From NCBI GenBank assembly GCA_963742415.1, contig CAVULX010000004.1, positions 576,001 to 640,000 on the forward strand: DNA of 64,000 nucleotides, read 5' to 3'. Position numbers and translations under genes: made by a program. Shown here in pieces: positions 1-64,000 of the stretch. Below the pieces are notes generated by a model. It had not been told where the DNA came from. It did no database searches and worked only from the letters and a program-made list of their open reading frames with translations. How positions within the stretch are numbered: position 1 is the first letter of the stretch; every line of letters starts with the position of its first letter. The DNA is from an uncultured Parachlamydiaceae bacterium. GTDB lineage: Bacteria; Chlamydiota; Chlamydiia; Chlamydiales; Parachlamydiaceae.

Positions 1-510
1 GATTCTTGCTTTTGATATCTGGCTTCCCGCTTTGGTGGATGTGTTAATTGACCATTTATTTACGACTCCAAATTGAAAATTTTCTTGACTATGATTTTTA
101 AGAATTAGAGCGGCTTTATATGTTTTTGTAAAAGGTTCTAATTCAATTACTGAACTAAGCTTGATGAAAGCCTGAACATCACCCCTCTCATTACAATGAA
201 AAGTCACTGTAAATGGAACTTTAATGGTTTTATTCCTGCATTCCCAATGTTTCACTATTTGATTTTTTCTGTATTCTATATTTTTTTGGGGAAGAATAGT
301 ACGGATAGTGAGAGAAATTTTTTCTAAAAAGGTTTTGTCTAGCGTAAATCCAAAATGCTGTGCCAAACAATTAAATATGAATTCTGCATCTTTCTCAATG
401 CAATCTAACTTTACTGGAAGGTTTCGGTTAAAGCAACGTTCTTTTTTTTGTGTGATAGGATTAATTACAACATGAACATCGAATGGACTTGATGAAATCG
501 TGTTATTCAT
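1..510 (-). CDS. Hypothetical protein, partial (runs off the left edge)
   Basis: ATG at 510 preceded by AGGAG; frame MNNTISSSPFDVHVVINP... stays open to base 1 by manual translation; absent from the ORF track because no stop falls in the window. Confidence 0.7.
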   Translation of the reverse strand, partial: MNNTISSSPFDVHVVINPITQKKERCFNRNLPVKLDCIEKDAEFIFNCLAQHFGFTLDKTFLEKISLTIRTILPQKNIEYRKNQIVKHWECRNKTIKVPFTVTFHCNERGDVQAFIKLSSVIELEPFTKTYKAALILKNHSQENFQFGVVNKWSINTSTKAGSQISKARI

Positions 511-703
511 GAGCTCTCCTTATAATAGATTTTTTTTATAGCCATGATTGAAACATTTATTTTATAAAAAGCTGATGATGCAAAAAAAATCTAAAAATTC
601 AACAGCAAATTTTTTTACACGTTATTATTTCTCATAACTTCTTGTCTAGAAATAGTTTTATTGCTAGGGTTATCACGAACTCTTTTAATAATTTTGAGGG
701 AAT

Positions 704-1636
704 ATGAAAGACAATAGTAAATTGCTCACAAATCAAACGAAGGGCTCGTGGAAAATTTGGATAGCGGCATTAAGACTTAAATCTATTTCGGCTTCCTTTG
801 CTCCCGTCATCGTAGGAGCTTCCCTCTCTTTGACAACGCAATCTTCAATCGATTGGTTAATTCCTTTAATCGCTGTTGTTTCTTCTTTTTTAATTCAAAT
901 GGGTACCAATCTTATCAACGATGCTTTCGATCACAAAAGGGGGGCTGATGACAAACATAGGCTCGGACCCATTCGACTCGTTCAAAGCAGTTATTTATCT
1001 GCAAAACAAGTTTATTATGCTGGAATTTGCAGTTTTTTACTTGCGCTCTTTTTTGGAATACCCCTTATCCTAAAAGGGGGGATCCCCTTGCTGTTCGTTT
1101 TACTCCTATCATGCGCTTGCGGCTATTTTTATACAGCTGGTCCTAAATCTTTGGCTTATACAGGATTAGGAGACATTTTTGTTTTGATATTCTTTGGAAT
1201 CGTTTTAACATCAGCTGTTTATTTTTTAGAAACAAGCCAAATAACGATGGATCCCATTGTAGCAGGGATCCAAATGGGTTTATTGGCGGTTAATTTGATC
1301 GCAGTGAATAATCTTCGAGATTGTGAAGGGGATGCGCGTGCAAATAAGAGAACTTTGGCTGTTCGTTTTGGAAAAACGTTTGCTCGTTGTGAAATTACAT
1401 TTTGTGTCGTTGCACCGTTTGCGCTTGGTTTATTATATTGGGTAAGCCGAGGGTTCTTGATAGCTGCTTTTCTTCCCCTTGCTGCTTTGCCAATCGCGGT
1501 TACGCTTATTCAAGGAATATGGATTCATCCTCCAGGATTTATCTATAATAAGTTTTTCGGCATAGCTGGAATGCTTCAGCTTCTTTTTGCTATTTTGCTT
1601 TCTTTGGGATTCTGTACTTCAAGATTTCTCTTTTAG
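704..1636 (+). CDS. menA: 1,4-dihydroxy-2-naphthoate polyprenyltransferase
   Basis: UbiA-family motifs NLINDAFDHKRGAD and NNLRDCEGDARANKRTLAVRFG; YTAGP-LAY-GLGD; multiple TM helices. Confidence 0.93.
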   Translation: MKDNSKLLTNQTKGSWKIWIAALRLKSISASFAPVIVGASLSLTTQSSIDWLIPLIAVVSSFLIQMGTNLINDAFDHKRGADDKHRLGPIRLVQSSYLSAKQVYYAGICSFLLALFFGIPLILKGGIPLLFVLLLSCACGYFYTAGPKSLAYTGLGDIFVLIFFGIVLTSAVYFLETSQITMDPIVAGIQMGLLAVNLIAVNNLRDCEGDARANKRTLAVRFGKTFARCEITFCVVAPFALGLLYWVSRGFLIAAFLPLAALPIAVTLIQGIWIHPPGFIYNKFFGIAGMLQLLFAILLSLGFCTSRFLF

Positions 1637-1639
1637 CTA

Positions 1640-1666
1640 TATACCCAAACAAGTCGTTTGGGTATA
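1640..1666 (+). terminator. Hairpin after menA
   Basis: TATACCCAAAC-aagtc-GTTTGGGTATA, a perfect 11-bp stem just after the stop. Confidence 0.6.
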
Positions 1667-1891
1667 CGTTCGGTATATTCCATAACGGGTCCATTTCCTG
1701 CCCATTTTTTTTCTATTAAAGTCAATTATTTGATATAGTTTTTAATTATCATCATAAACATTTCATTAACATATAATTTTTTTGTAGTTGAAAGAAAACT
1801 ACAAAACACTGAAAATAATTTTCTTGTTATTAAAATAAAAATGAAATTTTTTAATAACTCTTATAAAAAGAACAACAAAAAAGGAACTCAA

Positions 1892-2269
1892 ATGAAAATT
1901 TTTTTACTTGGAGTGGCTTTATTAAGTGTTTTCTCTTCTTGCTCTGTCATTATGGCTGCAAGAAAAGAGGGCGTAGGGATCACTAAGATCCAATCCTGCC
2001 ACACACGCGGTCAACTGATTGCCTGTGGTGCAACAATTGTAAGCAGTGATAGACAACCTTCAGGTGAACTTGTCGAAGTGTATCAAATTTTGAAAGAAAG
2101 AGGTTCAGCCGCGAGGGCTCTCATGCACGGAGCTTTAGACGTAAGCACATGCGGAATATGGGAAGTAATTGGGACTCCAATTGAAGCTTGTTCTAATAAA
2201 AAAGAATATTATGCGATTAAAGTTTATTATGATGAACAAGAAGTGATTAAAAAAATGGAATTAATGTAA
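1892..2269 (+). CDS. Putative lipoprotein
   Basis: AAGGA RBS before ATG 1892; signal peptide with lipobox FSSC. Confidence 0.75.
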   Translation: MKIFLLGVALLSVFSSCSVIMAARKEGVGITKIQSCHTRGQLIACGATIVSSDRQPSGELVEVYQILKERGSAARALMHGALDVSTCGIWEVIGTPIEACSNKKEYYAIKVYYDEQEVIKKMELM

Positions 2270-2337
2270 AAATCGAAAAAACCACTGTTAACATCAGTAA
2301 CTTGAGAGAAGTTACTTAGGAGGCAATGAGAAGGAAA

Positions 2338-2480
2338 AACAGGATATACAAGATCGTAAACGGCAGGATAAGCAGGATAAAAGAAAAAACGATGTTTTTG
2401 AACAGTTTTAACTCAATCATATCCGAATATTCTTTCAATATCTTGCTTACCCTGCCGTTTACGATCTTGCATATCCTGTT
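2338..2480. repeat. Palindromic intergenic element, copy A (42-bp arms)
   Basis: Arms 2338-2379 and 2439-2480 match the AACAGGATAAGCATGATCGTAAACGGCAGGATAAGCAGGATA family. Confidence 0.92.
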
Positions 2481-2609
2481 TCTTCTCTGTGCCTAGTTAC
2501 TTAGAAGCCACAAAGATTAGTGCGGCTCACTGGTTTCTTTCGCAGACCTTTGTAGTTTTTTAATACGGCATACGATATATTTGGTTTTGGTCCTAGGAGT
2601 AAATCACTT

Positions 2610-2846
2610 ATGTCGCTGCTGTTTTTAACAATTGCAATTGCTTTTATCATCGTTGTGCTTGCGTTAGTGTTTATGGCGATTGGGTGGCTTTTGACAGGGA
2701 GATCTAAACTTCATCCGGGAGCCTGCGGCCGCAATCCACATCAAAAGCGAAATGAAAAAGAGGGGTGCGGAACGGGAATCAGCTGCAGTTTGTGTGAAAA
2801 AGAGGACCACGATCCAAAAAACGGCAATCAGAAAGGAGGAGATTGA
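2610..2846 (+). CDS. Small membrane protein, NqrM/DUF539-like
   Basis: One TM helix ending MAIG, then GACG and a Cys-rich tail (C..CSLC), resembling NqrM. Confidence 0.55.
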   Translation: MSLLFLTIAIAFIIVVLALVFMAIGWLLTGRSKLHPGACGRNPHQKRNEKEGCGTGISCSLCEKEDHDPKNGNQKGGD

Positions 2847-3565
2847 TGCCTTCCTATGATAAACAATGCCCTGAGAGTATACAGGAGATGTTTGGGAGTA
2901 TTGCTGAGAATTACGATCAAGCCAATACGATACTTTCCATGCGTTTAAATAAAAGGTGGAATAGTCAACTTCTGGACCATGTGACTGCTGTGTGTGAACC
3001 GGAAGTTCTTTTAGATCTTTGTTGCGGCACCGGGGATATTGCCTTTAATTATTTAAAAAATTCTTCTTTGTCTAGGCAGGCTATTCTCTTGGATTTTTGC
3101 CAAGAGATGTTGGAATGCGCCAAGAAAAAGGCCTCCACAATGAATTTCGACCATCATGCAATCACCTACATTCAAGCCGATGCCCAAAAGATTCCGTTGG
3201 AAAATTCTTCAATCTCTTGCGCGACAATGGCTTATGGAATTCGAAATATAAAACATCCACACGAGTGCCTTAGTGAAATATACCGTGTCCTTTCAGATAA
3301 GGGGACTTTTGGACTTTTAGAATTGACCAGGCCTCCCAACCCTTTTTTCCGACTAGGGCATTACGTCTATTTGAAAACGATGATCCCTTTTTTAGGGAGG
3401 TGGATCACATCTAATAGAAAGGCCTATGAGTATTTATGTCAGAGCATTAATACTTTTTATGCTCCAGATGTATTGGAGGATATGTTAAAAAAGGCGGGAT
3501 TTCAAAACATTATTAAAAAACCGGTAACTTTTGGGGTCGCTACGATTTTTGTGGCGCGCAAATAA
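2846..3565 (+). CDS. menG: Demethylmenaquinone methyltransferase (UbiE/MenG)
   Basis: MF-SIA--YD--N, LDLCCGTGD SAM motif, YGIRN, AYEYL. Confidence 0.92.
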   Translation: MPSYDKQCPESIQEMFGSIAENYDQANTILSMRLNKRWNSQLLDHVTAVCEPEVLLDLCCGTGDIAFNYLKNSSLSRQAILLDFCQEMLECAKKKASTMNFDHHAITYIQADAQKIPLENSSISCATMAYGIRNIKHPHECLSEIYRVLSDKGTFGLLELTRPPNPFFRLGHYVYLKTMIPFLGRWITSNRKAYEYLCQSINTFYAPDVLEDMLKKAGFQNIIKKPVTFGVATIFVARK

Positions 3566-3637
3566 ATTTAGGTTCCCATTGACACAAACAGCGATGAGCG
3601 TTAACCTAGAGCTCTTTGCAATCATTTTCAAAATTAA

Positions 3638-3719
3638 GCCCAGGTGGTGGAATTGGTAGACACGCAAGACTTAGGATCTTGTGCCATTTGGTGTGTAGGT
3701 TCGAGTCCTATCCTGGGCA
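3638..3719 (+). tRNA. tRNA-Leu (anticodon TAG)
   Basis: GCCCAGG...CCTGGGC-A acceptor stem, D-loop GGAATTGGTAGAC, anticodon arm CAAGA-CTTAGGA-TCTTG, long variable arm, T-loop GGTTCGAGTCC; CCA not encoded. Confidence 0.96.
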
Positions 3720-3725
3720 CATCCG

Positions 3726-3767
3726 CGGACACTTTCCCGAAAGGGAAGTGTCCTTTATTATTTTAAA
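3726..3767 (+). terminator. Hairpin/terminator after tRNA-Leu; left copy of a 42-bp direct repeat
   Basis: GGACACTTTCCC-GAAA-GGGAAGTGTCC-TTTATT; near-identical copy at 7668-7709. Confidence 0.85.
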
Positions 3768-3975
3768 GGGTTCTCGTAGTGTTATAGACAGCTTTTTGTC
3801 TTTCAACTCCAAGTTCTGAAATACAAAATTCAGAAGATGCCGTTTTTCTTCTAATTCTTAAGAATGACAGTTATCAAGCTATTGTTCGTACAAAGATTAA
3901 TCAATATCGGAAAAAAGAAGAACCGAAAGCTGAATTACTAAATGCTCAAAATCAGCTTGCAGAATCCTTAGTGTA

Positions 3976-4323
3976 ATGGAAAGTATGATTAATGCGTCTA
4001 GTTCCGAAAGAAAGAAGACAAAAAGAAGGGCTTGGATAACGACAATTGCCTATCTCATATTGTTTCCTTTTCTACTCATGTTGGCCTCTGCAAGCGTGAT
4101 GGTTTTCCATCGCCCTAACACATCTATAGCTTTTGGTTTGGGGCTTATATTTATGTATTTTTTGATGCCATTATCAATACCGTGTGCTTTGTATCTTATG
4201 TGGTCTCGGTATTTGCAAGGAGACTATAAGCAAAGTCGACGTTATTATTGGATACCTCTATATGTTATTGGAGCTGTATTGATTAGTTTTGCTTTAATGG
4301 ATGCTATTGAAGGTTTTTTCTAA
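3976..4323 (+). CDS. Hypothetical membrane protein (3 TM)
   Basis: 115-aa ORF with three hydrophobic segments. Confidence 0.6.
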   Translation: MESMINASSSERKKTKRRAWITTIAYLILFPFLLMLASASVMVFHRPNTSIAFGLGLIFMYFLMPLSIPCALYLMWSRYLQGDYKQSRRYYWIPLYVIGAVLISFALMDAIEGFF

Positions 4324-4810
4324 AGAATTTTATGACAAAAAGCATACCCAAAGAATTGCTACCTTGGATCGAAGCCAAAAAGAAACACCGACTCTCTCAA
4401 AAATCGGAGCATCTCTTCACCTGTTTTCTGCTTCTCCTAATATTGATGAAGTTGGTTATAGTAATCATCCACATTTTCATTTTCAATGAATGAGATCATA
4501 TTTTCATATGTTTCTTGGAACATGCGGATTGTATTGGGAATATCGGAATTGCTTGGTTTGTCATTATAGAAATAGGTTCCTGCAAAATACCATTTCCCTT
4601 CCTCCTCGATAACACTATTAATTGCAGCAAAACTTCCTGAATATTCAACTTGTCAATTTGCTCCAAAGTATGCGTCTTATGCCGTTGATAAGAATCAGCT
4701 TCTCACCAGCAAAATTAAGACATCTTTCGCCGGTATGAAAAAATTATTTTCGAAAAATTTTATGAAGTATCGTAATTTAATGTAAGAAACTGTCATTTTA
4801 TGACAATATG

Positions 4811-4839
4811 TTGCAAAAAAATTGAATATTTCATATTCT
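4811..4839 (+). promoter_or_regulatory. Sigma70/66-type promoter of the abiE operon
   Basis: TTGCAA-17 bp-TATTCT, bracketed by two 16-bp repeats (4780-4795, 4841-4856). Confidence 0.5.
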
Positions 4840-4883
4840 TATGTAAGAAGCCGTCAAAAAAACCCAGCTAACAGCAGGTCTTT

Positions 4884-5516
4884 ATGAATAGCAGTTTTCT
4901 TGAAATTTTATTGAATTGGCCAAAGCCTTATGTCTCTGGAATTGATTTGCATCATATTTTGGATAAGTCGCCAGCCTCTCGCCAAGCTATCATTAAAAGA
5001 GCTATCCACAAAGGGTATCTTATCCCCATTCGCAGAGACTTGTATTTAATTAAAAATGCCAAGAAAACTCTCCTGAATTCCTTTGAAATTGCCCCGATTA
5101 TCTATGGCCCTTCTTATGTAAGCTTTGAATCTGCATTAAGCTATCATGGATGGATTCCAGAAGCTGTAAGGACAACAACCTGTGCGTCAGTTAAAAGAGC
5201 TAAAGAATTCGAAACGCCCATTGGAATCTTTTCATATGAACATATTCCAATTAAGGCGTTTTCTTTTGGAGTTGAACAACATCAACAAAATTCCTTAACT
5301 CTATTTATTGCATCTCCTGTGAAAGCTCTTGCTGATATTGTCTATGCAAGAAAACGAACTTGGAACTCAATTAGTGATCTTTCTGAGGATTTTCGTATTG
5401 AAATCGAAAACTTTCAAAATTCCGACAAAAAAGTACTTATTGAACTTATCGAGAATTATCCAAGTCCAAGAGTCAAAAAGATACTCAATGTTTTGCTAAA
5501 AGGATTGCGTCTATGA
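4884..5516 (+). CDS. Type IV TA antitoxin, AbiEi family transcriptional regulator
   Basis: LIPIRRDLY; PSYVSFESALSYHGWIPE; A-P-KALAD; overlaps the toxin start (ATGA). Confidence 0.88.
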   Translation: MNSSFLEILLNWPKPYVSGIDLHHILDKSPASRQAIIKRAIHKGYLIPIRRDLYLIKNAKKTLLNSFEIAPIIYGPSYVSFESALSYHGWIPEAVRTTTCASVKRAKEFETPIGIFSYEHIPIKAFSFGVEQHQQNSLTLFIASPVKALADIVYARKRTWNSISDLSEDFRIEIENFQNSDKKVLIELIENYPSPRVKKILNVLLKGLRL

Positions 5517-6826
5517 CTATCACAATTATTCAAGAACGGCTTAAAAACTACAACTCGCTCTCAAAACAGGAAGAGCTGAGTGCTCTAAAAGAAATTTATC
5601 AAGAAATTGCATTGGCAGGTTTAGCAAGAAGCGATTTTTTTAAACTTGCTGCATTTCAAGGAGGAACCGCTTTAAGAATTGTGCACCAATTAAAACGATT
5701 TTCAGAAGATCTAGATTTTGTGCTTTTAAGACCCTCAGATTCATTTCAATGGCAATCGTATCTCAAGGCCATTGAAATCGAATTTAACTCCTTTGGTGTA
5801 AATCTGGAAATTAAAGAGCGTGCCGCAGCTCAAGGAGCTATAAAGACAGCATTTTTAAAAGAAGACTCCTTTGCTCAAATTCTTGAATTGACTTATGACA
5901 GATTGCCTTCAGATGAACAAAAAATTACAATTAAATTGGAGATTGATACACAACCTCCTGGAGGTTCTAACTTTGAAAATGCCTTTTTAACCTATCCTTA
6001 CCCATTCTCTATTCTCTTACAAGATTTTCCAAGTTTATTTGCAAGCAAATGTCATGCGTTGCTTTGTAGAAAATATGAAAAAGGACGTGATTGGTTTGAT
6101 TTTCTTTGGTATTTGTCGAGAAAAACACCAGTTAATTACCTTTTACTCAAAAATGCACTCTATCAAGCAGGACCCTATAAAGAACAAAAGATACCTTACA
6201 GTAAAAAATGGCTTTGCGAAGCATTTGAAAAAAAAGTCTCTGCCTTAGATTGGAAGTCAGCTAGGCGGGATGTTGAAAATTTTCTTCGACCTGAAGAAAG
6301 AAAATTTGTTGAAAATTGGAGCAGAGAATTATTTCAAAAACAAATCGAAAAAATAGAATTAGTTTTATTTAAAGCAGTGATTTTTAGAATTGCTAACGGC
6401 GCAGCCCCATTGATTGATAACAGACTTTTTTCATCAGCAATTACCGATATCAATGGAGACGATATTGAAAAAATAATTGATTCTGGCACCTATTGGTTCC
6501 AGTCACTTGAAGAAATTGAACTCTTAGACGATCAAAATGAATATTCATGCATTTTCATAAGATTTGATGATCCTGGACATCCAAAAGATATGCACTATCA
6601 CAGGCAAAAAAATCAGGAATTAAAAATAAAGGCTATTCCAGGTAAGACATACGAAATACCAGGATGGTTTATTAAAAATTGGAATTTTCGATCGCAAATT
6701 TACACTAACAATATCTCGCGCGCGCTTTATTGGTTTCAACCCGTCATATTAACCCCAAAAGAAATACAAAAGCAGATTGCTTCATATGCACAAGAAACTG
6801 GAATAGAAAGACACTCAAGATTGTAA
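5513..6826 (+). CDS. AbiEii/AbiGii-family nucleotidyltransferase toxin with ~150-aa C-terminal extension
   Basis: FQGGTALRI...RFSEDLDF, KLEIDT-PP, K-HALL-R...KGRDWFDFLWY. Confidence 0.9.
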   Translation: MTITIIQERLKNYNSLSKQEELSALKEIYQEIALAGLARSDFFKLAAFQGGTALRIVHQLKRFSEDLDFVLLRPSDSFQWQSYLKAIEIEFNSFGVNLEIKERAAAQGAIKTAFLKEDSFAQILELTYDRLPSDEQKITIKLEIDTQPPGGSNFENAFLTYPYPFSILLQDFPSLFASKCHALLCRKYEKGRDWFDFLWYLSRKTPVNYLLLKNALYQAGPYKEQKIPYSKKWLCEAFEKKVSALDWKSARRDVENFLRPEERKFVENWSRELFQKQIEKIELVLFKAVIFRIANGAAPLIDNRLFSSAITDINGDDIEKIIDSGTYWFQSLEEIELLDDQNEYSCIFIRFDDPGHPKDMHYHRQKNQELKIKAIPGKTYEIPGWFIKNWNFRSQIYTNNISRALYWFQPVILTPKEIQKQIASYAQETGIERHSRL

Positions 6827-6829
6827 GGC

Positions 6830-7570
6830 ATGGATTTTTTCGGCAAACACCTTGAATGTCAAAAAGCTGATTGGCAACATCATAAAAAAATCTGTAAATT
6901 AAAAACAAGTGTTGAAGATTCTAAAGAAAGTCAAATAATATTGAAAACAAAATCTTTAAAAAAAACTCTTTCAGATTCTTCTACGATAGAAAGACCTATG
7001 CCAATTCCAGGCTTAAGGCTTATAGAAAATTTCATCTCAGATGATTTGCATAAACGCTTTATCGTACAAATGAATAAAGGTTCTCCTGAAATTAATAATG
7101 GTCATTGCGATGGATATGAATTTGAGGATAGTCAAGCTTTTGATAAAGTATTTTATGAGCTAACAAAAGATGTTTTTTCAAAATTAAAATCATTAAATTC
7201 TTTCTCAACTGAGAAAAAACCTTTAAAGTTAGCTTGCACGTTAGTCGGATATAAGAAGGATGGATTTATAACACAGCATGTTGATTCTCCTTACTTGAGT
7301 GGTGGTACTGTTATAGTAATTAGTTTTAATTCACCGGTAGTGGTTAACTTCTACTCTCAGAAAAAAACAGAAAAACAACAACACAAAATTTTTATTCCTC
7401 CAAAATCTATGTATTCCATTTCTGGAGAAGCTAGATATGAGTGGAGTCATGCCATTCTTAGCGATGAAGATACATATAATTCTGAAAAATTTGATAGAGG
7501 AACTAGATATGCAGTTTTATTTACACCGCCAGGGCCTCTCTACTCAGGATCGGAGTTGTTAGATTACTAA
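6830..7570 (+). CDS. AlkB-like 2OG-Fe(II) dioxygenase with N-terminal partial MYND zinc finger
   Basis: PGL-LIENFIS, HVD, VISF, HAI, RYAVLF; N-terminal CQKADWQHHKKICK. Confidence 0.78.
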   Translation: MDFFGKHLECQKADWQHHKKICKLKTSVEDSKESQIILKTKSLKKTLSDSSTIERPMPIPGLRLIENFISDDLHKRFIVQMNKGSPEINNGHCDGYEFEDSQAFDKVFYELTKDVFSKLKSLNSFSTEKKPLKLACTLVGYKKDGFITQHVDSPYLSGGTVIVISFNSPVVVNFYSQKKTEKQQHKIFIPPKSMYSISGEARYEWSHAILSDEDTYNSEKFDRGTRYAVLFTPPGPLYSGSELLDY

Positions 7571-7667
7571 TCGTTCTCTAATTTCTCGCATTAAGGGAAC
7601 AATTTGAACTTTTGACCGATCGAACTCTTTGAAAGTTCTAAAGCGACCTGAGATCGGCAGGTTCTCT

Positions 7668-7709
7668 CGGACACTTTCCCAAAAGGGAAGTGTCCTTTAT
7701 CATTTTAAA
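7668..7709. repeat. Right copy of the 42-bp hairpin direct repeat (also a likely terminator between convergent genes)
   Basis: 40/42 identical to 3726-3767. Confidence 0.88.
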
Positions 7710-7712
7710 AAG

Positions 7713-8117
7713 TTATCTTTTTTTGAAATCGGCGAAAGATATAGTTAAGCTAGGACATTTTTTAAGAATTTCCTTATCTTCTGTTACAACTACTGTGCTA
7801 AAATTAATAGCTAATGTTATAAAATGGGCGTCATAAACGGAGATTTTGCATTGCATTGAGATCTCTAATGCTTTTTTAGTGTCTACGATGATTTCGTGAT
7901 TTTTTAATTCATCCACAATACATTCAAAATGATGAATGATCTCTTCAGGAGTTCGATGTTCTTTTCTAGCCATTTTCGATAAGACATTTGCGTATTCTGT
8001 TCTCCAAAGTGGAGGGAAAATCCAGTTTGGGTCTTTGGCTAAAATTTCTTGGGCGCTGGATGTTAAGGTTGATTCATTAAAAAGATGGAATATTAAGCAA
8101 GTATCAGCAACAATCAC
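7713..8117 (-). CDS. vapC: PIN-domain toxin (VapC family)
   Basis: MIVADT, E(Y)ANVL, SVYDAHFITLA, VTEDKE acidic PIN motifs. Confidence 0.88.
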   Translation of the reverse strand: MIVADTCLIFHLFNESTLTSSAQEILAKDPNWIFPPLWRTEYANVLSKMARKEHRTPEEIIHHFECIVDELKNHEIIVDTKKALEISMQCKISVYDAHFITLAINFSTVVVTEDKEILKKCPSLTISFADFKKR

Positions 8118-8347
8118 TTCCGCCCCTCTTTGATTGCTTTTTCAATAAATTCATTGGAAACTTTTTTCTTCCACTTAAAGGGAATTGGTTTTCTCACAGG
8201 GCTTTGCAAAGATAAGCCGTTAGTAAGAGCCACTATTGCTTCTTGAGTTTTACTACGATGATGTTCTTTTGCGGCTTTTTCTAACTGCAAATATATTTCA
8301 ATAGGCACATTTCTTATTAAAAGGTCCCGCGTTTGTTTCTGCTTCAT
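8114..8347 (-). CDS. Ribbon-helix-helix antitoxin (FitA/VapB-like)
   Basis: LLIRNVP-EIY--L---A--HHRS; overlaps the vapC start. Confidence 0.85.
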   Translation of the reverse strand: MKQKQTRDLLIRNVPIEIYLQLEKAAKEHHRSKTQEAIVALTNGLSLQSPVRKPIPFKWKKKVSNEFIEKAIKEGRK

Positions 8348-8561
8348 AAAAAACTCCTTTGCATTATGATATCATTTTGATATCTTTAATAACAAGAAAA
8401 TTGCTTCTAGATAGGGTCTTGTTCAATTTTTCCATTGAACCTGATTAGATCGCCACCGTTATCAAATTTTTTTATTTTTTCACTTTCTTCTTTTTGCCCC
8501 TTACGTTATACATCAATTTTATTTTTTAAGTTTTCTCAAAACAAACACAGGAAGCTGCCCT

Positions 8562-9842
8562 ATGTTGAACAACATTTTTCGTCTATCACTCCTTAGTATT
8601 TTGTGCTGCCAGGGCCTCTTTGCCGATAACATGGAACCAGACAAGCGGCCTGGAAATCAGCCACCTCAGCCACAATTCCAAGTTCAAACGCAACCTCCTC
8701 CATCATTTCAACAAAGTAATGTGAAATTAAATGCTTGGGGCTGCACCCCCGATTGTAAGTGCGGTTGCAACGAAGGGAAACCTTGTACGTGTAATAACAG
8801 ACGTCCTGAGGCCTATTCAGATTATTCTTACGATGGCTATTCAAACAGCTACGATGCTTATGATAATAATGACGATGGGTATGGTGATTATTCGGAGAAT
8901 GTTTGGCATTCCCCTGAAGGTGGATATCGGGGATGCCGCTATGTCGTCCCGGATAGCTATTATTCCGAACATCTTCACTGCAATTGCGCCCCTCCTCCCT
9001 ACTTTCATGTCCCCCCTTTTGATCGGATTGTCGCGGAAGAGTGTGGCTTATGCGGTTTATGGCTGCCGGAAGAAGCTGTTATTTTCCGACCGCTCATTGC
9101 GGATCCTCGCCAAATTACATATTCTGTCGGATGGCGATTCGATGACCAGGTTCTTGTGAGAAATGTGATCGATGTCAGCTTTGGGGATTATCTCCCCATT
9201 TATCGATGGTTTAAGGTTTGGCCTTGGTGCGGCGACCTCCAAATCGACTTAGAGGGCGCTCTTTGGGCCACCTTTGACCCGCTGCACAATTCTTCCCCTT
9301 TGATCAATGCCGACTATTATGGAGGCCTTTCTGTAAGTTACGGTTTTGACTTGTGGGAGTTTCGTTTTCGCGCCTACCATATTTCTTGCCATATTGGGGA
9401 CGAGTTTCTTCTTAACCATCCAGGCTTTGACCGGCGGAATGCAAGCTCTGAATTTGTCGATTTCTATATATCCTGGGACTGGACGCCTGAGATCCGCCTC
9501 TATTCAGGCATTGGGTACACAGTGCGTGAAGATGAAGAATTTCACACGGGAAGATTATTTGGAGCTATTGGCACAGAAGTGAGGATGAATTGTCTTGGAT
9601 TCACAGACTGGTGCAATCAACTCTATGGAGAGCCTTTCTTGGGGATGCATTTTAGATACAATAAAAACTTTAAACACCATATCGATGCGACCTATGTTTT
9701 GGGCTATGAATGGGGGAAGCTGTGCGGACTTTGCCGCAAGCTGCGCATATTCCTTGAATATCACGATGGGTATTCGCTTGAAGGGCAGTTTCAAAAACTT
9801 GCGACCAATTATTTCAGCATTCGAGCCTCCTACGGTTTTTGA
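8562..9842 (+). CDS. DUF1207 family exported/outer-membrane protein
   Basis: Signal peptide; FRPLIADPRQ, INADY, YHISCHIGDEFLL motifs; C-terminal YGF. Confidence 0.8.
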   Translation: MLNNIFRLSLLSILCCQGLFADNMEPDKRPGNQPPQPQFQVQTQPPPSFQQSNVKLNAWGCTPDCKCGCNEGKPCTCNNRRPEAYSDYSYDGYSNSYDAYDNNDDGYGDYSENVWHSPEGGYRGCRYVVPDSYYSEHLHCNCAPPPYFHVPPFDRIVAEECGLCGLWLPEEAVIFRPLIADPRQITYSVGWRFDDQVLVRNVIDVSFGDYLPIYRWFKVWPWCGDLQIDLEGALWATFDPLHNSSPLINADYYGGLSVSYGFDLWEFRFRAYHISCHIGDEFLLNHPGFDRRNASSEFVDFYISWDWTPEIRLYSGIGYTVREDEEFHTGRLFGAIGTEVRMNCLGFTDWCNQLYGEPFLGMHFRYNKNFKHHIDATYVLGYEWGKLCGLCRKLRIFLEYHDGYSLEGQFQKLATNYFSIRASYGF

Positions 9843-9912
9843 TTTATGTTGAAGGGATAAGGGCACAGGGATTATTCTCTGTGCTTATTTCTAATCATGG
9901 CAATGTAGTTTA

Positions 9913-10791
9913 ATGATGACACCGCCGCAAAAAGAACTTCAGGAAAAAGATTTTATCAATAACGGATGGCCAAAAGGGTCGTCTCCGTTATGGATTTGGC
10001 TCTGCGTTATTGCTGCCTTAGCAGCTTTGTTTTGGGGTGGTGGGGCCTGGGTCTCTTCACTGTGGTCAAAGAAGATCGCTGCAAGCCCTTTTCTTCAGGT
10101 TACAAATCGGCAATTTTCTGTTTTTCTATGGCAATTTCCAGAACATATGAGGGTAAATGCTTCGAGTAAGAGCGGTTATTTGCCCGGTTTTCAATACCAA
10201 GACAAAATCAGTGCATTTCCTTCTGAAGCTGACCAATATGCCGTGGCGCCTCCGGAAATTATTTTTCTCTATCATACTTGGAAACGTCAAATTGGGGATC
10301 AATATATAGCGGGGGAGATCCCCAAAGGAGAATTTCTTCAATTCCTTGAATATGATGAGGAATGGCTTCCTAAATACTGGCCTCAGGCTCCAAAAAGATA
10401 TATTGAACTCATTGAAGAGCTTCCTAAGAATGGGGAGCTGGGTGACTTGAATATATTGCCGGAATCCACTTTGCCGAGAGAAGTCAAGCAAGCCTTTCAA
10501 GGTTGGAAGAATTATTTTAAAGAAGGGGTCGCCATTAATCAATATAGACCTACTTACCAAGATGTGCAGCTATTTGTAAAAAAATATCCCAACTATACAC
10601 GCAATTTTTGGCGCAATATTGTGGAGAAAACAACCCCTCAATATCTCTCTCTCCTCAGCACAGGTGATTTTCAAATAGGTGATGAAGTGCCCTTAGAAGA
10701 ATTGGCCCCTTTTCTTAGAGTAGCCTTATATAACTTTATGAAAGGGCGGTCCAAAAATCATGCAGGGACGGAAACAAAACCATCTTCATAA
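9913..10791 (+). CDS. Hypothetical membrane-anchored protein
   Basis: 292-aa ORF, single N-terminal TM, QVTNRQFSVFLWQFPE block. Confidence 0.75.
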   Translation: MMTPPQKELQEKDFINNGWPKGSSPLWIWLCVIAALAALFWGGGAWVSSLWSKKIAASPFLQVTNRQFSVFLWQFPEHMRVNASSKSGYLPGFQYQDKISAFPSEADQYAVAPPEIIFLYHTWKRQIGDQYIAGEIPKGEFLQFLEYDEEWLPKYWPQAPKRYIELIEELPKNGELGDLNILPESTLPREVKQAFQGWKNYFKEGVAINQYRPTYQDVQLFVKKYPNYTRNFWRNIVEKTTPQYLSLLSTGDFQIGDEVPLEELAPFLRVALYNFMKGRSKNHAGTETKPSS

Positions 10792-12875
10792 ACAGGACCA
10801 TTTTTGCCAATCGGCAAAGCGCCTTTGAAAAATTCAGAATACACCTTTAATCCTTGTTCAGCGCTTTGGACGCAAAAAAAGCAATTGCTGATCCATTCAG
10901 AGCCTTGGATTGTGCCTGTTTCCAAATTGCACCGGAAACGGGTGGAAATTTTTTTATGCCAATAGTCGACTTCTCCAAAAAGGAGAATAGGATAAGCTGG
11001 ACCCGCCCCAACCTTTCTACGAACCTCCTCAAGGCTAAATTCAAAATCAGTGCCGATTCCCCCCGTTAAAAAGATAGGAAAGTCTAAATTGAATTCCGCT
11101 TGCCGTTCGACAAGTTTATCCAATCGGTAGGTCATTTTGGCTTGGACATACGGGTTTTGCTTTTGCTCGTTCACGACCGATGTGTCTTTCTGTCTGAAAT
11201 CAATGATATTTGCGCAAGATAAAATATTGAGCTCTTTGGCGACACGATTGCCGACCTCCATAGCGCCTGGCCCTCCCCCGGTAACTAAAGCCAGGGGGGT
11301 ATCACCATGCAACAGGGGATGGTTCATCGAACTTCGCATCGAGAGAACCCCTTGCATTAAGGTGCGAAGCTCCTTTTCAAAGCGCCCTTCAAAAAGGTTG
11401 GAACCATAGATTCCGAAGACTGTAGACTTCATGTAGGTATCCACCTGCTTTAAGGGAACAAACATCCCTGCGTCCCTGTCGGGCTTTTGACAATATTGCA
11501 TCACGGTTCCACTGATCTGATCCACCCAAAAGACAGGGATTGCAAATTTCTCCAAATCGTGCAGCAAAGCACGATCCTCGGAAGAAAAAAAGCTTTGATG
11601 CGATTGGGAAGGATATTGGAAATAAATCCCTTTCATTCCCCTTTGAACTTGATCGCTTAAAAGCATCCGTTTCATAAGAGGGGAGGGGAAATAGCGTGTC
11701 AAGAGGATCCCTTGGCTCGAGATATAGCCATCATCAATATTTTTTAGAAAAGGGTAAGAGGGTTGATGCTCAATAAACCGCTCCACCATAAGAGCTTGCC
11801 GGGTTCCATGTGCCATCCCCGGGAATTCATGAAAGCGGGTTTCACGTATGACCCAATCTTCTGGTTTTAAATCGAGCAGTTGGGTTCCCTTAACTATAAA
11901 CACCGCCGTACCATTCTCTTCAGGTTTGGGCGCTGTAGCAAAAGCATTGAAAAGTACACTGTTGTCTTCGAGGCAAGTTTGCAGTTGATCGCGGTCGGAA
12001 AAAAAGACGTGTTCCCGATAGGGCTCTAATGTGTAAAACTCTAAGGGAATATCGGTTAATTCTCTTTTGCTCTTCCCATACAACTCATAGATGTCACCCG
12101 ATGCAGAGGTGTCAGGCTGCAGGATGCAGGCCGTAGTATGATGGTAGCCTTGTGAAAGGAGGTTGTTAACAACATGTCCAAAGACGGTTCTGATATGCAA
12201 TGGCAATGTACGGACAAGGAGAAGCTCATCTTCATCAATATTTCGAGGGAGATTTGGTTTCCATTCTTGGTGCAGGCGGAGAAGATCCCTCACACGTGAA
12301 TTGCTGACAAGGGCCTTAGCAAGCGTGGGAAGGAAGCCATGGATCGATTTGTCATAGACAACCCGTCCACTTTGCAATGTGAGGTAAGCGATCGTTCGGC
12401 CTTCAACTTTGTCGAGGATCAAATCGTTGCTTCCATGAAGCCCTCCAAGGGAAAGCAAAGGCTTTCCCCAACGGTCAGACCTGCCAAACATGCGGGATAA
12501 GTATTCCGGATCCCGAACGCGCCGCCGTTCATCGGCTGCAAATAATCGGCCAATGTAGGCGCCTACGGTAAGATAGTTTAAAAGTTCAATGGCTAAGGGA
12601 GAGATAGCCCTTAGATCGACTTTGACTTGTGCACATCTATTTTTTTGATCCAATTCATAGTTGAGGCCTATTCCATCCAGGCCTATTTGGGCAATAGTAC
12701 TTTTAATGTTAAAAAATACATCTTCAAGAGGGATTTGAAAACCTACAAATTTGGAGGGGATATTTTCAATGAAAATTGTAGCTTCGGCCGTTTTTTCAGA
12801 CGTTTTGATCAGGTTGGTGATGGTTCCGTCAGGAGTCACGAGATCATAATTTTTTAAATCTAAAAAAGTTTCCAT
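10758..12875 (-). CDS. Conserved chlamydial protein with C-terminal LOG (lysine decarboxylase-like) domain
   Basis: VTGGGPGAME, GGIGTDFE LOG motifs; placed next to MYG1 and HIT genes as in chlamydiae. Confidence 0.8.
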   Translation of the reverse strand: METFLDLKNYDLVTPDGTITNLIKTSEKTAEATIFIENIPSKFVGFQIPLEDVFFNIKSTIAQIGLDGIGLNYELDQKNRCAQVKVDLRAISPLAIELLNYLTVGAYIGRLFAADERRRVRDPEYLSRMFGRSDRWGKPLLSLGGLHGSNDLILDKVEGRTIAYLTLQSGRVVYDKSIHGFLPTLAKALVSNSRVRDLLRLHQEWKPNLPRNIDEDELLLVRTLPLHIRTVFGHVVNNLLSQGYHHTTACILQPDTSASGDIYELYGKSKRELTDIPLEFYTLEPYREHVFFSDRDQLQTCLEDNSVLFNAFATAPKPEENGTAVFIVKGTQLLDLKPEDWVIRETRFHEFPGMAHGTRQALMVERFIEHQPSYPFLKNIDDGYISSQGILLTRYFPSPLMKRMLLSDQVQRGMKGIYFQYPSQSHQSFFSSEDRALLHDLEKFAIPVFWVDQISGTVMQYCQKPDRDAGMFVPLKQVDTYMKSTVFGIYGSNLFEGRFEKELRTLMQGVLSMRSSMNHPLLHGDTPLALVTGGGPGAMEVGNRVAKELNILSCANIIDFRQKDTSVVNEQKQNPYVQAKMTYRLDKLVERQAEFNLDFPIFLTGGIGTDFEFSLEEVRRKVGAGPAYPILLFGEVDYWHKKISTRFRCNLETGTIQGSEWISNCFFCVQSAEQGLKVYSEFFKGALPIGKNGPVYEDGFVSVPA

Positions 12876-13368
12876 TACCTATCCAGTAGTGTGTCGTATG
12901 TTCATTTTACATCAGGCTTTTATTTTTATGGATGCAAACTTTCATCGAGCAAGTGTACGTTAAATGTACGCTAGTATTCATAACTCCTTGACCTTATAAA
13001 GGATATTTCTGTGGATCTTTTGTTTATTAGTTGGGGATAAAATTATTTTTTTATAAGATGATGTTTAACAATGAGAAATAAAGAAAGTTCCAAGAGTTGT
13101 TTTTTATTTAAGTTTAAGTAATTGAATACAAACCATTTAAAAAAACGTCCACCCGAAGGATATAAATAAAAAAATATAAACTAAATTTTAAAATAAAGAA
13201 ATTAAACAGCGCTTTGTTTTGTTCATAACTGGTCAATACAGAAGCAAATAATAGGGGGTGACATTCCAAATTTTGCAAAATTGATGTTTAATCCTTTTGC
13301 GAAAATTTTTCATCTGCCATAATCGTTCATTTCCTACTTTTTTACGCCTATCTGGTATAAGGCAGCTT

Positions 13369-14262
13369 ATGGAAGCTATAAAAAAAATATCTCGCAGTGC
13401 CGGCACTCATCATGGCACTTTCCATGCCGACGAAGTAACCGCGTGTGGATTGTTGTTGCTTTTCAATCTTGTGGACCGGGATAAAATCATCCGCACAAGG
13501 GATCCCGCGATTCTGAGCACATGTGAATATGTTTGTGATGTGGGTGGGATATTCGATCCCTCCAAAAAACTCTTTGATCATCACCAACATGAATATGAAG
13601 ACAATTTGAGCAGCGCAGGCATGGTGTTGTTATTTCTTAAACAAACAGACATCCTCACTCAGCATGCTTATGATTTTTTCAATAATTCTCTTATCATAGG
13701 CGTTGATGCCCATGACAATGGACGCGATCCCCAAATTCCCGGTTTATGCACGTACTCTCATGTGATTTCCAACTTTACCCCTATCCAGCATGACGCCGAT
13801 GCAAAAACACAGGATGCCGCTTTTTTCGAAGCTTTGGATTTTGTTACCAATCATTTACGGCGCCTTTGGCAACGGTATCAATATATCCAATCATGCCGTC
13901 AAATTGTTGCAAATGCGATGGCAAAAGACACTTTTTGTTTAATGTTCACTCAAGCCATCCCCTGGATGGATATTTTCTTTGAATTGGATGGGGTTCACCA
14001 TCCTGCAAAATTTGTCATCATGCCATCCGGCAACCATTGGAAGTTGCGCGGCATCCCTCCCACCATCTCGGACAAAATGAAAGTACGCTTTCCGTTGCCG
14101 CAAGAGTGGGCCGGTTTGTTGGATGAGGAACTCAAAAAAGTTTCGGGAATTCCTGGCGCTATATTTTGCCACAAAGGGCGTTTTATTTCTGTTTGGGAAA
14201 CCCGAGAGGATGCAATTAAAGCCCTAGAGTATACAATGAAACTAGTCAAGGAGAGGCAATGA
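13369..14262 (+). CDS. MYG1 family (UPF0160) metal-dependent hydrolase/exonuclease
   Basis: GTHHGTFHADE, DVGG, FDHHQ, SSAG, DAHDNG, FCHKGRF. Confidence 0.92.
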   Translation: MEAIKKISRSAGTHHGTFHADEVTACGLLLLFNLVDRDKIIRTRDPAILSTCEYVCDVGGIFDPSKKLFDHHQHEYEDNLSSAGMVLLFLKQTDILTQHAYDFFNNSLIIGVDAHDNGRDPQIPGLCTYSHVISNFTPIQHDADAKTQDAAFFEALDFVTNHLRRLWQRYQYIQSCRQIVANAMAKDTFCLMFTQAIPWMDIFFELDGVHHPAKFVIMPSGNHWKLRGIPPTISDKMKVRFPLPQEWAGLLDEELKKVSGIPGAIFCHKGRFISVWETREDAIKALEYTMKLVKERQ

Positions 14263-14594
14263 CCATTTTTTCAAAAATTATCAAGCGAGAATTGCCTGCT
14301 GAGGTTGTTTATGAAGATGACCAAGTCATTGCGATTAAAGATATAAATCCAAAAGCTCCTGTTCATCTCCTCATCATTAGCAAAAAGGAGATTCCCGATT
14401 TGCAATCTGTCTCGGCTGGCGATCTCCCTCTCGTCACTAAAATGATCACGGTAGCTCAAAAATTAGCGAGCCAGTTCAACATACAAAATGGATACCGTCT
14501 GTTGACGAATAATGGAGCCAAAGGGGGGCAAAAAATTTTTCACTTGCACTTCCATCTCCTTGGCGGTTGGAAGCAAGATTTGGATGACTTATGA
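14259..14594 (+). CDS. Histidine triad nucleotide-binding protein (HINT)
   Basis: TIFSKII, DINPKAPVH, HLHFHLLGG. Confidence 0.95.
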   Translation: MTIFSKIIKRELPAEVVYEDDQVIAIKDINPKAPVHLLIISKKEIPDLQSVSAGDLPLVTKMITVAQKLASQFNIQNGYRLLTNNGAKGGQKIFHLHFHLLGGWKQDLDDL

Positions 14595-15145
14595 TCATTA
14601 ACCTTTCCCGTTTTTCCACAGCCCTTCTCATTGTTGATGTACAGGAAAAGTTATTTCCGTTGGTCGAACGGTATGTAGAGGTTAGAGGGGAAATGGAAAA
14701 AGTCATTCGGGGATTCCAAATTTTACAAATTCCAATTTACGTTTCAGAGCAATATCCCCGCGGACTTGGGGAAACAATTCCTGATATTAAAAATCTACTG
14801 GGACCTGCTCAATTTTACCTTTCAAAAACAACCTTTTCCTGCATGGGCGACAAAACAATTGAGGATATTTTGCTCTCTACAGGAATTTCTCAGTGGGTTT
14901 TAATAGGAATAGAAGCCCATGTGTGCATCCTGCAAACGGCAAAAGGATTGCTTGAAGCCGGCAAAGAGGTGGTGGTGCTTAACGATGCAATCTCTTCCAG
15001 ATCGATCTACGATTACTCCACTGCCATCGCGGAAATGCGCGATATGGGGATCCGTATCACCAGCTCTGAGACTGCCCTTTTTGAATTAATGCATGATGCT
15101 AAGGCTCCCGAATTTAAAGCCATTAGCGAATTAATCAAATCATGA
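14591..15145 (+). CDS. Isochorismatase family hydrolase
   Basis: DVQEKL, EQYPRGLG, K-TFSC, GIEAHVC. Confidence 0.92.
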   Translation: MIINLSRFSTALLIVDVQEKLFPLVERYVEVRGEMEKVIRGFQILQIPIYVSEQYPRGLGETIPDIKNLLGPAQFYLSKTTFSCMGDKTIEDILLSTGISQWVLIGIEAHVCILQTAKGLLEAGKEVVVLNDAISSRSIYDYSTAIAEMRDMGIRITSSETALFELMHDAKAPEFKAISELIKS

Positions 15146-16893
15146 ATTTGCAAACCTTTTTCCCTTTTTTCTTTCCCCTGTTTTTAACTCTAATGTTTAT
15201 AAATTTGCCTATCTTTGGTGATGAGACCGAAGAAAATTGCGCGCGGGTGTATGCGCATTTGCAGTTGAAAGACTATCAAGCGGCCTGCGAAGAAGCCCGC
15301 GAAGCTTATACCCGGTTTCCCCATTCAAGAAATGTCTTGGAAGCCTATATCAAGGCGTTGGCAGTCTGTGGAAATGAATATGAGTTGCGGATAGTTTGGA
15401 ACCGATATATTTCATCCCATCCCCAAGCTTATGAAAATCGGGATCTCCTAGAAGCAATGGCATGGGGGATTATTGAATCAGGTTCCGTCTCGACTTCCCC
15501 CTTAATACGCGTTTTAGCCCTTTTGGGGGCCTACTTCGGGGAAGATGCGAAAGGAATTAACATTTTATGCCGCGATATGCGCGATCCAAATTCTTTAATC
15601 CGTGCCGCAGCGCTCAAGCTAGCTGGAAGTCTTCGAGATGCTAAAATTCAAGATGAAGTCAAGCGAATGCTCCAACAGGAAAAAAATTGGAATGTAAGAA
15701 TCGCCGCCATCAAAACAGCCGGCGAGATGAAAATCAAGGAAACAAAAGCGTTGCTGATGGCTATGGTGACTCAAGAAACAACCGGAACAGAAGAAAAGGT
15801 GGCGGCCATCCAAGCTTTAGTTTCCTTGGCTGACAATGTTGAACGGGATGAAATTAGGCATCTTGCAAGCGGCGGAAGAGCTAGCCTCCGCATGCTAGCC
15901 TGCGAACTCGTCGACTTTTTAACTCTAAACGATGATGTTGATCTCCTTTTCCATTTAGTCGATGATCACAATGCAGAAGTTCGAGCGCGTGTGTTGTATA
16001 CTTTAGGCCACCTTCGAGTTTCGTCGATTCATGGGCATCCTGTTGCTTCAACGTTTAAAAAAGCGCTTCGAGATAGGGATTCCAAAGTGGCGATCATTGC
16101 AGCTTGGGCCTTGACCCTTCAAGATTCTCAAGAAGGAAAAAATGCTTTCAAACCATGGCTTCAGCATGAGTCTAATGAAATAAAGCTCTTCGCGGCTGCG
16201 GCCTTGAGCAGTACCGGCGCATATGGTGTGCCTCTGATGCAAGAGGTTTTTCATAAGAGCAACGACCTTTATGTAAGAATCAATTTAGCTCTCGGCTTGA
16301 TTGGGCAACGTATGGACGTCGTGGAGGCATGTGAAGTCTTGAGCAAAGGGCTTCAAAACTCTAATGAAAGGTGGATGTGGGATGAGGATGAAATATTTAA
16401 AATCTTAGCTCCAAGCAAAATCAAATATGATGAATTAATTCCCAATTATCCCGAAACCATCAATCAATTAGTTCGCTTGGATATACTCAACATTTTAGCT
16501 GTCATGCGCTATCCAGGCGCACAAAATAGCATTAGGACCTTTTTGAAGGAAAAGAATTGGGGTATCACCGGTGTTGCCGCTGCGTTGCTTTTGACTGAAG
16601 GGGACGAGAATGCTTTAGACTTAGTTGAACCCCTTTTAAATGACTTAGATCTCAAAATACGTGTCCAAGCGGCTCTCATCTTGGCGATTTGGGGAGGAGG
16701 AGAGAAAGCGGTAGGGGTCTTGCAAGACGCCTATAGCCAAGTCGATCGGGAAACTAAAGAAAAAATATTGGAGGGGCTGGGAAGAATAGGCCTCCCTTCA
16801 ACGATCCCTTTCCTTACAGACAAGTTACAAGAGCCCTATCAATCTTTACGGATTATTGCTTCAGCTTCGTTATTACAATGCTTATATCATTAG
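15142..16893 (+). CDS. HEAT-repeat protein
   Basis: Repeated D---VR--A--AL units; N-terminal signal-like segment. Confidence 0.85.
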   Translation: MNLQTFFPFFFPLFLTLMFINLPIFGDETEENCARVYAHLQLKDYQAACEEAREAYTRFPHSRNVLEAYIKALAVCGNEYELRIVWNRYISSHPQAYENRDLLEAMAWGIIESGSVSTSPLIRVLALLGAYFGEDAKGINILCRDMRDPNSLIRAAALKLAGSLRDAKIQDEVKRMLQQEKNWNVRIAAIKTAGEMKIKETKALLMAMVTQETTGTEEKVAAIQALVSLADNVERDEIRHLASGGRASLRMLACELVDFLTLNDDVDLLFHLVDDHNAEVRARVLYTLGHLRVSSIHGHPVASTFKKALRDRDSKVAIIAAWALTLQDSQEGKNAFKPWLQHESNEIKLFAAAALSSTGAYGVPLMQEVFHKSNDLYVRINLALGLIGQRMDVVEACEVLSKGLQNSNERWMWDEDEIFKILAPSKIKYDELIPNYPETINQLVRLDILNILAVMRYPGAQNSIRTFLKEKNWGITGVAAALLLTEGDENALDLVEPLLNDLDLKIRVQAALILAIWGGGEKAVGVLQDAYSQVDRETKEKILEGLGRIGLPSTIPFLTDKLQEPYQSLRIIASASLLQCLYH

Positions 16894-16920
16894 ACACACA
16901 CTCATAAAAGGATAGTAATT

Positions 16921-18603
16921 ATGAATCGACAAACCGGATTATCTCTATTTATCTTCGCTCTAATATTAGTTTTTTGGGAATATTATAGCCGTTTAAACAC
17001 GCAGCTATTCTTTGTGCTTCCAGCCCCTTCACGCATCCTGCTATGCATGTGGGAATGTTCCGACCGTTTGCTGTTACATTCAAAAGAGACATTTAAGGAA
17101 ATGGCCGGTGGTGGTATATTAGCTTTGGCCGTGGCCTTCCCATTAGCATGGGGAATGTATCTTTGGAATGCGCTGAGATCTCTATTGCAACCCCTCTTTA
17201 TCATTATCCAATGCATCCCCATGTTTGCCCTTGCACCCATCATGGTGTTTTGGTTTGGCTGGTCCTATTTTGCCATCGCCATTCCAACAGCCCTTATGAT
17301 CTTCTTTCCATTAACCATGAACATCTATCAAGGATTGCGTTCCACGCCTCGCAATCTATTAGATTATTTCTATGTCAATCATGCCACTTCATGGCAGATT
17401 TTTAGCAAACTCCAATTGCCTTGGTCTTTCCCCCATATCACAGCAGGTCTGCGCATTGCTTCTGCCATTGCAGGGATTGGAGCTGTAGCAGGTGAGTGGG
17501 CAGGAGCTCAAAAAGGGCTAGGGGTTCTCATGCTAGAAAGCCGTCGCTCGACAGATTTGGAATTGACTTTTGCCGCTTTAGCTTGCCTATTTTTAATTAG
17601 CACAGCCTTTTATTCTATCTCCATCGGCCTCGAAAAACTTTTCCGGCGGAGATCGAAAATACATTTTTTTAAGTTATCATTTGGGATGGGCGCCAAGATG
17701 GTGCCGCTCCTTCTCTTATTGGGATGTCAGACCAGCTCAAAGCTTCCCGAAACCAAACCTGTTCACCTTATCTTGGATTGGCTTCCCAACCCCAATCACA
17801 TCCCATTATATGCAGGCATCGAACGAGGCATCTTTAAAAAATATGGGATCGATTTACAAATCGCTAAAATCAACGATCCGGGTGATACGGTCTCCTTCTT
17901 AACTTCAAAAAAAGTGGATTTAGCTTTGTATTACATGCCCGAAACTTGTTTGGCTATTTCACAAGGGGCCCCTATTCAGCCCATTGGATTTCTCATTAAA
18001 GAACCTTTAAATGCCTTCATTTACAGGAAAGAGGAGGGGATTGCAACCCCGAGAGACCTGGCAAAAAAGCGTTTAGGTTATTCTGTAGGAGGCTTTGGGT
18101 TAAATTTCTTAAATCATATCTTATCTCTTAATCACATTGAACCCAGCGAAAAATTCAATGTAAGTTTCGACTTGGTCAGCACTCTGGGATGCAAACGGGT
18201 CGATGCTATTTATGGAGCCTATTGGAATATCGAAACCGAACATCTGCGCAGTTTAGGTATAGAAACAGACCATTTCACATTAGCGCAAATGGGCCATCCG
18301 ACCTACTACGAGCTTATCGTAGTAGCGCATGGGGGCACCGAGTTTACGAGCCAACCTTTTATTGAAAATTTTAAGCTGGCTTTGCAAGAAAGTATTAACT
18401 TTTCCCGTGAAAATCCAGATATTGCCTTCGGCTTATATGTCAAAGCTAACCCAGATAAGCGTGCCAGAACATTCGCTTGGGAAAAAGAAGCTTGGAAGAA
18501 AACTGTGCCTCTTTTAGCTTTAAATCAAGAGAATGATCCGTCAGTTTGGGATCGTTTTTATCAATGGATTAAATCGAGCAGTGAGCATGGGAAACAGCAT
18601 TAA
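16921..18603 (+). CDS. ABC permease fused to NMT1/THI5-like substrate-binding domain (thiamine-precursor type)
   Basis: SsuC-like permease (GAVAGEW) followed by LDWLPNPNH-PLY binding domain. Confidence 0.85.
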   Translation: MNRQTGLSLFIFALILVFWEYYSRLNTQLFFVLPAPSRILLCMWECSDRLLLHSKETFKEMAGGGILALAVAFPLAWGMYLWNALRSLLQPLFIIIQCIPMFALAPIMVFWFGWSYFAIAIPTALMIFFPLTMNIYQGLRSTPRNLLDYFYVNHATSWQIFSKLQLPWSFPHITAGLRIASAIAGIGAVAGEWAGAQKGLGVLMLESRRSTDLELTFAALACLFLISTAFYSISIGLEKLFRRRSKIHFFKLSFGMGAKMVPLLLLLGCQTSSKLPETKPVHLILDWLPNPNHIPLYAGIERGIFKKYGIDLQIAKINDPGDTVSFLTSKKVDLALYYMPETCLAISQGAPIQPIGFLIKEPLNAFIYRKEEGIATPRDLAKKRLGYSVGGFGLNFLNHILSLNHIEPSEKFNVSFDLVSTLGCKRVDAIYGAYWNIETEHLRSLGIETDHFTLAQMGHPTYYELIVVAHGGTEFTSQPFIENFKLALQESINFSRENPDIAFGLYVKANPDKRARTFAWEKEAWKKTVPLLALNQENDPSVWDRFYQWIKSSSEHGKQH

Positions 18604-19858
18604 CAAGTCAAAGCGGCAGCTAATTTCTTGGGCTTTTTACGATTGGGCCAACGGGGCTTACGCTTGCATAATAGGAACCTTTGTTTATGCAGCCTATTTT
18701 GTCAATAGTGTAGCCCCGAATAAAACCGAAGGGATGTCACTATGGGGGATGGCCATAGGGATCTCAGGTCTTTGCATCGCCTTCGGCAGCCCCGTCCTTG
18801 GCGCCATTGCGGATCAAGGGGGAAATCGAAAACGGTGGCTTGCCTTATTTACTTCCATTTGCATCACCTCCATCGCTTCGATGTATTTTGTGCAGCCAAA
18901 GCCCCAATATGTAGCTCTGGGCTTGATTTTGATCGGTTTTGCCGCTACAGCTTCCGATTATTCTTACGTTTTTTATAATGCCATGCTTCCCGAGTTAGCT
19001 TCGAGAGAGAAGATCGGCAGATGGTCTGGATGGGGATGGAGCTTAGGGTACTTCGGCGGCGTGTTAAGTCTTTTGCTTTGTTTGCTGTTCATCCGCAACA
19101 AGCAAACTCTATGGGGGAGCTTGGATGATTCTTCGGAACAAGCCATACGAATTTGTTTCGTTTTTGTGTCTTTATGGTATTTGACATTTGCTTTACCCCT
19201 CTTTTTATTTACTCCTCGAGATAAAGCTAAGCTGCCCATGACCCCCCTTCAACTTATTTCAAAATCTTTCGGCCAGCTGAAACAATCGTTTATCGAAGTG
19301 CACTCCCACTTCGACATCTATCGCTTCCTCATTGCACGTATGATTTATACAGACGCCTTAGTCACCCTCTTTGCTTTTGGTGGTGTCTATGCGGCTGCGG
19401 CCTTTTCTCTAAATATCCAAGAGGTGATCCTTTTCGGGATCCTTTTAAATATCTCAGGAGGGATAGGAGCTTGCTCATTTGCCTTTTTGGATGATAAGTT
19501 TGGCGGCAAAACAATCATTATAACCTCCCTATGCTGCTTGCTTTTTACAGGATCGATGACGTTGATGGCACAAACCAAAACCCAGTTTTGGTACTGGGGA
19601 ATAACCATAGGCTTGTTTGTAGGTCCGGCGCAAGCTTCCAGCCGCTCCTATTTAGCTCGTATGACTCCCAAAGAATTGATCCACCAAATGTTCGGCTTTT
19701 TTGCTTTGTCCTCCAAAGCCACAGCTTTTCTAGGCCCTTTTTCCGTTAGCGGGATCGCGTATCTTACTGGAAGCTTAAAGGCGGGAATGAGTTGCATTTT
19801 AATCCTTCTTCTTGCGGGTCTTTTGCTCATGCTCAACGTCAAAAATGACAAGCCGTAG
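18587..19858 (+). CDS. MFS transporter (UMF1/Atg22-like)
   Basis: SWAFYDWAN, SPVLGAIAD, YNAMLP, GWSLGYFGG, QASSRS. Confidence 0.88.
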   Translation: MGNSINKSKRQLISWAFYDWANGAYACIIGTFVYAAYFVNSVAPNKTEGMSLWGMAIGISGLCIAFGSPVLGAIADQGGNRKRWLALFTSICITSIASMYFVQPKPQYVALGLILIGFAATASDYSYVFYNAMLPELASREKIGRWSGWGWSLGYFGGVLSLLLCLLFIRNKQTLWGSLDDSSEQAIRICFVFVSLWYLTFALPLFLFTPRDKAKLPMTPLQLISKSFGQLKQSFIEVHSHFDIYRFLIARMIYTDALVTLFAFGGVYAAAAFSLNIQEVILFGILLNISGGIGACSFAFLDDKFGGKTIIITSLCCLLFTGSMTLMAQTKTQFWYWGITIGLFVGPAQASSRSYLARMTPKELIHQMFGFFALSSKATAFLGPFSVSGIAYLTGSLKAGMSCILILLLAGLLLMLNVKNDKP

Positions 19859-19920
19859 CATCATTTCCCCTCACTCTCTGGTAACAGTCTCCAACTATGG
19901 TGCTTTATCTTCCTTTTTTC

Positions 19921-20075
19921 AACAGGATAAGCATGATCGTAAACGGCAGGATAAGCAGGATAAAAGAAAAAAGTTATTTTTTTAAATCGTTTAAACTTAA
20001 TTATATTCCCGCATCCTGAACCTTCTTATTCAATATCCTGCTTATCCTGCCGTTTACGATCATGCTTATCCTGTT
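19921..20075. repeat. Palindromic intergenic element, copy B
   Basis: Perfect 42-bp inverted arms 19921-19962 / 20034-20075, 71-bp AT-rich spacer. Confidence 0.95.
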
Positions 20076-20198
20076 TCTTCTCTATGCCTCTCCTAAGTAG
20101 GGATGTCAGAAAAGTCCAATAGAATTGTATTTAATGCTTGACATAACCCCATAAGTTTTTTATCTTCATATCTCCATGTGAAATAAAGGAAAACATTT

Positions 20199-21344
20199 AT
20201 GAAGTTCGTGATCTCTACTCAAGAATTCAACTATCTTATTTCGAAATGTTTAAATGTAGTTTCGCAAAAGATGACAATCCCGATCCTCTCGAATATTCTG
20301 ATAGAGGCAGTCAATGACGAGCTCATTTTAACAGCCACAGACTTAACCGTAGGGATCCGCTGCTATACAGAAGCCAAAATTTTAGCAGAAGGGGCCACAA
20401 CAGTGCCTGCAAAACGCTTGGCTCAACTTGTTCGGGAGTTGACAGCAGGAAATTTGGAGATATCGACCAATGCCAATGAAGTCACCGAAATTGTCGCCGA
20501 TTCTTCCCGATTCAAGCTCAATGGAATGAACAAAAATGAATTCCCCGCGTTGCCATCCGTTGCTGGAGCAACCAGCTTCAAGATCAAACAAGCAGACTTG
20601 AAAGAGATGCTCTTTCGCACCGCTTTCGCCGTTTCGCGCGAAGACAACCGGTACGTCTTGACAGGTGTCTTAATGCACATTGCCAATGCCGATGCAATTT
20701 TTGTAGGAACAGATGGCAAACGGTTAGCCCGCGCTCATATCAAAGTGGAAATTGACCCAACATTCACAGGCAGCTTTATCATTCCCCTAAAAGCCGTAGA
20801 AGAGATCTTGAAGAACTTAACCGAAGAAGGGGAAGCGACTGTTTATCTTATGAACGATAAAATTGCCGTGGAAGCTTCTAATACGATAATCGTTACGAAA
20901 TTGCTTTCAGGCGACTATCCCGATGTGAATCGAGTCATTCCCGAAAGTACCGAAGCCGTGGTTTCTTTACATCGGGAAGAGCTAATGACTTTGCTTAAAC
21001 AAGTCTCCCTCTTCGCAGCAGATACGAACCACTCCGTCCGCTTCACTTTCGATGCCGGTGAATTGCGTTTAGCAGCTAATGCAATGGAAGTCGGGGAAGG
21101 AAGGGTTTGCATGCCGGCTAACTACCACGGTCCGCAGCTCGAAATTGCTTTCAACCCCAATTTCTTTTTAGACATTTTGCGCCATAGTAAAGGGCAAACG
21201 GTCAACATGGGGATTACCGATGCCTACAATCCAGGAATCATCACAGACAACAATGAAGCCTCTGCCTCTAATGAAGCCTCTGCCTCTACTGTTACTCCAA
21301 GCTCCCTTTTCGTGCTGATGCCGATGCGTCTTAACGAAGAATGA
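20199..21344 (+). CDS. dnaN: DNA polymerase III beta clamp
   Basis: IPILSNIL, TATDL, R-VLTGV, TDG-RLA, YPDV-RVIP, LMPMRL. Confidence 0.97.
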   Translation: MKFVISTQEFNYLISKCLNVVSQKMTIPILSNILIEAVNDELILTATDLTVGIRCYTEAKILAEGATTVPAKRLAQLVRELTAGNLEISTNANEVTEIVADSSRFKLNGMNKNEFPALPSVAGATSFKIKQADLKEMLFRTAFAVSREDNRYVLTGVLMHIANADAIFVGTDGKRLARAHIKVEIDPTFTGSFIIPLKAVEEILKNLTEEGEATVYLMNDKIAVEASNTIIVTKLLSGDYPDVNRVIPESTEAVVSLHREELMTLLKQVSLFAADTNHSVRFTFDAGELRLAANAMEVGEGRVCMPANYHGPQLEIAFNPNFFLDILRHSKGQTVNMGITDAYNPGIITDNNEASASNEASASTVTPSSLFVLMPMRLNEE

Positions 21345-21345
21345 C

Positions 21346-22407
21346 ATGTTCCTGAAATCTTTGCTTTTGAGAAATTTTCGTCTATACGATGAAGCTTATT
21401 TTGAATTTGATTCCGGTATTAACATTTTGTGCGGTCCAAACGCCGCTGGCAAAACCACACTTTTAGAAGCAATCCATTTTCTTGTTTCCGGGCGCTCTTT
21501 TCGAAATTGGCAGCTTCTCGACTTGATTAAACAAGGGGAATCTGCTTTTTTTCTCGAAGCCGCCTTTGTTAAAAACGGGATCGAACAATCGATCAAGATT
21601 TACTACGGCGGCGCAAGAAAAAAGATTTTCTACAATAGCACCGAATGCCCTTCACTAACAGCTTTGCTTGGCACCCTTCAAGGAGTTGCTTTGGTACCCA
21701 CAGACGTGGAAATAATCAAAGGGGCTCCAGCAGCGCGCCGCTACTATCTAGACATGCAAATTGCTCAAGTCGACCCTCTCTATGTGCACCACTTGACCCG
21801 CTACCATAAAGCGATGACCCAAAGAAACCATTTACTTAAAATCCAATCCCTCTCTTCTATCGAATGCTGGGAGCAAGAAATGGCCAAGTCAGCCTCTTAT
21901 ATCACAAAGCAACGTGCCACAGCTGTAGAAGAACTAAAAGAGGACTGCAAAAACTACTATAGCTTCCTTGGCAAGGAGAGCGAACCTTTAGTATTATCTT
22001 ATAAAACCTCCTGCCCTGCGCACGATGAATTAGAGATGCGGCGGCAGCATTATTTGCAGCAATATGGCAAGCATCGGTTGCGTGAGGTTCAACTCAAAAC
22101 AACCCTCACGGGGCCGCATAAAGATGACTTAATCATCGACATATCCTCCAAAGAGGCTCGCTTCTTTGCCAGCGAAGGGCAGCAGCGCAGCGGCGTCACT
22201 GCCATGCGCATGGCTGAATGGACGCGGCTTAAGGCTTTAGGCGGCGAATCCCCTTTAATGCTCATCGATGACTTTGGAATGAGTTTGGATGATTCCAGGC
22301 GTTCCCGCTTAATCGAACATATTCAAACTTTGGGGCAAGTTTTTGTAACATCGACTCACGCTCTCCCTATTTCCGGGAAGATGTTGAATTTGCCACATTT
22401 TCAATAA
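21346..22407 (+). CDS. recF: DNA replication/repair protein RecF
   Basis: GPNAAGKTTLLEAI, GRSFR, GPHKDD, SEGQQR, LIDD. Confidence 0.96.
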   Translation: MFLKSLLLRNFRLYDEAYFEFDSGINILCGPNAAGKTTLLEAIHFLVSGRSFRNWQLLDLIKQGESAFFLEAAFVKNGIEQSIKIYYGGARKKIFYNSTECPSLTALLGTLQGVALVPTDVEIIKGAPAARRYYLDMQIAQVDPLYVHHLTRYHKAMTQRNHLLKIQSLSSIECWEQEMAKSASYITKQRATAVEELKEDCKNYYSFLGKESEPLVLSYKTSCPAHDELEMRRQHYLQQYGKHRLREVQLKTTLTGPHKDDLIIDISSKEARFFASEGQQRSGVTAMRMAEWTRLKALGGESPLMLIDDFGMSLDDSRRSRLIEHIQTLGQVFVTSTHALPISGKMLNLPHFQ

Positions 22408-22456
22408 CGCGTTTCTTTATATTCAAAAAATCGTTCTTTTTACCGGAATCAAAATT

Positions 22457-22723
22457 TCAATCAGAACTTGTTGGAATGATGGGAGTTTTTATAAGAAGTG
22501 AAAGGGCTAAAATTAGCCTGTCAGTTGCGAGATCTTTTTCGAACAGTGAAGCAGCTCCTTCCAATCTTTCAAAGTTGATCTCAACAAAGGATTTGAATTG
22601 TCTCCCTAGTCTTCGAACAGCATAAGTTTTTCCAACTTGCCTAGCTCCACGCAGAATAAGTGGTTTGCGAAAAGGGTCTATTTTCCATTTATCTAAATGA
22701 AAATCGATAATTCTCTTAAACAT
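22457..22723 (-). pseudogene. Truncated AAA_14/DUF4143-type ATPase (N-terminal fragment)
   Basis: RKPLILRGARQVGKT Walker A, but stops after ~88 aa with no Walker B. Confidence 0.75.
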
Positions 22724-22888
22724 GGCTGATTTCCAAAGCAAAATTGCTTAAAATTTGGTTCTATTCCAAACCAAAAATAGATGCTTTTTGGTTAAATTCC
22801 AAGGTAAAACATCACTTTTTTGGAAATTTAATTTTTCTCTTCTGAAAATTAATACAACCTATATGTCCAGATGGAAAGGAACCTTTTC

Positions 22889-22987
22889 TTTTAAATTTAC
22901 TTCATTGATTTAATATCAGGGTAGCAGCAAGATTCATGCGTAAATACACTCTAATAAATTTATCTACCCGACATCTATTTGTTGACA
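22889..22987. repeat. ~100-bp direct repeat copy 1, containing a Tn3-like 38-bp end (22918-22955)
   Basis: Highly similar to 25645-25741; core AGGGTAGCAGCAAGATTCATGCGTAAATACACTCTAA. Confidence 0.8.
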
Positions 22988-23217
22988 AAAAAAACATAAA
23001 TAAATCAATCTCTTTTAAATAAATTTTTTTATTATCTTTATAAAAACTTAATACTTTTTTAGTATGATTATTTTTTAATCAAATATTACGTTTGAATTGT
23101 TAACAAACTAATAAAAATTGATTACATAGATCAATTATGTTAGATTAAAAATTGACAAAAAGCATAAAAATATTATAGTTATTTATTTAAAAATAAAATA
23201 ATGGAGTTAAAACATAC

Positions 23218-24606
23218 ATGCGCTTGGAAAATTTTAATTTGGAAGGGGCTAAATACCTTTTTTCATGTACAATTCGTCATCCTAAACTCGCTTTATTAGG
23301 AGTATTGGCAACAATTACTGCTATTGTATTGCATAAATTGTATCGAGGAGATTTTCCTTCTAAAGATCTTCCAAAAGAAAAGCTAGACCTTCCAAAAGAA
23401 AAGCGCTTTAAGCAAGTTGATCCCCGTTATGCTAAAGCAATAAATCAAATTGCTTTGGATATTTTCGAAAATTTATCCAAGTCCAAAAATTCTTGCCTCT
23501 TTATGCCCAATCTAATTGCAAACCTAATGATGCTATATCAAGGAATGCCGGAAGAAGTTAAAGGCCCTATTAAAAAGGAGTTACATCTGGACGAAATGGA
23601 AGAGGGTGAAATCCGCGATGGCTTTGCTGATTGGACACAGCAGCTTCAATCACGTGCAGAAGATAAAGGTCTCTTTTCAAGGTTTCAAAAAAAGCCTTCT
23701 TATCAGTTTGTTGCTTCACGGGCAATTGCTGTTCATCAAGATTGCAAGTTACCTGATGGTATGAAAGAGGCCAATTTGATGGATGTAATATCTTTTGAAG
23801 GTGCTCAAGATGCTGAAAAAAAATCAAATGCTTGGATCGAAAACAAAACGGATGGAGATATCAAAGGCCTTGTCAAAGACTTGGATAGTAAGACTGCTGT
23901 ATTGCTCATCAGCGCGGCTATATTTGCTGGTAAGTGGGTCTATCCTTTTACGAAGAGCAAGACGCAAAAAGAAAGCTTCACTAACGCCGATGACACCAAA
24001 GTTCTTGTAGATAAAATGTTTATGGCCTCAGATAATTTGAGATTTGGATATGCCAATAGTCTCAGAGTCATGGAATTGCCATTTCATGGAGAGATCACGA
24101 TGCTCATTTTTTTGCCAGAGGGTGTTAAGAAGGAAAAGTATATAAATACTTTGAATAGAGCGATGACAACAACAAACATATTAAAATTTGTGCAAAACTA
24201 CGAAAATAAGTTGAAAGCAAAAGCATCGATGGAAATCGCTATGCCTCGTTTAAACGTTGATGAAGAAGTCGATTTAATGGAAGAGCTCAAAGACTGGCCT
24301 GTGATGCAAATGATTAAAGAAGCGGATTTAAATGGCTCACTACTTGAACGGGAGGGCGGTGATCCTTTAAAAGCTCAAAAAATGATCAACGCTACAAAAA
24401 TGAAATTAGATGAAGAAGGTGTTGTTATCAAAGCAGCGACTTATACACCTTGTTATTATGAATCCTGTCCTCCTCAACCCTTTGATGTCAATCGTTCTTT
24501 TGGATATGTCTTTTGGGACAAAGAAAGCAAAACAATTCTTGGCATAGGCAAAGTCACCCATTTAGATGGAGACCCTGTCCCCGAAAAAAAGAAAACCAGG
24601 TATTAA
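23218..24606 (+). CDS. Serpin family protein with N-terminal membrane anchor
   Basis: NAWIENKTDGDIK, SAAIFAGKW-YPF, MELPF, MLIFLP, MPRL, DEEG, F-VNRSF, ILGIGKV. Confidence 0.88.
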   Translation: MRLENFNLEGAKYLFSCTIRHPKLALLGVLATITAIVLHKLYRGDFPSKDLPKEKLDLPKEKRFKQVDPRYAKAINQIALDIFENLSKSKNSCLFMPNLIANLMMLYQGMPEEVKGPIKKELHLDEMEEGEIRDGFADWTQQLQSRAEDKGLFSRFQKKPSYQFVASRAIAVHQDCKLPDGMKEANLMDVISFEGAQDAEKKSNAWIENKTDGDIKGLVKDLDSKTAVLLISAAIFAGKWVYPFTKSKTQKESFTNADDTKVLVDKMFMASDNLRFGYANSLRVMELPFHGEITMLIFLPEGVKKEKYINTLNRAMTTTNILKFVQNYENKLKAKASMEIAMPRLNVDEEVDLMEELKDWPVMQMIKEADLNGSLLEREGGDPLKAQKMINATKMKLDEEGVVIKAATYTPCYYESCPPQPFDVNRSFGYVFWDKESKTILGIGKVTHLDGDPVPEKKKTRY

Positions 24607-24608
24607 TT

Positions 24609-25448
24609 GTGGCAGGGATAGTCGCTTACAGTTCTCATTTTCTTTCTACCCCGTTTCTTTTGAAGGATCCAAAACCCGATTATTCTGTTGAATATTTTTA
24701 TAAAAAAATAGGGGTGTTTGATCAGCAAACGACAAACGAAACGAAAATTTTTTTTAATGGGCAAGATAAAGAGTCCTATTTCCATGATGAGAAAAATCAT
24801 CGATGGGGATTAATAAAGCCCAAACAAGAAAAAAAAAGAAAGGCTCTTGTTGAATTCGATTGTGAAGGCCATGTCGTTAAAGAAGATATTTCAACTCCTT
24901 TTTCAGTTTATAAAAATTATGATCTCCTTAAAAAAGCCACAATTGTTGCTTTGGAAGCAATGGGAAAAAACATGAAATGGGAAGGAGAGTCCCATTTGAT
25001 GGCGATGTCTTTCATGCAACATCAGCTTGTCCAAGAAAAGACATCTCCTGGAATTGAATACCATCATGATGATAGTCATTATACGATGGTCGTTATGTTA
25101 GATGATCCTCAGCATCAGCAGCAGGGCTGGAATGGGGGTGAACTATTATTTAGGCCTGGAAAATCACACATTTTGGTACATCGTCTTACCCCCGAATTTG
25201 GGCATGGCATTTTATTTTCAAATCAAGGCACACAACATGCTGTCACTCCTTTTACAGCCAAAGATCATTCTCAAGATTACATCGAGAGAACCATTCTTAC
25301 ATTTCATGATTATGGTTTGGCTGAAAAAACTTCCGAAAAGATAAAATTAAAATCAAAATGGCATTATCTTCCTGTTTGTGCAAGCAATATGGCTTCGGGT
25401 CTAATTTCTGCAGTGTCTAAAGTTTTTGGACATATTTTTCATCGATAA
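24609..25448 (+). CDS. 2OG-Fe(II) oxygenase family protein (start uncertain)
   Basis: YHHD (HxD), GGEL, HAV, RTIL; GTG 24609 chosen to avoid overlap with the serpin. Confidence 0.68.
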   Translation: MAGIVAYSSHFLSTPFLLKDPKPDYSVEYFYKKIGVFDQQTTNETKIFFNGQDKESYFHDEKNHRWGLIKPKQEKKRKALVEFDCEGHVVKEDISTPFSVYKNYDLLKKATIVALEAMGKNMKWEGESHLMAMSFMQHQLVQEKTSPGIEYHHDDSHYTMVVMLDDPQHQQQGWNGGELLFRPGKSHILVHRLTPEFGHGILFSNQGTQHAVTPFTAKDHSQDYIERTILTFHDYGLAEKTSEKIKLKSKWHYLPVCASNMASGLISAVSKVFGHIFHR

Positions 25449-25489
25449 TTTCACAAAATTAATAATACGCAATGTAAATCAAATCCGCG

Positions 25490-25639
25490 TTAATTGTTCG
25501 CATTGCCGTGTTCCATCTTTGACAAGTTGCCCTGATTGACACCTACCTTTTTCGCAAGCCCTGCTTGTGACCAGCCTTCACGGAATCTAAAACCACGGAG
25601 TGTCGCACCAGCTTCGGAAAATTTTTCAATTAAATCACT
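25490..25639 (-). pseudogene. XRE/HigA-like HTH fragment
   Basis: Manual translation SDLIEKFSEAGATLRGFRFREGWSQAGLAKKVGVNQGNLSKMEHG; no start codon, premature stop. Confidence 0.72.
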
Positions 25640-25671
25640 TATTATTTTAAATCTACTTTATTGATTTAATC

Positions 25672-25865
25672 AGGGTAGCAGCAAGTTTCATGCGTAAATA
25701 CACTCTAAGAAATTTATCTGTCTGACATCTACTTGTAGACGAATAAAATCATTAGACTCAACTAACCATCATCGGCATTTCATTTTTAGAATTTTTCTAT
25801 CTTTTTAATATTTAACCTTGTAAATTCTTTAGAGTGTATTTACGGGGAAATCCTGCTGATACCCT
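25672..25865. mobile_element. Putative Tn3-derived miniature inverted-repeat element (194 bp)
   Basis: 38-bp imperfect terminal IRs AGGGTAGCAGCAAGTTTCATGCGTAAATACACTCTAAG / AGGGTATCAGCAGGATTTCCCCGTAAATACACTCTAAA; no coding capacity; no TSD seen. Confidence 0.65.
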
Positions 25866-25965
25866 TCTCTGTCGTCTTCCTAAACATTGTTTATCATTTT
25901 GGGCTTTGTCCCAGGAAAAGTTTAAAAGCATTTGCGGGCTGAAGGCCTTGAAAGGAAGTTAAAAA

Positions 25966-28845
25966 ATGGAATCATCAATATTCACAGCAAGAGATCAAAT
26001 ACCGATCACTTCGATCGCTTCAACAACAGTTAGTAACTCCGATTCACCCTCTTCTCGGAACGATATCGATAAGATTAGAAGACTATCTTTTTTACCTCTA
26101 ACGAACTTTTTTAGTTTGCAAGCGAACTTTAAATTCAAAGAAAAGCACAACTTTTATACATTACCCGAACTGATTCTCACTTCTATTATCAAGCATGCTA
26201 AATTCCACCCCGTGGAAAAGTGGTCTTTAAAGTATATGATGGCAATTTCCCGTCTTATTAATTCTTGCTTTAAAAAAGAAAGATTATCTTTCAATGTGAA
26301 AGAATTGTTCGAAGATTTAGTAAAAAAAACTCACATAAAGTGGGGAAAAGAAGATTTGACTCGACAGAATAATAACGGAGACTTTCTAGTTATGCTTCTA
26401 GAAAAAGATCCCGAAATTGATTTTAATAGCCAAAATTTTGCGAAGATTCAAAGTAAACTGCTTGATTTGCAAATAAGCCAGTTTAGTCTTTCGATAAAAG
26501 AATTGAAACAGTGTTCTGATTTTTATAAAGCTACTATAGATAATTTAAAATTTCAGGTTATTCAAGATTCTAGAAATGCATTCCGCAATTACAAGAATAC
26601 AAAACCCACAGATTTGAAATCTGTAAAAACTAATTTTAGCGGAGGTCGCAATTATGATGATTTGTATACAAAAACTGTAGGCTTAGCTAAGATTTTTGAG
26701 CGAGCCGTAGAGGAAATTGTTAGGACAAACCCTCTCGGGGAGTTAGAAAAAATTGGGGAAAATTCAAAAAAAACACTACTAGCTAAGTTTTCAGATAGTT
26801 TAAACAACTATCAAGCGAAGCTGAAAACTCAATGCAGTCTTATAGAGGAAAAATTTGATTTTTTGGTACCTTTAAGGGGTCTTCGTCGATTAATGTCATC
26901 TGTAGGCAAGTTTATAAATGAAAATTCTAACGAGTCCAATGAGCCTGCTCCAAAACTCCCTGACTTAGATCGTCCTTCCACCAGCGAAAATAAAATGGAA
27001 AACCTAAGGAAAAATCAAAAAACATATACCCCAACACCGATAGCTGCATTTACTGACATTCAGGTTACTAGAGAAAAAACAGCATGTTTTGCCGAAACCT
27101 CGTACAGTAATTTCGAACAGCCTGACAAAAAGATTAAACAAATGTTGGAACTCTGGTCGTTGCATGCAAAACTTCTTCGATATTTAAGTTCTAACTTCAA
27201 AGAAAGTGCGTCTAGAATTGAAGTACAAGTGGAAAAACCTGAAGATTATATGTCATTGATCGATGAAGAGGAAAGAGAGAAAGCTGTAAAACGAAGAAAG
27301 AAAGCAATCAAGGGTAAAGAGGACTCTTCAAAGCAAGAAATTGCAAAACCCACGATTCAAGAAAGCTTCCCCGCAGAGAATGAACCGGAAAAAAATGGAT
27401 TGAATGTGCATCAACCTATTCTTACGAGCCCCTCAAATGATATTTTCTCTAAATTTGAATTCGGGGATAAAACCAATTTATACATTCCTAGCGAGGTTGC
27501 TGTGCGGCTTAATCAAGCCATCCAACAATCTTCCCAGTTAACCGATGAACAAATGAAGACGTTATCTCGTTTCAAAAAAAAATGTTACAAAATTGCAATT
27601 GAAGAAGCAAAAGACCATCTATTCCTAGCCGCATGCGGCTTTGAGGTCTTTATGGAAGCAATCTCTGAAGGACATTTTGAAGCTTTAGGGACGATCGTAT
27701 CAGCTTTGATGCTTGATTGGCATGGCATTGAAGAACAAACCCGGAGATCCTCTCACATTCTCATTTTCAAAAAAATATTTAAAACCCACCATCTGGAAAG
27801 CTTGAGTAAGGCTATCAATGAAAATGAAAATCAACAGCGGGTAGAGAGTCTCAGTGAACATCTGAATTCCTTGGATAATGCTCAAATATGGGCCCGTTAT
27901 CCAGAATCTCAACGTATTAGATCACCCGACCCTATGCCAAAAGGGTTAGAAATGCTTTATTTTGCTCAAAAGTTTTCGAATGCTTTTCTTAAAGGTAATA
28001 AAAATCTGTCTCAAGAAATTGAGGGAGTGGAAAAATTGATTGATTTCGTTTGCAACAAACACTTTTTTTGTTGGTTAAACATAGCCCGATTGCTTTGTCC
28101 AAAACAATTGACACCTTCAAGTATTGAAGCCTACAACACTCTGATCAATGGTTATCGTTGCGACCTTAAAACATACGCTAAGGAAAGATTAGAGGGGATA
28201 AATTCTGCGGCAGCGAATCGGAGAAGCAATGCGAATCTTCTCCAAGATTCCCTTGTAAAAAGGCTTAGAACTTTAATGAAAGCCAACAAAAAAAATAAAA
28301 ATATTAAGGTCTTTGACAACCCTTATGCACTGCTTGGAGATGTAAAACGGCATGTACAGAACGTTTCAATAGCTTCTATTTTAAAACAATCAAATAAAAC
28401 CCAGGTTCAGCACCATGAAGCGTGGCATCATAGGAATAGGCTCAATATGCAATGGGCTTTAGAGCAAACATACCGTTATATGGCGCTTGGCCAGGGGATT
28501 AAAGGGATCAAAGCCCATAACTTTCCAACATTTCAAAAGCTATTAAGGTCGATAGGAGTCCCTTTGAATAGCGCGGAAGAAGTGGATGCAAATGTGTTTA
28601 ATCTGGGACAGATGATATACTATCCGCGGTTCTCGACAAAAATAGATGATCAAAATTCACCTCTGATCGAAACCTTTCTCCAAATATTAAAAAATTGTCA
28701 GATGCAAGCCCACGATGGTTCTAAAGGCCTATGGGAGAAAGTTAAATCTCGTAAAAACCCAAAGGAGATAAGGCCCGATGCAGACTTGGATAAAGCCTTC
28801 ACCAATGCTCGAAACATCATCGGACGCTATATTGCCGCAACCTAA
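25966..28845 (+). CDS. Large hypothetical (effector-like) protein with two HEPN-like C-terminal repeats
   Basis: 959-aa ORF, Ser-rich N-terminus, coiled-coil region; KTHHLESL...ARYPE and QWALEQ...KAHNF...YYP. Confidence 0.75.
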   Translation: MESSIFTARDQIPITSIASTTVSNSDSPSSRNDIDKIRRLSFLPLTNFFSLQANFKFKEKHNFYTLPELILTSIIKHAKFHPVEKWSLKYMMAISRLINSCFKKERLSFNVKELFEDLVKKTHIKWGKEDLTRQNNNGDFLVMLLEKDPEIDFNSQNFAKIQSKLLDLQISQFSLSIKELKQCSDFYKATIDNLKFQVIQDSRNAFRNYKNTKPTDLKSVKTNFSGGRNYDDLYTKTVGLAKIFERAVEEIVRTNPLGELEKIGENSKKTLLAKFSDSLNNYQAKLKTQCSLIEEKFDFLVPLRGLRRLMSSVGKFINENSNESNEPAPKLPDLDRPSTSENKMENLRKNQKTYTPTPIAAFTDIQVTREKTACFAETSYSNFEQPDKKIKQMLELWSLHAKLLRYLSSNFKESASRIEVQVEKPEDYMSLIDEEEREKAVKRRKKAIKGKEDSSKQEIAKPTIQESFPAENEPEKNGLNVHQPILTSPSNDIFSKFEFGDKTNLYIPSEVAVRLNQAIQQSSQLTDEQMKTLSRFKKKCYKIAIEEAKDHLFLAACGFEVFMEAISEGHFEALGTIVSALMLDWHGIEEQTRRSSHILIFKKIFKTHHLESLSKAINENENQQRVESLSEHLNSLDNAQIWARYPESQRIRSPDPMPKGLEMLYFAQKFSNAFLKGNKNLSQEIEGVEKLIDFVCNKHFFCWLNIARLLCPKQLTPSSIEAYNTLINGYRCDLKTYAKERLEGINSAAANRRSNANLLQDSLVKRLRTLMKANKKNKNIKVFDNPYALLGDVKRHVQNVSIASILKQSNKTQVQHHEAWHHRNRLNMQWALEQTYRYMALGQGIKGIKAHNFPTFQKLLRSIGVPLNSAEEVDANVFNLGQMIYYPRFSTKIDDQNSPLIETFLQILKNCQMQAHDGSKGLWEKVKSRKNPKEIRPDADLDKAFTNARNIIGRYIAAT

Positions 28846-28870
28846 AGCCCCGGATCTGAAGTTTCGAGGC

Positions 28871-30904
28871 CTACTTGATGAGGGCTTGCAAAAGGGAGGA
28901 AGCCTCTCTTTTGATTGCTTTCAAAGGATTTTTTGAGCGGCGTCCCTTTTCTTGACTATTTTGATCCTGGGTTTGTTCTTCGGGGTTTGTAACGTTGGCA
29001 TCACCCTCTGTTTCCCATGGCAATGGATTTGTTGTTGGCGGTGGAATTGGTTCCGTGTCATAGGCACCTGTAGCTAACCCCAAAACAGTTCCGAGGACCA
29101 TCCCTTGAGGGCCGCCGGCAATTTGAGCTGTGAGGGCTGCCAATTTAGCTGCAACTTTGCTCTTATCAATACTTGCATGACCTATTCTGCCTCGAAGGGG
29201 AAAAACCATCATATAATGGCGGCTGGGCATGGCTACTCCTAAGGCCTGTTGAAGAGATTTTCCTGTCAATCCAATCGACATTTTAATTTTATCTCCCGGC
29301 AAATCCACATGTCCCCATGTGGCAATCGGATACCGATGCAAAGTCAACATGTCGAAACGCTCCACGTGTACGACCCCATTTTGAATACTCAGATAAATAG
29401 GGGTGAATTGAACATTAATCGGGTTGTTTTGCGAAACCCTCAAGGCAGATAAAATATTGGCAACCTGCCCTTGATTACTGAAGTATACGTTGCCGAGATT
29501 GATAACCATTTTTCCTATTTGAATATGAGCCAGATCCATAGCGTTAATCGGCATTGCGAATCCTTCAGGTTCAATAGTTAACGATAATCTGTCATCTGCC
29601 GCGACTAAACCGTCCAAAAGGGGAACGATCTCCTGAAGAACGCTCTCCCCAAGCTCCGGCGAAGCTGTCACCTCAGCATAAAACGGCTGATTCAAAGTCA
29701 CATACCCTTGATTCATTTGGGCATCCAGCTGAAATGTTCCCTTAGCTCCATTTAAAACGACTTGAAAAGGGCCTGAGAGATGCTTTTGTTCCACAGTCGC
29801 ATCAATATTGATGAGCGGACCCAATAAAGCTTCCAACTTGGCGTGAGTCAACTGCTCCAAACAAACGACTTCGCATAATAGGTCTGCTGGCAGATGGGAA
29901 GCGTTGACATGAAAAGCCAAATCAGCTTCCTCATACCAAATCCCTTGTGTTGGGATTTTTAGCCTATCGATATTTATTTGAATACGAGCCTCATCATTAA
30001 GGGGGATATTATTGTTTTCCGACAGGAAACGGGCAAATTCAGGTGTGACTTTTAATTCGAACTGTGCAGGTGAAATTAAAGAGAGATCTTTTGAGGTTAA
30101 AGCTAAAGTTGCGGCCCCTTGCACATTTGGGCTATTGATTTGCAATTTAATGCTGGATCCAAGTTCTTGTTTTTCCTGCAGCAAATCGATGTTAACCCTA
30201 GGCCCAATGGCTAAAGGGATAGCTCGGATAAGACGGGAACTTTTGCGGCTGATGAATGGATCAAGCAAACTTGTCGGAAGGTTTTCAGCTTTGACGGATA
30301 AGCGTTGGATTTTTTCCGGTTCAAACCCTGTTAAAAGGGTATCGACAGTAAAAAAACCTTTTTCCGATCCCTCTTGCGTCTTTCCTGATAATTGGATCGA
30401 AAGGGGGGCATTGATCCCTTCGATTTGAATGTTCCCATCGACATCAAAGAGTTGGATCGTGTCTGGAGCAGAAGAGGGGATAGAAAAAGGGGTTTGCCCT
30501 AGAGCTTTTTGCAAATTGGTTTCCCCATTTGGATCCCGCACAATTTTTGCATTGAGACCTTTGATTTGAAGGCTGAAAATGTTTCCGGTGATGTTTAGCA
30601 GCTTAAATAATGATACAGAGGTTGAAACGTTGTCGATGGAAACCACCTCTTGCTGATTTGGATCCTTTAGGGAAACCCCCTTGATTTGCTGAGAACCTAG
30701 CCAACTGAAGCTTATTTTCTGGATCGTCAATTGTCCTGGAATGGCAGAATTGATGGAAGAAAGGTAGTAGTCCCTTGCCCAGGATGACGAAAGGATAATA
30801 GGAATTGCAAGAATAAAGGTCCAAACAAGAATAAATAATGCAATACCGATAAAAAGAAATGGTTTGAACCACCGCCATTTGTTTTTCTTTTGATCTAATG
30901 ACAC
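28871..30904 (-). CDS. AsmA-like envelope protein
   Basis: N-terminal TM, beta-rich repeats, GETNLQ motif typical of AsmA-like N-termini. Confidence 0.65.
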   Translation of the reverse strand: MSLDQKKNKWRWFKPFLFIGIALFILVWTFILAIPIILSSSWARDYYLSSINSAIPGQLTIQKISFSWLGSQQIKGVSLKDPNQQEVVSIDNVSTSVSLFKLLNITGNIFSLQIKGLNAKIVRDPNGETNLQKALGQTPFSIPSSAPDTIQLFDVDGNIQIEGINAPLSIQLSGKTQEGSEKGFFTVDTLLTGFEPEKIQRLSVKAENLPTSLLDPFISRKSSRLIRAIPLAIGPRVNIDLLQEKQELGSSIKLQINSPNVQGAATLALTSKDLSLISPAQFELKVTPEFARFLSENNNIPLNDEARIQINIDRLKIPTQGIWYEEADLAFHVNASHLPADLLCEVVCLEQLTHAKLEALLGPLINIDATVEQKHLSGPFQVVLNGAKGTFQLDAQMNQGYVTLNQPFYAEVTASPELGESVLQEIVPLLDGLVAADDRLSLTIEPEGFAMPINAMDLAHIQIGKMVINLGNVYFSNQGQVANILSALRVSQNNPINVQFTPIYLSIQNGVVHVERFDMLTLHRYPIATWGHVDLPGDKIKMSIGLTGKSLQQALGVAMPSRHYMMVFPLRGRIGHASIDKSKVAAKLAALTAQIAGGPQGMVLGTVLGLATGAYDTEPIPPPTTNPLPWETEGDANVTNPEEQTQDQNSQEKGRRSKNPLKAIKREASSLLQALIK

Positions 30905-30994
30905 TTGCTACTCCTCAGGTTAATAACATCATAAGTCTAATAGAATTACAGTTATTATTCCACAGGAGATAATTTTATTAATTTTAGAAACTTT

Positions 30995-31034
30995 AAGCAA
31001 AAGTCATCTTCGCAAATGAAGATGACTTTTGCTT
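30995..31034 (-). terminator. Intrinsic terminator hairpin
   Basis: AAGCAAAAGTCATCTTC-gcaaat-GAAGATGACTTTTGCTT just past the stop at 31048. Confidence 0.75.
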
Positions 31035-31047
31035 GGTTTTTGGAAAG

Positions 31048-32142
31048 TTATTGATTGAAGACATTATCAGGCGAATTTCGGGCCACTTTTGCATCCTCAA
31101 TGTCAAGGACCCCGCCGGTTGCATTAAAGATCCCGCCGCCTTGTATAGAGGCAATATTATTCGTTACTTTTGTATCCTTGAAAAAATTCGCTGTTCCAGT
31201 ATTATATACTCCGCCTCCATCAGTTGCACTCAGGTTTGCATGCACTTTTGAATGATATAGGCTAATCGTCACAAGACCGTTAAAAATTCCACCTGCTTCA
31301 CCTGCTTGATTTCTTAGGAATTTTACATGCGACAAAATGACGTTATTCGTCGCATTGAACAATCCACCGCCAGCTCCCCTTGTTGAGTTCGCTATTAACT
31401 TGGACTTTGTAATTGTGAGGCTACCTAAGGCTGAAAAAATTCCTCCCCCAGATGTTTGTGCTGAATTATTCTCTAGCTCGGTATCTACAATCGAGGTACT
31501 TCCTTCACCGTTATAGATCCCTCCTCCAGAAGCGCCCGCCTGATTTCCTGAAATTTTGGTATCATTTTCTGTTGTCAAATCGCCCCCATCATTAAAGATT
31601 CCACCCCCATTTTGGGCAGCGATGTTATTAATGACATGGACATGTTTAAGGGTCAAATCCCCTTCGTTAAAAATACCACCGCCATTTGTGGCTAAACCAT
31701 TTTGGATGATTAAATGCTCAATGAATACACCTGAAGAGATGGAAAGAACAGACCCAGTGGCACCTCCATCAAGAGTAGCATCATTCTTTCCTCGCAAGGT
31801 TAAATCCTTATTAATCGTGAAATTACCGACAAAAGTCCCATGAATTTTAAGTGTGTCACCTGCGCTTGCAGCATTAATGGCTGTTTGTAAGTTGTTGTAC
31901 ACAACCCCAGTATTTTCATTTTTGACAAAATGCTTAGCAATCTGAGCCGCTTCATTATCATCATCTTCAGTGACTCCTTCCACTTGCCTCAGTTCAATTC
32001 CTGATTCAGACTGAGTCTCTGATGCTACTTCAGCGTATCCTGCCGAGAAAACTAACGGCAGCAAAAGCCCCATTAAAGCTCCACATAGCTTCCATGGTGC
32101 AAATAGAAAACGATCTGTTTTAAATTCTTTGAATATAGCCAT
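31048..32142 (-). CDS. Secreted beta-helix (Pmp-like GGGI-N repeat) protein
   Basis: AGGAGG RBS; signal peptide; LQTAINAA-AGDT and repeated N-A--GGGIFN units; no autotransporter barrel. Confidence 0.8.
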   Translation of the reverse strand: MAIFKEFKTDRFLFAPWKLCGALMGLLLPLVFSAGYAEVASETQSESGIELRQVEGVTEDDDNEAAQIAKHFVKNENTGVVYNNLQTAINAASAGDTLKIHGTFVGNFTINKDLTLRGKNDATLDGGATGSVLSISSGVFIEHLIIQNGLATNGGGIFNEGDLTLKHVHVINNIAAQNGGGIFNDGGDLTTENDTKISGNQAGASGGGIYNGEGSTSIVDTELENNSAQTSGGGIFSALGSLTITKSKLIANSTRGAGGGLFNATNNVILSHVKFLRNQAGEAGGIFNGLVTISLYHSKVHANLSATDGGGVYNTGTANFFKDTKVTNNIASIQGGGIFNATGGVLDIEDAKVARNSPDNVFNQ

Positions 32143-32334
32143 AGATAAATTACCCTCCTTTGCAGACAATATTAATGTTTTTGTTAACCTTTCCTATAAA
32201 ATCGTATATTGTGAAAATTTTTTTAAAATTTCTATAGTTTTCTCAACTGCAGGTCTACTATTGCTTGCAAGTTTACCCCTTGCCAAGTATGCTTTTTCTG
32301 ACCTTCAGCTCTTAATTTCTTTGGAGATCTTAAA

Positions 32335-33612
32335 GTGAACGAAATCAACAATCTAAAATTTGGAACGGTACTATCAGCGATGTTTCTCGTGGGTGGAACA
32401 TGCATCGGTGGAGGAATGTTAGCTCTCCCGATTGCAACGGGGATAAGCGGATTTTTGCCCTCTATCTCAATCATGCTGCTTTGCTGGCTAGCTATGACTG
32501 CCACAGCTTTGCTACTACTTGAAGTCAGCCTTTGGATGGAAGAAGGGGTGCATGTCATTACAATGACATCTCGCCTTTTGGGTGCCCCGGGTAAGGCTGT
32601 TGCTTGGTGCTTATATTTATTTATATGTTACGCTTCCCTGGTAGCTTATACCGCAGGGGGAGGGGTGCAACTCTCCCATGCTTTTCAACACTATCTCGAT
32701 ATAACCCTTTCAAATAACGTAGCTTGCACCATATTTATTGCTGTATTCGGGCTGGTCATCTACTTGGGAAATAAAGTTGTTGGTCGGGTTAATTCCGTCC
32801 TTTTCATCGCCATGATTGTTTCCTACTTCAGTTTAGTTGGGATGGGGATTGATGAGGTCAAACCTGAATTGCTCAAAAATCAAAATTGGCCAACCTCCCT
32901 TTTGGCCCTTCCTTTGTTGTTGACTTCGTTTAGTTTCCAAACCATGGTGCCAAGTTTAACCCCTTATCTCAAAAAGCACGCAAAAGCTCTTCGAATTGCC
33001 ATCGTTGGGGGAACTTTCATCGCTTTGGTTGTCTATGCGGCCTGGGAAGCTCTGATCTTGGGAATAGTTCCCATTGAAGGCGCAAATGGTCTTGCGGACG
33101 CATTTTCCCGTGGGGAACCAGCCACTCAGTTTTTAAAAAACCATGTCGAAGGGCGTTGGATTGCACAAGTTGCTGAATATTTTGCCTTTTTTGCTTTAAT
33201 TACCTCCTTTTTAGGAATGGCCTTAGGTCTTTTCGATTTTCTTGCCGATGGACTCAGAATTAAAAAAATGGGATTTGGAAACATCTTATTAGGGGTGTTA
33301 GTGGCTGTGCCGACCCTCATTTTCGCTACCCAATTCGAAAGAATTTTTTTGCTTGCCTTAGATTCTTCAGGGGGATATGGAGACTCCATTCTCAACGGGA
33401 TTATTCCGGTTTTAATGGTATGGGTAGGACGTTATCGTTTAGGCTACATGCAAAATATTCAGTTGCCTGGAGGAAAATGGATATTATCACTTTTGTTTGT
33501 CTTTTTTATTTTTTCTCTCGGATTAGAAATTTTTGCTCATACGGGATTTGTGTCTTCGTTGTATGATTCATACGAGTTGTTAGATACTGCAATGCCAGAA
33601 CTGAAAGAATAG
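32335..33612 (+). CDS. tyrP: Aromatic amino acid permease (TyrP/Mtr family)
   Basis: GTCIGGGMLALP, LLLLEV, TSFSFQ-MVPSL, TSFLG. Confidence 0.88.
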   Translation: MNEINNLKFGTVLSAMFLVGGTCIGGGMLALPIATGISGFLPSISIMLLCWLAMTATALLLLEVSLWMEEGVHVITMTSRLLGAPGKAVAWCLYLFICYASLVAYTAGGGVQLSHAFQHYLDITLSNNVACTIFIAVFGLVIYLGNKVVGRVNSVLFIAMIVSYFSLVGMGIDEVKPELLKNQNWPTSLLALPLLLTSFSFQTMVPSLTPYLKKHAKALRIAIVGGTFIALVVYAAWEALILGIVPIEGANGLADAFSRGEPATQFLKNHVEGRWIAQVAEYFAFFALITSFLGMALGLFDFLADGLRIKKMGFGNILLGVLVAVPTLIFATQFERIFLLALDSSGGYGDSILNGIIPVLMVWVGRYRLGYMQNIQLPGGKWILSLLFVFFIFSLGLEIFAHTGFVSSLYDSYELLDTAMPELKE

Positions 33613-33621
33613 GAGATTGCC

Positions 33622-34104
33622 ATGGGACTAAAGATTGCTCTTCAAGCATTTATAAAGGCGTTAAAAAATCCAAAAAAAGCTCAAGAATTTATTGAAGATA
33701 TACCCATCAAACAGATAAATGCACAAGACTCTTCCCATCTCAGGCTTTTATCTATTTTACAGCATTCAGGAAGGCTTGTGGACTTTCTCAAAGAAGATAT
33801 TTCAAAATTTTCAGATGCGCAAGTGGGTGCTGCTGTTCGCAAAATCCATCAGGATTGCGGCAAATCTTTGGAAGATCTAGTAACGCTCCGTCCCATTATG
33901 GAAGAAAACGAAGGTTCAAAAATAAAAGTGCCTCAAGGGTATGATTCCAACAACATCAAAGTCGTCGGAAATGTTAAGGGAGAACCCCCTTATATTGGCG
34001 TCTTAGTCCATAAAGGTTGGAAAGCCCATAAAAAATCGATTCCAAAAATTACCGGGGAGCACCAATCTGAGGTGATTTGTCCTGCTGAAATAGAGGTGCG
34101 GTAA
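33622..34104 (+). CDS. DUF2760 domain protein
   Basis: LLSILQ-SGRLVDFLKEDI, DAQVGAAVR-IH, G-LVHKGW, PAEIEV. Confidence 0.85.
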   Translation: MGLKIALQAFIKALKNPKKAQEFIEDIPIKQINAQDSSHLRLLSILQHSGRLVDFLKEDISKFSDAQVGAAVRKIHQDCGKSLEDLVTLRPIMEENEGSKIKVPQGYDSNNIKVVGNVKGEPPYIGVLVHKGWKAHKKSIPKITGEHQSEVICPAEIEVR

Positions 34105-34108
34105 ACTT

Positions 34109-35935
34109 ATGAAAAATGAAAAATACATCGTCGGAATTGACCTCGGAACGACAAATTGTACGATGGCCTACGCCCCCATCGAAAATCCAAATCAAGCCAT
34201 TTGTCAATTTTCCATTCCTCAAATTACTCTTGCTGGGGTGCAAGAGGATCACTTCTCTCTGCCCTCTTTTGTCTATTTTCCTCTATCTCAAGAATTATCG
34301 GCAAAAGCTGCAGCCATCGACTGGGATAGTAAGCGGTGTCATTGCATAGGTATCTTTGCACGTGAACGGGGAAGTGAACTTTCATCGCGATTGATCTCCT
34401 CTGCTAAATCATGGCTATGCCACACGGGTATCAATCGACGGGAAAAGGCATTTCCTCTCGGAGATCACGATGATAATATCCAAAAAATGAGCCCTTTAGA
34501 TGCTTGCGCCGAATTTCTTCAACATTTAAAGGAAGCTTGGGAAAATAAAATGCCCGGCAGTTCTTTTACTGAGCAACAAATATTCATTACCGTTCCCGCT
34601 TCTTTCGATCCCAGCGCTAGGCAGTTGGTGCAAGAGGCAGCGGCCTTAGCAGGCTATCCCGAAGTTGTCCTCCTGGAAGAACCTCAAGCTGCTTTTTATT
34701 CATGGCTCTACGATCATTCGGAAGCATGGCGAAATTTATTAAAAATAGGGGACACGATCCTGGTCATCGATATAGGGGGAGGCACAACAGACTTCAGCCT
34801 TATTTCTGTGGAAAGTGAGGGAGGCGACCTCTCCCTTAAGCGGATAGCTGTCGGCTCTCACTTGCTATTGGGAGGAGATAATGTCGATCATGCTTTGGCC
34901 TATTTTGCCAAAAATAAGTTTGAAGAGGAGGGGCATCTCCTAGACGAGTGGCAATTTCAGTCTTTGATCCATGCATGCAGAAACGCTAAAGAGGCCTTAA
35001 TGGGGGAAAATCCCCCCGCCCAAACGGCGATCACTTTGATGGGGAGGGGAAGCAAGTTAATTGGCAATTCCATCAATACTACGATCACTTTTAATGAAGT
35101 CACGAAGATCATTGTGGATGGATTCATTCCGGTAGTCAAGCCTGAAGAAAAATCGAAACAAGAAAAACGAGTTGGATTGCAACAATTGGGATTGCCTTAT
35201 GTGCAAGATGCCCGAATTTCATGCCAGCTTGCCAAATTTCTTTCCATGACGGGGGAATCTGAGGGGGATAGCCTATCAAATTTTATTGTCCCTTCGGCAG
35301 TGTTGTTTAACGGCGGAACGATGAAATCCGCTGTGATGCGCAACAGATTAGTTGAAATCTTGAATAAGTGGGCGAAACAGCTCGGTAAACCTTCTGTTAA
35401 AGTTTTAGAGAACCAATCGTATGATTATGCCGTCAGCCGTGGAGCTGTCTATTACGGGCTAGCGCGCACAGGCAAAGCGATCCGCATTAAAAGCGGAACA
35501 AGCAGAAGTTATTTTGTCGGAGTGCAAGAAGCTGTTCCTGCCGTGCCAGGAATTGCCCCTCCGATCAAGGCTGTTTGCATTGTCCCTTATGGGATGGAAG
35601 AGGGTACGGAACAGGTCCTGAATCATCAGGAATTTGCTCTATCCTTGGGAGATCTTGCGACGTTTCGATTTTTTAGCCATGCCGTTCCAGCGTTTTCTAA
35701 TGGAGAAACCCCCTGTGTGGGGACTGTAATCAAAAATTGGAAATCGGAATTGACGGAATTGCTCCCCATAGAAACTGTATTGGAGAGAGGGGAGGAGGAA
35801 GCTAAAATGGTCCAGGTACAGTTAAAGTCCAAGATTACAGAGCTCGGGATGCTTGAACTGTGGTGTGAAGCACAAAATGGGCGCAAATGGAAGCTCGAAT
35901 TCGACATCAGGGGTGTTGATGCCAAACAACGCTAA
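34109..35935 (+). CDS. Atypical Hsp70-family protein
   Basis: [37 protein letters not shown]-terminus lacks the canonical DnaK substrate-binding domain and ends WKLEFDIR. Confidence 0.88.
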   Translation: MKNEKYIVGIDLGTTNCTMAYAPIENPNQAICQFSIPQITLAGVQEDHFSLPSFVYFPLSQELSAKAAAIDWDSKRCHCIGIFARERGSELSSRLISSAKSWLCHTGINRREKAFPLGDHDDNIQKMSPLDACAEFLQHLKEAWENKMPGSSFTEQQIFITVPASFDPSARQLVQEAAALAGYPEVVLLEEPQAAFYSWLYDHSEAWRNLLKIGDTILVIDIGGGTTDFSLISVESEGGDLSLKRIAVGSHLLLGGDNVDHALAYFAKNKFEEEGHLLDEWQFQSLIHACRNAKEALMGENPPAQTAITLMGRGSKLIGNSINTTITFNEVTKIIVDGFIPVVKPEEKSKQEKRVGLQQLGLPYVQDARISCQLAKFLSMTGESEGDSLSNFIVPSAVLFNGGTMKSAVMRNRLVEILNKWAKQLGKPSVKVLENQSYDYAVSRGAVYYGLARTGKAIRIKSGTSRSYFVGVQEAVPAVPGIAPPIKAVCIVPYGMEEGTEQVLNHQEFALSLGDLATFRFFSHAVPAFSNGETPCVGTVIKNWKSELTELLPIETVLERGEEEAKMVQVQLKSKITELGMLELWCEAQNGRKWKLEFDIRGVDAKQR

Positions 35936-35952
35936 CGATTGTAAGAGGAAAA

Positions 35953-36108
35953 AACAGGATAAGCATGATCGTAAACGGCAGGATAAGCAGGATAAAAGAA
36001 AAAAATTATTTTTTTTAAAATCGTTTAAACTTAATTATATTCCACATTCTAAACCTTTTTATTCAATATCATGCTTATCCTGCCGTTTACGATCATGCTT
36101 ATCCTGTT
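35953..36108. repeat. Palindromic intergenic element, copy C
   Basis: 42-bp arms 35953-35994 / 36067-36108 (1 mismatch); spacer nearly identical to copy B. Confidence 0.95.
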
Positions 36109-36153
36109 TCCTCCTCAAATCTCTGTGGCTACAATTAGTCATGACTTTGCCGG

Positions 36154-37845
36154 TCAGGTAAGCTTTTTGGCGCGTTCGCAGAAGCGTTGAAGGGCAGGTG
36201 AGAAGTCCATTTTTTCTACATCAATTTCTATTAAATAAAACTGCCCCCGCTTAGTAAATGATTCTTTGATGGCTTGATCCATTTCTTTTTCATTCGTAAC
36301 CTTGATCCCGATGCCTCCTCCAAAAACTTTTGTCAGCAAGGGGTAATCCCAATTTTGTATGTCATTGAAAGAGCCATCAATAAGGGGCCTTTCCGTTGCG
36401 TAACCATGATTGTTGAGGAGGATGATGACAGGATCTAAATGATATCTCACAGCGGTCGATAATTCCATTCCGGTCATTTGAAAAGCGCCATCCCCCACGA
36501 TTCCGATGACGCGTCTTTTAGGCAGAGCTAATTGTGCCCCGAGCGCTCCGGGAACTCCAAAGCCTAGTGTCGCAAAGTAAGCGCACGCCAAAAAAGAGTT
36601 TTGCTCTAAAATGAGGTCCACAGCTCCAAAAAGGCAGTCTCCTATATCCGTCACAACAACATGTTCAGGCTTCAGATGGGATTGGATGCATTCAAATAGG
36701 CGTTTGGTTGTTGCCTTTTGGCCTTGAACCAGATGAAAAACCGGGGGATGATATTTGGCAGCTTTTATATAATCCAAAGGGTATTTGGCTTTTAAAGATA
36801 TGGAAGAAAGCCCTTGGATGAAATCTTCAAAATTGACCTGATAGTGGTGATGGTCAATTCGAACAGACTCAGAATTCGCCAGAATTTGATGGGGCTGTTT
36901 CAGGTGCGCGGAAAAAATTCCGGTGTCCACATCGCTCATCATCATCCCTAGGCTTAACAAACAATCGGAGTTCTCCACACATTGGCTTACCTCCGGGCGG
37001 CTCATGACCCCTGCATAAACTCCAATGAATAGGGGATGCCTTTCACTGATAGCGGCTTTTCCCAGTAATGTTGTAAGGATAGGGATATCATATTTTTCGG
37101 CAAACTTAAGAAGGGGCTCGACCAGGCTGTAGCGTTGGATTTCGTGGCCTATCCAAATCATGGGCCGGCGAGATCGATTTAATATCGCAGATATTTCTTC
37201 CAAAGCCTCTTTAAGAGATTCAGGATCGGTTTTTTTTGCTGGAACTGAGGGATGGGTCTTCTCCACGATGGGGAGGTCGATCGAAGAGCGGGGAATCTCG
37301 ATATAAACCGGCTTCTGGTGGCGCAAACAGGCAGCAAGAACACGGTCGATGTCCTCTTGAGCTGTTTCGGGATTGTCCAATACAGTTTGATCCACAGTGA
37401 TCTGCTTAAAAATTTCCAATTGGGTGGTATCCAAATGCCCGATAGGAGATTTGTTGAAAAGGTGATGCAATTTAGATGAGACCTTCACTTCTTCCAGGCT
37501 TGGAGCTCCCGAGATGACAACCAGAGGAGAGCTTTCCACAAAGGATTGAGAAATTGCATTCGTGATATTGATGCCTACACCGTATGTAATGCAAACGGCC
37601 CCCAATCCACGCATGCGTGAGTACGCATCCGCCATATAGCCGGCCGTATTTTCCCGGGTTGTATTGATGTATTCAATAGGATGCTGTTCGATCAGCTTAT
37701 CAAAGCGTAAGATGTAGTCGCCCGGCACGCCAAAAATATGGTGCACACCGAGATGAAAGAGGCGATCTAATAAATAAGAGCCGATGGTAGCCGTCTTATT
37801 TTTAATTGGATTCGGGTGGACTTGTTGAGGAGAGGCGAGTTCCAT
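36154..37845 (-). CDS. TPP-dependent alpha-keto acid decarboxylase (indolepyruvate/pyruvate decarboxylase family)
   Basis: FGVPGDY, AGYMADAY-R, LHH, GDGAFQMTGMELST, NNHGY. Confidence 0.92.
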   Translation of the reverse strand: MELASPQQVHPNPIKNKTATIGSYLLDRLFHLGVHHIFGVPGDYILRFDKLIEQHPIEYINTTRENTAGYMADAYSRMRGLGAVCITYGVGINITNAISQSFVESSPLVVISGAPSLEEVKVSSKLHHLFNKSPIGHLDTTQLEIFKQITVDQTVLDNPETAQEDIDRVLAACLRHQKPVYIEIPRSSIDLPIVEKTHPSVPAKKTDPESLKEALEEISAILNRSRRPMIWIGHEIQRYSLVEPLLKFAEKYDIPILTTLLGKAAISERHPLFIGVYAGVMSRPEVSQCVENSDCLLSLGMMMSDVDTGIFSAHLKQPHQILANSESVRIDHHHYQVNFEDFIQGLSSISLKAKYPLDYIKAAKYHPPVFHLVQGQKATTKRLFECIQSHLKPEHVVVTDIGDCLFGAVDLILEQNSFLACAYFATLGFGVPGALGAQLALPKRRVIGIVGDGAFQMTGMELSTAVRYHLDPVIILLNNHGYATERPLIDGSFNDIQNWDYPLLTKVFGGGIGIKVTNEKEMDQAIKESFTKRGQFYLIEIDVEKMDFSPALQRFCERAKKLT

Positions 37846-37886
37846 GTTCCTTCTAACCCAATATGGTGCTTTATCTTCCCCTATTT

Positions 37887-38009
37887 AACAGGATAAGCAT
37901 GATCGTAAACGTCAGGATGAGCAGGATAAAAGAAATTTTTTTTTTAAAACTGAACCTTTTTATTCAATATCCTTCTTATCCTGCCGTTTACGATCATGCT
38001 TATCCTGTT
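37887..38009. repeat. Palindromic intergenic element, copy D (shortened spacer)
   Basis: Arms 37887-37928 / 37968-38009; 39-bp spacer; shares left flank TATGGTGCTTTATCTTCC with copy B. Confidence 0.93.
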
Positions 38010-38144
38010 TTTTCTTTCTCCGTGTCTTAGTGATTACCAATTGTCGTTTTTCTATGCATTTGCAATCGTTCGATCGCGGGAATTTTCACGCAGTTACAAA
38101 TTCCAATTCTTGAGTCACGTTCGGTATACCTTTTTCTATACCAA

Positions 38145-40131
38145 TTATTTTTTATCGTCGTCAATGATTTCTACTTCAGCCTCTTCGATGTTATCCCCTT
38201 TATTGTCTTGCTGCTGTTGTTGTTCTTGTTGATGTGTTCCTCCACCAAAACCTTCCCCTGTCCCAGCACCGGGACCAGCATCAGCATGTGCATGAGCACC
38301 TGCGCCCGCGGCTCCTTGCTGTGCTTTGGCCATCGCTTCGCCGATGTGCTGCATGTGGCTTTCCAGCTCAGCTTTGGCTGATCTGATTTTTGCATCATCT
38401 TTCCCTTCCAACGCTTTTTTGACAGCATCGATTTTGCTTGAACGTCATCAACGACATCTTTCGGTAGTTTATCTTTATAGTCATTGAGCGCTTTCTGCGC
38501 GCGGAAGACAAGGGAATCGGCTTCATTGTGCATTTCGACTTCTTCTTTCTTTTCTTGTCCTCTTCGGCATGCAACTCAGCGTCTTTAACCATCCGTTTGA
38601 TATCATCTTCCTTGAGGCCTGATTGAGCTTCGATGCGGATCTTCTGCTCTTTGCCGGAAGCTATATCTTTGGCTGACACATGCAAAATACCGTCTGCATC
38701 GATATCAAAGGCAACTTCAATTTGCGGTATGCCACGCGGAGCCGGAGGGATATCTGTCAGGTCGAACCGTCCGATCTCTTTGTTGTCCTCCGCCATTTTG
38801 CGTTCCCCTTGGAGGACGCGGATGGTCACTGCAGGCTGATTGTCAGCCGCAGTCGAGAAGACTTGTTTTTTCTGCGTCGGAATCGTCGTGTTGCGCTCGA
38901 CTAAGGGGGTCATCACACCGCCCATGGTTTCGATGCCCAGAGTTAGCGGGATGACGTCGAGCAGCAGAACATCTTTGACAGTCCCAGATAAGACACCCCC
39001 TTGGATGGCAGCTCCGACAGCGACGACTTCATCGGGGTTGACCCCTTTATGTCCTTCTTTGCCAAAGATCTGTTTGACCATTTCTTGGACAGCAGGCATA
39101 CGGGTCATTCCGCCGACTAGGATCACTTCGCCGATATCATCTTTAGTAACTCCGGCATCTTTCAGTGCTTTTAGGCAAGGCTCGCGAGTTCGTTCGATCA
39201 GATTGTGGGTGAGGCTTTCCAGTTTAGCGCGGGTCAGGGTGAGGGCCAAGTGCTTGGGACCGGTCGCATCCATGGTGATGAACGGCTGGTTGATTTCGGT
39301 CTGCGTTGTCCCTGAGAGTTCGATCTTGGCTTTTTCGGCCGCATCGCGCAGACGTTGCAGGGCCATTTTATCTTTGCTAAGGTCGATCCCCTGCTCTCTC
39401 TGAAAAGTCTCCAAGATCCATTTCAGGATCTCGTTGTCGAAGTCGTCTCCGCCGAGATGGGTGTCGCCGTTGGTTGCAAGCACTTCAAAGACGCCATCGC
39501 CGATTTCCAGGATGGAGATATCGAAGGTACCGCCGCCCAGGTCAAAGACGGCGATTTTTTTGTCGGTTTTTTCTTTGTCCAAGCCGTAGGCTAGAGCCGC
39601 GGCGGTCGGCTCAGGGATGATCCGTTTGACATCAAGGCCTGCGATTCGGCCGGCATCTTTTGTCGATTGCCGTTGCGAGTCGTTGAAGTAGGCAGGGACG
39701 GTGATGACCGCTTCTGTGACTTTTTCACCGAGGTAGGCTTCTGCTGTTTCTTTCATCTTAATCAAAATTTGAGCAGCCACCTCTTCTGGCGTGACAATTT
39801 TGCCTTGGACTTCGAAAACAGCATTTCCATTGCTATCCGCAATGACTTTAAAGGGAACGTGTTTGATTTCAGAAAGCACTTCTGAATACTTGCGTCCGAT
39901 AAACCGTTTGGAAGAGAAAATGGTGTTTTCAGGATTGGTGACAGCCTGGCGTTTCGCAGGAATGCCGACTAGCCGTTCATTCCCTTTGTAGGCTACAACT
40001 GAAGGGGTTGTGCGGGACCCTTCGGCATTGGCGATCACTTTGGGTTGTCCCCCTTCCATGACTGCGACGCAGGAGTTTGTTGTGCCCAAGTCGATGCCAA
40101 TAATTTTTCCTTTCTTTTGATTTTGAGACAT
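38145..40131 (-). CDS. dnaK: Chaperone DnaK (split over three ORFs by two 1-nt deletions in A runs)
   Basis: Canonical DnaK from GIDLGTTNS to [13 protein letters not shown]; frame restored by adding one A near 38547 and one near 38434. Confidence 0.95.
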
Positions 40132-40144
40132 AGCTTATAACTCC

Positions 40145-40804
40145 TTAATTTTTACTATTGGATTGTTTTTCCATGTTTTTATCTTTGTCTTCATTTGAAC
40201 CTTCTTCTTTTTTTGAAGGAATAGCTTTTGCCACTTTCACCTTGGCTGGCCGGATAGTCCTGTTGTTCATTTTATACCCTCGCAACGTCTCAGCTACAAT
40301 AGTTCCGGGAGAGTATTCATTGGTCGAGACCATCTCGATGGCTTCATGCTTTAGGGGGTCAAAGTGAGCTCCTTCCGACTCAAACGGCATAGCTCCGTTA
40401 TTGGATAAGACCTCCTTAAATTGATTGAGAATCATCTGGAAACCTATAGCCCAATGCTTTACGTCATCTGAAGCCTGCTGAGTAAATTGGAGGGCATTTT
40501 CTAGATGATCGATAGGATTTAAGAAATCGACCAGGATATTCTGAAGCGCATATTGAATTAACTCTTGCCGTTCTTTTTGCATCCTTTTGCGTGCATTTTC
40601 AGCTTCCGCTAAGGCACGCTGATATTTGTCTTTGCACTCGGCAATGTCTTTCTTTAGCTGATCCAATTCGATATCGGTAATCGTAATAGAAATAGGCTGC
40701 CGCTGAGGAGTTTGAGGGGATACGGGCACTTCCGGTACAGGTTGTTCTCTCGCATCTATTTCAGGTTCATCGTTAGGTTTATTAGGACTATCGGCTTCTG
40801 CCAT
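40145..40804 (-). CDS. grpE: Nucleotide exchange factor GrpE
   Basis: AE-ENARKR, FDPLKHEA, GYKMN-R-IRPAKVKV. Confidence 0.96.
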   Translation of the reverse strand: MAEADSPNKPNDEPEIDAREQPVPEVPVSPQTPQRQPISITITDIELDQLKKDIAECKDKYQRALAEAENARKRMQKERQELIQYALQNILVDFLNPIDHLENALQFTQQASDDVKHWAIGFQMILNQFKEVLSNNGAMPFESEGAHFDPLKHEAIEMVSTNEYSPGTIVAETLRGYKMNNRTIRPAKVKVAKAIPSKKEEGSNEDKDKNMEKQSNSKN

Positions 40805-40823
40805 TTTAAGTTCTCCTTCTTAT

Positions 40824-41975
40824 TTATAAGCGTTTATCTTCCAGCAACATTAAACGGGATTGCCCAAGTAGGCGGTGTTCCTCTTTTTGAAGGTAAGGCG
40901 AACCTGTTTGCGGTTGCCGGAAGCTGATCTTGTGTTTAAAAATATTACGTGTTAATGCAAAGCTAATGTTTTCTGAAAACGAGCGTAACACTCCAAAAAG
41001 TTCCCGATACGGCATTCGCATCGTTCCCAATAATCCAACGGCGCCGGCAGGTTGTTGGTTAATATAGTAGGGGATCGCAATGACAGTGCAAGCGGGTGTT
41101 TCTTTTGTGAATGTTGTCAAATCATCTTCAATCCAAAACTTCAAGTGATTGTTTGCCAGGCAATCTTTCAATAAAAGGCGCATGCTATGGGCGTTTTCAA
41201 ATAAAGCCAAACTTCCTGCAAGCATGATCGGATTTTGAAACTCAGGATAACTCAATAATTTTGAAAAGCCGGTGCGATGGATCTCTTCATCGGTGAAATT
41301 CGAGTACCCTACAATGTAGCGTACCATTAGCTCATTGTAATATTTTTGGGCTAATTTTTCCTCTTCAATATCCAAATTCTCAGGCTTATCATTTCCCGTA
41401 AGCCGCCAATGGAAGTAAGACTCTAACCGCTTTGCTGCAAAAGCGGTCAATTTTTTTTCAGTCGACATGATTTCAGTTTGGATAACCCCAAAATCTGTGA
41501 TGATGATACAGAGGCAGCGGACCGGATCAACGGGCACCAGCTTTAATCCAATGACAAAGTCGTGGTCAAATCGAGGAGCCGATAGGAAAACAGCCGAATT
41601 GGACATATGGCTCAACGTTTCAGCAGCATTTTGTAAGAAAGCGGCAATTTCCCTTGTTTCTGTATTTCGCAGGTTGTCGAGAAGCGTTTTATCATGAGGA
41701 AATGGGAATGAGTCAGTAGTAATGTATTCTTGGGCATAAACGCGATAAGCTTTAGCAGTCGGGATCCGTCCTCCAGAAGAATGTTGCTGGGAAAGATACC
41801 CTTCGTCTTCGAGATGCGCGAAATAATTGCGGATCGTTGCTGAACTCAAATCTCCAAAACCAGCTTCCTTTAAGGTATTTGATCCCACAGGTCTTCCGGT
41901 TTTGAGGTAATATTCAACCAATCCCAAAAGGATGTTCCGTTCCCTTTCTTGTTTAGAAGTTTTCTTTGGTATCAT
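40824..41975 (-). CDS. hrcA: Heat-inducible transcription repressor HrcA
   Basis: PVGS, LSSATIRN, H-SGGRIPT, G-LGTMRM-Y. Confidence 0.96.
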   Translation of the reverse strand: MIPKKTSKQERERNILLGLVEYYLKTGRPVGSNTLKEAGFGDLSSATIRNYFAHLEDEGYLSQQHSSGGRIPTAKAYRVYAQEYITTDSFPFPHDKTLLDNLRNTETREIAAFLQNAAETLSHMSNSAVFLSAPRFDHDFVIGLKLVPVDPVRCLCIIITDFGVIQTEIMSTEKKLTAFAAKRLESYFHWRLTGNDKPENLDIEEEKLAQKYYNELMVRYIVGYSNFTDEEIHRTGFSKLLSYPEFQNPIMLAGSLALFENAHSMRLLLKDCLANNHLKFWIEDDLTTFTKETPACTVIAIPYYINQQPAGAVGLLGTMRMPYRELFGVLRSFSENISFALTRNIFKHKISFRQPQTGSPYLQKEEHRLLGQSRLMLLEDKRL

Positions 41976-42004
41976 AGGTATTTTTAGAAAGCTCTTTTAT
42001 TTTC

Positions 42005-42034
42005 ATTATAGAGAAAAAAAGAGATTTCGCACAA
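42005..42034 (-). promoter_or_regulatory. Probable promoter of hrcA-grpE-dnaK
   Basis: Minus strand TTGTGC-18 bp-TATAAT, 30 bp upstream of the hrcA ATG. Confidence 0.55.
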
Positions 42035-42040
42035 GAAAAT

Positions 42041-42067
42041 TCAGCACTTGATGAGGTTGAGTGCTAA
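42041..42067 (-). promoter_or_regulatory. CIRCE operator (HrcA site)
   Basis: Minus strand TTAGCACTC-AACCTCATC-AAGTGCTGA versus consensus TTAGCACTC-N9-GAGTGCTAA, directly upstream of hrcA. Confidence 0.88.
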
Positions 42068-43063
42068 CTTCTTTAATTTATCTGGGCGCTTTTCAAAATT
42101 AACGCCCTCTATTTTGATAACTTGCTGCTTTCGGGAAGATAATCCCCAGGCGTAAGTTCTATCATAATAATAGAGGATATTTCGAAATGCCTCTTTAAGT
42201 TGGCCCGCTTGGATAAGCTTAATGATTTCCCCAGTTTGCTGCCCCCCTAACCGTCGAGATAACCGTTCGGTTGCTATAATTAAATCTCTTAGAGGAATAT
42301 GGCCATATTCTAACAATAAACGGTTGAGTCTTTCTTCCAAAGGGGAGTCAATAAAAACAACCTTGGCAGAGCGGATAAACTGATAGATCGGATCGGGAAT
42401 TTTGCACCTGCCTATCATCCGGCTTTCATCCTCTATCCACAGAGGTAGCAAAGGGTCCGCTGCCGCCCATAACACGGCTAATTCGTTTTCAAATTGTTCC
42501 ACAGTTGGTTGGGGAGGTTGACCCAGCATCCCGTAAGTGCTCCCCCGATGGTGTGCAAGTGATTCCAAATCAATCACTTGCTCCCCTTTTTCTTGAAGTT
42601 CATGCAATAAGGCCGTTTTCCCGCTTCCCGTAGCACCCCCTAGGACGATCAAAGAACGAGGCTGCTTTAACACATTCAATGCCCAACGACGGAAAGTTTT
42701 ATACCCGCCGCGCAGGGTTACTGATTTAATCCCTGCTGTATTCAAAAGCCAAGCCATCGCCTCGCTGCGCATCCCTCCTCGCCAGCAATAGATTTTTGCA
42801 CAGCTAGTCTCCATCCTCTGCTTAGCCGTGACCACAAAATCGGCAAATTTAGGTCCTGCAAAACGGAGCCCTTGCTCGATGGCTGCTTCTTTTCCTGAGT
42901 GCTTATAAAGAGTTCCGACAATCGAACGTTCTTGATCATCGAAAAGAGGGAGGTTTAAAACTCCGGGTATCCTCCCTTGGGCAAATTCACCCGGACTTCG
43001 AACATCGAATGTTGTACCAGTCAAATCCAAAAAGTCTGAAAGCTCAAGAGATGCAGCGGCCAT
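42041..43063 (-). CDS. mnmH: tRNA 2-selenouridine synthase (SelU/MnmH)
   Basis: Rhodanese DVRSPGEF, YCWRGGMRS, GGYK; P-loop GATGSGKT; DLE-LAHHRGS; EDESR-IG. Confidence 0.92.
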   Translation of the reverse strand: MAAASLELSDFLDLTGTTFDVRSPGEFAQGRIPGVLNLPLFDDQERSIVGTLYKHSGKEAAIEQGLRFAGPKFADFVVTAKQRMETSCAKIYCWRGGMRSEAMAWLLNTAGIKSVTLRGGYKTFRRWALNVLKQPRSLIVLGGATGSGKTALLHELQEKGEQVIDLESLAHHRGSTYGMLGQPPQPTVEQFENELAVLWAAADPLLPLWIEDESRMIGRCKIPDPIYQFIRSAKVVFIDSPLEERLNRLLLEYGHIPLRDLIIATERLSRRLGGQQTGEIIKLIQAGQLKEAFRNILYYYDRTYAWGLSSRKQQVIKIEGVNFEKRPDKLKKLALNLIKC

Positions 43064-43075
43064 AATTAGAGTTTT

Positions 43076-44359
43076 TTAAGCGGAGGGTAAAAGGACCGTT
43101 TTGCCATCCAGATATTTTTGAAGGACAGTGGGAACATTGACAGACCCGTCACTATTTTGGTTGTTTTCGATTAAGCTAACCATGAGCCGGGAAGTTGCCA
43201 ACCCTGAACCGTTAAGGGTGTGAACATATTCTGGTTTTTCCTCTTTTTTAGGCCTGTAGCGAATGTTGGCGCGCCGGGCTTGGTAGTCGGTGCAATTGGA
43301 AACAGAAGAAACTTCATAATACCGATTTTGCCCCGGCAGCCAGACCTCGATGTCGACAGTCCTTGCCGATGCAAAAGACATGTCGCCTGTGACGAGTAAG
43401 ACATTCCTATAATGCATATTGAGCCCTTGGAGTATCTCTTCAGCACTATTTAACATCTGCTCGAATATTTTCGGACTATCCTCAGGCAATGCGAAACAGA
43501 ACATCTCAACTTTATTAAATTGATGAATCCTGATGAGCCCCCGTTCCTGGGCGCCTGCAGCCCCAGCTTCCCGCCGGAAACAGGGAGTGTAAGCGGTGTA
43601 TTTTATAGGAAGCTGTTCGATCGGAAGAATTTCATTGGCATGGAGTCCGTTAAGGGGAACCTCAGCTGTCGGAATGAGATAAAGATGAAAGTCCTCATCG
43701 TGTATTCTAAATTGTTGGTTATCAAATTTCGGCAGTTGACCCGAATCGAACATTATTTCACGGCGGCAAAGGAGCGGGGGCATGATTTGCTCAAAGCCAT
43801 TTTTTACCTGGATCTCCATCATGTAATTTAAGAGGGCCCATTCTAAACGGGCGCCCCATCCCCGATAAATCGGAAATCCTGCCCCCGCAAGCTTGGCGCC
43901 CCGTTTGAAGTCAAAAAGATTGAGCTTTTCATTCAACTCGACATGATTTTTAAAAGGAAAATCGAATGTGGGTTTTTGCCCAAATTCTTTAATTACAACG
44001 TTATCTTTAGGATCCTGAGAATCTTTGATATCATCCATTGGAATGTTGGGAATTTTGGCTAGTTCATTAATGAACATCTCCTCAAACGTTGTGATCTGGT
44101 GATCAAGGGAATGAATTTCATCGGCCCAGGCAGCGACTTTTTCCATGATCTGGCTGGCGTCTTTGCCTTGCCGTTTAAGTTCCCCAATTTGTTGAGAATG
44201 CTCGTTTCTAGCGGCTTTAAGTTGTTCCACTTTAGTCTTAAATTCCCGTATTTGTTGATCCAGGTCAACAATAGGTTGTAAAGTGATCTGAGGATCTTTT
44301 TTTTTAAGCTTTGCTTCGATACCGGCATAATCTTTCCGGATCAATTTGATGTCGATCAT
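43076..44359 (-). CDS. serS: Serine--tRNA ligase
   Basis: LIPTAEVP, CFRREAG, HQFNKVE, SNCTDYQARR, TLNGSGLA. Confidence 0.97.
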   Translation of the reverse strand: MIDIKLIRKDYAGIEAKLKKKDPQITLQPIVDLDQQIREFKTKVEQLKAARNEHSQQIGELKRQGKDASQIMEKVAAWADEIHSLDHQITTFEEMFINELAKIPNIPMDDIKDSQDPKDNVVIKEFGQKPTFDFPFKNHVELNEKLNLFDFKRGAKLAGAGFPIYRGWGARLEWALLNYMMEIQVKNGFEQIMPPLLCRREIMFDSGQLPKFDNQQFRIHDEDFHLYLIPTAEVPLNGLHANEILPIEQLPIKYTAYTPCFRREAGAAGAQERGLIRIHQFNKVEMFCFALPEDSPKIFEQMLNSAEEILQGLNMHYRNVLLVTGDMSFASARTVDIEVWLPGQNRYYEVSSVSNCTDYQARRANIRYRPKKEEKPEYVHTLNGSGLATSRLMVSLIENNQNSDGSVNVPTVLQKYLDGKTVLLPSA

Positions 44360-44450
44360 GGGAATATTCCTTCACTTCATAAAAGTTAACGTTAATCGTA
44401 AGGAAAATATACGCAAATGGGAAAAAAAATGTAAGAAAATCTGAAAATGC

Positions 44451-44500
44451 ATAGTATTAATAACCACTGAACTCACTGGCTCAGTGGTTATTAATACTAT
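44451..44500. terminator. Perfect 20-bp-arm hairpin, probable terminator; possible minimal relative of the palindrome family
   Basis: ATAGTATTAATAACCACTGA-actcactggc-TCAGTGGTTATTAATACTAT. Confidence 0.7.
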
Positions 44501-44509
44501 TATTTGCAA

Positions 44510-44869
44510 TTAGTCAGGAATATTTCTGTAATAATAATTTTTACCACGGTCAGAGCTTCCTCGATAGTAATAATCGTTTCCGGGTTCATTGCTATTGTAA
44601 TCTCCGCTGGGATAGTACACTCTGTAATAATTTTGCCCCCGATCGGAATCTCCTCTGTAATAATAATCGTTTCCGGGTTCATTGCTATTGTAGTCTCTTA
44701 CAGGATAATATTGACTATCATAATTTTGGCCCCGATCTGTATCACCCCAATAATAGTAATCGTTCCCTGGTTCGTTACTGTTGTAATCTCGGTATTCTGC
44801 TAATGCATACTCGCTAGAAACAAAGCATAAGCCAATCACCATGAAGCCTATTAAATCTTTTTTAATCAT
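44510..44869 (-). CDS. Secreted Tyr-rich protein made of three 31-aa repeats
   Basis: GGAG RBS; signal peptide ending ALA; 3 x (R/G)DYNSNEPGNDYYY-G--DRG-NY. Confidence 0.75.
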   Translation of the reverse strand: MIKKDLIGFMVIGLCFVSSEYALAEYRDYNSNEPGNDYYYWGDTDRGQNYDSQYYPVRDYNSNEPGNDYYYRGDSDRGQNYYRVYYPSGDYNSNEPGNDYYYRGSSDRGKNYYYRNIPD

Positions 44870-45116
44870 CCTTTCACTCCTTCATGTAGGTTATTTGTAA
44901 ATATCTTTTCTATCCCCTATTTCCAAAAACGATAAGCTTGGTGTCTTGAACGCCTCTCAATCTATAAGTTTGCACAAATGATTTTTTGAGTAAATGAGCA
45001 AACATAGTTTTTATTCAAAAAAAGTATAAAAACAAAATATGTATATACTTATTATTTGGAAATATTATATCTCGCAATATAGGGCTAACATTCAAATTTA
45101 ATAGTGAGGAAAAGCT

Positions 45117-45296
45117 ATGAACAAATATGGACCAAAAGCTCAAAAATCTGTGGAACAGGCAATGCATAAAATGCAAAAGGGGACTCTAAAATCGGGAAAG
45201 AGCCATCAAAAAGTTACGAATAGAAAGCAAGCTATTGCCATAGGCTTATCAGAAGCTAGAAAAAAGGGTGCCAAAGTCCCTAAAAAGGGTGTCTAG
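45117..45296 (+). CDS. Small basic protein, DUF6496-like (59 aa)
   Basis: GAGG RBS; MNKYGPKAQKSVEQAMHKMQKGTLKSGKSHQKVTNRKQAIAIGLSEARKKGAKVPKKGV by manual translation; below the ORF-track cutoff. Confidence 0.85.
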   Translation: MNKYGPKAQKSVEQAMHKMQKGTLKSGKSHQKVTNRKQAIAIGLSEARKKGAKVPKKGV

Positions 45297-45313
45297 ACTA
45301 GATATTTCGGCCT

Positions 45314-47728
45314 TTATTCCAGCCTTTTCAATTTGTCTAAGACAACTTTAAGGTTTACCCCTTTTTTCAACACCGGCTTAAATATGTCTCCGATCTCTTT
45401 TAAGCGGTCAGGCATGGTGTTAATATTAAAATTATTGGGATCCAACTTCTTATTGACTTCTTGCCAATGTAAAGGGGTCGACACAAGTGCATGGGGACGG
45501 GGGCGCACACAATACGGAGCAACCACTGTTTGTCCAGAACGATTTTGCAAACAGTCGAGGTAGACCTTTTTTTGTCTTTTGCCAGGATCTCTTTCCATCG
45601 AAGTGATCCGCGGGAGTTGCTTGTGAATGCAAAGAGCGATCAACTCAGCAAATTGCCTCGACTGATCAAAGTCGTATTTCCCTTGAAGGGGAATATAAAT
45701 GTGCAATCCATTGCCTCCGGAAGTTTTACAGTAATGAGCGGCCTTGATTTCATCCAAAATGTGGTGTGCCGTCAAAGCAGTCTCAATCACATCGTCGAAT
45801 GGAACCCCATGGGGATCTAAATCGATCACACAATAATCGGGGTATGCAAGGTTTTTATACCGGGAAATAAAAGGATGCAGGTCGATGCTTCCCAGGTTTA
45901 CCGCATAGAGCAAGCTTCGTACATCAGGTATAAAAAGGTAATGATCCACTTTTCCCTCATGCTGAATGGGATAGGTCTTTATCCAGTCCGGGTGGGTGTG
46001 GTTGAGATCCTTTTGATAAAAATCCTTCCCTTCGATCCCATTGGGAAAGCGGTGCAGCATGATGGGGCGATCTTTCAAATAGGGGAGAATCATGGAAGCA
46101 ACACTTTCATAATAATGGAGCAAATCTCCTTTTGTGTATTTTTCCTTAGGCCAATATAACTTGTCCAAATTTGTCAAAGATAGTTTAGAAATTTTTTTAA
46201 AGCCGGTTTTCTTATCCTCAATAGGGGCTGAATGAAGCGCCTCTTTGGTGACCGATTGCGGGTGTTTGTCAATTCTAAGGCCATAAAAAATGGGATGCCG
46301 CATGATATTCTCCTGGGTCCATTCGGTAAAAGAAACTTCACAAACAAGCTTAGGCTTAACCCATGTTACAGGCGCGTTGGGTTTTGGAGTCTTCTCAAAA
46401 GGGGAAGCCTTCTGAATAAGGGGTTTCAATTTGTCATGGACGGCTTGTAATAGCTTCACATCGAAGCCTCCTCCCACATGACCAGCATACACCAATTGTT
46501 TTTTTTCATTATAAACCCCCACAAGCAGCGCCCCAAAATTTTTACGGGATCCTCTCGGTGCAGTGAACCCGCCGATGACCACTTCTTGCCTCAAAATTGT
46601 TTTAATTTTCACCCATTCGCGGCTTCGCTTGGATTGGTAGGAACTTGCGAGCTTTTTCCCAATAATTCCTTCTAGATGAGCTTTTAAAGCCTCTTTAAAA
46701 AAAGGTTTTCCTTCGGTGATGACATGGTCGCTAAAGCGGATCAAAGGTAGAGCCAAGTCTTTGAGGTACTGTTTTAAAATTTTTTTTCGCTCAATCAGAG
46801 GGAGCTGCCTTAAATCGTAGCCATCTTTATAAAGAAGATCAAAAACATAGTAAAATAAAGCTCCCTTGCCCTCTTTTTGATAATTTTGCATCAATTGAAA
46901 TTGCGATTTCCCTTTGGGATCCAAGACGACAAGTTCCCCGTCAAAAATAGCCTGGCCTTTGATTTGTTCCAGATCTTGCACAACTAAAGGAAATTTTTTA
47001 TTCCAAGACTGCTTTGTGCGCGATTTCAATTGAACTGCTTCATGATTAATAAAAGCCAATGCCCTGTATCCATCCCACTTAATTTCAAAAAGCCAATCTT
47101 CACTATTGAAGGGTTCATCGACCGAAGTGGCTAACATCGGTGGTATAAATTCAGCCATTTTTCGCTTTATGGCCCCAACGGGTTTAGATAGGGGATTGCC
47201 GGCCATTTTTGTTTTTCCTGGTTTCGCATAGGGATCCTCTTTTTTAATTAAAAGCCACGATTTATCTTTGGGATCCTTCTTCAATTTTTGAAAAACAAAC
47301 TCCCCTTCAAGTTTTTCCCCCCTTAGAATAACGGCAAAATGCCCCTTTTTTAAGCCTTCAGTGAGGTATTTTTCGATCCCTTTTCTTGTACTAGCTTCAG
47401 GTGTAGTGTAGGTGCCCCGATCCCAAATTTCGACGGTGCCGGCTCCGTAACTTCCTTTGGGAATAGTTCCCTCAAAATATTGATAATCAAGGGGATGATC
47501 CTCAACATGGACGGCTAATCGCTTATCGTGAGGATCCAAAGAAGGTCCTTTGGGAATAGCCCAGCTTAGCAGTATCCCTTGATATTCCAATCGAAAATCG
47601 TAATGTAAATGACGAGCAGCGTGCCTTTGGACGCAAAAATTCAAACCATCATGAAGATGGGGTTTTCCCTTGGAAGGCTCAGGGGATTTTTTTAATTTTC
47701 GTTTTGTTTGATATTCTTTAAGACTCAT
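45314..47728 (-). CDS. ligD: NHEJ DNA ligase D (phosphoesterase-ligase-polymerase)
   Basis: HAARHLHYDFRLE, EIKWDGYR, EGIIGK, DLDP, KTSGGNGLH. Confidence 0.96.
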   Translation of the reverse strand: MSLKEYQTKRKLKKSPEPSKGKPHLHDGLNFCVQRHAARHLHYDFRLEYQGILLSWAIPKGPSLDPHDKRLAVHVEDHPLDYQYFEGTIPKGSYGAGTVEIWDRGTYTTPEASTRKGIEKYLTEGLKKGHFAVILRGEKLEGEFVFQKLKKDPKDKSWLLIKKEDPYAKPGKTKMAGNPLSKPVGAIKRKMAEFIPPMLATSVDEPFNSEDWLFEIKWDGYRALAFINHEAVQLKSRTKQSWNKKFPLVVQDLEQIKGQAIFDGELVVLDPKGKSQFQLMQNYQKEGKGALFYYVFDLLYKDGYDLRQLPLIERKKILKQYLKDLALPLIRFSDHVITEGKPFFKEALKAHLEGIIGKKLASSYQSKRSREWVKIKTILRQEVVIGGFTAPRGSRKNFGALLVGVYNEKKQLVYAGHVGGGFDVKLLQAVHDKLKPLIQKASPFEKTPKPNAPVTWVKPKLVCEVSFTEWTQENIMRHPIFYGLRIDKHPQSVTKEALHSAPIEDKKTGFKKISKLSLTNLDKLYWPKEKYTKGDLLHYYESVASMILPYLKDRPIMLHRFPNGIEGKDFYQKDLNHTHPDWIKTYPIQHEGKVDHYLFIPDVRSLLYAVNLGSIDLHPFISRYKNLAYPDYCVIDLDPHGVPFDDVIETALTAHHILDEIKAAHYCKTSGGNGLHIYIPLQGKYDFDQSRQFAELIALCIHKQLPRITSMERDPGKRQKKVYLDCLQNRSGQTVVAPYCVRPRPHALVSTPLHWQEVNKKLDPNNFNINTMPDRLKEIGDIFKPVLKKGVNLKVVLDKLKRLE

Positions 47729-47747
47729 GAGCAGGTTTTTAAGACCA

Positions 47748-48545
47748 TTAGGCAGTTTTACGGTTCTTTTTTCTGGGCTTTTTGTTTTTTTCTAGGCTTG
47801 CTTTCAACAGTGACATAATGTCTTGGACTTTTGTCATGCGAGGCTCTTGCGCTTTCGGATGGATGGGGCGCCCTTTCGCCTTCTGTTTAATGATGGCCTT
47901 AAGTTCTTCTGTGTAAGTATCGTGATAGGCTTGCGGCTTGAATGGTACGGTAAGCCCCTCAATCAGCTGCATGGCGATGTCGATCTCTTTTCCACTCAGT
48001 TTCTCCACAGGGGGAATATGGAGATCTTTCGCAATTGTCAATTCATTTTGATAACGCAATTCATTAAGAATGATGAGGTTATCATGCGTCTTTACAACAG
48101 CTATATGCTCCCGGTTTCTCAAGACGTATTTGGCCAATCCCACTTTTTTTGATTTTTTTAACGCTTCCCGCAATAAAGCATAAGCCTTTTCAGCATTTTT
48201 ATCCGGCTCGAGGAAATAGGGCTTTACGTAATAGATCGTATCGATCTCTTTCTCGTCGATAAAATGGACGATTTCAATTGTTTTAGTTTTTTTGAGATTG
48301 GCTTTTTCAAAATCTTCATCTTTCAAGACGACATAATTTCCCTTATCGAGCTCGTATCCTTTGACAATTTCCTCCCAGGGAACTTCCTTGTCCTCTAATT
48401 TACAAATTCTTGCATATCGAATTTCTGAAAGATCCTTTTTATGCAGCATGACAAAAGAAAGTTCCTTCTCGTGACTTGCCGTATACATATGGACCGGGAT
48501 ATTGACTAAGCCGAAACTTAAAGCTCCTCTCCATATGGCGCGCAT
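47748..48545 (-). CDS. ku: NHEJ protein Ku
   Basis: MRAIWRGALSFGLVNIPV, EIVKGYE, PYFLEP, DIMSLLKASL. Confidence 0.96.
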   Translation of the reverse strand: MRAIWRGALSFGLVNIPVHMYTASHEKELSFVMLHKKDLSEIRYARICKLEDKEVPWEEIVKGYELDKGNYVVLKDEDFEKANLKKTKTIEIVHFIDEKEIDTIYYVKPYFLEPDKNAEKAYALLREALKKSKKVGLAKYVLRNREHIAVVKTHDNLIILNELRYQNELTIAKDLHIPPVEKLSGKEIDIAMQLIEGLTVPFKPQAYHDTYTEELKAIIKQKAKGRPIHPKAQEPRMTKVQDIMSLLKASLEKNKKPRKKNRKTA

Positions 48546-48690
48546 AAGTTACCCTTAGAAAATTAATAGACGACTTATTAAACCTATTACCACCAATCCT
48601 ATGAATAGGTCAAATAATTATACCGAATTTTGGATTTTCAAATTTTCCTCCGCTTCTTTATACTCAAGCATTCGTTCAAGGAGAGTAGTT

Positions 48691-51600
48691 GTGTATCTCA
48701 AATCAATAGAAATTATCGGATTTAAGTCTTTTGCCGACAGGGTTAAAATCGATTTCACCTCGGGCATTACAGGAATTGTAGGACCAAACGGATGCGGAAA
48801 ATCGAACATTGCCGACGCTTTTAGATGGGTTTTGGGAGAACAATCAGCCAAATCGATGCGCGGCGGAAAGATGCTCGATGTTATTTTTGCCGGAACAGCC
48901 ACCCGCAAGCCTTTAAATTTTGCCGAAGTCAGTATTACGCTAGCGGAAGTAGGAGGTCAACTGCCTACAGAATTCGACGAGATCACTGTGACTAGACGGA
49001 TGCACCGCAGCGGCGAATCGGAATATTTCATCAACCGTCACAGTGTGCGTCTCAAAGATGTCCAAAGTTTGTTCCTCGATTCAGGAATCGGCAAAGATGC
49101 TTATTCTATATTTGAACAAGGAAAAATCGAACAAGTCATCCATTTTACTCCTCTAGAGCGGCGATACATCTTCGAAGAAGCTGCCGGGATTCTCCGCTTT
49201 TTGCAACGAAAAAAAGAAGCTTTACGGAAGCTTGAGCTTGCCGAATTAAATATAATCCGAGTTAAAGACATCCACCATGAAGTGGAAAAGCAAATCGTCG
49301 TCTTGGAAGAGCAAGCTGAAAAAGCGCGTGTCTACAAAGAGAAAAAAAACCAACTTGAAAAGTTAGAAAAAGGGGTGCTTATTGCCAAGAGCTGCCATTG
49401 GATAGAAAGAGGGAAGCATTCCGAACAAAAGGAGCATGCTCTTAAAGAAAAAGTTCAGGAGATCAACACCCAACTAGAACTCATCCAAAAGGATTTGCAA
49501 GCCGCAAAAGAATCTTCCAACCAAGGGGAAGATGTATTTAAAAAGGAAGGAGAACGTTTATTTAAAATACGGAGCGAAAAAGAAATTAAAATTCGCGAAA
49601 AGCAAACAGTGGAAGAGAGATTAAAAGAGACGGTCACAAAAGAGAAGCGGTGGCAGCACGAGCTCGAGGGGATGCAAGAGAAACGAAAAAAAAGGAAATT
49701 GGAGCAACAGCAATATCTCAAGCAGCAAGCAGACATCGAAAAAGAGATTGCGGCTCAAGAAGGGGCCGTAAAAGAACGTAGGGAAAAAGTGCACGCCTTG
49801 GAAGTGGACCTTAGCAAGCAGCGAGAACGTCAGCAAGATGTTCAAAGGGAATTGCTGAAAGTTTTACAGGAGGAAAGTCGCCTAGAAAGTGAGCTGAAAC
49901 AGCAAGAGATACGCCTAGAAGGCAACCAACAAAGAAAAACACAGATTTTCGCGGGTCATAAAAACTTATCACTCCGCCTTGAGGAGTTAGAAAAACAAAA
50001 GTCAGAAAAAGATCAAACCATTAAAAACTTATCCACAACGATCTCTGAAAATAAGCTGGAGCTGAACAAAAGGGAAAATGAGGGGCGGGAATTAACTGAA
50101 AAATTGATGCAGCTACAAAACCAACTCGATGAGTTGAGAAGGGAAGAAACGGAAATTAAAACCCGTCATCAAGTTTTACAAAAATTCAGAGAAGAAATGG
50201 AAGGGTTTTCCTCAAGCAGTAAACGGCTTCTCCAAGAATCGAACAATCCCGCAAGTCCGTTATTTCAAAAACTAAACCCTCTATATGAATTTATCGTTCC
50301 TGAAAAGGGGGGCGAAGCCACTGTGGCGGCTTTGCTAAAACCCTATGCTCACACCTTGGTCGTGAAAACTCCCGAGGATTTTGAGGCGGTTGTAAGTTTC
50401 GCCAAGAAGTACAAATTAAAAGATTTTTCCCTCTTTTGCTTACAACATGTTGAAGTGGAAAAATCCTCTAAGGAGAGTTCCTCCAGCTTATCCAAGCATG
50501 TCTCTTTCAATGAAATTTCTTCCCATTTTTTGAAGCATGCCAGGATGGCTGATAACTTAGGACAAGCTTTGCAGGTTGTTAATCAAGCCCATGGATGTGA
50601 AGCCTGGTTGGAAGAGGGGATTTTTGTCGATCATCGGCATGTTGTCTTTTTTGCAGCCCAAAACGAAAATAATGTTTTCGTAAGGGAAGCGGAGATCAAA
50701 TCTTTAGAGTCTCGTCGAAAAGAATGTGAAAAAAGAAAAACTGCCCAAGAAGAATTATATAAAACTCTCCATCAACGGAAACAGCAAGTGCAAAACGAAT
50801 GGGGCGAATGGGAAAAAACGATCCGGAAGGAAGAAATGAAGTTGGTCGAGCACAACTATGCCCTGCAAACCTTCCAAAAAGACTTAGAAAAGATCAAAAA
50901 AGAGCAAAAACAGTTCGAAAATGAGCAGAAAGAAATTTTAGAACTGCTGAATAAGTTGACACATTCCCGCCAAGATTGGCAAGAAAGGCACGCAAAAGCC
51001 AAATTAGATGTCGCTGAAGTGCAAAAAAAGTCTTCTCAATTATACCAAGAGATAGAAAATGGGGGGCTTGCACTCAAACAAGAACAACTCCATCTGCAGG
51101 ATAAAGAAAGCGTCTACCACCATTCTTCCCAAGAGCTTCGGAAAATCCTCCATGCTCTCCATGTCATTGAAATTCAAGATTTAGAAAGCTTTCAGCAAGA
51201 AGCACGGCTGGAAGAGGAGATCAAGACCTGCCGAGACTTGCAAAGCCATATCAAGGTCAAAGGGAATGAAAATGACTTTCAACTGCAATCTGTCGAAAAC
51301 ATGCTTCAGGAAACTGTTGTCAATTACACAAATTTAGAAAAGGAAAACCTCCAACGGAAAAAAGGGATAGAAAAAATTGAAGGCAAAGAACAAGAAAAAC
51401 GGCAGGCATTAAAAGAATTAGAAAAACAATTATATCAAGTCGAAATCCACTTTACCCAAGCGAAAACGACACTTCAATCCTTAGAAACGGAGTTGCATGA
51501 GCGTTATCAATTATCTATGGAACAAGCGCTCCGTAGCGAAATGCTAGAAATTTCGATCGATGATGCCGAGCGGAACGTGAAAAAGTTAAGGCAAGAGTTA

Positions 51601-52227
51601 GAAGCAGCCGGCGATGTGAATATGACTTCGATCGGAGAATACGAAAAACATAAAAGCCGCTATGAATTTCTGAATCAACAAATGGATGACGTGCATGTTT
51701 CTAAACAGGAACTCGTCAAAATTATTGCCCAACTGGATTCAGAAAGCAGAAAAGTGTTTCATGAAGTATTCGCAAAGATCCAAGAAAATTTTAAGAAGAA
51801 TTTTAAAATTTTATTCGATGGGGGAGAGGCCGATTTGCAATTTACCGAATCTTCCGATGTCCTAGAAGCTGGCATCGAGATCATCGCAAAACCACCGGGG
51901 AAACAGATGCGTTCCATTCACCTTATGTCGGGTGGGGAGAAGTGCTTGACAGCTATGGCCTTGCTTTTTGCTATTTTCGAGGTGAAATCCGTCCCTTATT
52001 GTATTTTAGACGAGATCGATGCCCCTTTAGACGACACCAATGTGGGTCGATTTATGAATGTTCTCAAACAGTTTATCGATCGCTGCCAATTTATCGTTAT
52101 TACCCACAACAAAAGAACCATGTCTATTGCTGATGTGCTATTTGGCGTTTCCATGGAGGAACGTGGGGTCTCCAAAATTTTATCCATGCAATTTTCCAAC
52201 AAACCCGTCCTCGCCACGATGAGCTAG
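48691..52227 (+). CDS. smc: Chromosome segregation protein SMC
   Basis: GFKSFA, GPNGCGKSN, long coiled coils, MSGGEK, LDEIDAPLD, ITHN; GTG start chosen by homology pattern. Confidence 0.96.
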   Translation: MYLKSIEIIGFKSFADRVKIDFTSGITGIVGPNGCGKSNIADAFRWVLGEQSAKSMRGGKMLDVIFAGTATRKPLNFAEVSITLAEVGGQLPTEFDEITVTRRMHRSGESEYFINRHSVRLKDVQSLFLDSGIGKDAYSIFEQGKIEQVIHFTPLERRYIFEEAAGILRFLQRKKEALRKLELAELNIIRVKDIHHEVEKQIVVLEEQAEKARVYKEKKNQLEKLEKGVLIAKSCHWIERGKHSEQKEHALKEKVQEINTQLELIQKDLQAAKESSNQGEDVFKKEGERLFKIRSEKEIKIREKQTVEERLKETVTKEKRWQHELEGMQEKRKKRKLEQQQYLKQQADIEKEIAAQEGAVKERREKVHALEVDLSKQRERQQDVQRELLKVLQEESRLESELKQQEIRLEGNQQRKTQIFAGHKNLSLRLEELEKQKSEKDQTIKNLSTTISENKLELNKRENEGRELTEKLMQLQNQLDELRREETEIKTRHQVLQKFREEMEGFSSSSKRLLQESNNPASPLFQKLNPLYEFIVPEKGGEATVAALLKPYAHTLVVKTPEDFEAVVSFAKKYKLKDFSLFCLQHVEVEKSSKESSSSLSKHVSFNEISSHFLKHARMADNLGQALQVVNQAHGCEAWLEEGIFVDHRHVVFFAAQNENNVFVREAEIKSLESRRKECEKRKTAQEELYKTLHQRKQQVQNEWGEWEKTIRKEEMKLVEHNYALQTFQKDLEKIKKEQKQFENEQKEILELLNKLTHSRQDWQERHAKAKLDVAEVQKKSSQLYQEIENGGLALKQEQLHLQDKESVYHHSSQELRKILHALHVIEIQDLESFQQEARLEEEIKTCRDLQSHIKVKGNENDFQLQSVENMLQETVVNYTNLEKENLQRKKGIEKIEGKEQEKRQALKELEKQLYQVEIHFTQAKTTLQSLETELHERYQLSMEQALRSEMLEISIDDAERNVKKLRQELEAAGDVNMTSIGEYEKHKSRYEFLNQQMDDVHVSKQELVKIIAQLDSESRKVFHEVFAKIQENFKKNFKILFDGGEADLQFTESSDVLEAGIEIIAKPPGKQMRSIHLMSGGEKCLTAMALLFAIFEVKSVPYCILDEIDAPLDDTNVGRFMNVLKQFIDRCQFIVITHNKRTMSIADVLFGVSMEERGVSKILSMQFSNKPVLATMS

Positions 52228-52233
52228 GCTGAT

Positions 52234-52573
52234 TTGCAAAAATCACCACAGAGGCACTGAAATCACTGAGATAGATTGAGATCAATGAGATTGTATGAAA
52301 AACAGGATAGACAGGATCGTAAACGGCAGGATTAGCAAGATAAAAAAAACTATTTTTGAAATTTACAAGGCTAAAAACATATATCACTTGTGGTCAGCTT
52401 TAAAAAAGGTTTTAGATTAATTATGTCCACCTTCACCTTTATCTTCTAACTTTTTATTTTCTATTATCTTGTTTATCCTGCCGTTTACGATCCTGTCTAT
52501 CCTGTTTTTCATACAATCTCATTGATCTCAATCTATCTCAGTGATCTCAGTGCCTCTGTGGTGATTTTTGCAA
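52234..52573. repeat. Palindromic intergenic element, nested long form, copy E (340 bp)
   Basis: 110-bp arms 52234-52343 / 52464-52573 (3 mismatches); the inner 42 bp is a variant of the copy A-D arm. Confidence 0.95.
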
Positions 52574-52575
52574 CA

Positions 52576-53418
52576 CTAAGTCTTCAGCTTGCCAGTCCAG
52601 CCCAGCTTGGTGCGAAGGGTCGAAAAGTAGTCATGATAAGGCATGCTCACAAGCTTAAAGGTGCGCTCGGAACGCTTGATCCGAAAAACATCGCCGCTAC
52701 TAATCTTGTAGCTTGGAAAACCATCATTGGCCACCTCAACAGGATCGTGATCGCTCGTATATTGAATTTGGATCTCCTGCTTCGGCATAAGAACAATCGG
52801 CCTATTGGATATGGTATGGGGGCAGATAGGGGTGATGACATAGGCTTCTAATTCCGGGGTCAAAATAGGCCCCCCGGCAGCCATCGAATAGGCCGTAGAC
52901 CCACTCGGAGTAGAGATAATCACTCCATCGGCGGAAAACGTATTTAAATAGTTTCCATCGACATACATAGCCAACTCGATAAGGCAAAGATTTTGCGCCC
53001 GATGGATCACAATTTCATTCACCGCAAAGCAAGTTTCCCCATGCGCTGTTTCTCCGTTCATGACAACCCGCTCCGACACCCGATAATTGCCATTTAATAA
53101 ATCTTGCAAGCTCGTATGGATATCATTAATGGGAATATCGGCCATAAACCCAAGACCCCCTAAATTAATTCCCAGAAGAGGTACTTGCAATTCAGGGTGG
53201 CGGTGCACAAGTCTGAGGATTGTCCCATCGCCGCCCAAAGAAATCATGAAGTCGACTGTAGCAGGATCAATCGTCGATAAAGGGACAGCGTCGAGAACTT
53301 TCGCTTCGGCATCATCGGCAACGACAGTGACTCCATGTTGAGTTAAAAATTCTCTGATGCCTATCGCAATGGTTTTCGCTTGGCTTTTTAATGTGTTGGG
53401 GAAGAGAGCAATAATCAT
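52576..53418 (-). CDS. nadK: NAD kinase
   Basis: SLGGDGT, GINLGGLGF, NE, DGVIISTPSGSTAYSMAAGGP. Confidence 0.96.
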   Translation of the reverse strand: MIIALFPNTLKSQAKTIAIGIREFLTQHGVTVVADDAEAKVLDAVPLSTIDPATVDFMISLGGDGTILRLVHRHPELQVPLLGINLGGLGFMADIPINDIHTSLQDLLNGNYRVSERVVMNGETAHGETCFAVNEIVIHRAQNLCLIELAMYVDGNYLNTFSADGVIISTPSGSTAYSMAAGGPILTPELEAYVITPICPHTISNRPIVLMPKQEIQIQYTSDHDPVEVANDGFPSYKISSGDVFRIKRSERTFKLVSMPYHDYFSTLRTKLGWTGKLKT

Positions 53419-53424
53419 CTGTAT

Positions 53425-55353
53425 TTATAAGGTATGGGGTTGTTTTCTTGCCGAGAGTTCGGCTAAAGGATTGCCGGAAAATCTCAGCTGCTGGCAGATT
53501 TTATGTGCAATTTTTTCCGGAGTAAGCCCCAACTCGTTCATGATGGCCGAATGGGATCCTTGTTCGATGAATGCTTCGGGCACACCAAAATTGCTCACTT
53601 GGATGTTGTTGTAACCTTGCGACATCAAGAAATGGTTGAGAATACAGCCAAAGCCAGCTGCTAAAGAATGCTCTTCTATCGTCACTATGTGTTGATGGGA
53701 AACTAAAAGCTTGCATATCAACTCGGTATCCAAAGGTTTGACAAAGATCGGATCCACCACAGTGGCCCGGATCCCTTTTTCAGCTAAGAGATCCCTTACT
53801 TGGATGGCGGTATAAACCATATGGCCCAAGCCAAGGATCAAAATCCCTTCCCCCTCAGCTAAAATTTCCCCTTTTCCCAATTCCCGATATTGAAGGGGAA
53901 GCTGAGGCTCTTCAGTAGCCATATTAGGGTAGCGGATCGCCGTGGGCCTTCCCCATGAAAATGAAGATTCTAAGAGCTCCTTAAGGACATGCCCATTCCG
54001 GGGCTGTGTGATAATCATGTTAGGCATTGCATTGAGAAAAGCAATGTCATAGATCCCATTGTGGGTGGAGCCATCAGGACCTGCAATCCCTGCGCGGTCG
54101 ATCGCAAAGACGACGGGAAGTTCTTGCAAGCAAACATCGTGAAACACATTATCAAAGGCCCGTTGGAGAAACGTGGAATAGATCGAAGCCACCACCTTCA
54201 TTTTTTTTCCGTAAGCAATCCCTCCACACAACGTCACACAATGCCCTTCGGCAATCCCTACATCGAGGCACCGCTCGGGAAATTTTTTCATGAAGTCATC
54301 TAGGCAGGAGCCGCACGACATTGCTGGAGTCACACAGACCAGGCTGGGATCATTTTCTGCCATTTTTAAAATATAGGAACCAAAGACTTTTGGAAATGTC
54401 GGCTTTGTCACAGGAGTGGGCAAAAACTTGCCTGTATCCCGATTAAAGGGTTTGGCTCCATGATAGGAAATGGGATTTTGAATGGCTTCGTCCATCCCTT
54501 GCCCCTTGTTGGTATGCACATGTACCACAACAGGCCAATGGGAATTTTTCAAACTCTCCAAAACTTCGATCAGTTTTTTGACATCATGTCCATCCACAGG
54601 CCCGATATAGGAAAGGCCAAATTGTTCAAAAAAAGCTGCAGGGCTAAAAAGGTTCTTAATCGATTCTGTGATTTTGTGCCCTTGCTTCGATAACATGCCG
54701 CCTAAACTGGGAATTTTGGAAACGAGGGTATCGATTTCTTGATATAGCTTATGCATTGTAGGATTGCTCACCATGCGGCTTAAAATATCTTTGATGGCTC
54801 CCACATTTTTAGAAATAGACATCGCATTGTCGTTGAGGATCACAATAAACCGCTTAAGATCTCTAGACATATTGTTGAGTGCTTCGAGCGACATGCCGCA
54901 AGTCAAAGTAGCATCTCCAATAATCGGAACGACATATTCATTTCTTTTTGCAAGGTCCCGATTTTTCACCACACCCAATGCTAGGGATAAAGCTGTGCCT
55001 GCATGGCCTGCATAAAAATGGTCATGGGGGGACTCTTTAGGATGTCCAAACCCGCACAATCCCTTATATTGCCTCATCTGGTGGAAGAGGTCATTTCTTC
55101 CAGTGAGGATTTTATGGGTATAAGTTTGATGGCTCACATCCCAGATGAATTTGTCTTCGGGGGAATCAAATACTCGGTGCAAGGCGAGGGTTAGCTCAAC
55201 AGATCCCAGATTGGAAGCCAAATGCCCTCCATTAACTGACATCACTTCGATAATCCGCTGTCGGATTTCACTAGCAAGTTGCGTCAACTGCACGGCCGAA
55301 AGCCGTTTCAATTGCTGTGGATTTTGAATTTTGCTTAAAAGGGGATACGCCAT
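53425..55353 (-). CDS. dxs: 1-deoxy-D-xylulose-5-phosphate synthase
   Basis: [18 protein letters not shown]...[23 protein letters not shown]. Confidence 0.97.
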
Positions 55354-55373
55354 TGTGATGCCTCATACATCTT

Positions 55374-55658
55374 TTAGGTTGAAGCCGAAAAGTCTTGCAT
55401 TGTCGGCTTTTGATCATTCCCTAAAACAAACTCGCCAGAGTTGCGATTTTTTATGAGCATTTCAACAGTTCGTTCTGCGTCATTAAGTTTCTTTGCGCAA
55501 TGAATGATCAGTTTGTCGGCTTCCTCGTAGAGCTTCAGGGCATCGTCAAGGCCGATAGTTCCGGTATTCATTTTTTCAAGAATCTCTTCCAAACGATGAA
55601 AACTTGTTTCAAAGTTGATGTCTTTTTGGGAATCTTTGGATGGGGTAGATTGCGTCAC
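55374..55658 (-). CDS. xseB: Exodeoxyribonuclease VII small subunit
   Basis: [17 protein letters not shown]; adjacent to xseA. Confidence 0.93.
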
Positions 55659-57145
55659 TTTGGTACAATATCGTTAATGGTTGATAATATTTCGCCATCC
55701 GATAAAAGCAATCGGATCGCTTGTTGTTTTTCAACATCGTATATCGATGTTATAACTGAGTGATCTTTTTCTGCAAACACAATAGCATACCCCTTAGACA
55801 AAAGAGTTTTGGGGTCGATAGCTTGAAGCGCTTTCGATACTTTAGTTAGCCGCTCGTTCGCTAAAGCGAGGATCTTACCCATCAAGGTGTCCAATTGTTT
55901 TCTTCTTTGTAAAGGCTGAAGCATTTTTTTGCGGTTATTGAGTTGCAACTGCCAGATGTTCAAGAGTCCGCTTTCGATTTTTTGAAGGCTTATTTTATAT
56001 TGACTTGTCTTCCCTAAGAATGTAGTGCGGATGGCCTTGCCATAAGAGCTCAGTTTTTGCCGAAAATAGGCAATCTGGGTAGAAGGCTTTAATGCATAAA
56101 GCTGCTTATTTTTCCCTTCTAAAAGAATTTTATAATGTTTAAATTTTTGCCTTATAGCATCGTCGAGCTGGCTTCGAAAATTGTCTAGTTTTTGCATCCA
56201 AGGCCCCAAGATTCCATATGGAGAGGCAAAAAGAGGATGGCGGCAAAGCCCTTTGAGCTGTTGCCGATGGTGGCGGATCAAATGCTTTAACGTTTGGATC
56301 ATCCGCTGTTGGATTTGCCCCAAATGGTAGATATAATGGGCTTTTTCAGCGATGACGATCTCTGCCGCCGCTGAGGGGGTTGGAGCCCGTACATCAGCCA
56401 CATAATCGGCAATGCAATGATCTGTTTCATGTCCCACAGCGGAAATGATGGGGATCTTGCTATGATAAACCGCCTCAGCAACAATTTCCTCGTTAAAAGC
56501 CCAGAGGTCTTCAATGCTGCCCCCTCCACGTCCAACAATAAGGACGTCAACGAGGTCATATTCATTGAATTGTTGAATCGCCCGGGCAATCTCTTGCGCA
56601 GCTCCTTCCCCTTGAACTTTCACAGGGTTTAAGATCAAGTGGAATCCCGAGAAACGGCGGGTTAGAATATGAAGAATATCTTGAATTGCCGCTCCCGTTG
56701 GGCTCGTCACCACCCCTATACGGCGGGGCATCTTTGGCAATGGGCGCTTCCGTTCTTTTTTAAAATACCCTTTTTTCAATAATTTTACTTTCAATTCCTC
56801 CAACTTGAGAAGCAATTCCCCCAAGCCTACCGGCTTTAGCTCCTTGACGATGATCTGGTATCTGCCCCCCGCAGGATAGACGTTTAAATCTCCTCGGACA
56901 AGCACTTGATCTCCTTCTTTTGGAACAGCTTTAAGTTGAATTGCATCCATGCGGTACATCACGGCAGAAATTTGCGCAGAGGGATCTTTAAGGGTAAAAT
57001 ACAGGTGGCCAGAGGAGTGCAGCTTGCTATTGCTGACTTCCCCCTGAACAATCACGGATGGGAAGGTGGTCTCTAAACAATGTTTAATTGCCGTCGTCAA
57101 TTGAGAGACGGTCAATGCTGGCATTTTGCTCGTTTCAAGTGTCAT
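55655..57145 (-). CDS. xseA: Exodeoxyribonuclease VII large subunit
   Basis: [48 protein letters not shown]. Confidence 0.96.
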
Positions 57146-57236
57146 TTTTTAACTGCATTAGAAGTTTGTGAACACCCTCTTAGAAAAGAGTTGAATTTCA
57201 TCTTATTTTTTCCTATGATAGCGGAAAGTAAAATTT

Positions 57237-58031
57237 ATGCGAAATAGATCTAAACAACCCTTTATCATCGGCAATTGGAAAATGTACAAAACAATCGAGG
57301 AATCGATTGAGTACCTACAAAAATTTTTGCCGAAAATTCAAAATGCATCGGCTCAGATTTTTTTAGCGGTTCCCTTTACCGCTCTGAGCGCCGTGGCTGA
57401 ATTATGCCATAAAACCCCCATCCAAGTAGGGGCCCAAAACATGCACGATGCAGAAAAAGGGGCCTTCACAGGAGAAATTGCAGGCTACATGCTGAGGGAA
57501 GCCGGCGCCTCTTTCGTCATCTTGGGCCACTCCGAGCGTCGCCGATACTTTGGCGAAACGAACCAGTTCATCAATAAAAAGGTAAAACGAGCTTTTACAG
57601 ATAAATTGTGCCCCGTCCTCTGCATAGGCGAAACGGCAGAAGAGCGGGATAACGGGGACACAGAAAAAGTCCTTTCGATCCAATTAGAAAAATGCCTAGA
57701 AGGGATCTCACCCGAACAAATTGCACAAATGATGATCGCGTATGAACCTGTCTGGGCCATCGGAACAGGCCGGGTGGCATCTCCGCAAACGGCCCAAGCC
57801 GCCCACAGCTTTTGCCGGCAATTCATTGTCGAAAAATTTGGAAAAGCAACGGCTGAAAAAGTTGTCCTTCTTTATGGGGGTTCCGCCAACGGAGAAAATG
57901 GGGCAGGGCTCCTAGAGTTGCAAGATGTCGATGGACTGCTCGTAGGCTCAGCCTCCTTAGAGGTTAATCAGTTTACTAAAATCGTTCATTTAAATGTATC
58001 TAAATACAAAACTAAGTCGGTAGCATTATGA
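57237..58031 (+). CDS. tpiA: Triosephosphate isomerase
   Basis: GNWKM, GAFTGE, GHSERR, AYEPVWAIGTG, YGGS. Confidence 0.97.
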   Translation: MRNRSKQPFIIGNWKMYKTIEESIEYLQKFLPKIQNASAQIFLAVPFTALSAVAELCHKTPIQVGAQNMHDAEKGAFTGEIAGYMLREAGASFVILGHSERRRYFGETNQFINKKVKRAFTDKLCPVLCIGETAEERDNGDTEKVLSIQLEKCLEGISPEQIAQMMIAYEPVWAIGTGRVASPQTAQAAHSFCRQFIVEKFGKATAEKVVLLYGGSANGENGAGLLELQDVDGLLVGSASLEVNQFTKIVHLNVSKYKTKSVAL

Positions 58032-58321
58032 TGACATTCTTATATTTCACGGCTATAGCTTTATTCATGTTCCTTTGCGTTGTTTTGTGCTTTGTCGTTT
58101 TGATCCAAGAAAGCAAGAGCACTGGCTTAGGAGCTTCTTTCGGAGGGGATTCGGGCGATTCCTTATTTGGGACCTCCACCGCCGATGTATTAAAAAAGTT
58201 TACAGCATGGTTAGCCATCATGTTTCTGGTAGGGTGTGTGCTTCTGTCCCTTTGGACCACAAGCTTAGGCCGCAGTTCCAACGCGAATGTAGCCCCCTTC
58301 ACCATGGACCGCGTTGAATAA
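58028..58321 (+). CDS. secG: Preprotein translocase subunit SecG
   Basis: VLIQESK-GLGASFGG, LKKFT, two TMs; follows tpiA. Confidence 0.92.
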   Translation: MMTFLYFTAIALFMFLCVVLCFVVLIQESKSTGLGASFGGDSGDSLFGTSTADVLKKFTAWLAIMFLVGCVLLSLWTTSLGRSSNANVAPFTMDRVE

Positions 58322-58336
58322 AAATAGCCCGAATTT

Positions 58337-58634
58337 TCACCACAGAGACAACTGAGATAGATTGAGATCAATGAGATTGTATGAAAAACAGGATAGGCAG
58401 GATCGTAAACGGTAAAAAGTTAGAAGATAAAGGTAAAGGTGGACATAATTAATCTAAAACTTTTTTTAAAGCTGACCACAAGTGATATATGTTTTTAGCC
58501 TTATAAATTTCAAAAATAGTTGTTTTTTTTATCTTGCTAATCATGCAATGCCGTTTACGATTCTGACCATCCTGTTTTTCATGCAATCTCATTGATCTCA
58601 ATCTATCTCAGTGATCTCAGTGTCTCTGTGGTGA
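58337..58634. repeat. Palindromic intergenic element, nested long form, copy F (inverted relative to E)
   Basis: Same arms as copy E with small indels; spacer is the reverse complement of the copy E spacer. Confidence 0.93.
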
Positions 58635-58657
58635 GAAATAGTGGAAAATTCTATGTG

Positions 58658-59191
58658 TTAAGCTTTCTTATAAAATTTCTTTTTGATCTCTCGAAGGCGG
58701 GGTTCGATCTCTTGACGATCTTTCCTATTCATCCTATCAATATATAAAACACCATTGATATGGTCATTTTCATGAAGGACCGCGCTGGCTTCCAATCCAG
58801 AAAACTCTTTTGTTAAACGATGCCCTTCCATGTCGGTATATTCCACACGAACTTTTATCGGGCGGATCACCTTTCCATGGAGCTTAGGAATCGACAGGCA
58901 CCCTTCATAATGTTCCCAAGCTTCATCGCTTACCCACAAAATTTTAGGGTTTAAAAAAACATGCAAAGTCCCTGGTATCCATGTGTCATTTGGGCCTTCA
59001 ATAGAAACACAGATCATAAAAAGGGCGATAGAGCGGTGAACTTGCGGGGCTGCCAGTCCTATTCCATCTTCTGCTTTCATCGTTTCGACCATGTCTGCAA
59101 CTAGTTGCCTTATGTCATCATTGATTTCGCTGATCCGTTCCGCTTTTTTTCTTAGGATTGGATCTCCATAATAGGCGAGTGAAAGTTTCAT
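58658..59191 (-). CDS. def: Peptide deformylase
   Basis: GIGLAAPQV, EGCLSIP, HENDHING. Confidence 0.96.
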   Translation of the reverse strand: MKLSLAYYGDPILRKKAERISEINDDIRQLVADMVETMKAEDGIGLAAPQVHRSIALFMICVSIEGPNDTWIPGTLHVFLNPKILWVSDEAWEHYEGCLSIPKLHGKVIRPIKVRVEYTDMEGHRLTKEFSGLEASAVLHENDHINGVLYIDRMNRKDRQEIEPRLREIKKKFYKKA

Positions 59192-59677
59192 ATAGATAGT
59201 ATTAAATAATTGAATATAATAGGCTTTCTAAAGTTATTATAATTGAAGCATGAAATTATTGAGTAGAAAAATTGTAAGCCCAAAGTTGAGGGCTTACTCT
59301 ATTTCACTCCCTATTATTTTTTGTGCAGGGTTTTTGCTTTGCGAACAAGGTTTACTGGAACACTTTGAAGCTTAGGCGGCTTTAGATAGGCCTGAAAATC
59401 TTTCAAATGTTGGAGGAGCAAAGCGACCGCACAAATGTTAAGATTTGACCAGGGGTAGCGCACTAAAATGTCTGTAGGGAAATAATTAAGAGGATCTATT
59501 TTTTTTCTAAAGGATGCACTGTTTTAATATCTTTTTAAAATTTTGAATTATTTCAAAAATTATATAGAAAGGCTGGATTATTTCAAAGAAAATTTAGCTC
59601 GATGGTTCGAATCTTTAGAGTTATATTAAATACAATGTTCAAAGAATAATAGAACATAAGTTGTTTTTGGATATCCG

Positions 59678-61138
59678 TTACTGAATAGCTTTGTCTTGAA
59701 AACTTAGAAGTTTAGGAATAGTTGGAGTAATATCATATGTATAACCTGTAGAACCAACAAAAAATACATTACTTCGATTTACAACAAAAATTATTGAGAG
59801 AATAGAATTTCTGATTCCTTTGGGATCTATAATCTGATGCTGATAGGATCTTAAATCAAGAATTTCCTCCTTAATTAAATCTGCTTCTTGCAATAACTCG
59901 AATTCATTGAGGTCATCCAAACCCCATAATTTTATGCTTCCATCCATTGCAGCACTAACAAGAGCAAATCCCTGTAACTCCAGATGTGTTATAGGAGCGC
60001 CCGCATCAATAACTTGAATACAATCCATTCGTACTTCTTTGGGAACCTCCCATACTTTTTTGGCATCCTCCCATATTCTTTTGGTATAGTTATACTTCCA
60101 TTGATAAAACCATATTTTAATGGTTTTATCTAATGAGGCTGTGGCAATGATTTCGCCAGTTTTTTTTGAAAATATATTTGACAATCCGAAGGTTTTTGTA
60201 ATCGCTTTAATCGCAGTAATTTTTGCTTCGTGGGCATCAGATACTTTAGATATTTTTTTAAAATCTGTTTTGCATTCCTTAGAATAACGCCCAGGGCAAT
60301 AGTTAATATCCCAAATAATGATTTTACCGGTAACTGAACCAGAAAAAATGGCGTAATTGTAATAACCTTCCTCAGTAGCTTCTATGGCTGAAATCCCATC
60401 AAAACAACTTTGAGATGATTCTCCTTCAGAAGGTTCTTCTTTTAAAATTTGGCAATCTTTTAAGATTGGGCAATCTGTACCCCTTGGAACCTGCCAAATG
60501 CGCACTGTACCATCCAATGATCCGCTGAATAGCAAAGCTAATGAGCCCTTAAATTGCATAGGGTCAACTGTCAACAATTTTAAGCAAGTTATCGGCTCTG
60601 TATGACCTATGAAGGTTTGTTCACGGTTAAGCGTCGCAGTTGAAAAAATTTTAATTGTAGCATCCTCAGAAGCTGTAATCAATGAAGGAGGTAAAATGGA
60701 ATGTATAGTGTCGAGAAGCTTCATACAAGTAATAACTTTTTGATGGCCGGTTTCATATTTCGTCCTGGACTTATCGTCAAAAGGATTGTTGAAACTACTT
60801 TTCGAAAAGAAGATCGACCGATTGATTGTAAAATAAAATCCCGTTTCATAATCAACATAAGGAGTACAATACGGAATCGTTCTTGGTACAATATTTCTAA
60901 TTTGAGTAATATTTTTTTTGAATAATTCTTTCCAAGATATTTGTTCAGCGTTTTGAGACACATTACAAAAATTTTTGAGAGTCAAATTCTTCCATAAGCT
61001 ACCATCATTACACAACCCATTCCAAAGTTTGGATACCGAGGAGATTATAGCCAATTGCTCAGGCGAAAAATTACTTAAGATTTGCAGTGAAATTTCATTC
61101 GAGAAATAACGGAGCGGGTCTATTGTCACATGATTCAT
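59678..61138 (-). CDS. F-box / WD40-repeat protein (eukaryote-like effector candidate)
   Basis: N-terminal F-box (EISLQILSNF...SSVSKLW); GH...TASEDATIKIF, SGSLDGTVRIW, TASLDKTIKIW. Confidence 0.88.
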   Translation of the reverse strand: MNHVTIDPLRYFSNEISLQILSNFSPEQLAIISSVSKLWNGLCNDGSLWKNLTLKNFCNVSQNAEQISWKELFKKNITQIRNIVPRTIPYCTPYVDYETGFYFTINRSIFFSKSSFNNPFDDKSRTKYETGHQKVITCMKLLDTIHSILPPSLITASEDATIKIFSTATLNREQTFIGHTEPITCLKLLTVDPMQFKGSLALLFSGSLDGTVRIWQVPRGTDCPILKDCQILKEEPSEGESSQSCFDGISAIEATEEGYYNYAIFSGSVTGKIIIWDINYCPGRYSKECKTDFKKISKVSDAHEAKITAIKAITKTFGLSNIFSKKTGEIIATASLDKTIKIWFYQWKYNYTKRIWEDAKKVWEVPKEVRMDCIQVIDAGAPITHLELQGFALVSAAMDGSIKLWGLDDLNEFELLQEADLIKEEILDLRSYQHQIIDPKGIRNSILSIIFVVNRSNVFFVGSTGYTYDITPTIPKLLSFQDKAIQ

Positions 61139-61204
61139 ATTTTAATCCTTTTAAAACGAGGGTTTGTTGAACCTGTAGCATATTTGAATTGGAAACATCG
61201 AAGC

Positions 61205-61534
61205 TCAGACAGGCCGAGTCCAAAAAAAATTCTTACCTTTTCCTTTCCAAGGCTCGCTAGTTCTAATTCCAGGCACGACATTTCTAATTTCAGTAATGCT
61301 ATTTTTAAAGAACTCTTTCCAAGTTGTTTTTTCACCGATCGGTAAAGGGATCTCACGGAAATAATTGAGAGCTAAGGTTTTCCAAAGGCTGTTCGTTTGA
61401 GAAATTTTATACCAAAGTGGACTCACTAAGGAAACAATTGCCAGTTGTCTTTGTGAAAAATTACTAAATATTTGAACAGAAATTTCTTGGGGCAAACCCA
61501 TAAACGGGTCCATTTTTGATGCTAGGGGATCCAT
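61205..61534 (-). CDS. Short F-box protein (possibly truncated paralog)
   Basis: LPQEISVQIFSNF...VSLVSPLW; closely similar to the N-terminus of 59678-61138. Confidence 0.75.
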   Translation of the reverse strand: MDPLASKMDPFMGLPQEISVQIFSNFSQRQLAIVSLVSPLWYKISQTNSLWKTLALNYFREIPLPIGEKTTWKEFFKNSITEIRNVVPGIRTSEPWKGKGKNFFWTRPV

Positions 61535-61844
61535 GGTTTTGATGCCTTTTTCTAAAGTGAAAGTGGTTTTCTACATATTGAAAGGAGATCATAGTGTGAA
61601 AAAGGATTACTGTGAATTGAATTTTAGTTTGAAGCTTCGAAACCCAAGCAGTTTCCTGATATTCGGTATGGCACCATTCATATTTAATAACCTGAACTTC
61701 GGGTTTTTATGCCCTTGGGGCTAGCGTAAAAGCTCTCGCGAATGTATAAATCATAAATGAGTCCATATTTTTTAATACGGAAATTTATTCACAAAAAATA
61801 TTTTTATATATATGTTTTTTTCATACAAACTATAGGAGGGAAAT

Positions 61845-63857
61845 ATGTTTGGTCTGGGGAATATAACTAGCTGGTGGACAGGGTCCAGTACGACAGTACA
61901 AACTGGTACGACAGAGCAAAATAGGGATACTATTTCGCCAAGTCCAAGCGACAAAGATATATTAATCAAAGAGAAATTGAACGTTATTGAAGATATCTTC
62001 AAAAATCCAAATACATTTAAAAATCGCACACTTGCAGAGCTTAAAGAGATTAAAGAATTTCTCACCTTAAATGAATGTCAAAATATATCTGAAAGCATAA
62101 AAAAAATAGACAGATTGATTCAATACAAACAATGGATTCATCTTTTAACGGGCACTCCTGAACAAAGATCGGAAATTTTAAAAACATTCCCTCATCCCAA
62201 TATTTTTTCTCATCCCAAAATAAGCTTCAAGAAAAAGGAAACCGAATTCTCTAGCATTGACCTCACAATAGAGCAAACGATAGCAGCCATTGAAAAAGAT
62301 GGATCTAAATTTTCAAAAATCATCCTTGGTCAAGCCAGCGATGAGTTATTGGAAAAGATTGCGGAAGTTTGCATAAATTTAACTAATTTAAACATAGTGC
62401 GCTCTCCAATAATTAAAGGAGACTTTCATCTTTTTACGAAGAAAGGATTGGCCGAAATCGGCAAAATAAAAAAACTGACTACGTTGAATCTTTCTTGTAT
62501 CTTGTTTTTTGATCCGGAATATCTTGAAGAACTATTAAACCAACCGAACTTGGTGAAAAATATTAAACACCTTATTTTGGATCCCGCCCCGTCTTCTCCT
62601 TATTTTGACTCAAGCTACTCGGCTTTGAAAAAATATGAAAATCTTGAGAAACTTGAGATCGACTGCTCTGTTGAAACAATTATTTCAATACTCCAAGAGG
62701 GAACTTTTGTACCCAAACTCAAGAAACTGCATATCAAAACTGATTGCATCACAGATGACCTGCTAGAAGCATTGAAGTCAGACAAATTGAAAGATATTTT
62801 GACAGATATAAAGTTATCCCGGAGTTGGGAGATTGAGTCTACAGGTTATTGGAAGGCAAAATCAGAAACTTTTCAAAAATTCTTACAAAATCAGAAAAAT
62901 TTGCTATCTTTCGAACTCTGTAACCTAATTCCAGTGGATGATGGGATCATGCAGCAAATTATTGCCATACCTTCTTTAAAAGCTTGCATAATAGGTAATT
63001 GCGAATCTGTCGATAATTCAGGATTCGATAAACTCTATGATATGAAAAAATTAGAAAAATTCTCTTTGAGTATGATAAATGCTTCATCTGAACCAAATAA
63101 TTTTTTCGGAGAGGTTGTATTATCTCAATTATGCTTAATCCCGCTACAACATCTTTATTTAGATTTTAAACATAGCGGGCAGATGAGTGCGAATGCCCTC
63201 GGAATTTTATGTCGGGGAAAGGAAATCTCCAAATCACTAAAGTCATTGACTTTATCTGGCATGACACACGCTAAGGTTGAAGGGGAAGAGTTTTCCGTCA
63301 TAGGAAATTTTGAAAATTTGGAGGAATTGTGCTTACAAAATTGCCCATGGGTCACTGATGACACGATAGAGAATTTAAAAACTAGACCCGCGACAAAAAG
63401 CTTACAAGTTTTAAATCTTGATACCGTTGGCATCACTAATAATTCCCTTCGCATTATTTTTTCTGACGAGTTTCCGAACATTTCAACGTTAGGCCTATCC
63501 AGTTGTCCAGCAGCCATGAATAAAGAAACGCCTTTGCTATTGATAAAGAGCAGTCTAAAAGAAAGACTTAAGGGGTTGGCTCTAAATGGGCTGAAAGTCA
63601 ACTTAGAGGAGATGAAAGAACTTGTTAAATCTCCTAAGTTGGTTGTCTTCCCCATAAGCAATAATTTTTCTATCTCTTTTAACACCTACTTTAAAGATTT
63701 TAAGGTTCCTGAAACTGTAAATTTTTTATATTTCGGATCTGGAGAAATAGACGTGTTTAAAGAACTACGTGAAATTCAACACTTGCTCAATCCCACACAA
63801 CAAGGGGAATTAGAAGGTTCTAGCAATCTAATCAAGCAACAAGAAAAGGCCTCATAA
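61845..63857 (+). CDS. Leucine-rich-repeat (RNI/F-box-LRR-like) effector candidate
   Basis: AGGAGG RBS; repeated L--L-L--C--(I/V)TD units; Ser/Thr-rich N-terminus. Confidence 0.82.
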   Translation: MFGLGNITSWWTGSSTTVQTGTTEQNRDTISPSPSDKDILIKEKLNVIEDIFKNPNTFKNRTLAELKEIKEFLTLNECQNISESIKKIDRLIQYKQWIHLLTGTPEQRSEILKTFPHPNIFSHPKISFKKKETEFSSIDLTIEQTIAAIEKDGSKFSKIILGQASDELLEKIAEVCINLTNLNIVRSPIIKGDFHLFTKKGLAEIGKIKKLTTLNLSCILFFDPEYLEELLNQPNLVKNIKHLILDPAPSSPYFDSSYSALKKYENLEKLEIDCSVETIISILQEGTFVPKLKKLHIKTDCITDDLLEALKSDKLKDILTDIKLSRSWEIESTGYWKAKSETFQKFLQNQKNLLSFELCNLIPVDDGIMQQIIAIPSLKACIIGNCESVDNSGFDKLYDMKKLEKFSLSMINASSEPNNFFGEVVLSQLCLIPLQHLYLDFKHSGQMSANALGILCRGKEISKSLKSLTLSGMTHAKVEGEEFSVIGNFENLEELCLQNCPWVTDDTIENLKTRPATKSLQVLNLDTVGITNNSLRIIFSDEFPNISTLGLSSCPAAMNKETPLLLIKSSLKERLKGLALNGLKVNLEEMKELVKSPKLVVFPISNNFSISFNTYFKDFKVPETVNFLYFGSGEIDVFKELREIQHLLNPTQQGELEGSSNLIKQQEKAS

Positions 63858-64000
63858 AAGGATACATTAGACCTCGTTCAAGCAGCTTCCGGGTATATGG
63901 ACTTACGGATCCAAAAAAATGTCCTCTATGAAAGAAGAATTTTATGCCGTCCTTACAGGACTCTGTTTTTTTTGCATTTTACCCAGGCCTTCGCTTCGCT

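Follow-up and report, generated by a model that had tools for sequence, protein, structure and literature searches.

An uncultured Parachlamydiaceae bacterium (GCA_963742415.1, contig CAVULX010000004.1, positions 576,001-640,000, forward strand) carries, within the 64,000-nt stretch of DNA analyzed here (hereafter, the window), six long palindromes that share an inverted arm. What are these elements, and which enzyme, if any, moves them? Using the source genome (G000; Chlamydiae, Parachlamydiales-like; 2.69 Mb in 4 contigs, 84% complete) and 40 relatives, we lean, with moderate confidence, toward the explanation that the six palindromes are non-autonomous, gene-less relatives of an inverted-arm cassette that carries a GxxExxY PD-(D/E)XK nuclease gene.

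A family of long palindromes between genes

The first-pass annotation of the window had described six elements with a shared inverted arm and spacers of 39-120 bp, all of them intergenic and within ~140 bp of a stop codon, three of them between convergent genes. All six were recovered at their positions (Table 1), and the 42-bp arm, at no more than 3 mismatches, has 7 matches in the window compared to none in 100 dinucleotide-preserving shuffles. The measured spacers (39-122 nt) agree with this description, all six copies lie between protein-coding ORFs, and the three in convergent gaps are copies 3, 5 and 6. The proximity to a stop codon does not hold firmly for copy 4, which lies 42 nt from a start codon; two frame changes close to the 3' end of dnaK leave the interval between this copy and the dnaK stop uncertain.

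Table 1. Copies of the palindrome in the window (window positions) and related loci of the source genome (prefix C4)
Feature	Coordinates	Arms	Spacer or content	Neighbors	DNA fold (kcal/mol; z)
Copy 1	2338-2480	2338-2379, 2439-2480	59 nt, sp1 (21 matches genome-wide)	69 nt past stop of ORF 1841-2269; upstream of ubiE	-44.2; -15.7
Copy 2	19921-20075	19921-19962, 20034-20075 (both perfect, 42 nt)	71 nt, sp2 (21 matches)	MFS-like ORF, dnaN	-51.1; -19.1
Copy 3	35953-36108	35953-35994, 36067-36108	72 nt, sp2-type	convergent ORFs 34109-35935 (+) and 36154-37845 (-)	
Copy 4	37887-38009	37887-37928, 37968-38009	39 nt, shortened	downstream of dnaK, upstream of decarboxylase	
Copy 5	52234-52573 (340 nt)	outer ~52234-52300, ~52507-52573 (CACAGAG/CACTGAG/GAGATCA-type units); inner 52301-52342, 52465-52506 (CAGGAT-type, 5 mismatches each)	122 nt	fills gap between convergent SMC (stop 52227) and NAD kinase (stop 52576)	-129.1; -30.9
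Copy 6	58337-58634	inner left ~58387-58412 (truncated), inner right ~58530-58576	~117 nt, inverted; 96% identical to copy 5 spacer, opposite strand	convergent secG, def	
GxxExxY gene	C4:902243-902686 (TIGR04256 match between the arms, C4:902238-902683)	convergent	PF13366 gene		
Second long arm-bounded unit	C4:41397-41917		two small ORFs without Pfam match		
Y1_Tnp gene	C4:1304441-1304755		IS200/RAYT-like		

The arm has a length of at least 42 nt, is made of ~9-nt units and begins AACAGGAT. Copy 5 is a composite, near-perfect palindrome with nested arms, and copy 6 has the same outer palindrome. All six copies form long hairpins in computed DNA folds, with energies of -38 to -129 kcal/mol and z-scores of -12 to -31 relative to 50 mononucleotide shuffles. 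A recurring CTCCTAAGTAACT module, itself part of a larger repeat, is found on both sides of some copies.

Across the source genome, 153 matches to the arm core yield 63 convergent pairs (mode of the inner distance, 86 nt), besides which solo arms are present. The earlier estimate of about one copy per 10 kb is correct for the window but not for the genome, where the density is ~1 pair per 43 kb, i.e., the window is ~4 times denser than average. The median identity of each copy with its best partner is 94%. The two arms within a copy co-vary, with 4 private changes found in both arms versus 22 in one arm.

A nuclease gene enclosed by the same arms

No transposase is visible in the window, as had been noted, and a GxxExxY-family gene had been named as a candidate for the missing partner, with a genome-wide arm count and a search for an ORF-bearing copy suggested as checks. 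One arm pair, 326 kb downstream on the same contig, encloses such a gene. It is the only TIGR04256 match in the source genome (130 bits, cut-off 35), a count that is a lower bound because the assembly is 84% complete, and it matches PF13366 (PDDEXK_3) with 129.9 bits (cut-off 22, E = 7.5e-38). The arm is common to gene-bearing and gene-less forms. A point against the link is that the arm center of the majority gene-less subfamily is CGTAAACGG, whereas the arms of the gene have CGCAAGCGG. Three tandem 205-bp units that adjoin the gene keep both arms and, of the gene itself, the 5' and 3' termini; these are internally deleted derivatives. In the two main subfamilies without a gene, on the other hand, the spacers have no significant similarity to it.

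The enclosed protein has an intact GxxExxY motif and intact D...ExK nuclease residues, and all 26 sequences of the alignment, that of the source genome among them, agree at G36, G38, E41, Y44, D80, E90 and K92. The predicted structure (pLDDT 86.9) has its best fold matches in Cas4 SSO0001, LHK-Exo and lambda exonuclease (TM ~0.5), which indicates only a generic Cas4/RecB-like nuclease core and is uninformative on substrate. Comparison of the gene with those of other genera gave pS of 0.72-0.78 and pN of 0.14-0.24; judging from these values, purifying selection acts on the nuclease, and the synonymous sites of the gene are saturated between genera. The family is large and, in the part of the literature cited here, is listed with function unknown (PMC3424549). 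A full-text literature search for the GxxExxY name returned nothing connecting the family to repeats, and no published description of miniature mobile DNA of the palindrome-bounded GxxExxY type was found in the literature search.

The combination of gene and arms recurs in other genera. Genes of the same GxxExxY clade (53-73% protein identity) have the same arm in G004, G014:C72 and G035:C7, the arm with a different center in G037, and the left arm only in G006:C66. The G035:C7 locus includes an internally deleted derivative similar to those of the source genome, and three more G035 loci have the same C-terminal protein match. Other GxxExxY clades are accompanied by other unit types (CACAGAG, CGCAGAG, CACAAAG, AACGATAT), and a flanking inverted repeat of at least 20 nt was detected by a crude gapless test at 14 of 26 loci. 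Between genera, 26-30 of the 32 arm positions 2-33 are identical (81-94%), and across the 160 arms collected at 108 public loci, most of them in Chlamydiae MAGs, conservation falls sharply outside the core AACAGGATAnGCAGGATCGCAAGCGGCAGGATA. Nucleotide conservation of the arm core across genera contrasts with the saturation of synonymous sites in the gene that the arms enclose.

The suggested comparison of syntenic sites could be made with the closest relative, G010, in which there are no arm-core matches in 1.27 Mb. The syntenic gaps are shorter in G010 at 8 of 9 sites and longer at one; the secG-def gap, the site of copy 6, is ~25 nt. The copies are absent from the closest relative, which has short intergenic gaps at syntenic sites.

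Known systems and rival explanations

The overall design resembles that of REPIN-RAYT systems as portrayed in the portions of the literature cited here, i.e., a single-copy gene flanked by inverted repeats that are also dispersed, gene-less, as intergenic hairpin doublets, with tens of copies per genome and no evident target-site duplication (PMC3116915, PMC3337134, 10.1101/2022.05.22.493013). The 63 convergent pairs, with hairpins computed for the six window copies, are such dispersed doublets. Unlike those systems, the enzyme here is a PD-(D/E)XK GxxExxY protein and not an HUH/Y1 tyrosine transposase, and the arms are at least 42 nt long and made of ~9-nt units, compared to REPs that are given as 20-40 nt with a GTAG or CGTC end tag (PMC3733652). 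No such tag was seen at the arm ends. The source genome does contain one Y1_Tnp gene of the IS200/RAYT-like type (81.6 bits), and the elements could in principle be ordinary REPINs moved by this transposase. However, on both sides of the gene stands a 96-nt inverted repeat from a different, GC-rich family with 67 matches genome-wide, the CAGGAT-type motif is absent from its 3.3-kb locus, and the nearest arm pair is ~16 kb away. We regard this explanation as highly improbable; the Y1 gene with its own repeat is likewise an internal parallel to the GxxExxY gene with its arms.

Another comparison is with 23S rRNA intervening sequences, of which that of Coxiella burnetii is described in the cited excerpt as 428 nt with an S23p ORF (PMC4990558). 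The likeness consists in a small selfish unit with a short ORF inside a long terminal-inverted-repeat stem. The units here, in contrast, lie between protein-coding genes rather than in 23S helix 45, the ORF between the arms belongs to PF13366 instead of PF05635 (S23p), and most copies are gene-less. The only PF05635 signal in the source genome is a 33.5-bit match located elsewhere than the arm-enclosed ORF. IS-derived MITEs and Correia/ERIC-type palindromes are also 120-340 bp long, intergenic and bounded by terminal inverted repeats, and may be co-transcribed with their neighbors. The elements described here differ in that neither a DDE-transposase parent nor a target-site duplication was seen, the only enzyme between the arms being the nuclease-fold gene; among the long arm-bounded units of the source genome, the arms are not shared with any full-length IS encoding a transposase. 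As a point against the nuclease cassette, the analysis detected neither a transposition event nor a target-site duplication or excision footprint, and the element ends have no consistent direct repeat, the outer boundaries being blurred by further palindromic modules.

The first-pass annotation had offered two readings, a MITE- or REPIN-like mobile family and a structured 3'-UTR RNA family. The former is in keeping with the number of pairs, their high identity, the arm-free closest relative with its shorter gaps and the lack of strand bias, whereas the latter finds no support as the primary explanation. A broader form of it is that these are host-selected RNA or DNA structures (bidirectional terminators, mRNA 3' stabilizers, or RNase III stems as in rRNA intervening sequences) that were spread by selection. 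With crude gene calls (ORFs of at least 100 aa, picked greedily), 60 of the 63 pairs fall in 57 unique intergenic sites; convergent gaps contain 20 elements compared to 10.8 expected (p = 0.004), and 22 of 30 elements between tandem genes are closer to the upstream stop. These enrichments fit host-selected structures, as do the very stable hairpins and the A-runs and T-runs that flank long copies in the style of bidirectional terminators. Conversely, purifying selection against promoter disruption predicts the 3' bias equally well, the same gene pairs have no elements in G010, orientation relative to transcription is random (12 same versus 12 opposite), and cross-genus conservation extends to the arms only, not to the spacers. 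A simple terminator scan was negative at copy 5. The Rfam check that had been suggested matched no family: at the gathering threshold, a scan of the window detected only a tRNA, and for copies 2 and 5, scanning by E-value returned plant miRNA-precursor hairpins only, far below threshold. Taken on these points, selection of host structures is an improbable explanation.

The nuclease gene might instead be a passenger (e.g., for defense or addiction) in a palindromic family that owes its movement to replication or recombination of the host at hairpins, or to an unseen enzyme. The second long arm-bounded unit contains two other ORFs, and therefore the arms can enclose other cargo; CACAGAG-type palindromes enclose varied centers, and the spacers of the main family are unrelated to the gene. 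Among the 40 relatives, 6 have the arm and the clade gene, 5 the arm only, 2 the gene only and 27 neither (Fisher p = 0.0026, although kin are not independent), a co-occurrence that speaks for the nuclease cassette. The five arm-only relatives fit a passenger gene, although two of them have single matches and several are incomplete genomes. Against it, gene and arms occur together in several genera, and the type of arm follows the protein clade; moreover, the GxxExxY gene, which is under purifying selection, is the sole arm-enclosed ORF with a recognized enzymatic fold, the long arm-bounded units of the source genome containing otherwise only the two small ORFs and nested palindromes. The arm flanks no further candidate enzyme, the Y1 transposase having its own repeat. 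We consider a passenger role unlikely, albeit less so than selection of host structures.

A proposed mechanism and its meaning

Returning to the nuclease cassette as the preferred explanation, we infer that the nuclease mobilizes the arm-bounded elements. It would recognize the conserved ~33-nt core of the arm, probably on a palindrome extruded as a hairpin or cruciform, and its cut would start the copying or relocation, in trans, of any DNA bounded by two arms. Such action on gene-less copies would parallel the single-copy RAYT that serves REPINs. New copies would persist for the most part 3' of genes and inside the loops of other palindromes, the places where they are expected to be least harmful. 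The long hairpins at the 3' ends of genes may incidentally act on transcripts, a possible side effect.

Taking the evidence jointly, we tentatively propose a wider reading, which is plausible but not favored: GxxExxY proteins could be the nucleases that mobilize a class of prokaryotic mobile DNA, widespread but undescribed, with a second REPIN-RAYT-like lifestyle. The arms of these mini-cassettes, consisting of iterated short units, would be the sites that the nuclease recognizes on extruded hairpins. From the cassettes, hairpin elements without a gene would arise in large populations, and insertion would favor 3' intergenic DNA and the loops of other palindromes. If so, the REPIN-RAYT lifestyle was invented independently again, with a different catalytic fold, and an origin is suggested for ORF-bearing rRNA intervening sequences.

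The source genome is a convenient test case because one gene, ~63 gene-less copies and a RAYT-like system are found in it side by side. If these nucleases drive palindromic mini-elements, a large protein family would gain a function, common unexplained intergenic hairpins of bacteria would gain an origin, and the REPIN-RAYT type of long-lived intragenomic replicator would gain an independent second example. In practical terms, the elements occupy the 3' gaps of core genes (dnaN, dnaK, SMC, secG/def), and in environmental Chlamydiae they are likely to have effects on assembly, on the ends of transcripts and on genome rearrangement.

Palindromes in the window and across the genome

All six palindromes reported in the first-pass annotation were confirmed on direct reading of the sequence. 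The ORFs that adjoin the copies are core genes, namely ubiE, dnaN, dnaK, SMC, secG, def and those for NAD kinase, a TPP decarboxylase and an Hsp70-like protein. The 42-nt arm proposed there has 7 matches in the window at no more than 3 mismatches, compared to none in 100 dinucleotide-preserving shuffles. Copies 1 to 4 are simple, with an AT-rich spacer of 39-72 nt between the arm and its inverted counterpart. The composite copies 5 and 6 are near-perfect palindromes of 340 nt and 298 nt, respectively, in which outer arms made of CACAGAG/CACTGAG/GAGATCA-type units surround CAGGAT-type arms, and the spacer of copy 6 is that of copy 5 inverted (96% identity). With DNA parameters, all six copies fold into hairpins of -38 to -129 kcal/mol (z-scores of -12 to -31, 50 mononucleotide shuffles as control). 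Gapless outward extension did not define the termini of the palindromes because the A/T runs contain indels. Searches of plasmid and phage collections with copies 2 and 5 returned no matches. It should be noted that aligning dnaK with DnaK of the closest relative (G010) takes three frames (-1, -3, -2) near the 3' end, and the two frame changes represent either assembly indel errors or a disrupted C-terminus; homopolymer indel errors are therefore possible in the assembly, and could distort both the lengths of the spacers and the A/T runs that border the elements.

The assembly (G000; a MAG of 2.69 Mb in 4 contigs, 42% G+C, 84% complete), of which the window is C4:576001-640000, contains 153 matches to the 19-nt arm core at no more than 4 mismatches. 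Of these, 27 are unpaired, and the others make up 63 convergent pairs, in which the inner distance is most often 86 nt. Two spacer subfamilies, with about 20 members apiece, dominate. Fifty-eight pairs are under 200 nt long; 57 of them align with a partner along 90% or more of their length, and the median best-partner identity was 94%. Four arm pairs are long: one holds a GxxExxY gene, one carries CGCAAGCGG-type arms, one has a nested GC-rich repeat, and one a nested CACAGAG palindrome.

A distinct family of palindromes is built from CACAGAG units (arms TACCACAGAGCCCACAGAGAACACAGAGAG, centers of 7 to ~400 nt) and occupies 15 places, 6 of which are centered on a CAGGAT element and 9 on other centers. 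The reverse nesting is seen as well, the loop of one CAGGAT element containing a CACAGAG palindrome and that of another a GC-rich repeat doublet. No GxxExxY gene of the CACAGAG-type clade was found in the 84% complete assembly. The module AGTTACTTAGGAG / CTCCTAAGTAACTAG occurs in direct orientation on both sides, just beyond many copies genome-wide; one of its strands reads as stop codons in three frames, and target, insulator or piece of a larger repeat are its candidate roles. One further palindrome looks as if it had grown outward, via nested insertion or inverted duplication (C4:82392-82544 in the table).

Locations of the palindromes and associated features
Feature	Location	Description
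Copy 1	window 2338-2480	spacer subfamily sp1
Copy 2	window 19921-20075	spacer subfamily sp2
Copy 3	window 35953-36108	spacer subfamily sp2
Copy 4	window 37887-38009	
Copy 5	window 52234-52573	
Copy 6	window 58337-58634	
AGTTACTTAGGAG / CTCCTAAGTAACTAG module at copy 1	window 2310-2322 and 2494-2506	
dnaK 3' end	window ~38330-38560 (-)	three-frame alignment
GC-rich repeat copy	begins at window 63982	
Arm pair with GxxExxY gene	C4:902238-902683	ORF with GSGFLETVY between arms
Long pair, CGCAAGCGG-type arms	C4:41397-41917 (locus L315 575-870)	two small overlapping ORFs, 39 and 59 aa
Tandem duplication	C4:781323-781735	259 bp, includes entire element and left flank
Extended palindrome	C4:82392-82544	element flanked on both sides, inverted, by truncated arm and sp1-type spacer end
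CACAGAG-unit palindromes (examples)	C4:881454-881522, C4:266319-266427, C3:834319-834450	
Y1 transposase gene	C4:1304441-1304755	outside the window
secG-def gap, G004	G004:C3 ~691900-693460	GC-rich palindrome, GAGGACAA-unit palindrome, ORF
Upstream of dnaN, G004	G004:C3 ~662380-662480	CACTGAG-type palindrome

The arm-enclosed GxxExxY gene and its relatives

The first-pass annotation had suggested a GxxExxY gene as the partner of the palindromes, and such a gene does lie between arms; it is the sole TIGR04256 (GxxExxY) match of the genome (130 bits), encodes a protein of 148 aa and belongs to PF13366 (E 7.5e-38). Its ATG start codon is inside the left arm, and the reading frame continues through the right arm; the arm-encoded ends are the low-confidence parts of the AlphaFold model (pLDDT 86.9 overall). 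Directly 3' of the gene are three tandem 205-bp units that keep both arms and the initial and terminal parts of the gene, the middle of which is missing. In 26 sequences, residues G36, G38, E41, Y44, D80, E90 and K92 are invariant. The top fold match of the model is Cas4 SSO0001 (E 4.5e-5, TM 0.52), followed by LHK alkaline exonuclease and lambda exonuclease, with Hjc resolvases far lower; the predicted fold is that of a generic RecB/Cas4-like nuclease core, and gives no indication of the substrate. PADLOC produced only weak matches (Cas4a2 and REase, E ~1e-3), and a PDB sequence search only 4ic1 (E 0.98). A listing within PMC3424549 gives the function of the PF13366 / PDDEXK_3 family as 'Unknown'.

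A search for exact occurrences of the degenerate core in 185,579 species genomes yielded at least 110 loci. Among the matches listed, the majority come from Chlamydiae MAGs labelled Parachlamydiaceae, Waddliaceae or Parachlamydiales, and the scattered single matches outside Chlamydiae are without flanking AACAGGAT; with ~26 chance matches by estimate, these isolated matches are at chance level. In 160 arms from 108 of the loci listed, conservation is high across AACAGGATAnGCAGGATCGCAAGCGGCAGGATA and drops on either side. Among 40 relatives in the same order, the arm is present in 11, a count from a search that missed the diverged arms of one of them (G035), a GxxExxY gene in 26, and a gene of the same protein clade (at least 53% identity) in 8. 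Clade genes lie between both arms in G004, G014:C72, where the gene is interrupted by an in-frame TAA, and G035:C7; in G037 the gene is likewise between arms, but the arm center differs, and G006:C66 has the left arm only. A derivative comparable to the 205-bp units, with an internal deletion and diverged arms, is found at G035:C7, and three more loci of G035 share the C-terminal protein match. The 1.9 Mb G035 genome has 67 TIGR04256 matches, most of which are fragments of the C-terminal part (model positions 65-115) within open frames of 81 aa and look like a burst of deletion derivatives retaining the 3' part of the gene. The link between periodic palindromes and GxxExxY genes, mentioned in the first reading, is real in the genomes of these members of the order: other GxxExxY clades are flanked by inverted arrays of CACAGAG, CGCAGAG, CACAAAG, CACAAAA and AACGATAT units, and by a crude gapless test 14 of 26 GxxExxY loci have inverted repeats of 20 nt or longer on their flanks.

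When the arms around the gene are compared between genera, 26-30 of the 32 nucleotides in positions 2-33 agree. The enclosed genes differ from that of the genome under study at 72-78% of synonymous sites and only 14-24% of non-synonymous sites; therefore, the GxxExxY protein is under purifying selection. The nucleotide conservation of the arms is far above the neutral expectation, as a recognition site would show.

Within the genome, arm pairs have a matching non-consensus base in both arms at 107 positions and differ at 150. The shared changes are mainly subfamily markers, for example, CGCAAGCGG or CGTAACCGG replacing CGTAAACGG. Changes private to a single copy number 4 in both arms, one of which is a possible indel alignment artefact, versus 22 in one arm; if mutations were independent, the number of such doubles would by estimate be below 0.1. 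In 42 pairs from other genomes, 130 non-consensus bases are common to partner arms, compared to 45 +/- 8 for shuffled partners, a control that leaves between-genome structure in. The comparisons indicate that the arms of one copy evolve non-independently, and this covariation could result from pairing selection, from within-hairpin correction, or from one arm templating the other.

Placement and probable insertion history

With genes called crudely, as greedily picked ORFs of 100 aa or more, we assigned 57 unique intergenic sites to 20 convergent, 30 tandem and 7 divergent contexts, compared to 10.8, 32.6 and 13.6, respectively, expected by intergenic length (p 0.004). The element is closer to the stop of the upstream gene in 22 of the 30 tandem contexts (p 0.016). 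Three pairs, including that of the GxxExxY gene, are inside called ORFs. Asymmetric spacers are oriented 23 vs 23 (17 unassigned); in tandem contexts, the split with respect to transcription is 12 vs 12. Such a distribution is consistent with DNA elements surviving where promoters stay intact.

In the closest relative, G010 (NAD kinase identity of 71%), we found no match to the whole copy-2 element, no GxxExxY match, and no arm-core match at up to 4 mismatches in the 1.27 Mb examined. Eight element sites lie between genes that are also neighbors in G010, and at 7 of these the gap is shorter there, by 117-363 nt (G010 vs the genome under study: 262 vs 552, 154 vs 306, 25 vs 388, 7 vs 124, 190 vs 458, 533 vs 831 and 90 vs 301 nt); the exception, 527 vs 270, contains a small additional ORF in G010. 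The secG-def site of copy 6 measures ~25 nt in G010 vs 336. G004, which carries the family, has different content at both comparable window sites, those of copy 2 (upstream of dnaN) and copy 6 (secG-def gap), and the two gaps seem to have served repeatedly as insertion points. In the G004 and G010 comparisons, no orthologous copy common to two genera was seen; all relatives compared represent other genera. The SMC-NAD kinase adjacency is kept in 0 of 23 relatives' loci, so copy 5 is not comparable across relatives. A metagenome scan for nearer kin with the def protein returned only relatives of at most 41% identity.

Proposed mobility, rival explanations and known systems

The observed basis for a mobility reading comprises common arms, deletion derivatives, arm constraint, a selected nuclease with intact catalytic residues, absence from G010 with short syntenic gaps, random orientation, and 3' bias. 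That the elements are now or recently mobile derivatives of the cassette is, in our view, likely. In the fuller reading, the nuclease would recognize the arm core, probably as an extruded hairpin or cruciform; its cut would set off the copying or relocation of whatever DNA lies between two arms; and palindrome loops and 3' AT-rich DNA would be tolerated or preferred targets. All three steps are ones that we infer, and for the whole we lean only slightly toward acceptance.

The main rival, in which the GxxExxY gene is a passenger, we consider unlikely. The ORFs between the CGCAAGCGG-type arms gave no Pfam match, and the 59-aa one is hydrophobic; the arms can therefore hold non-nuclease cargo. 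The main spacers were considered as derivatives of the GxxExxY gene, and this was rejected: sp1 and sp5 aligned locally to the gene no better than shuffles, and sp2 was marginal (5 of 200 shuffles matched its score). Of the 40 relatives, 6 have both the arm and the clade gene, 5 the arm alone, 2 the gene alone, and 27 have neither (Fisher p 0.0026, for genomes that are kin, several of them incomplete). A terminator or RNA-processing role is improbable as the primary explanation of the palindromes, and may well exist as a side effect. The placement and orientation pattern argues against an oriented RNA gene; scans for promoter and terminator consensus at the GxxExxY gene and copy 5 gave no excess over the shuffle expectation. 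Arm mismatches are G:U-compatible on one genomic strand in 60 cases, on the other in 47, and on neither in 43, a split that says nothing about RNA-level selection.

REPIN-RAYT and the intervening sequences (IVS) of 23S rRNA that bear an ORF come closest among known systems. Dispersed hairpin-forming doublets are shared with REPIN-RAYT; its Y1/HUH partner gene between the same repeats and its short REPs with a GTAG or CGTC end tag are absent here, as are the 23S rRNA location and the S23p (PF05635) ORF of the IVS. GxxExxY genes are in the same orientation as their upstream neighbor in 14 cases and in the opposite one in 10, and in the genome under study the gene points away from both neighboring genes; therefore, IVS-like reliance on read-through is not supported. 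The genome has a single Y1 (IS200/RAYT-like) transposase gene (PF01797, 81.6 bits), which lies between the halves of a 96-nt inverted repeat. This repeat belongs to a GC-rich family, the motif of which, CCCAGGCCTTCGCTTCGCT, has 67 matches genome-wide at up to 3 mismatches, often in tandem strings. The GC-rich repeat and the Y1 gene look like a REPIN-RAYT-like system beside the CAGGAT family. Because the Y1 gene has its own GC-rich repeat and its locus contains no CAGGAT-type motif, the genome contains two systems built alike, in each of which a gene goes with a repeat of its own, and the CAGGAT family is not that of the RAYT.

Among the papers listed from the open full-text literature, those on GxxExxY proteins contained nothing about repeats, and those on palindromic or repetitive intergenic elements of Chlamydiae were unrelated. 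Judging by the titles and abstracts listed, papers on miniature inverted repeats gave nothing on Chlamydiae repeats; PMC3733652 names Chlamydiae in the reference list only. As in REPIN-RAYT systems, palindromic repeats that are non-autonomous accompany a partner gene present in one copy, but the enzyme has a different fold.
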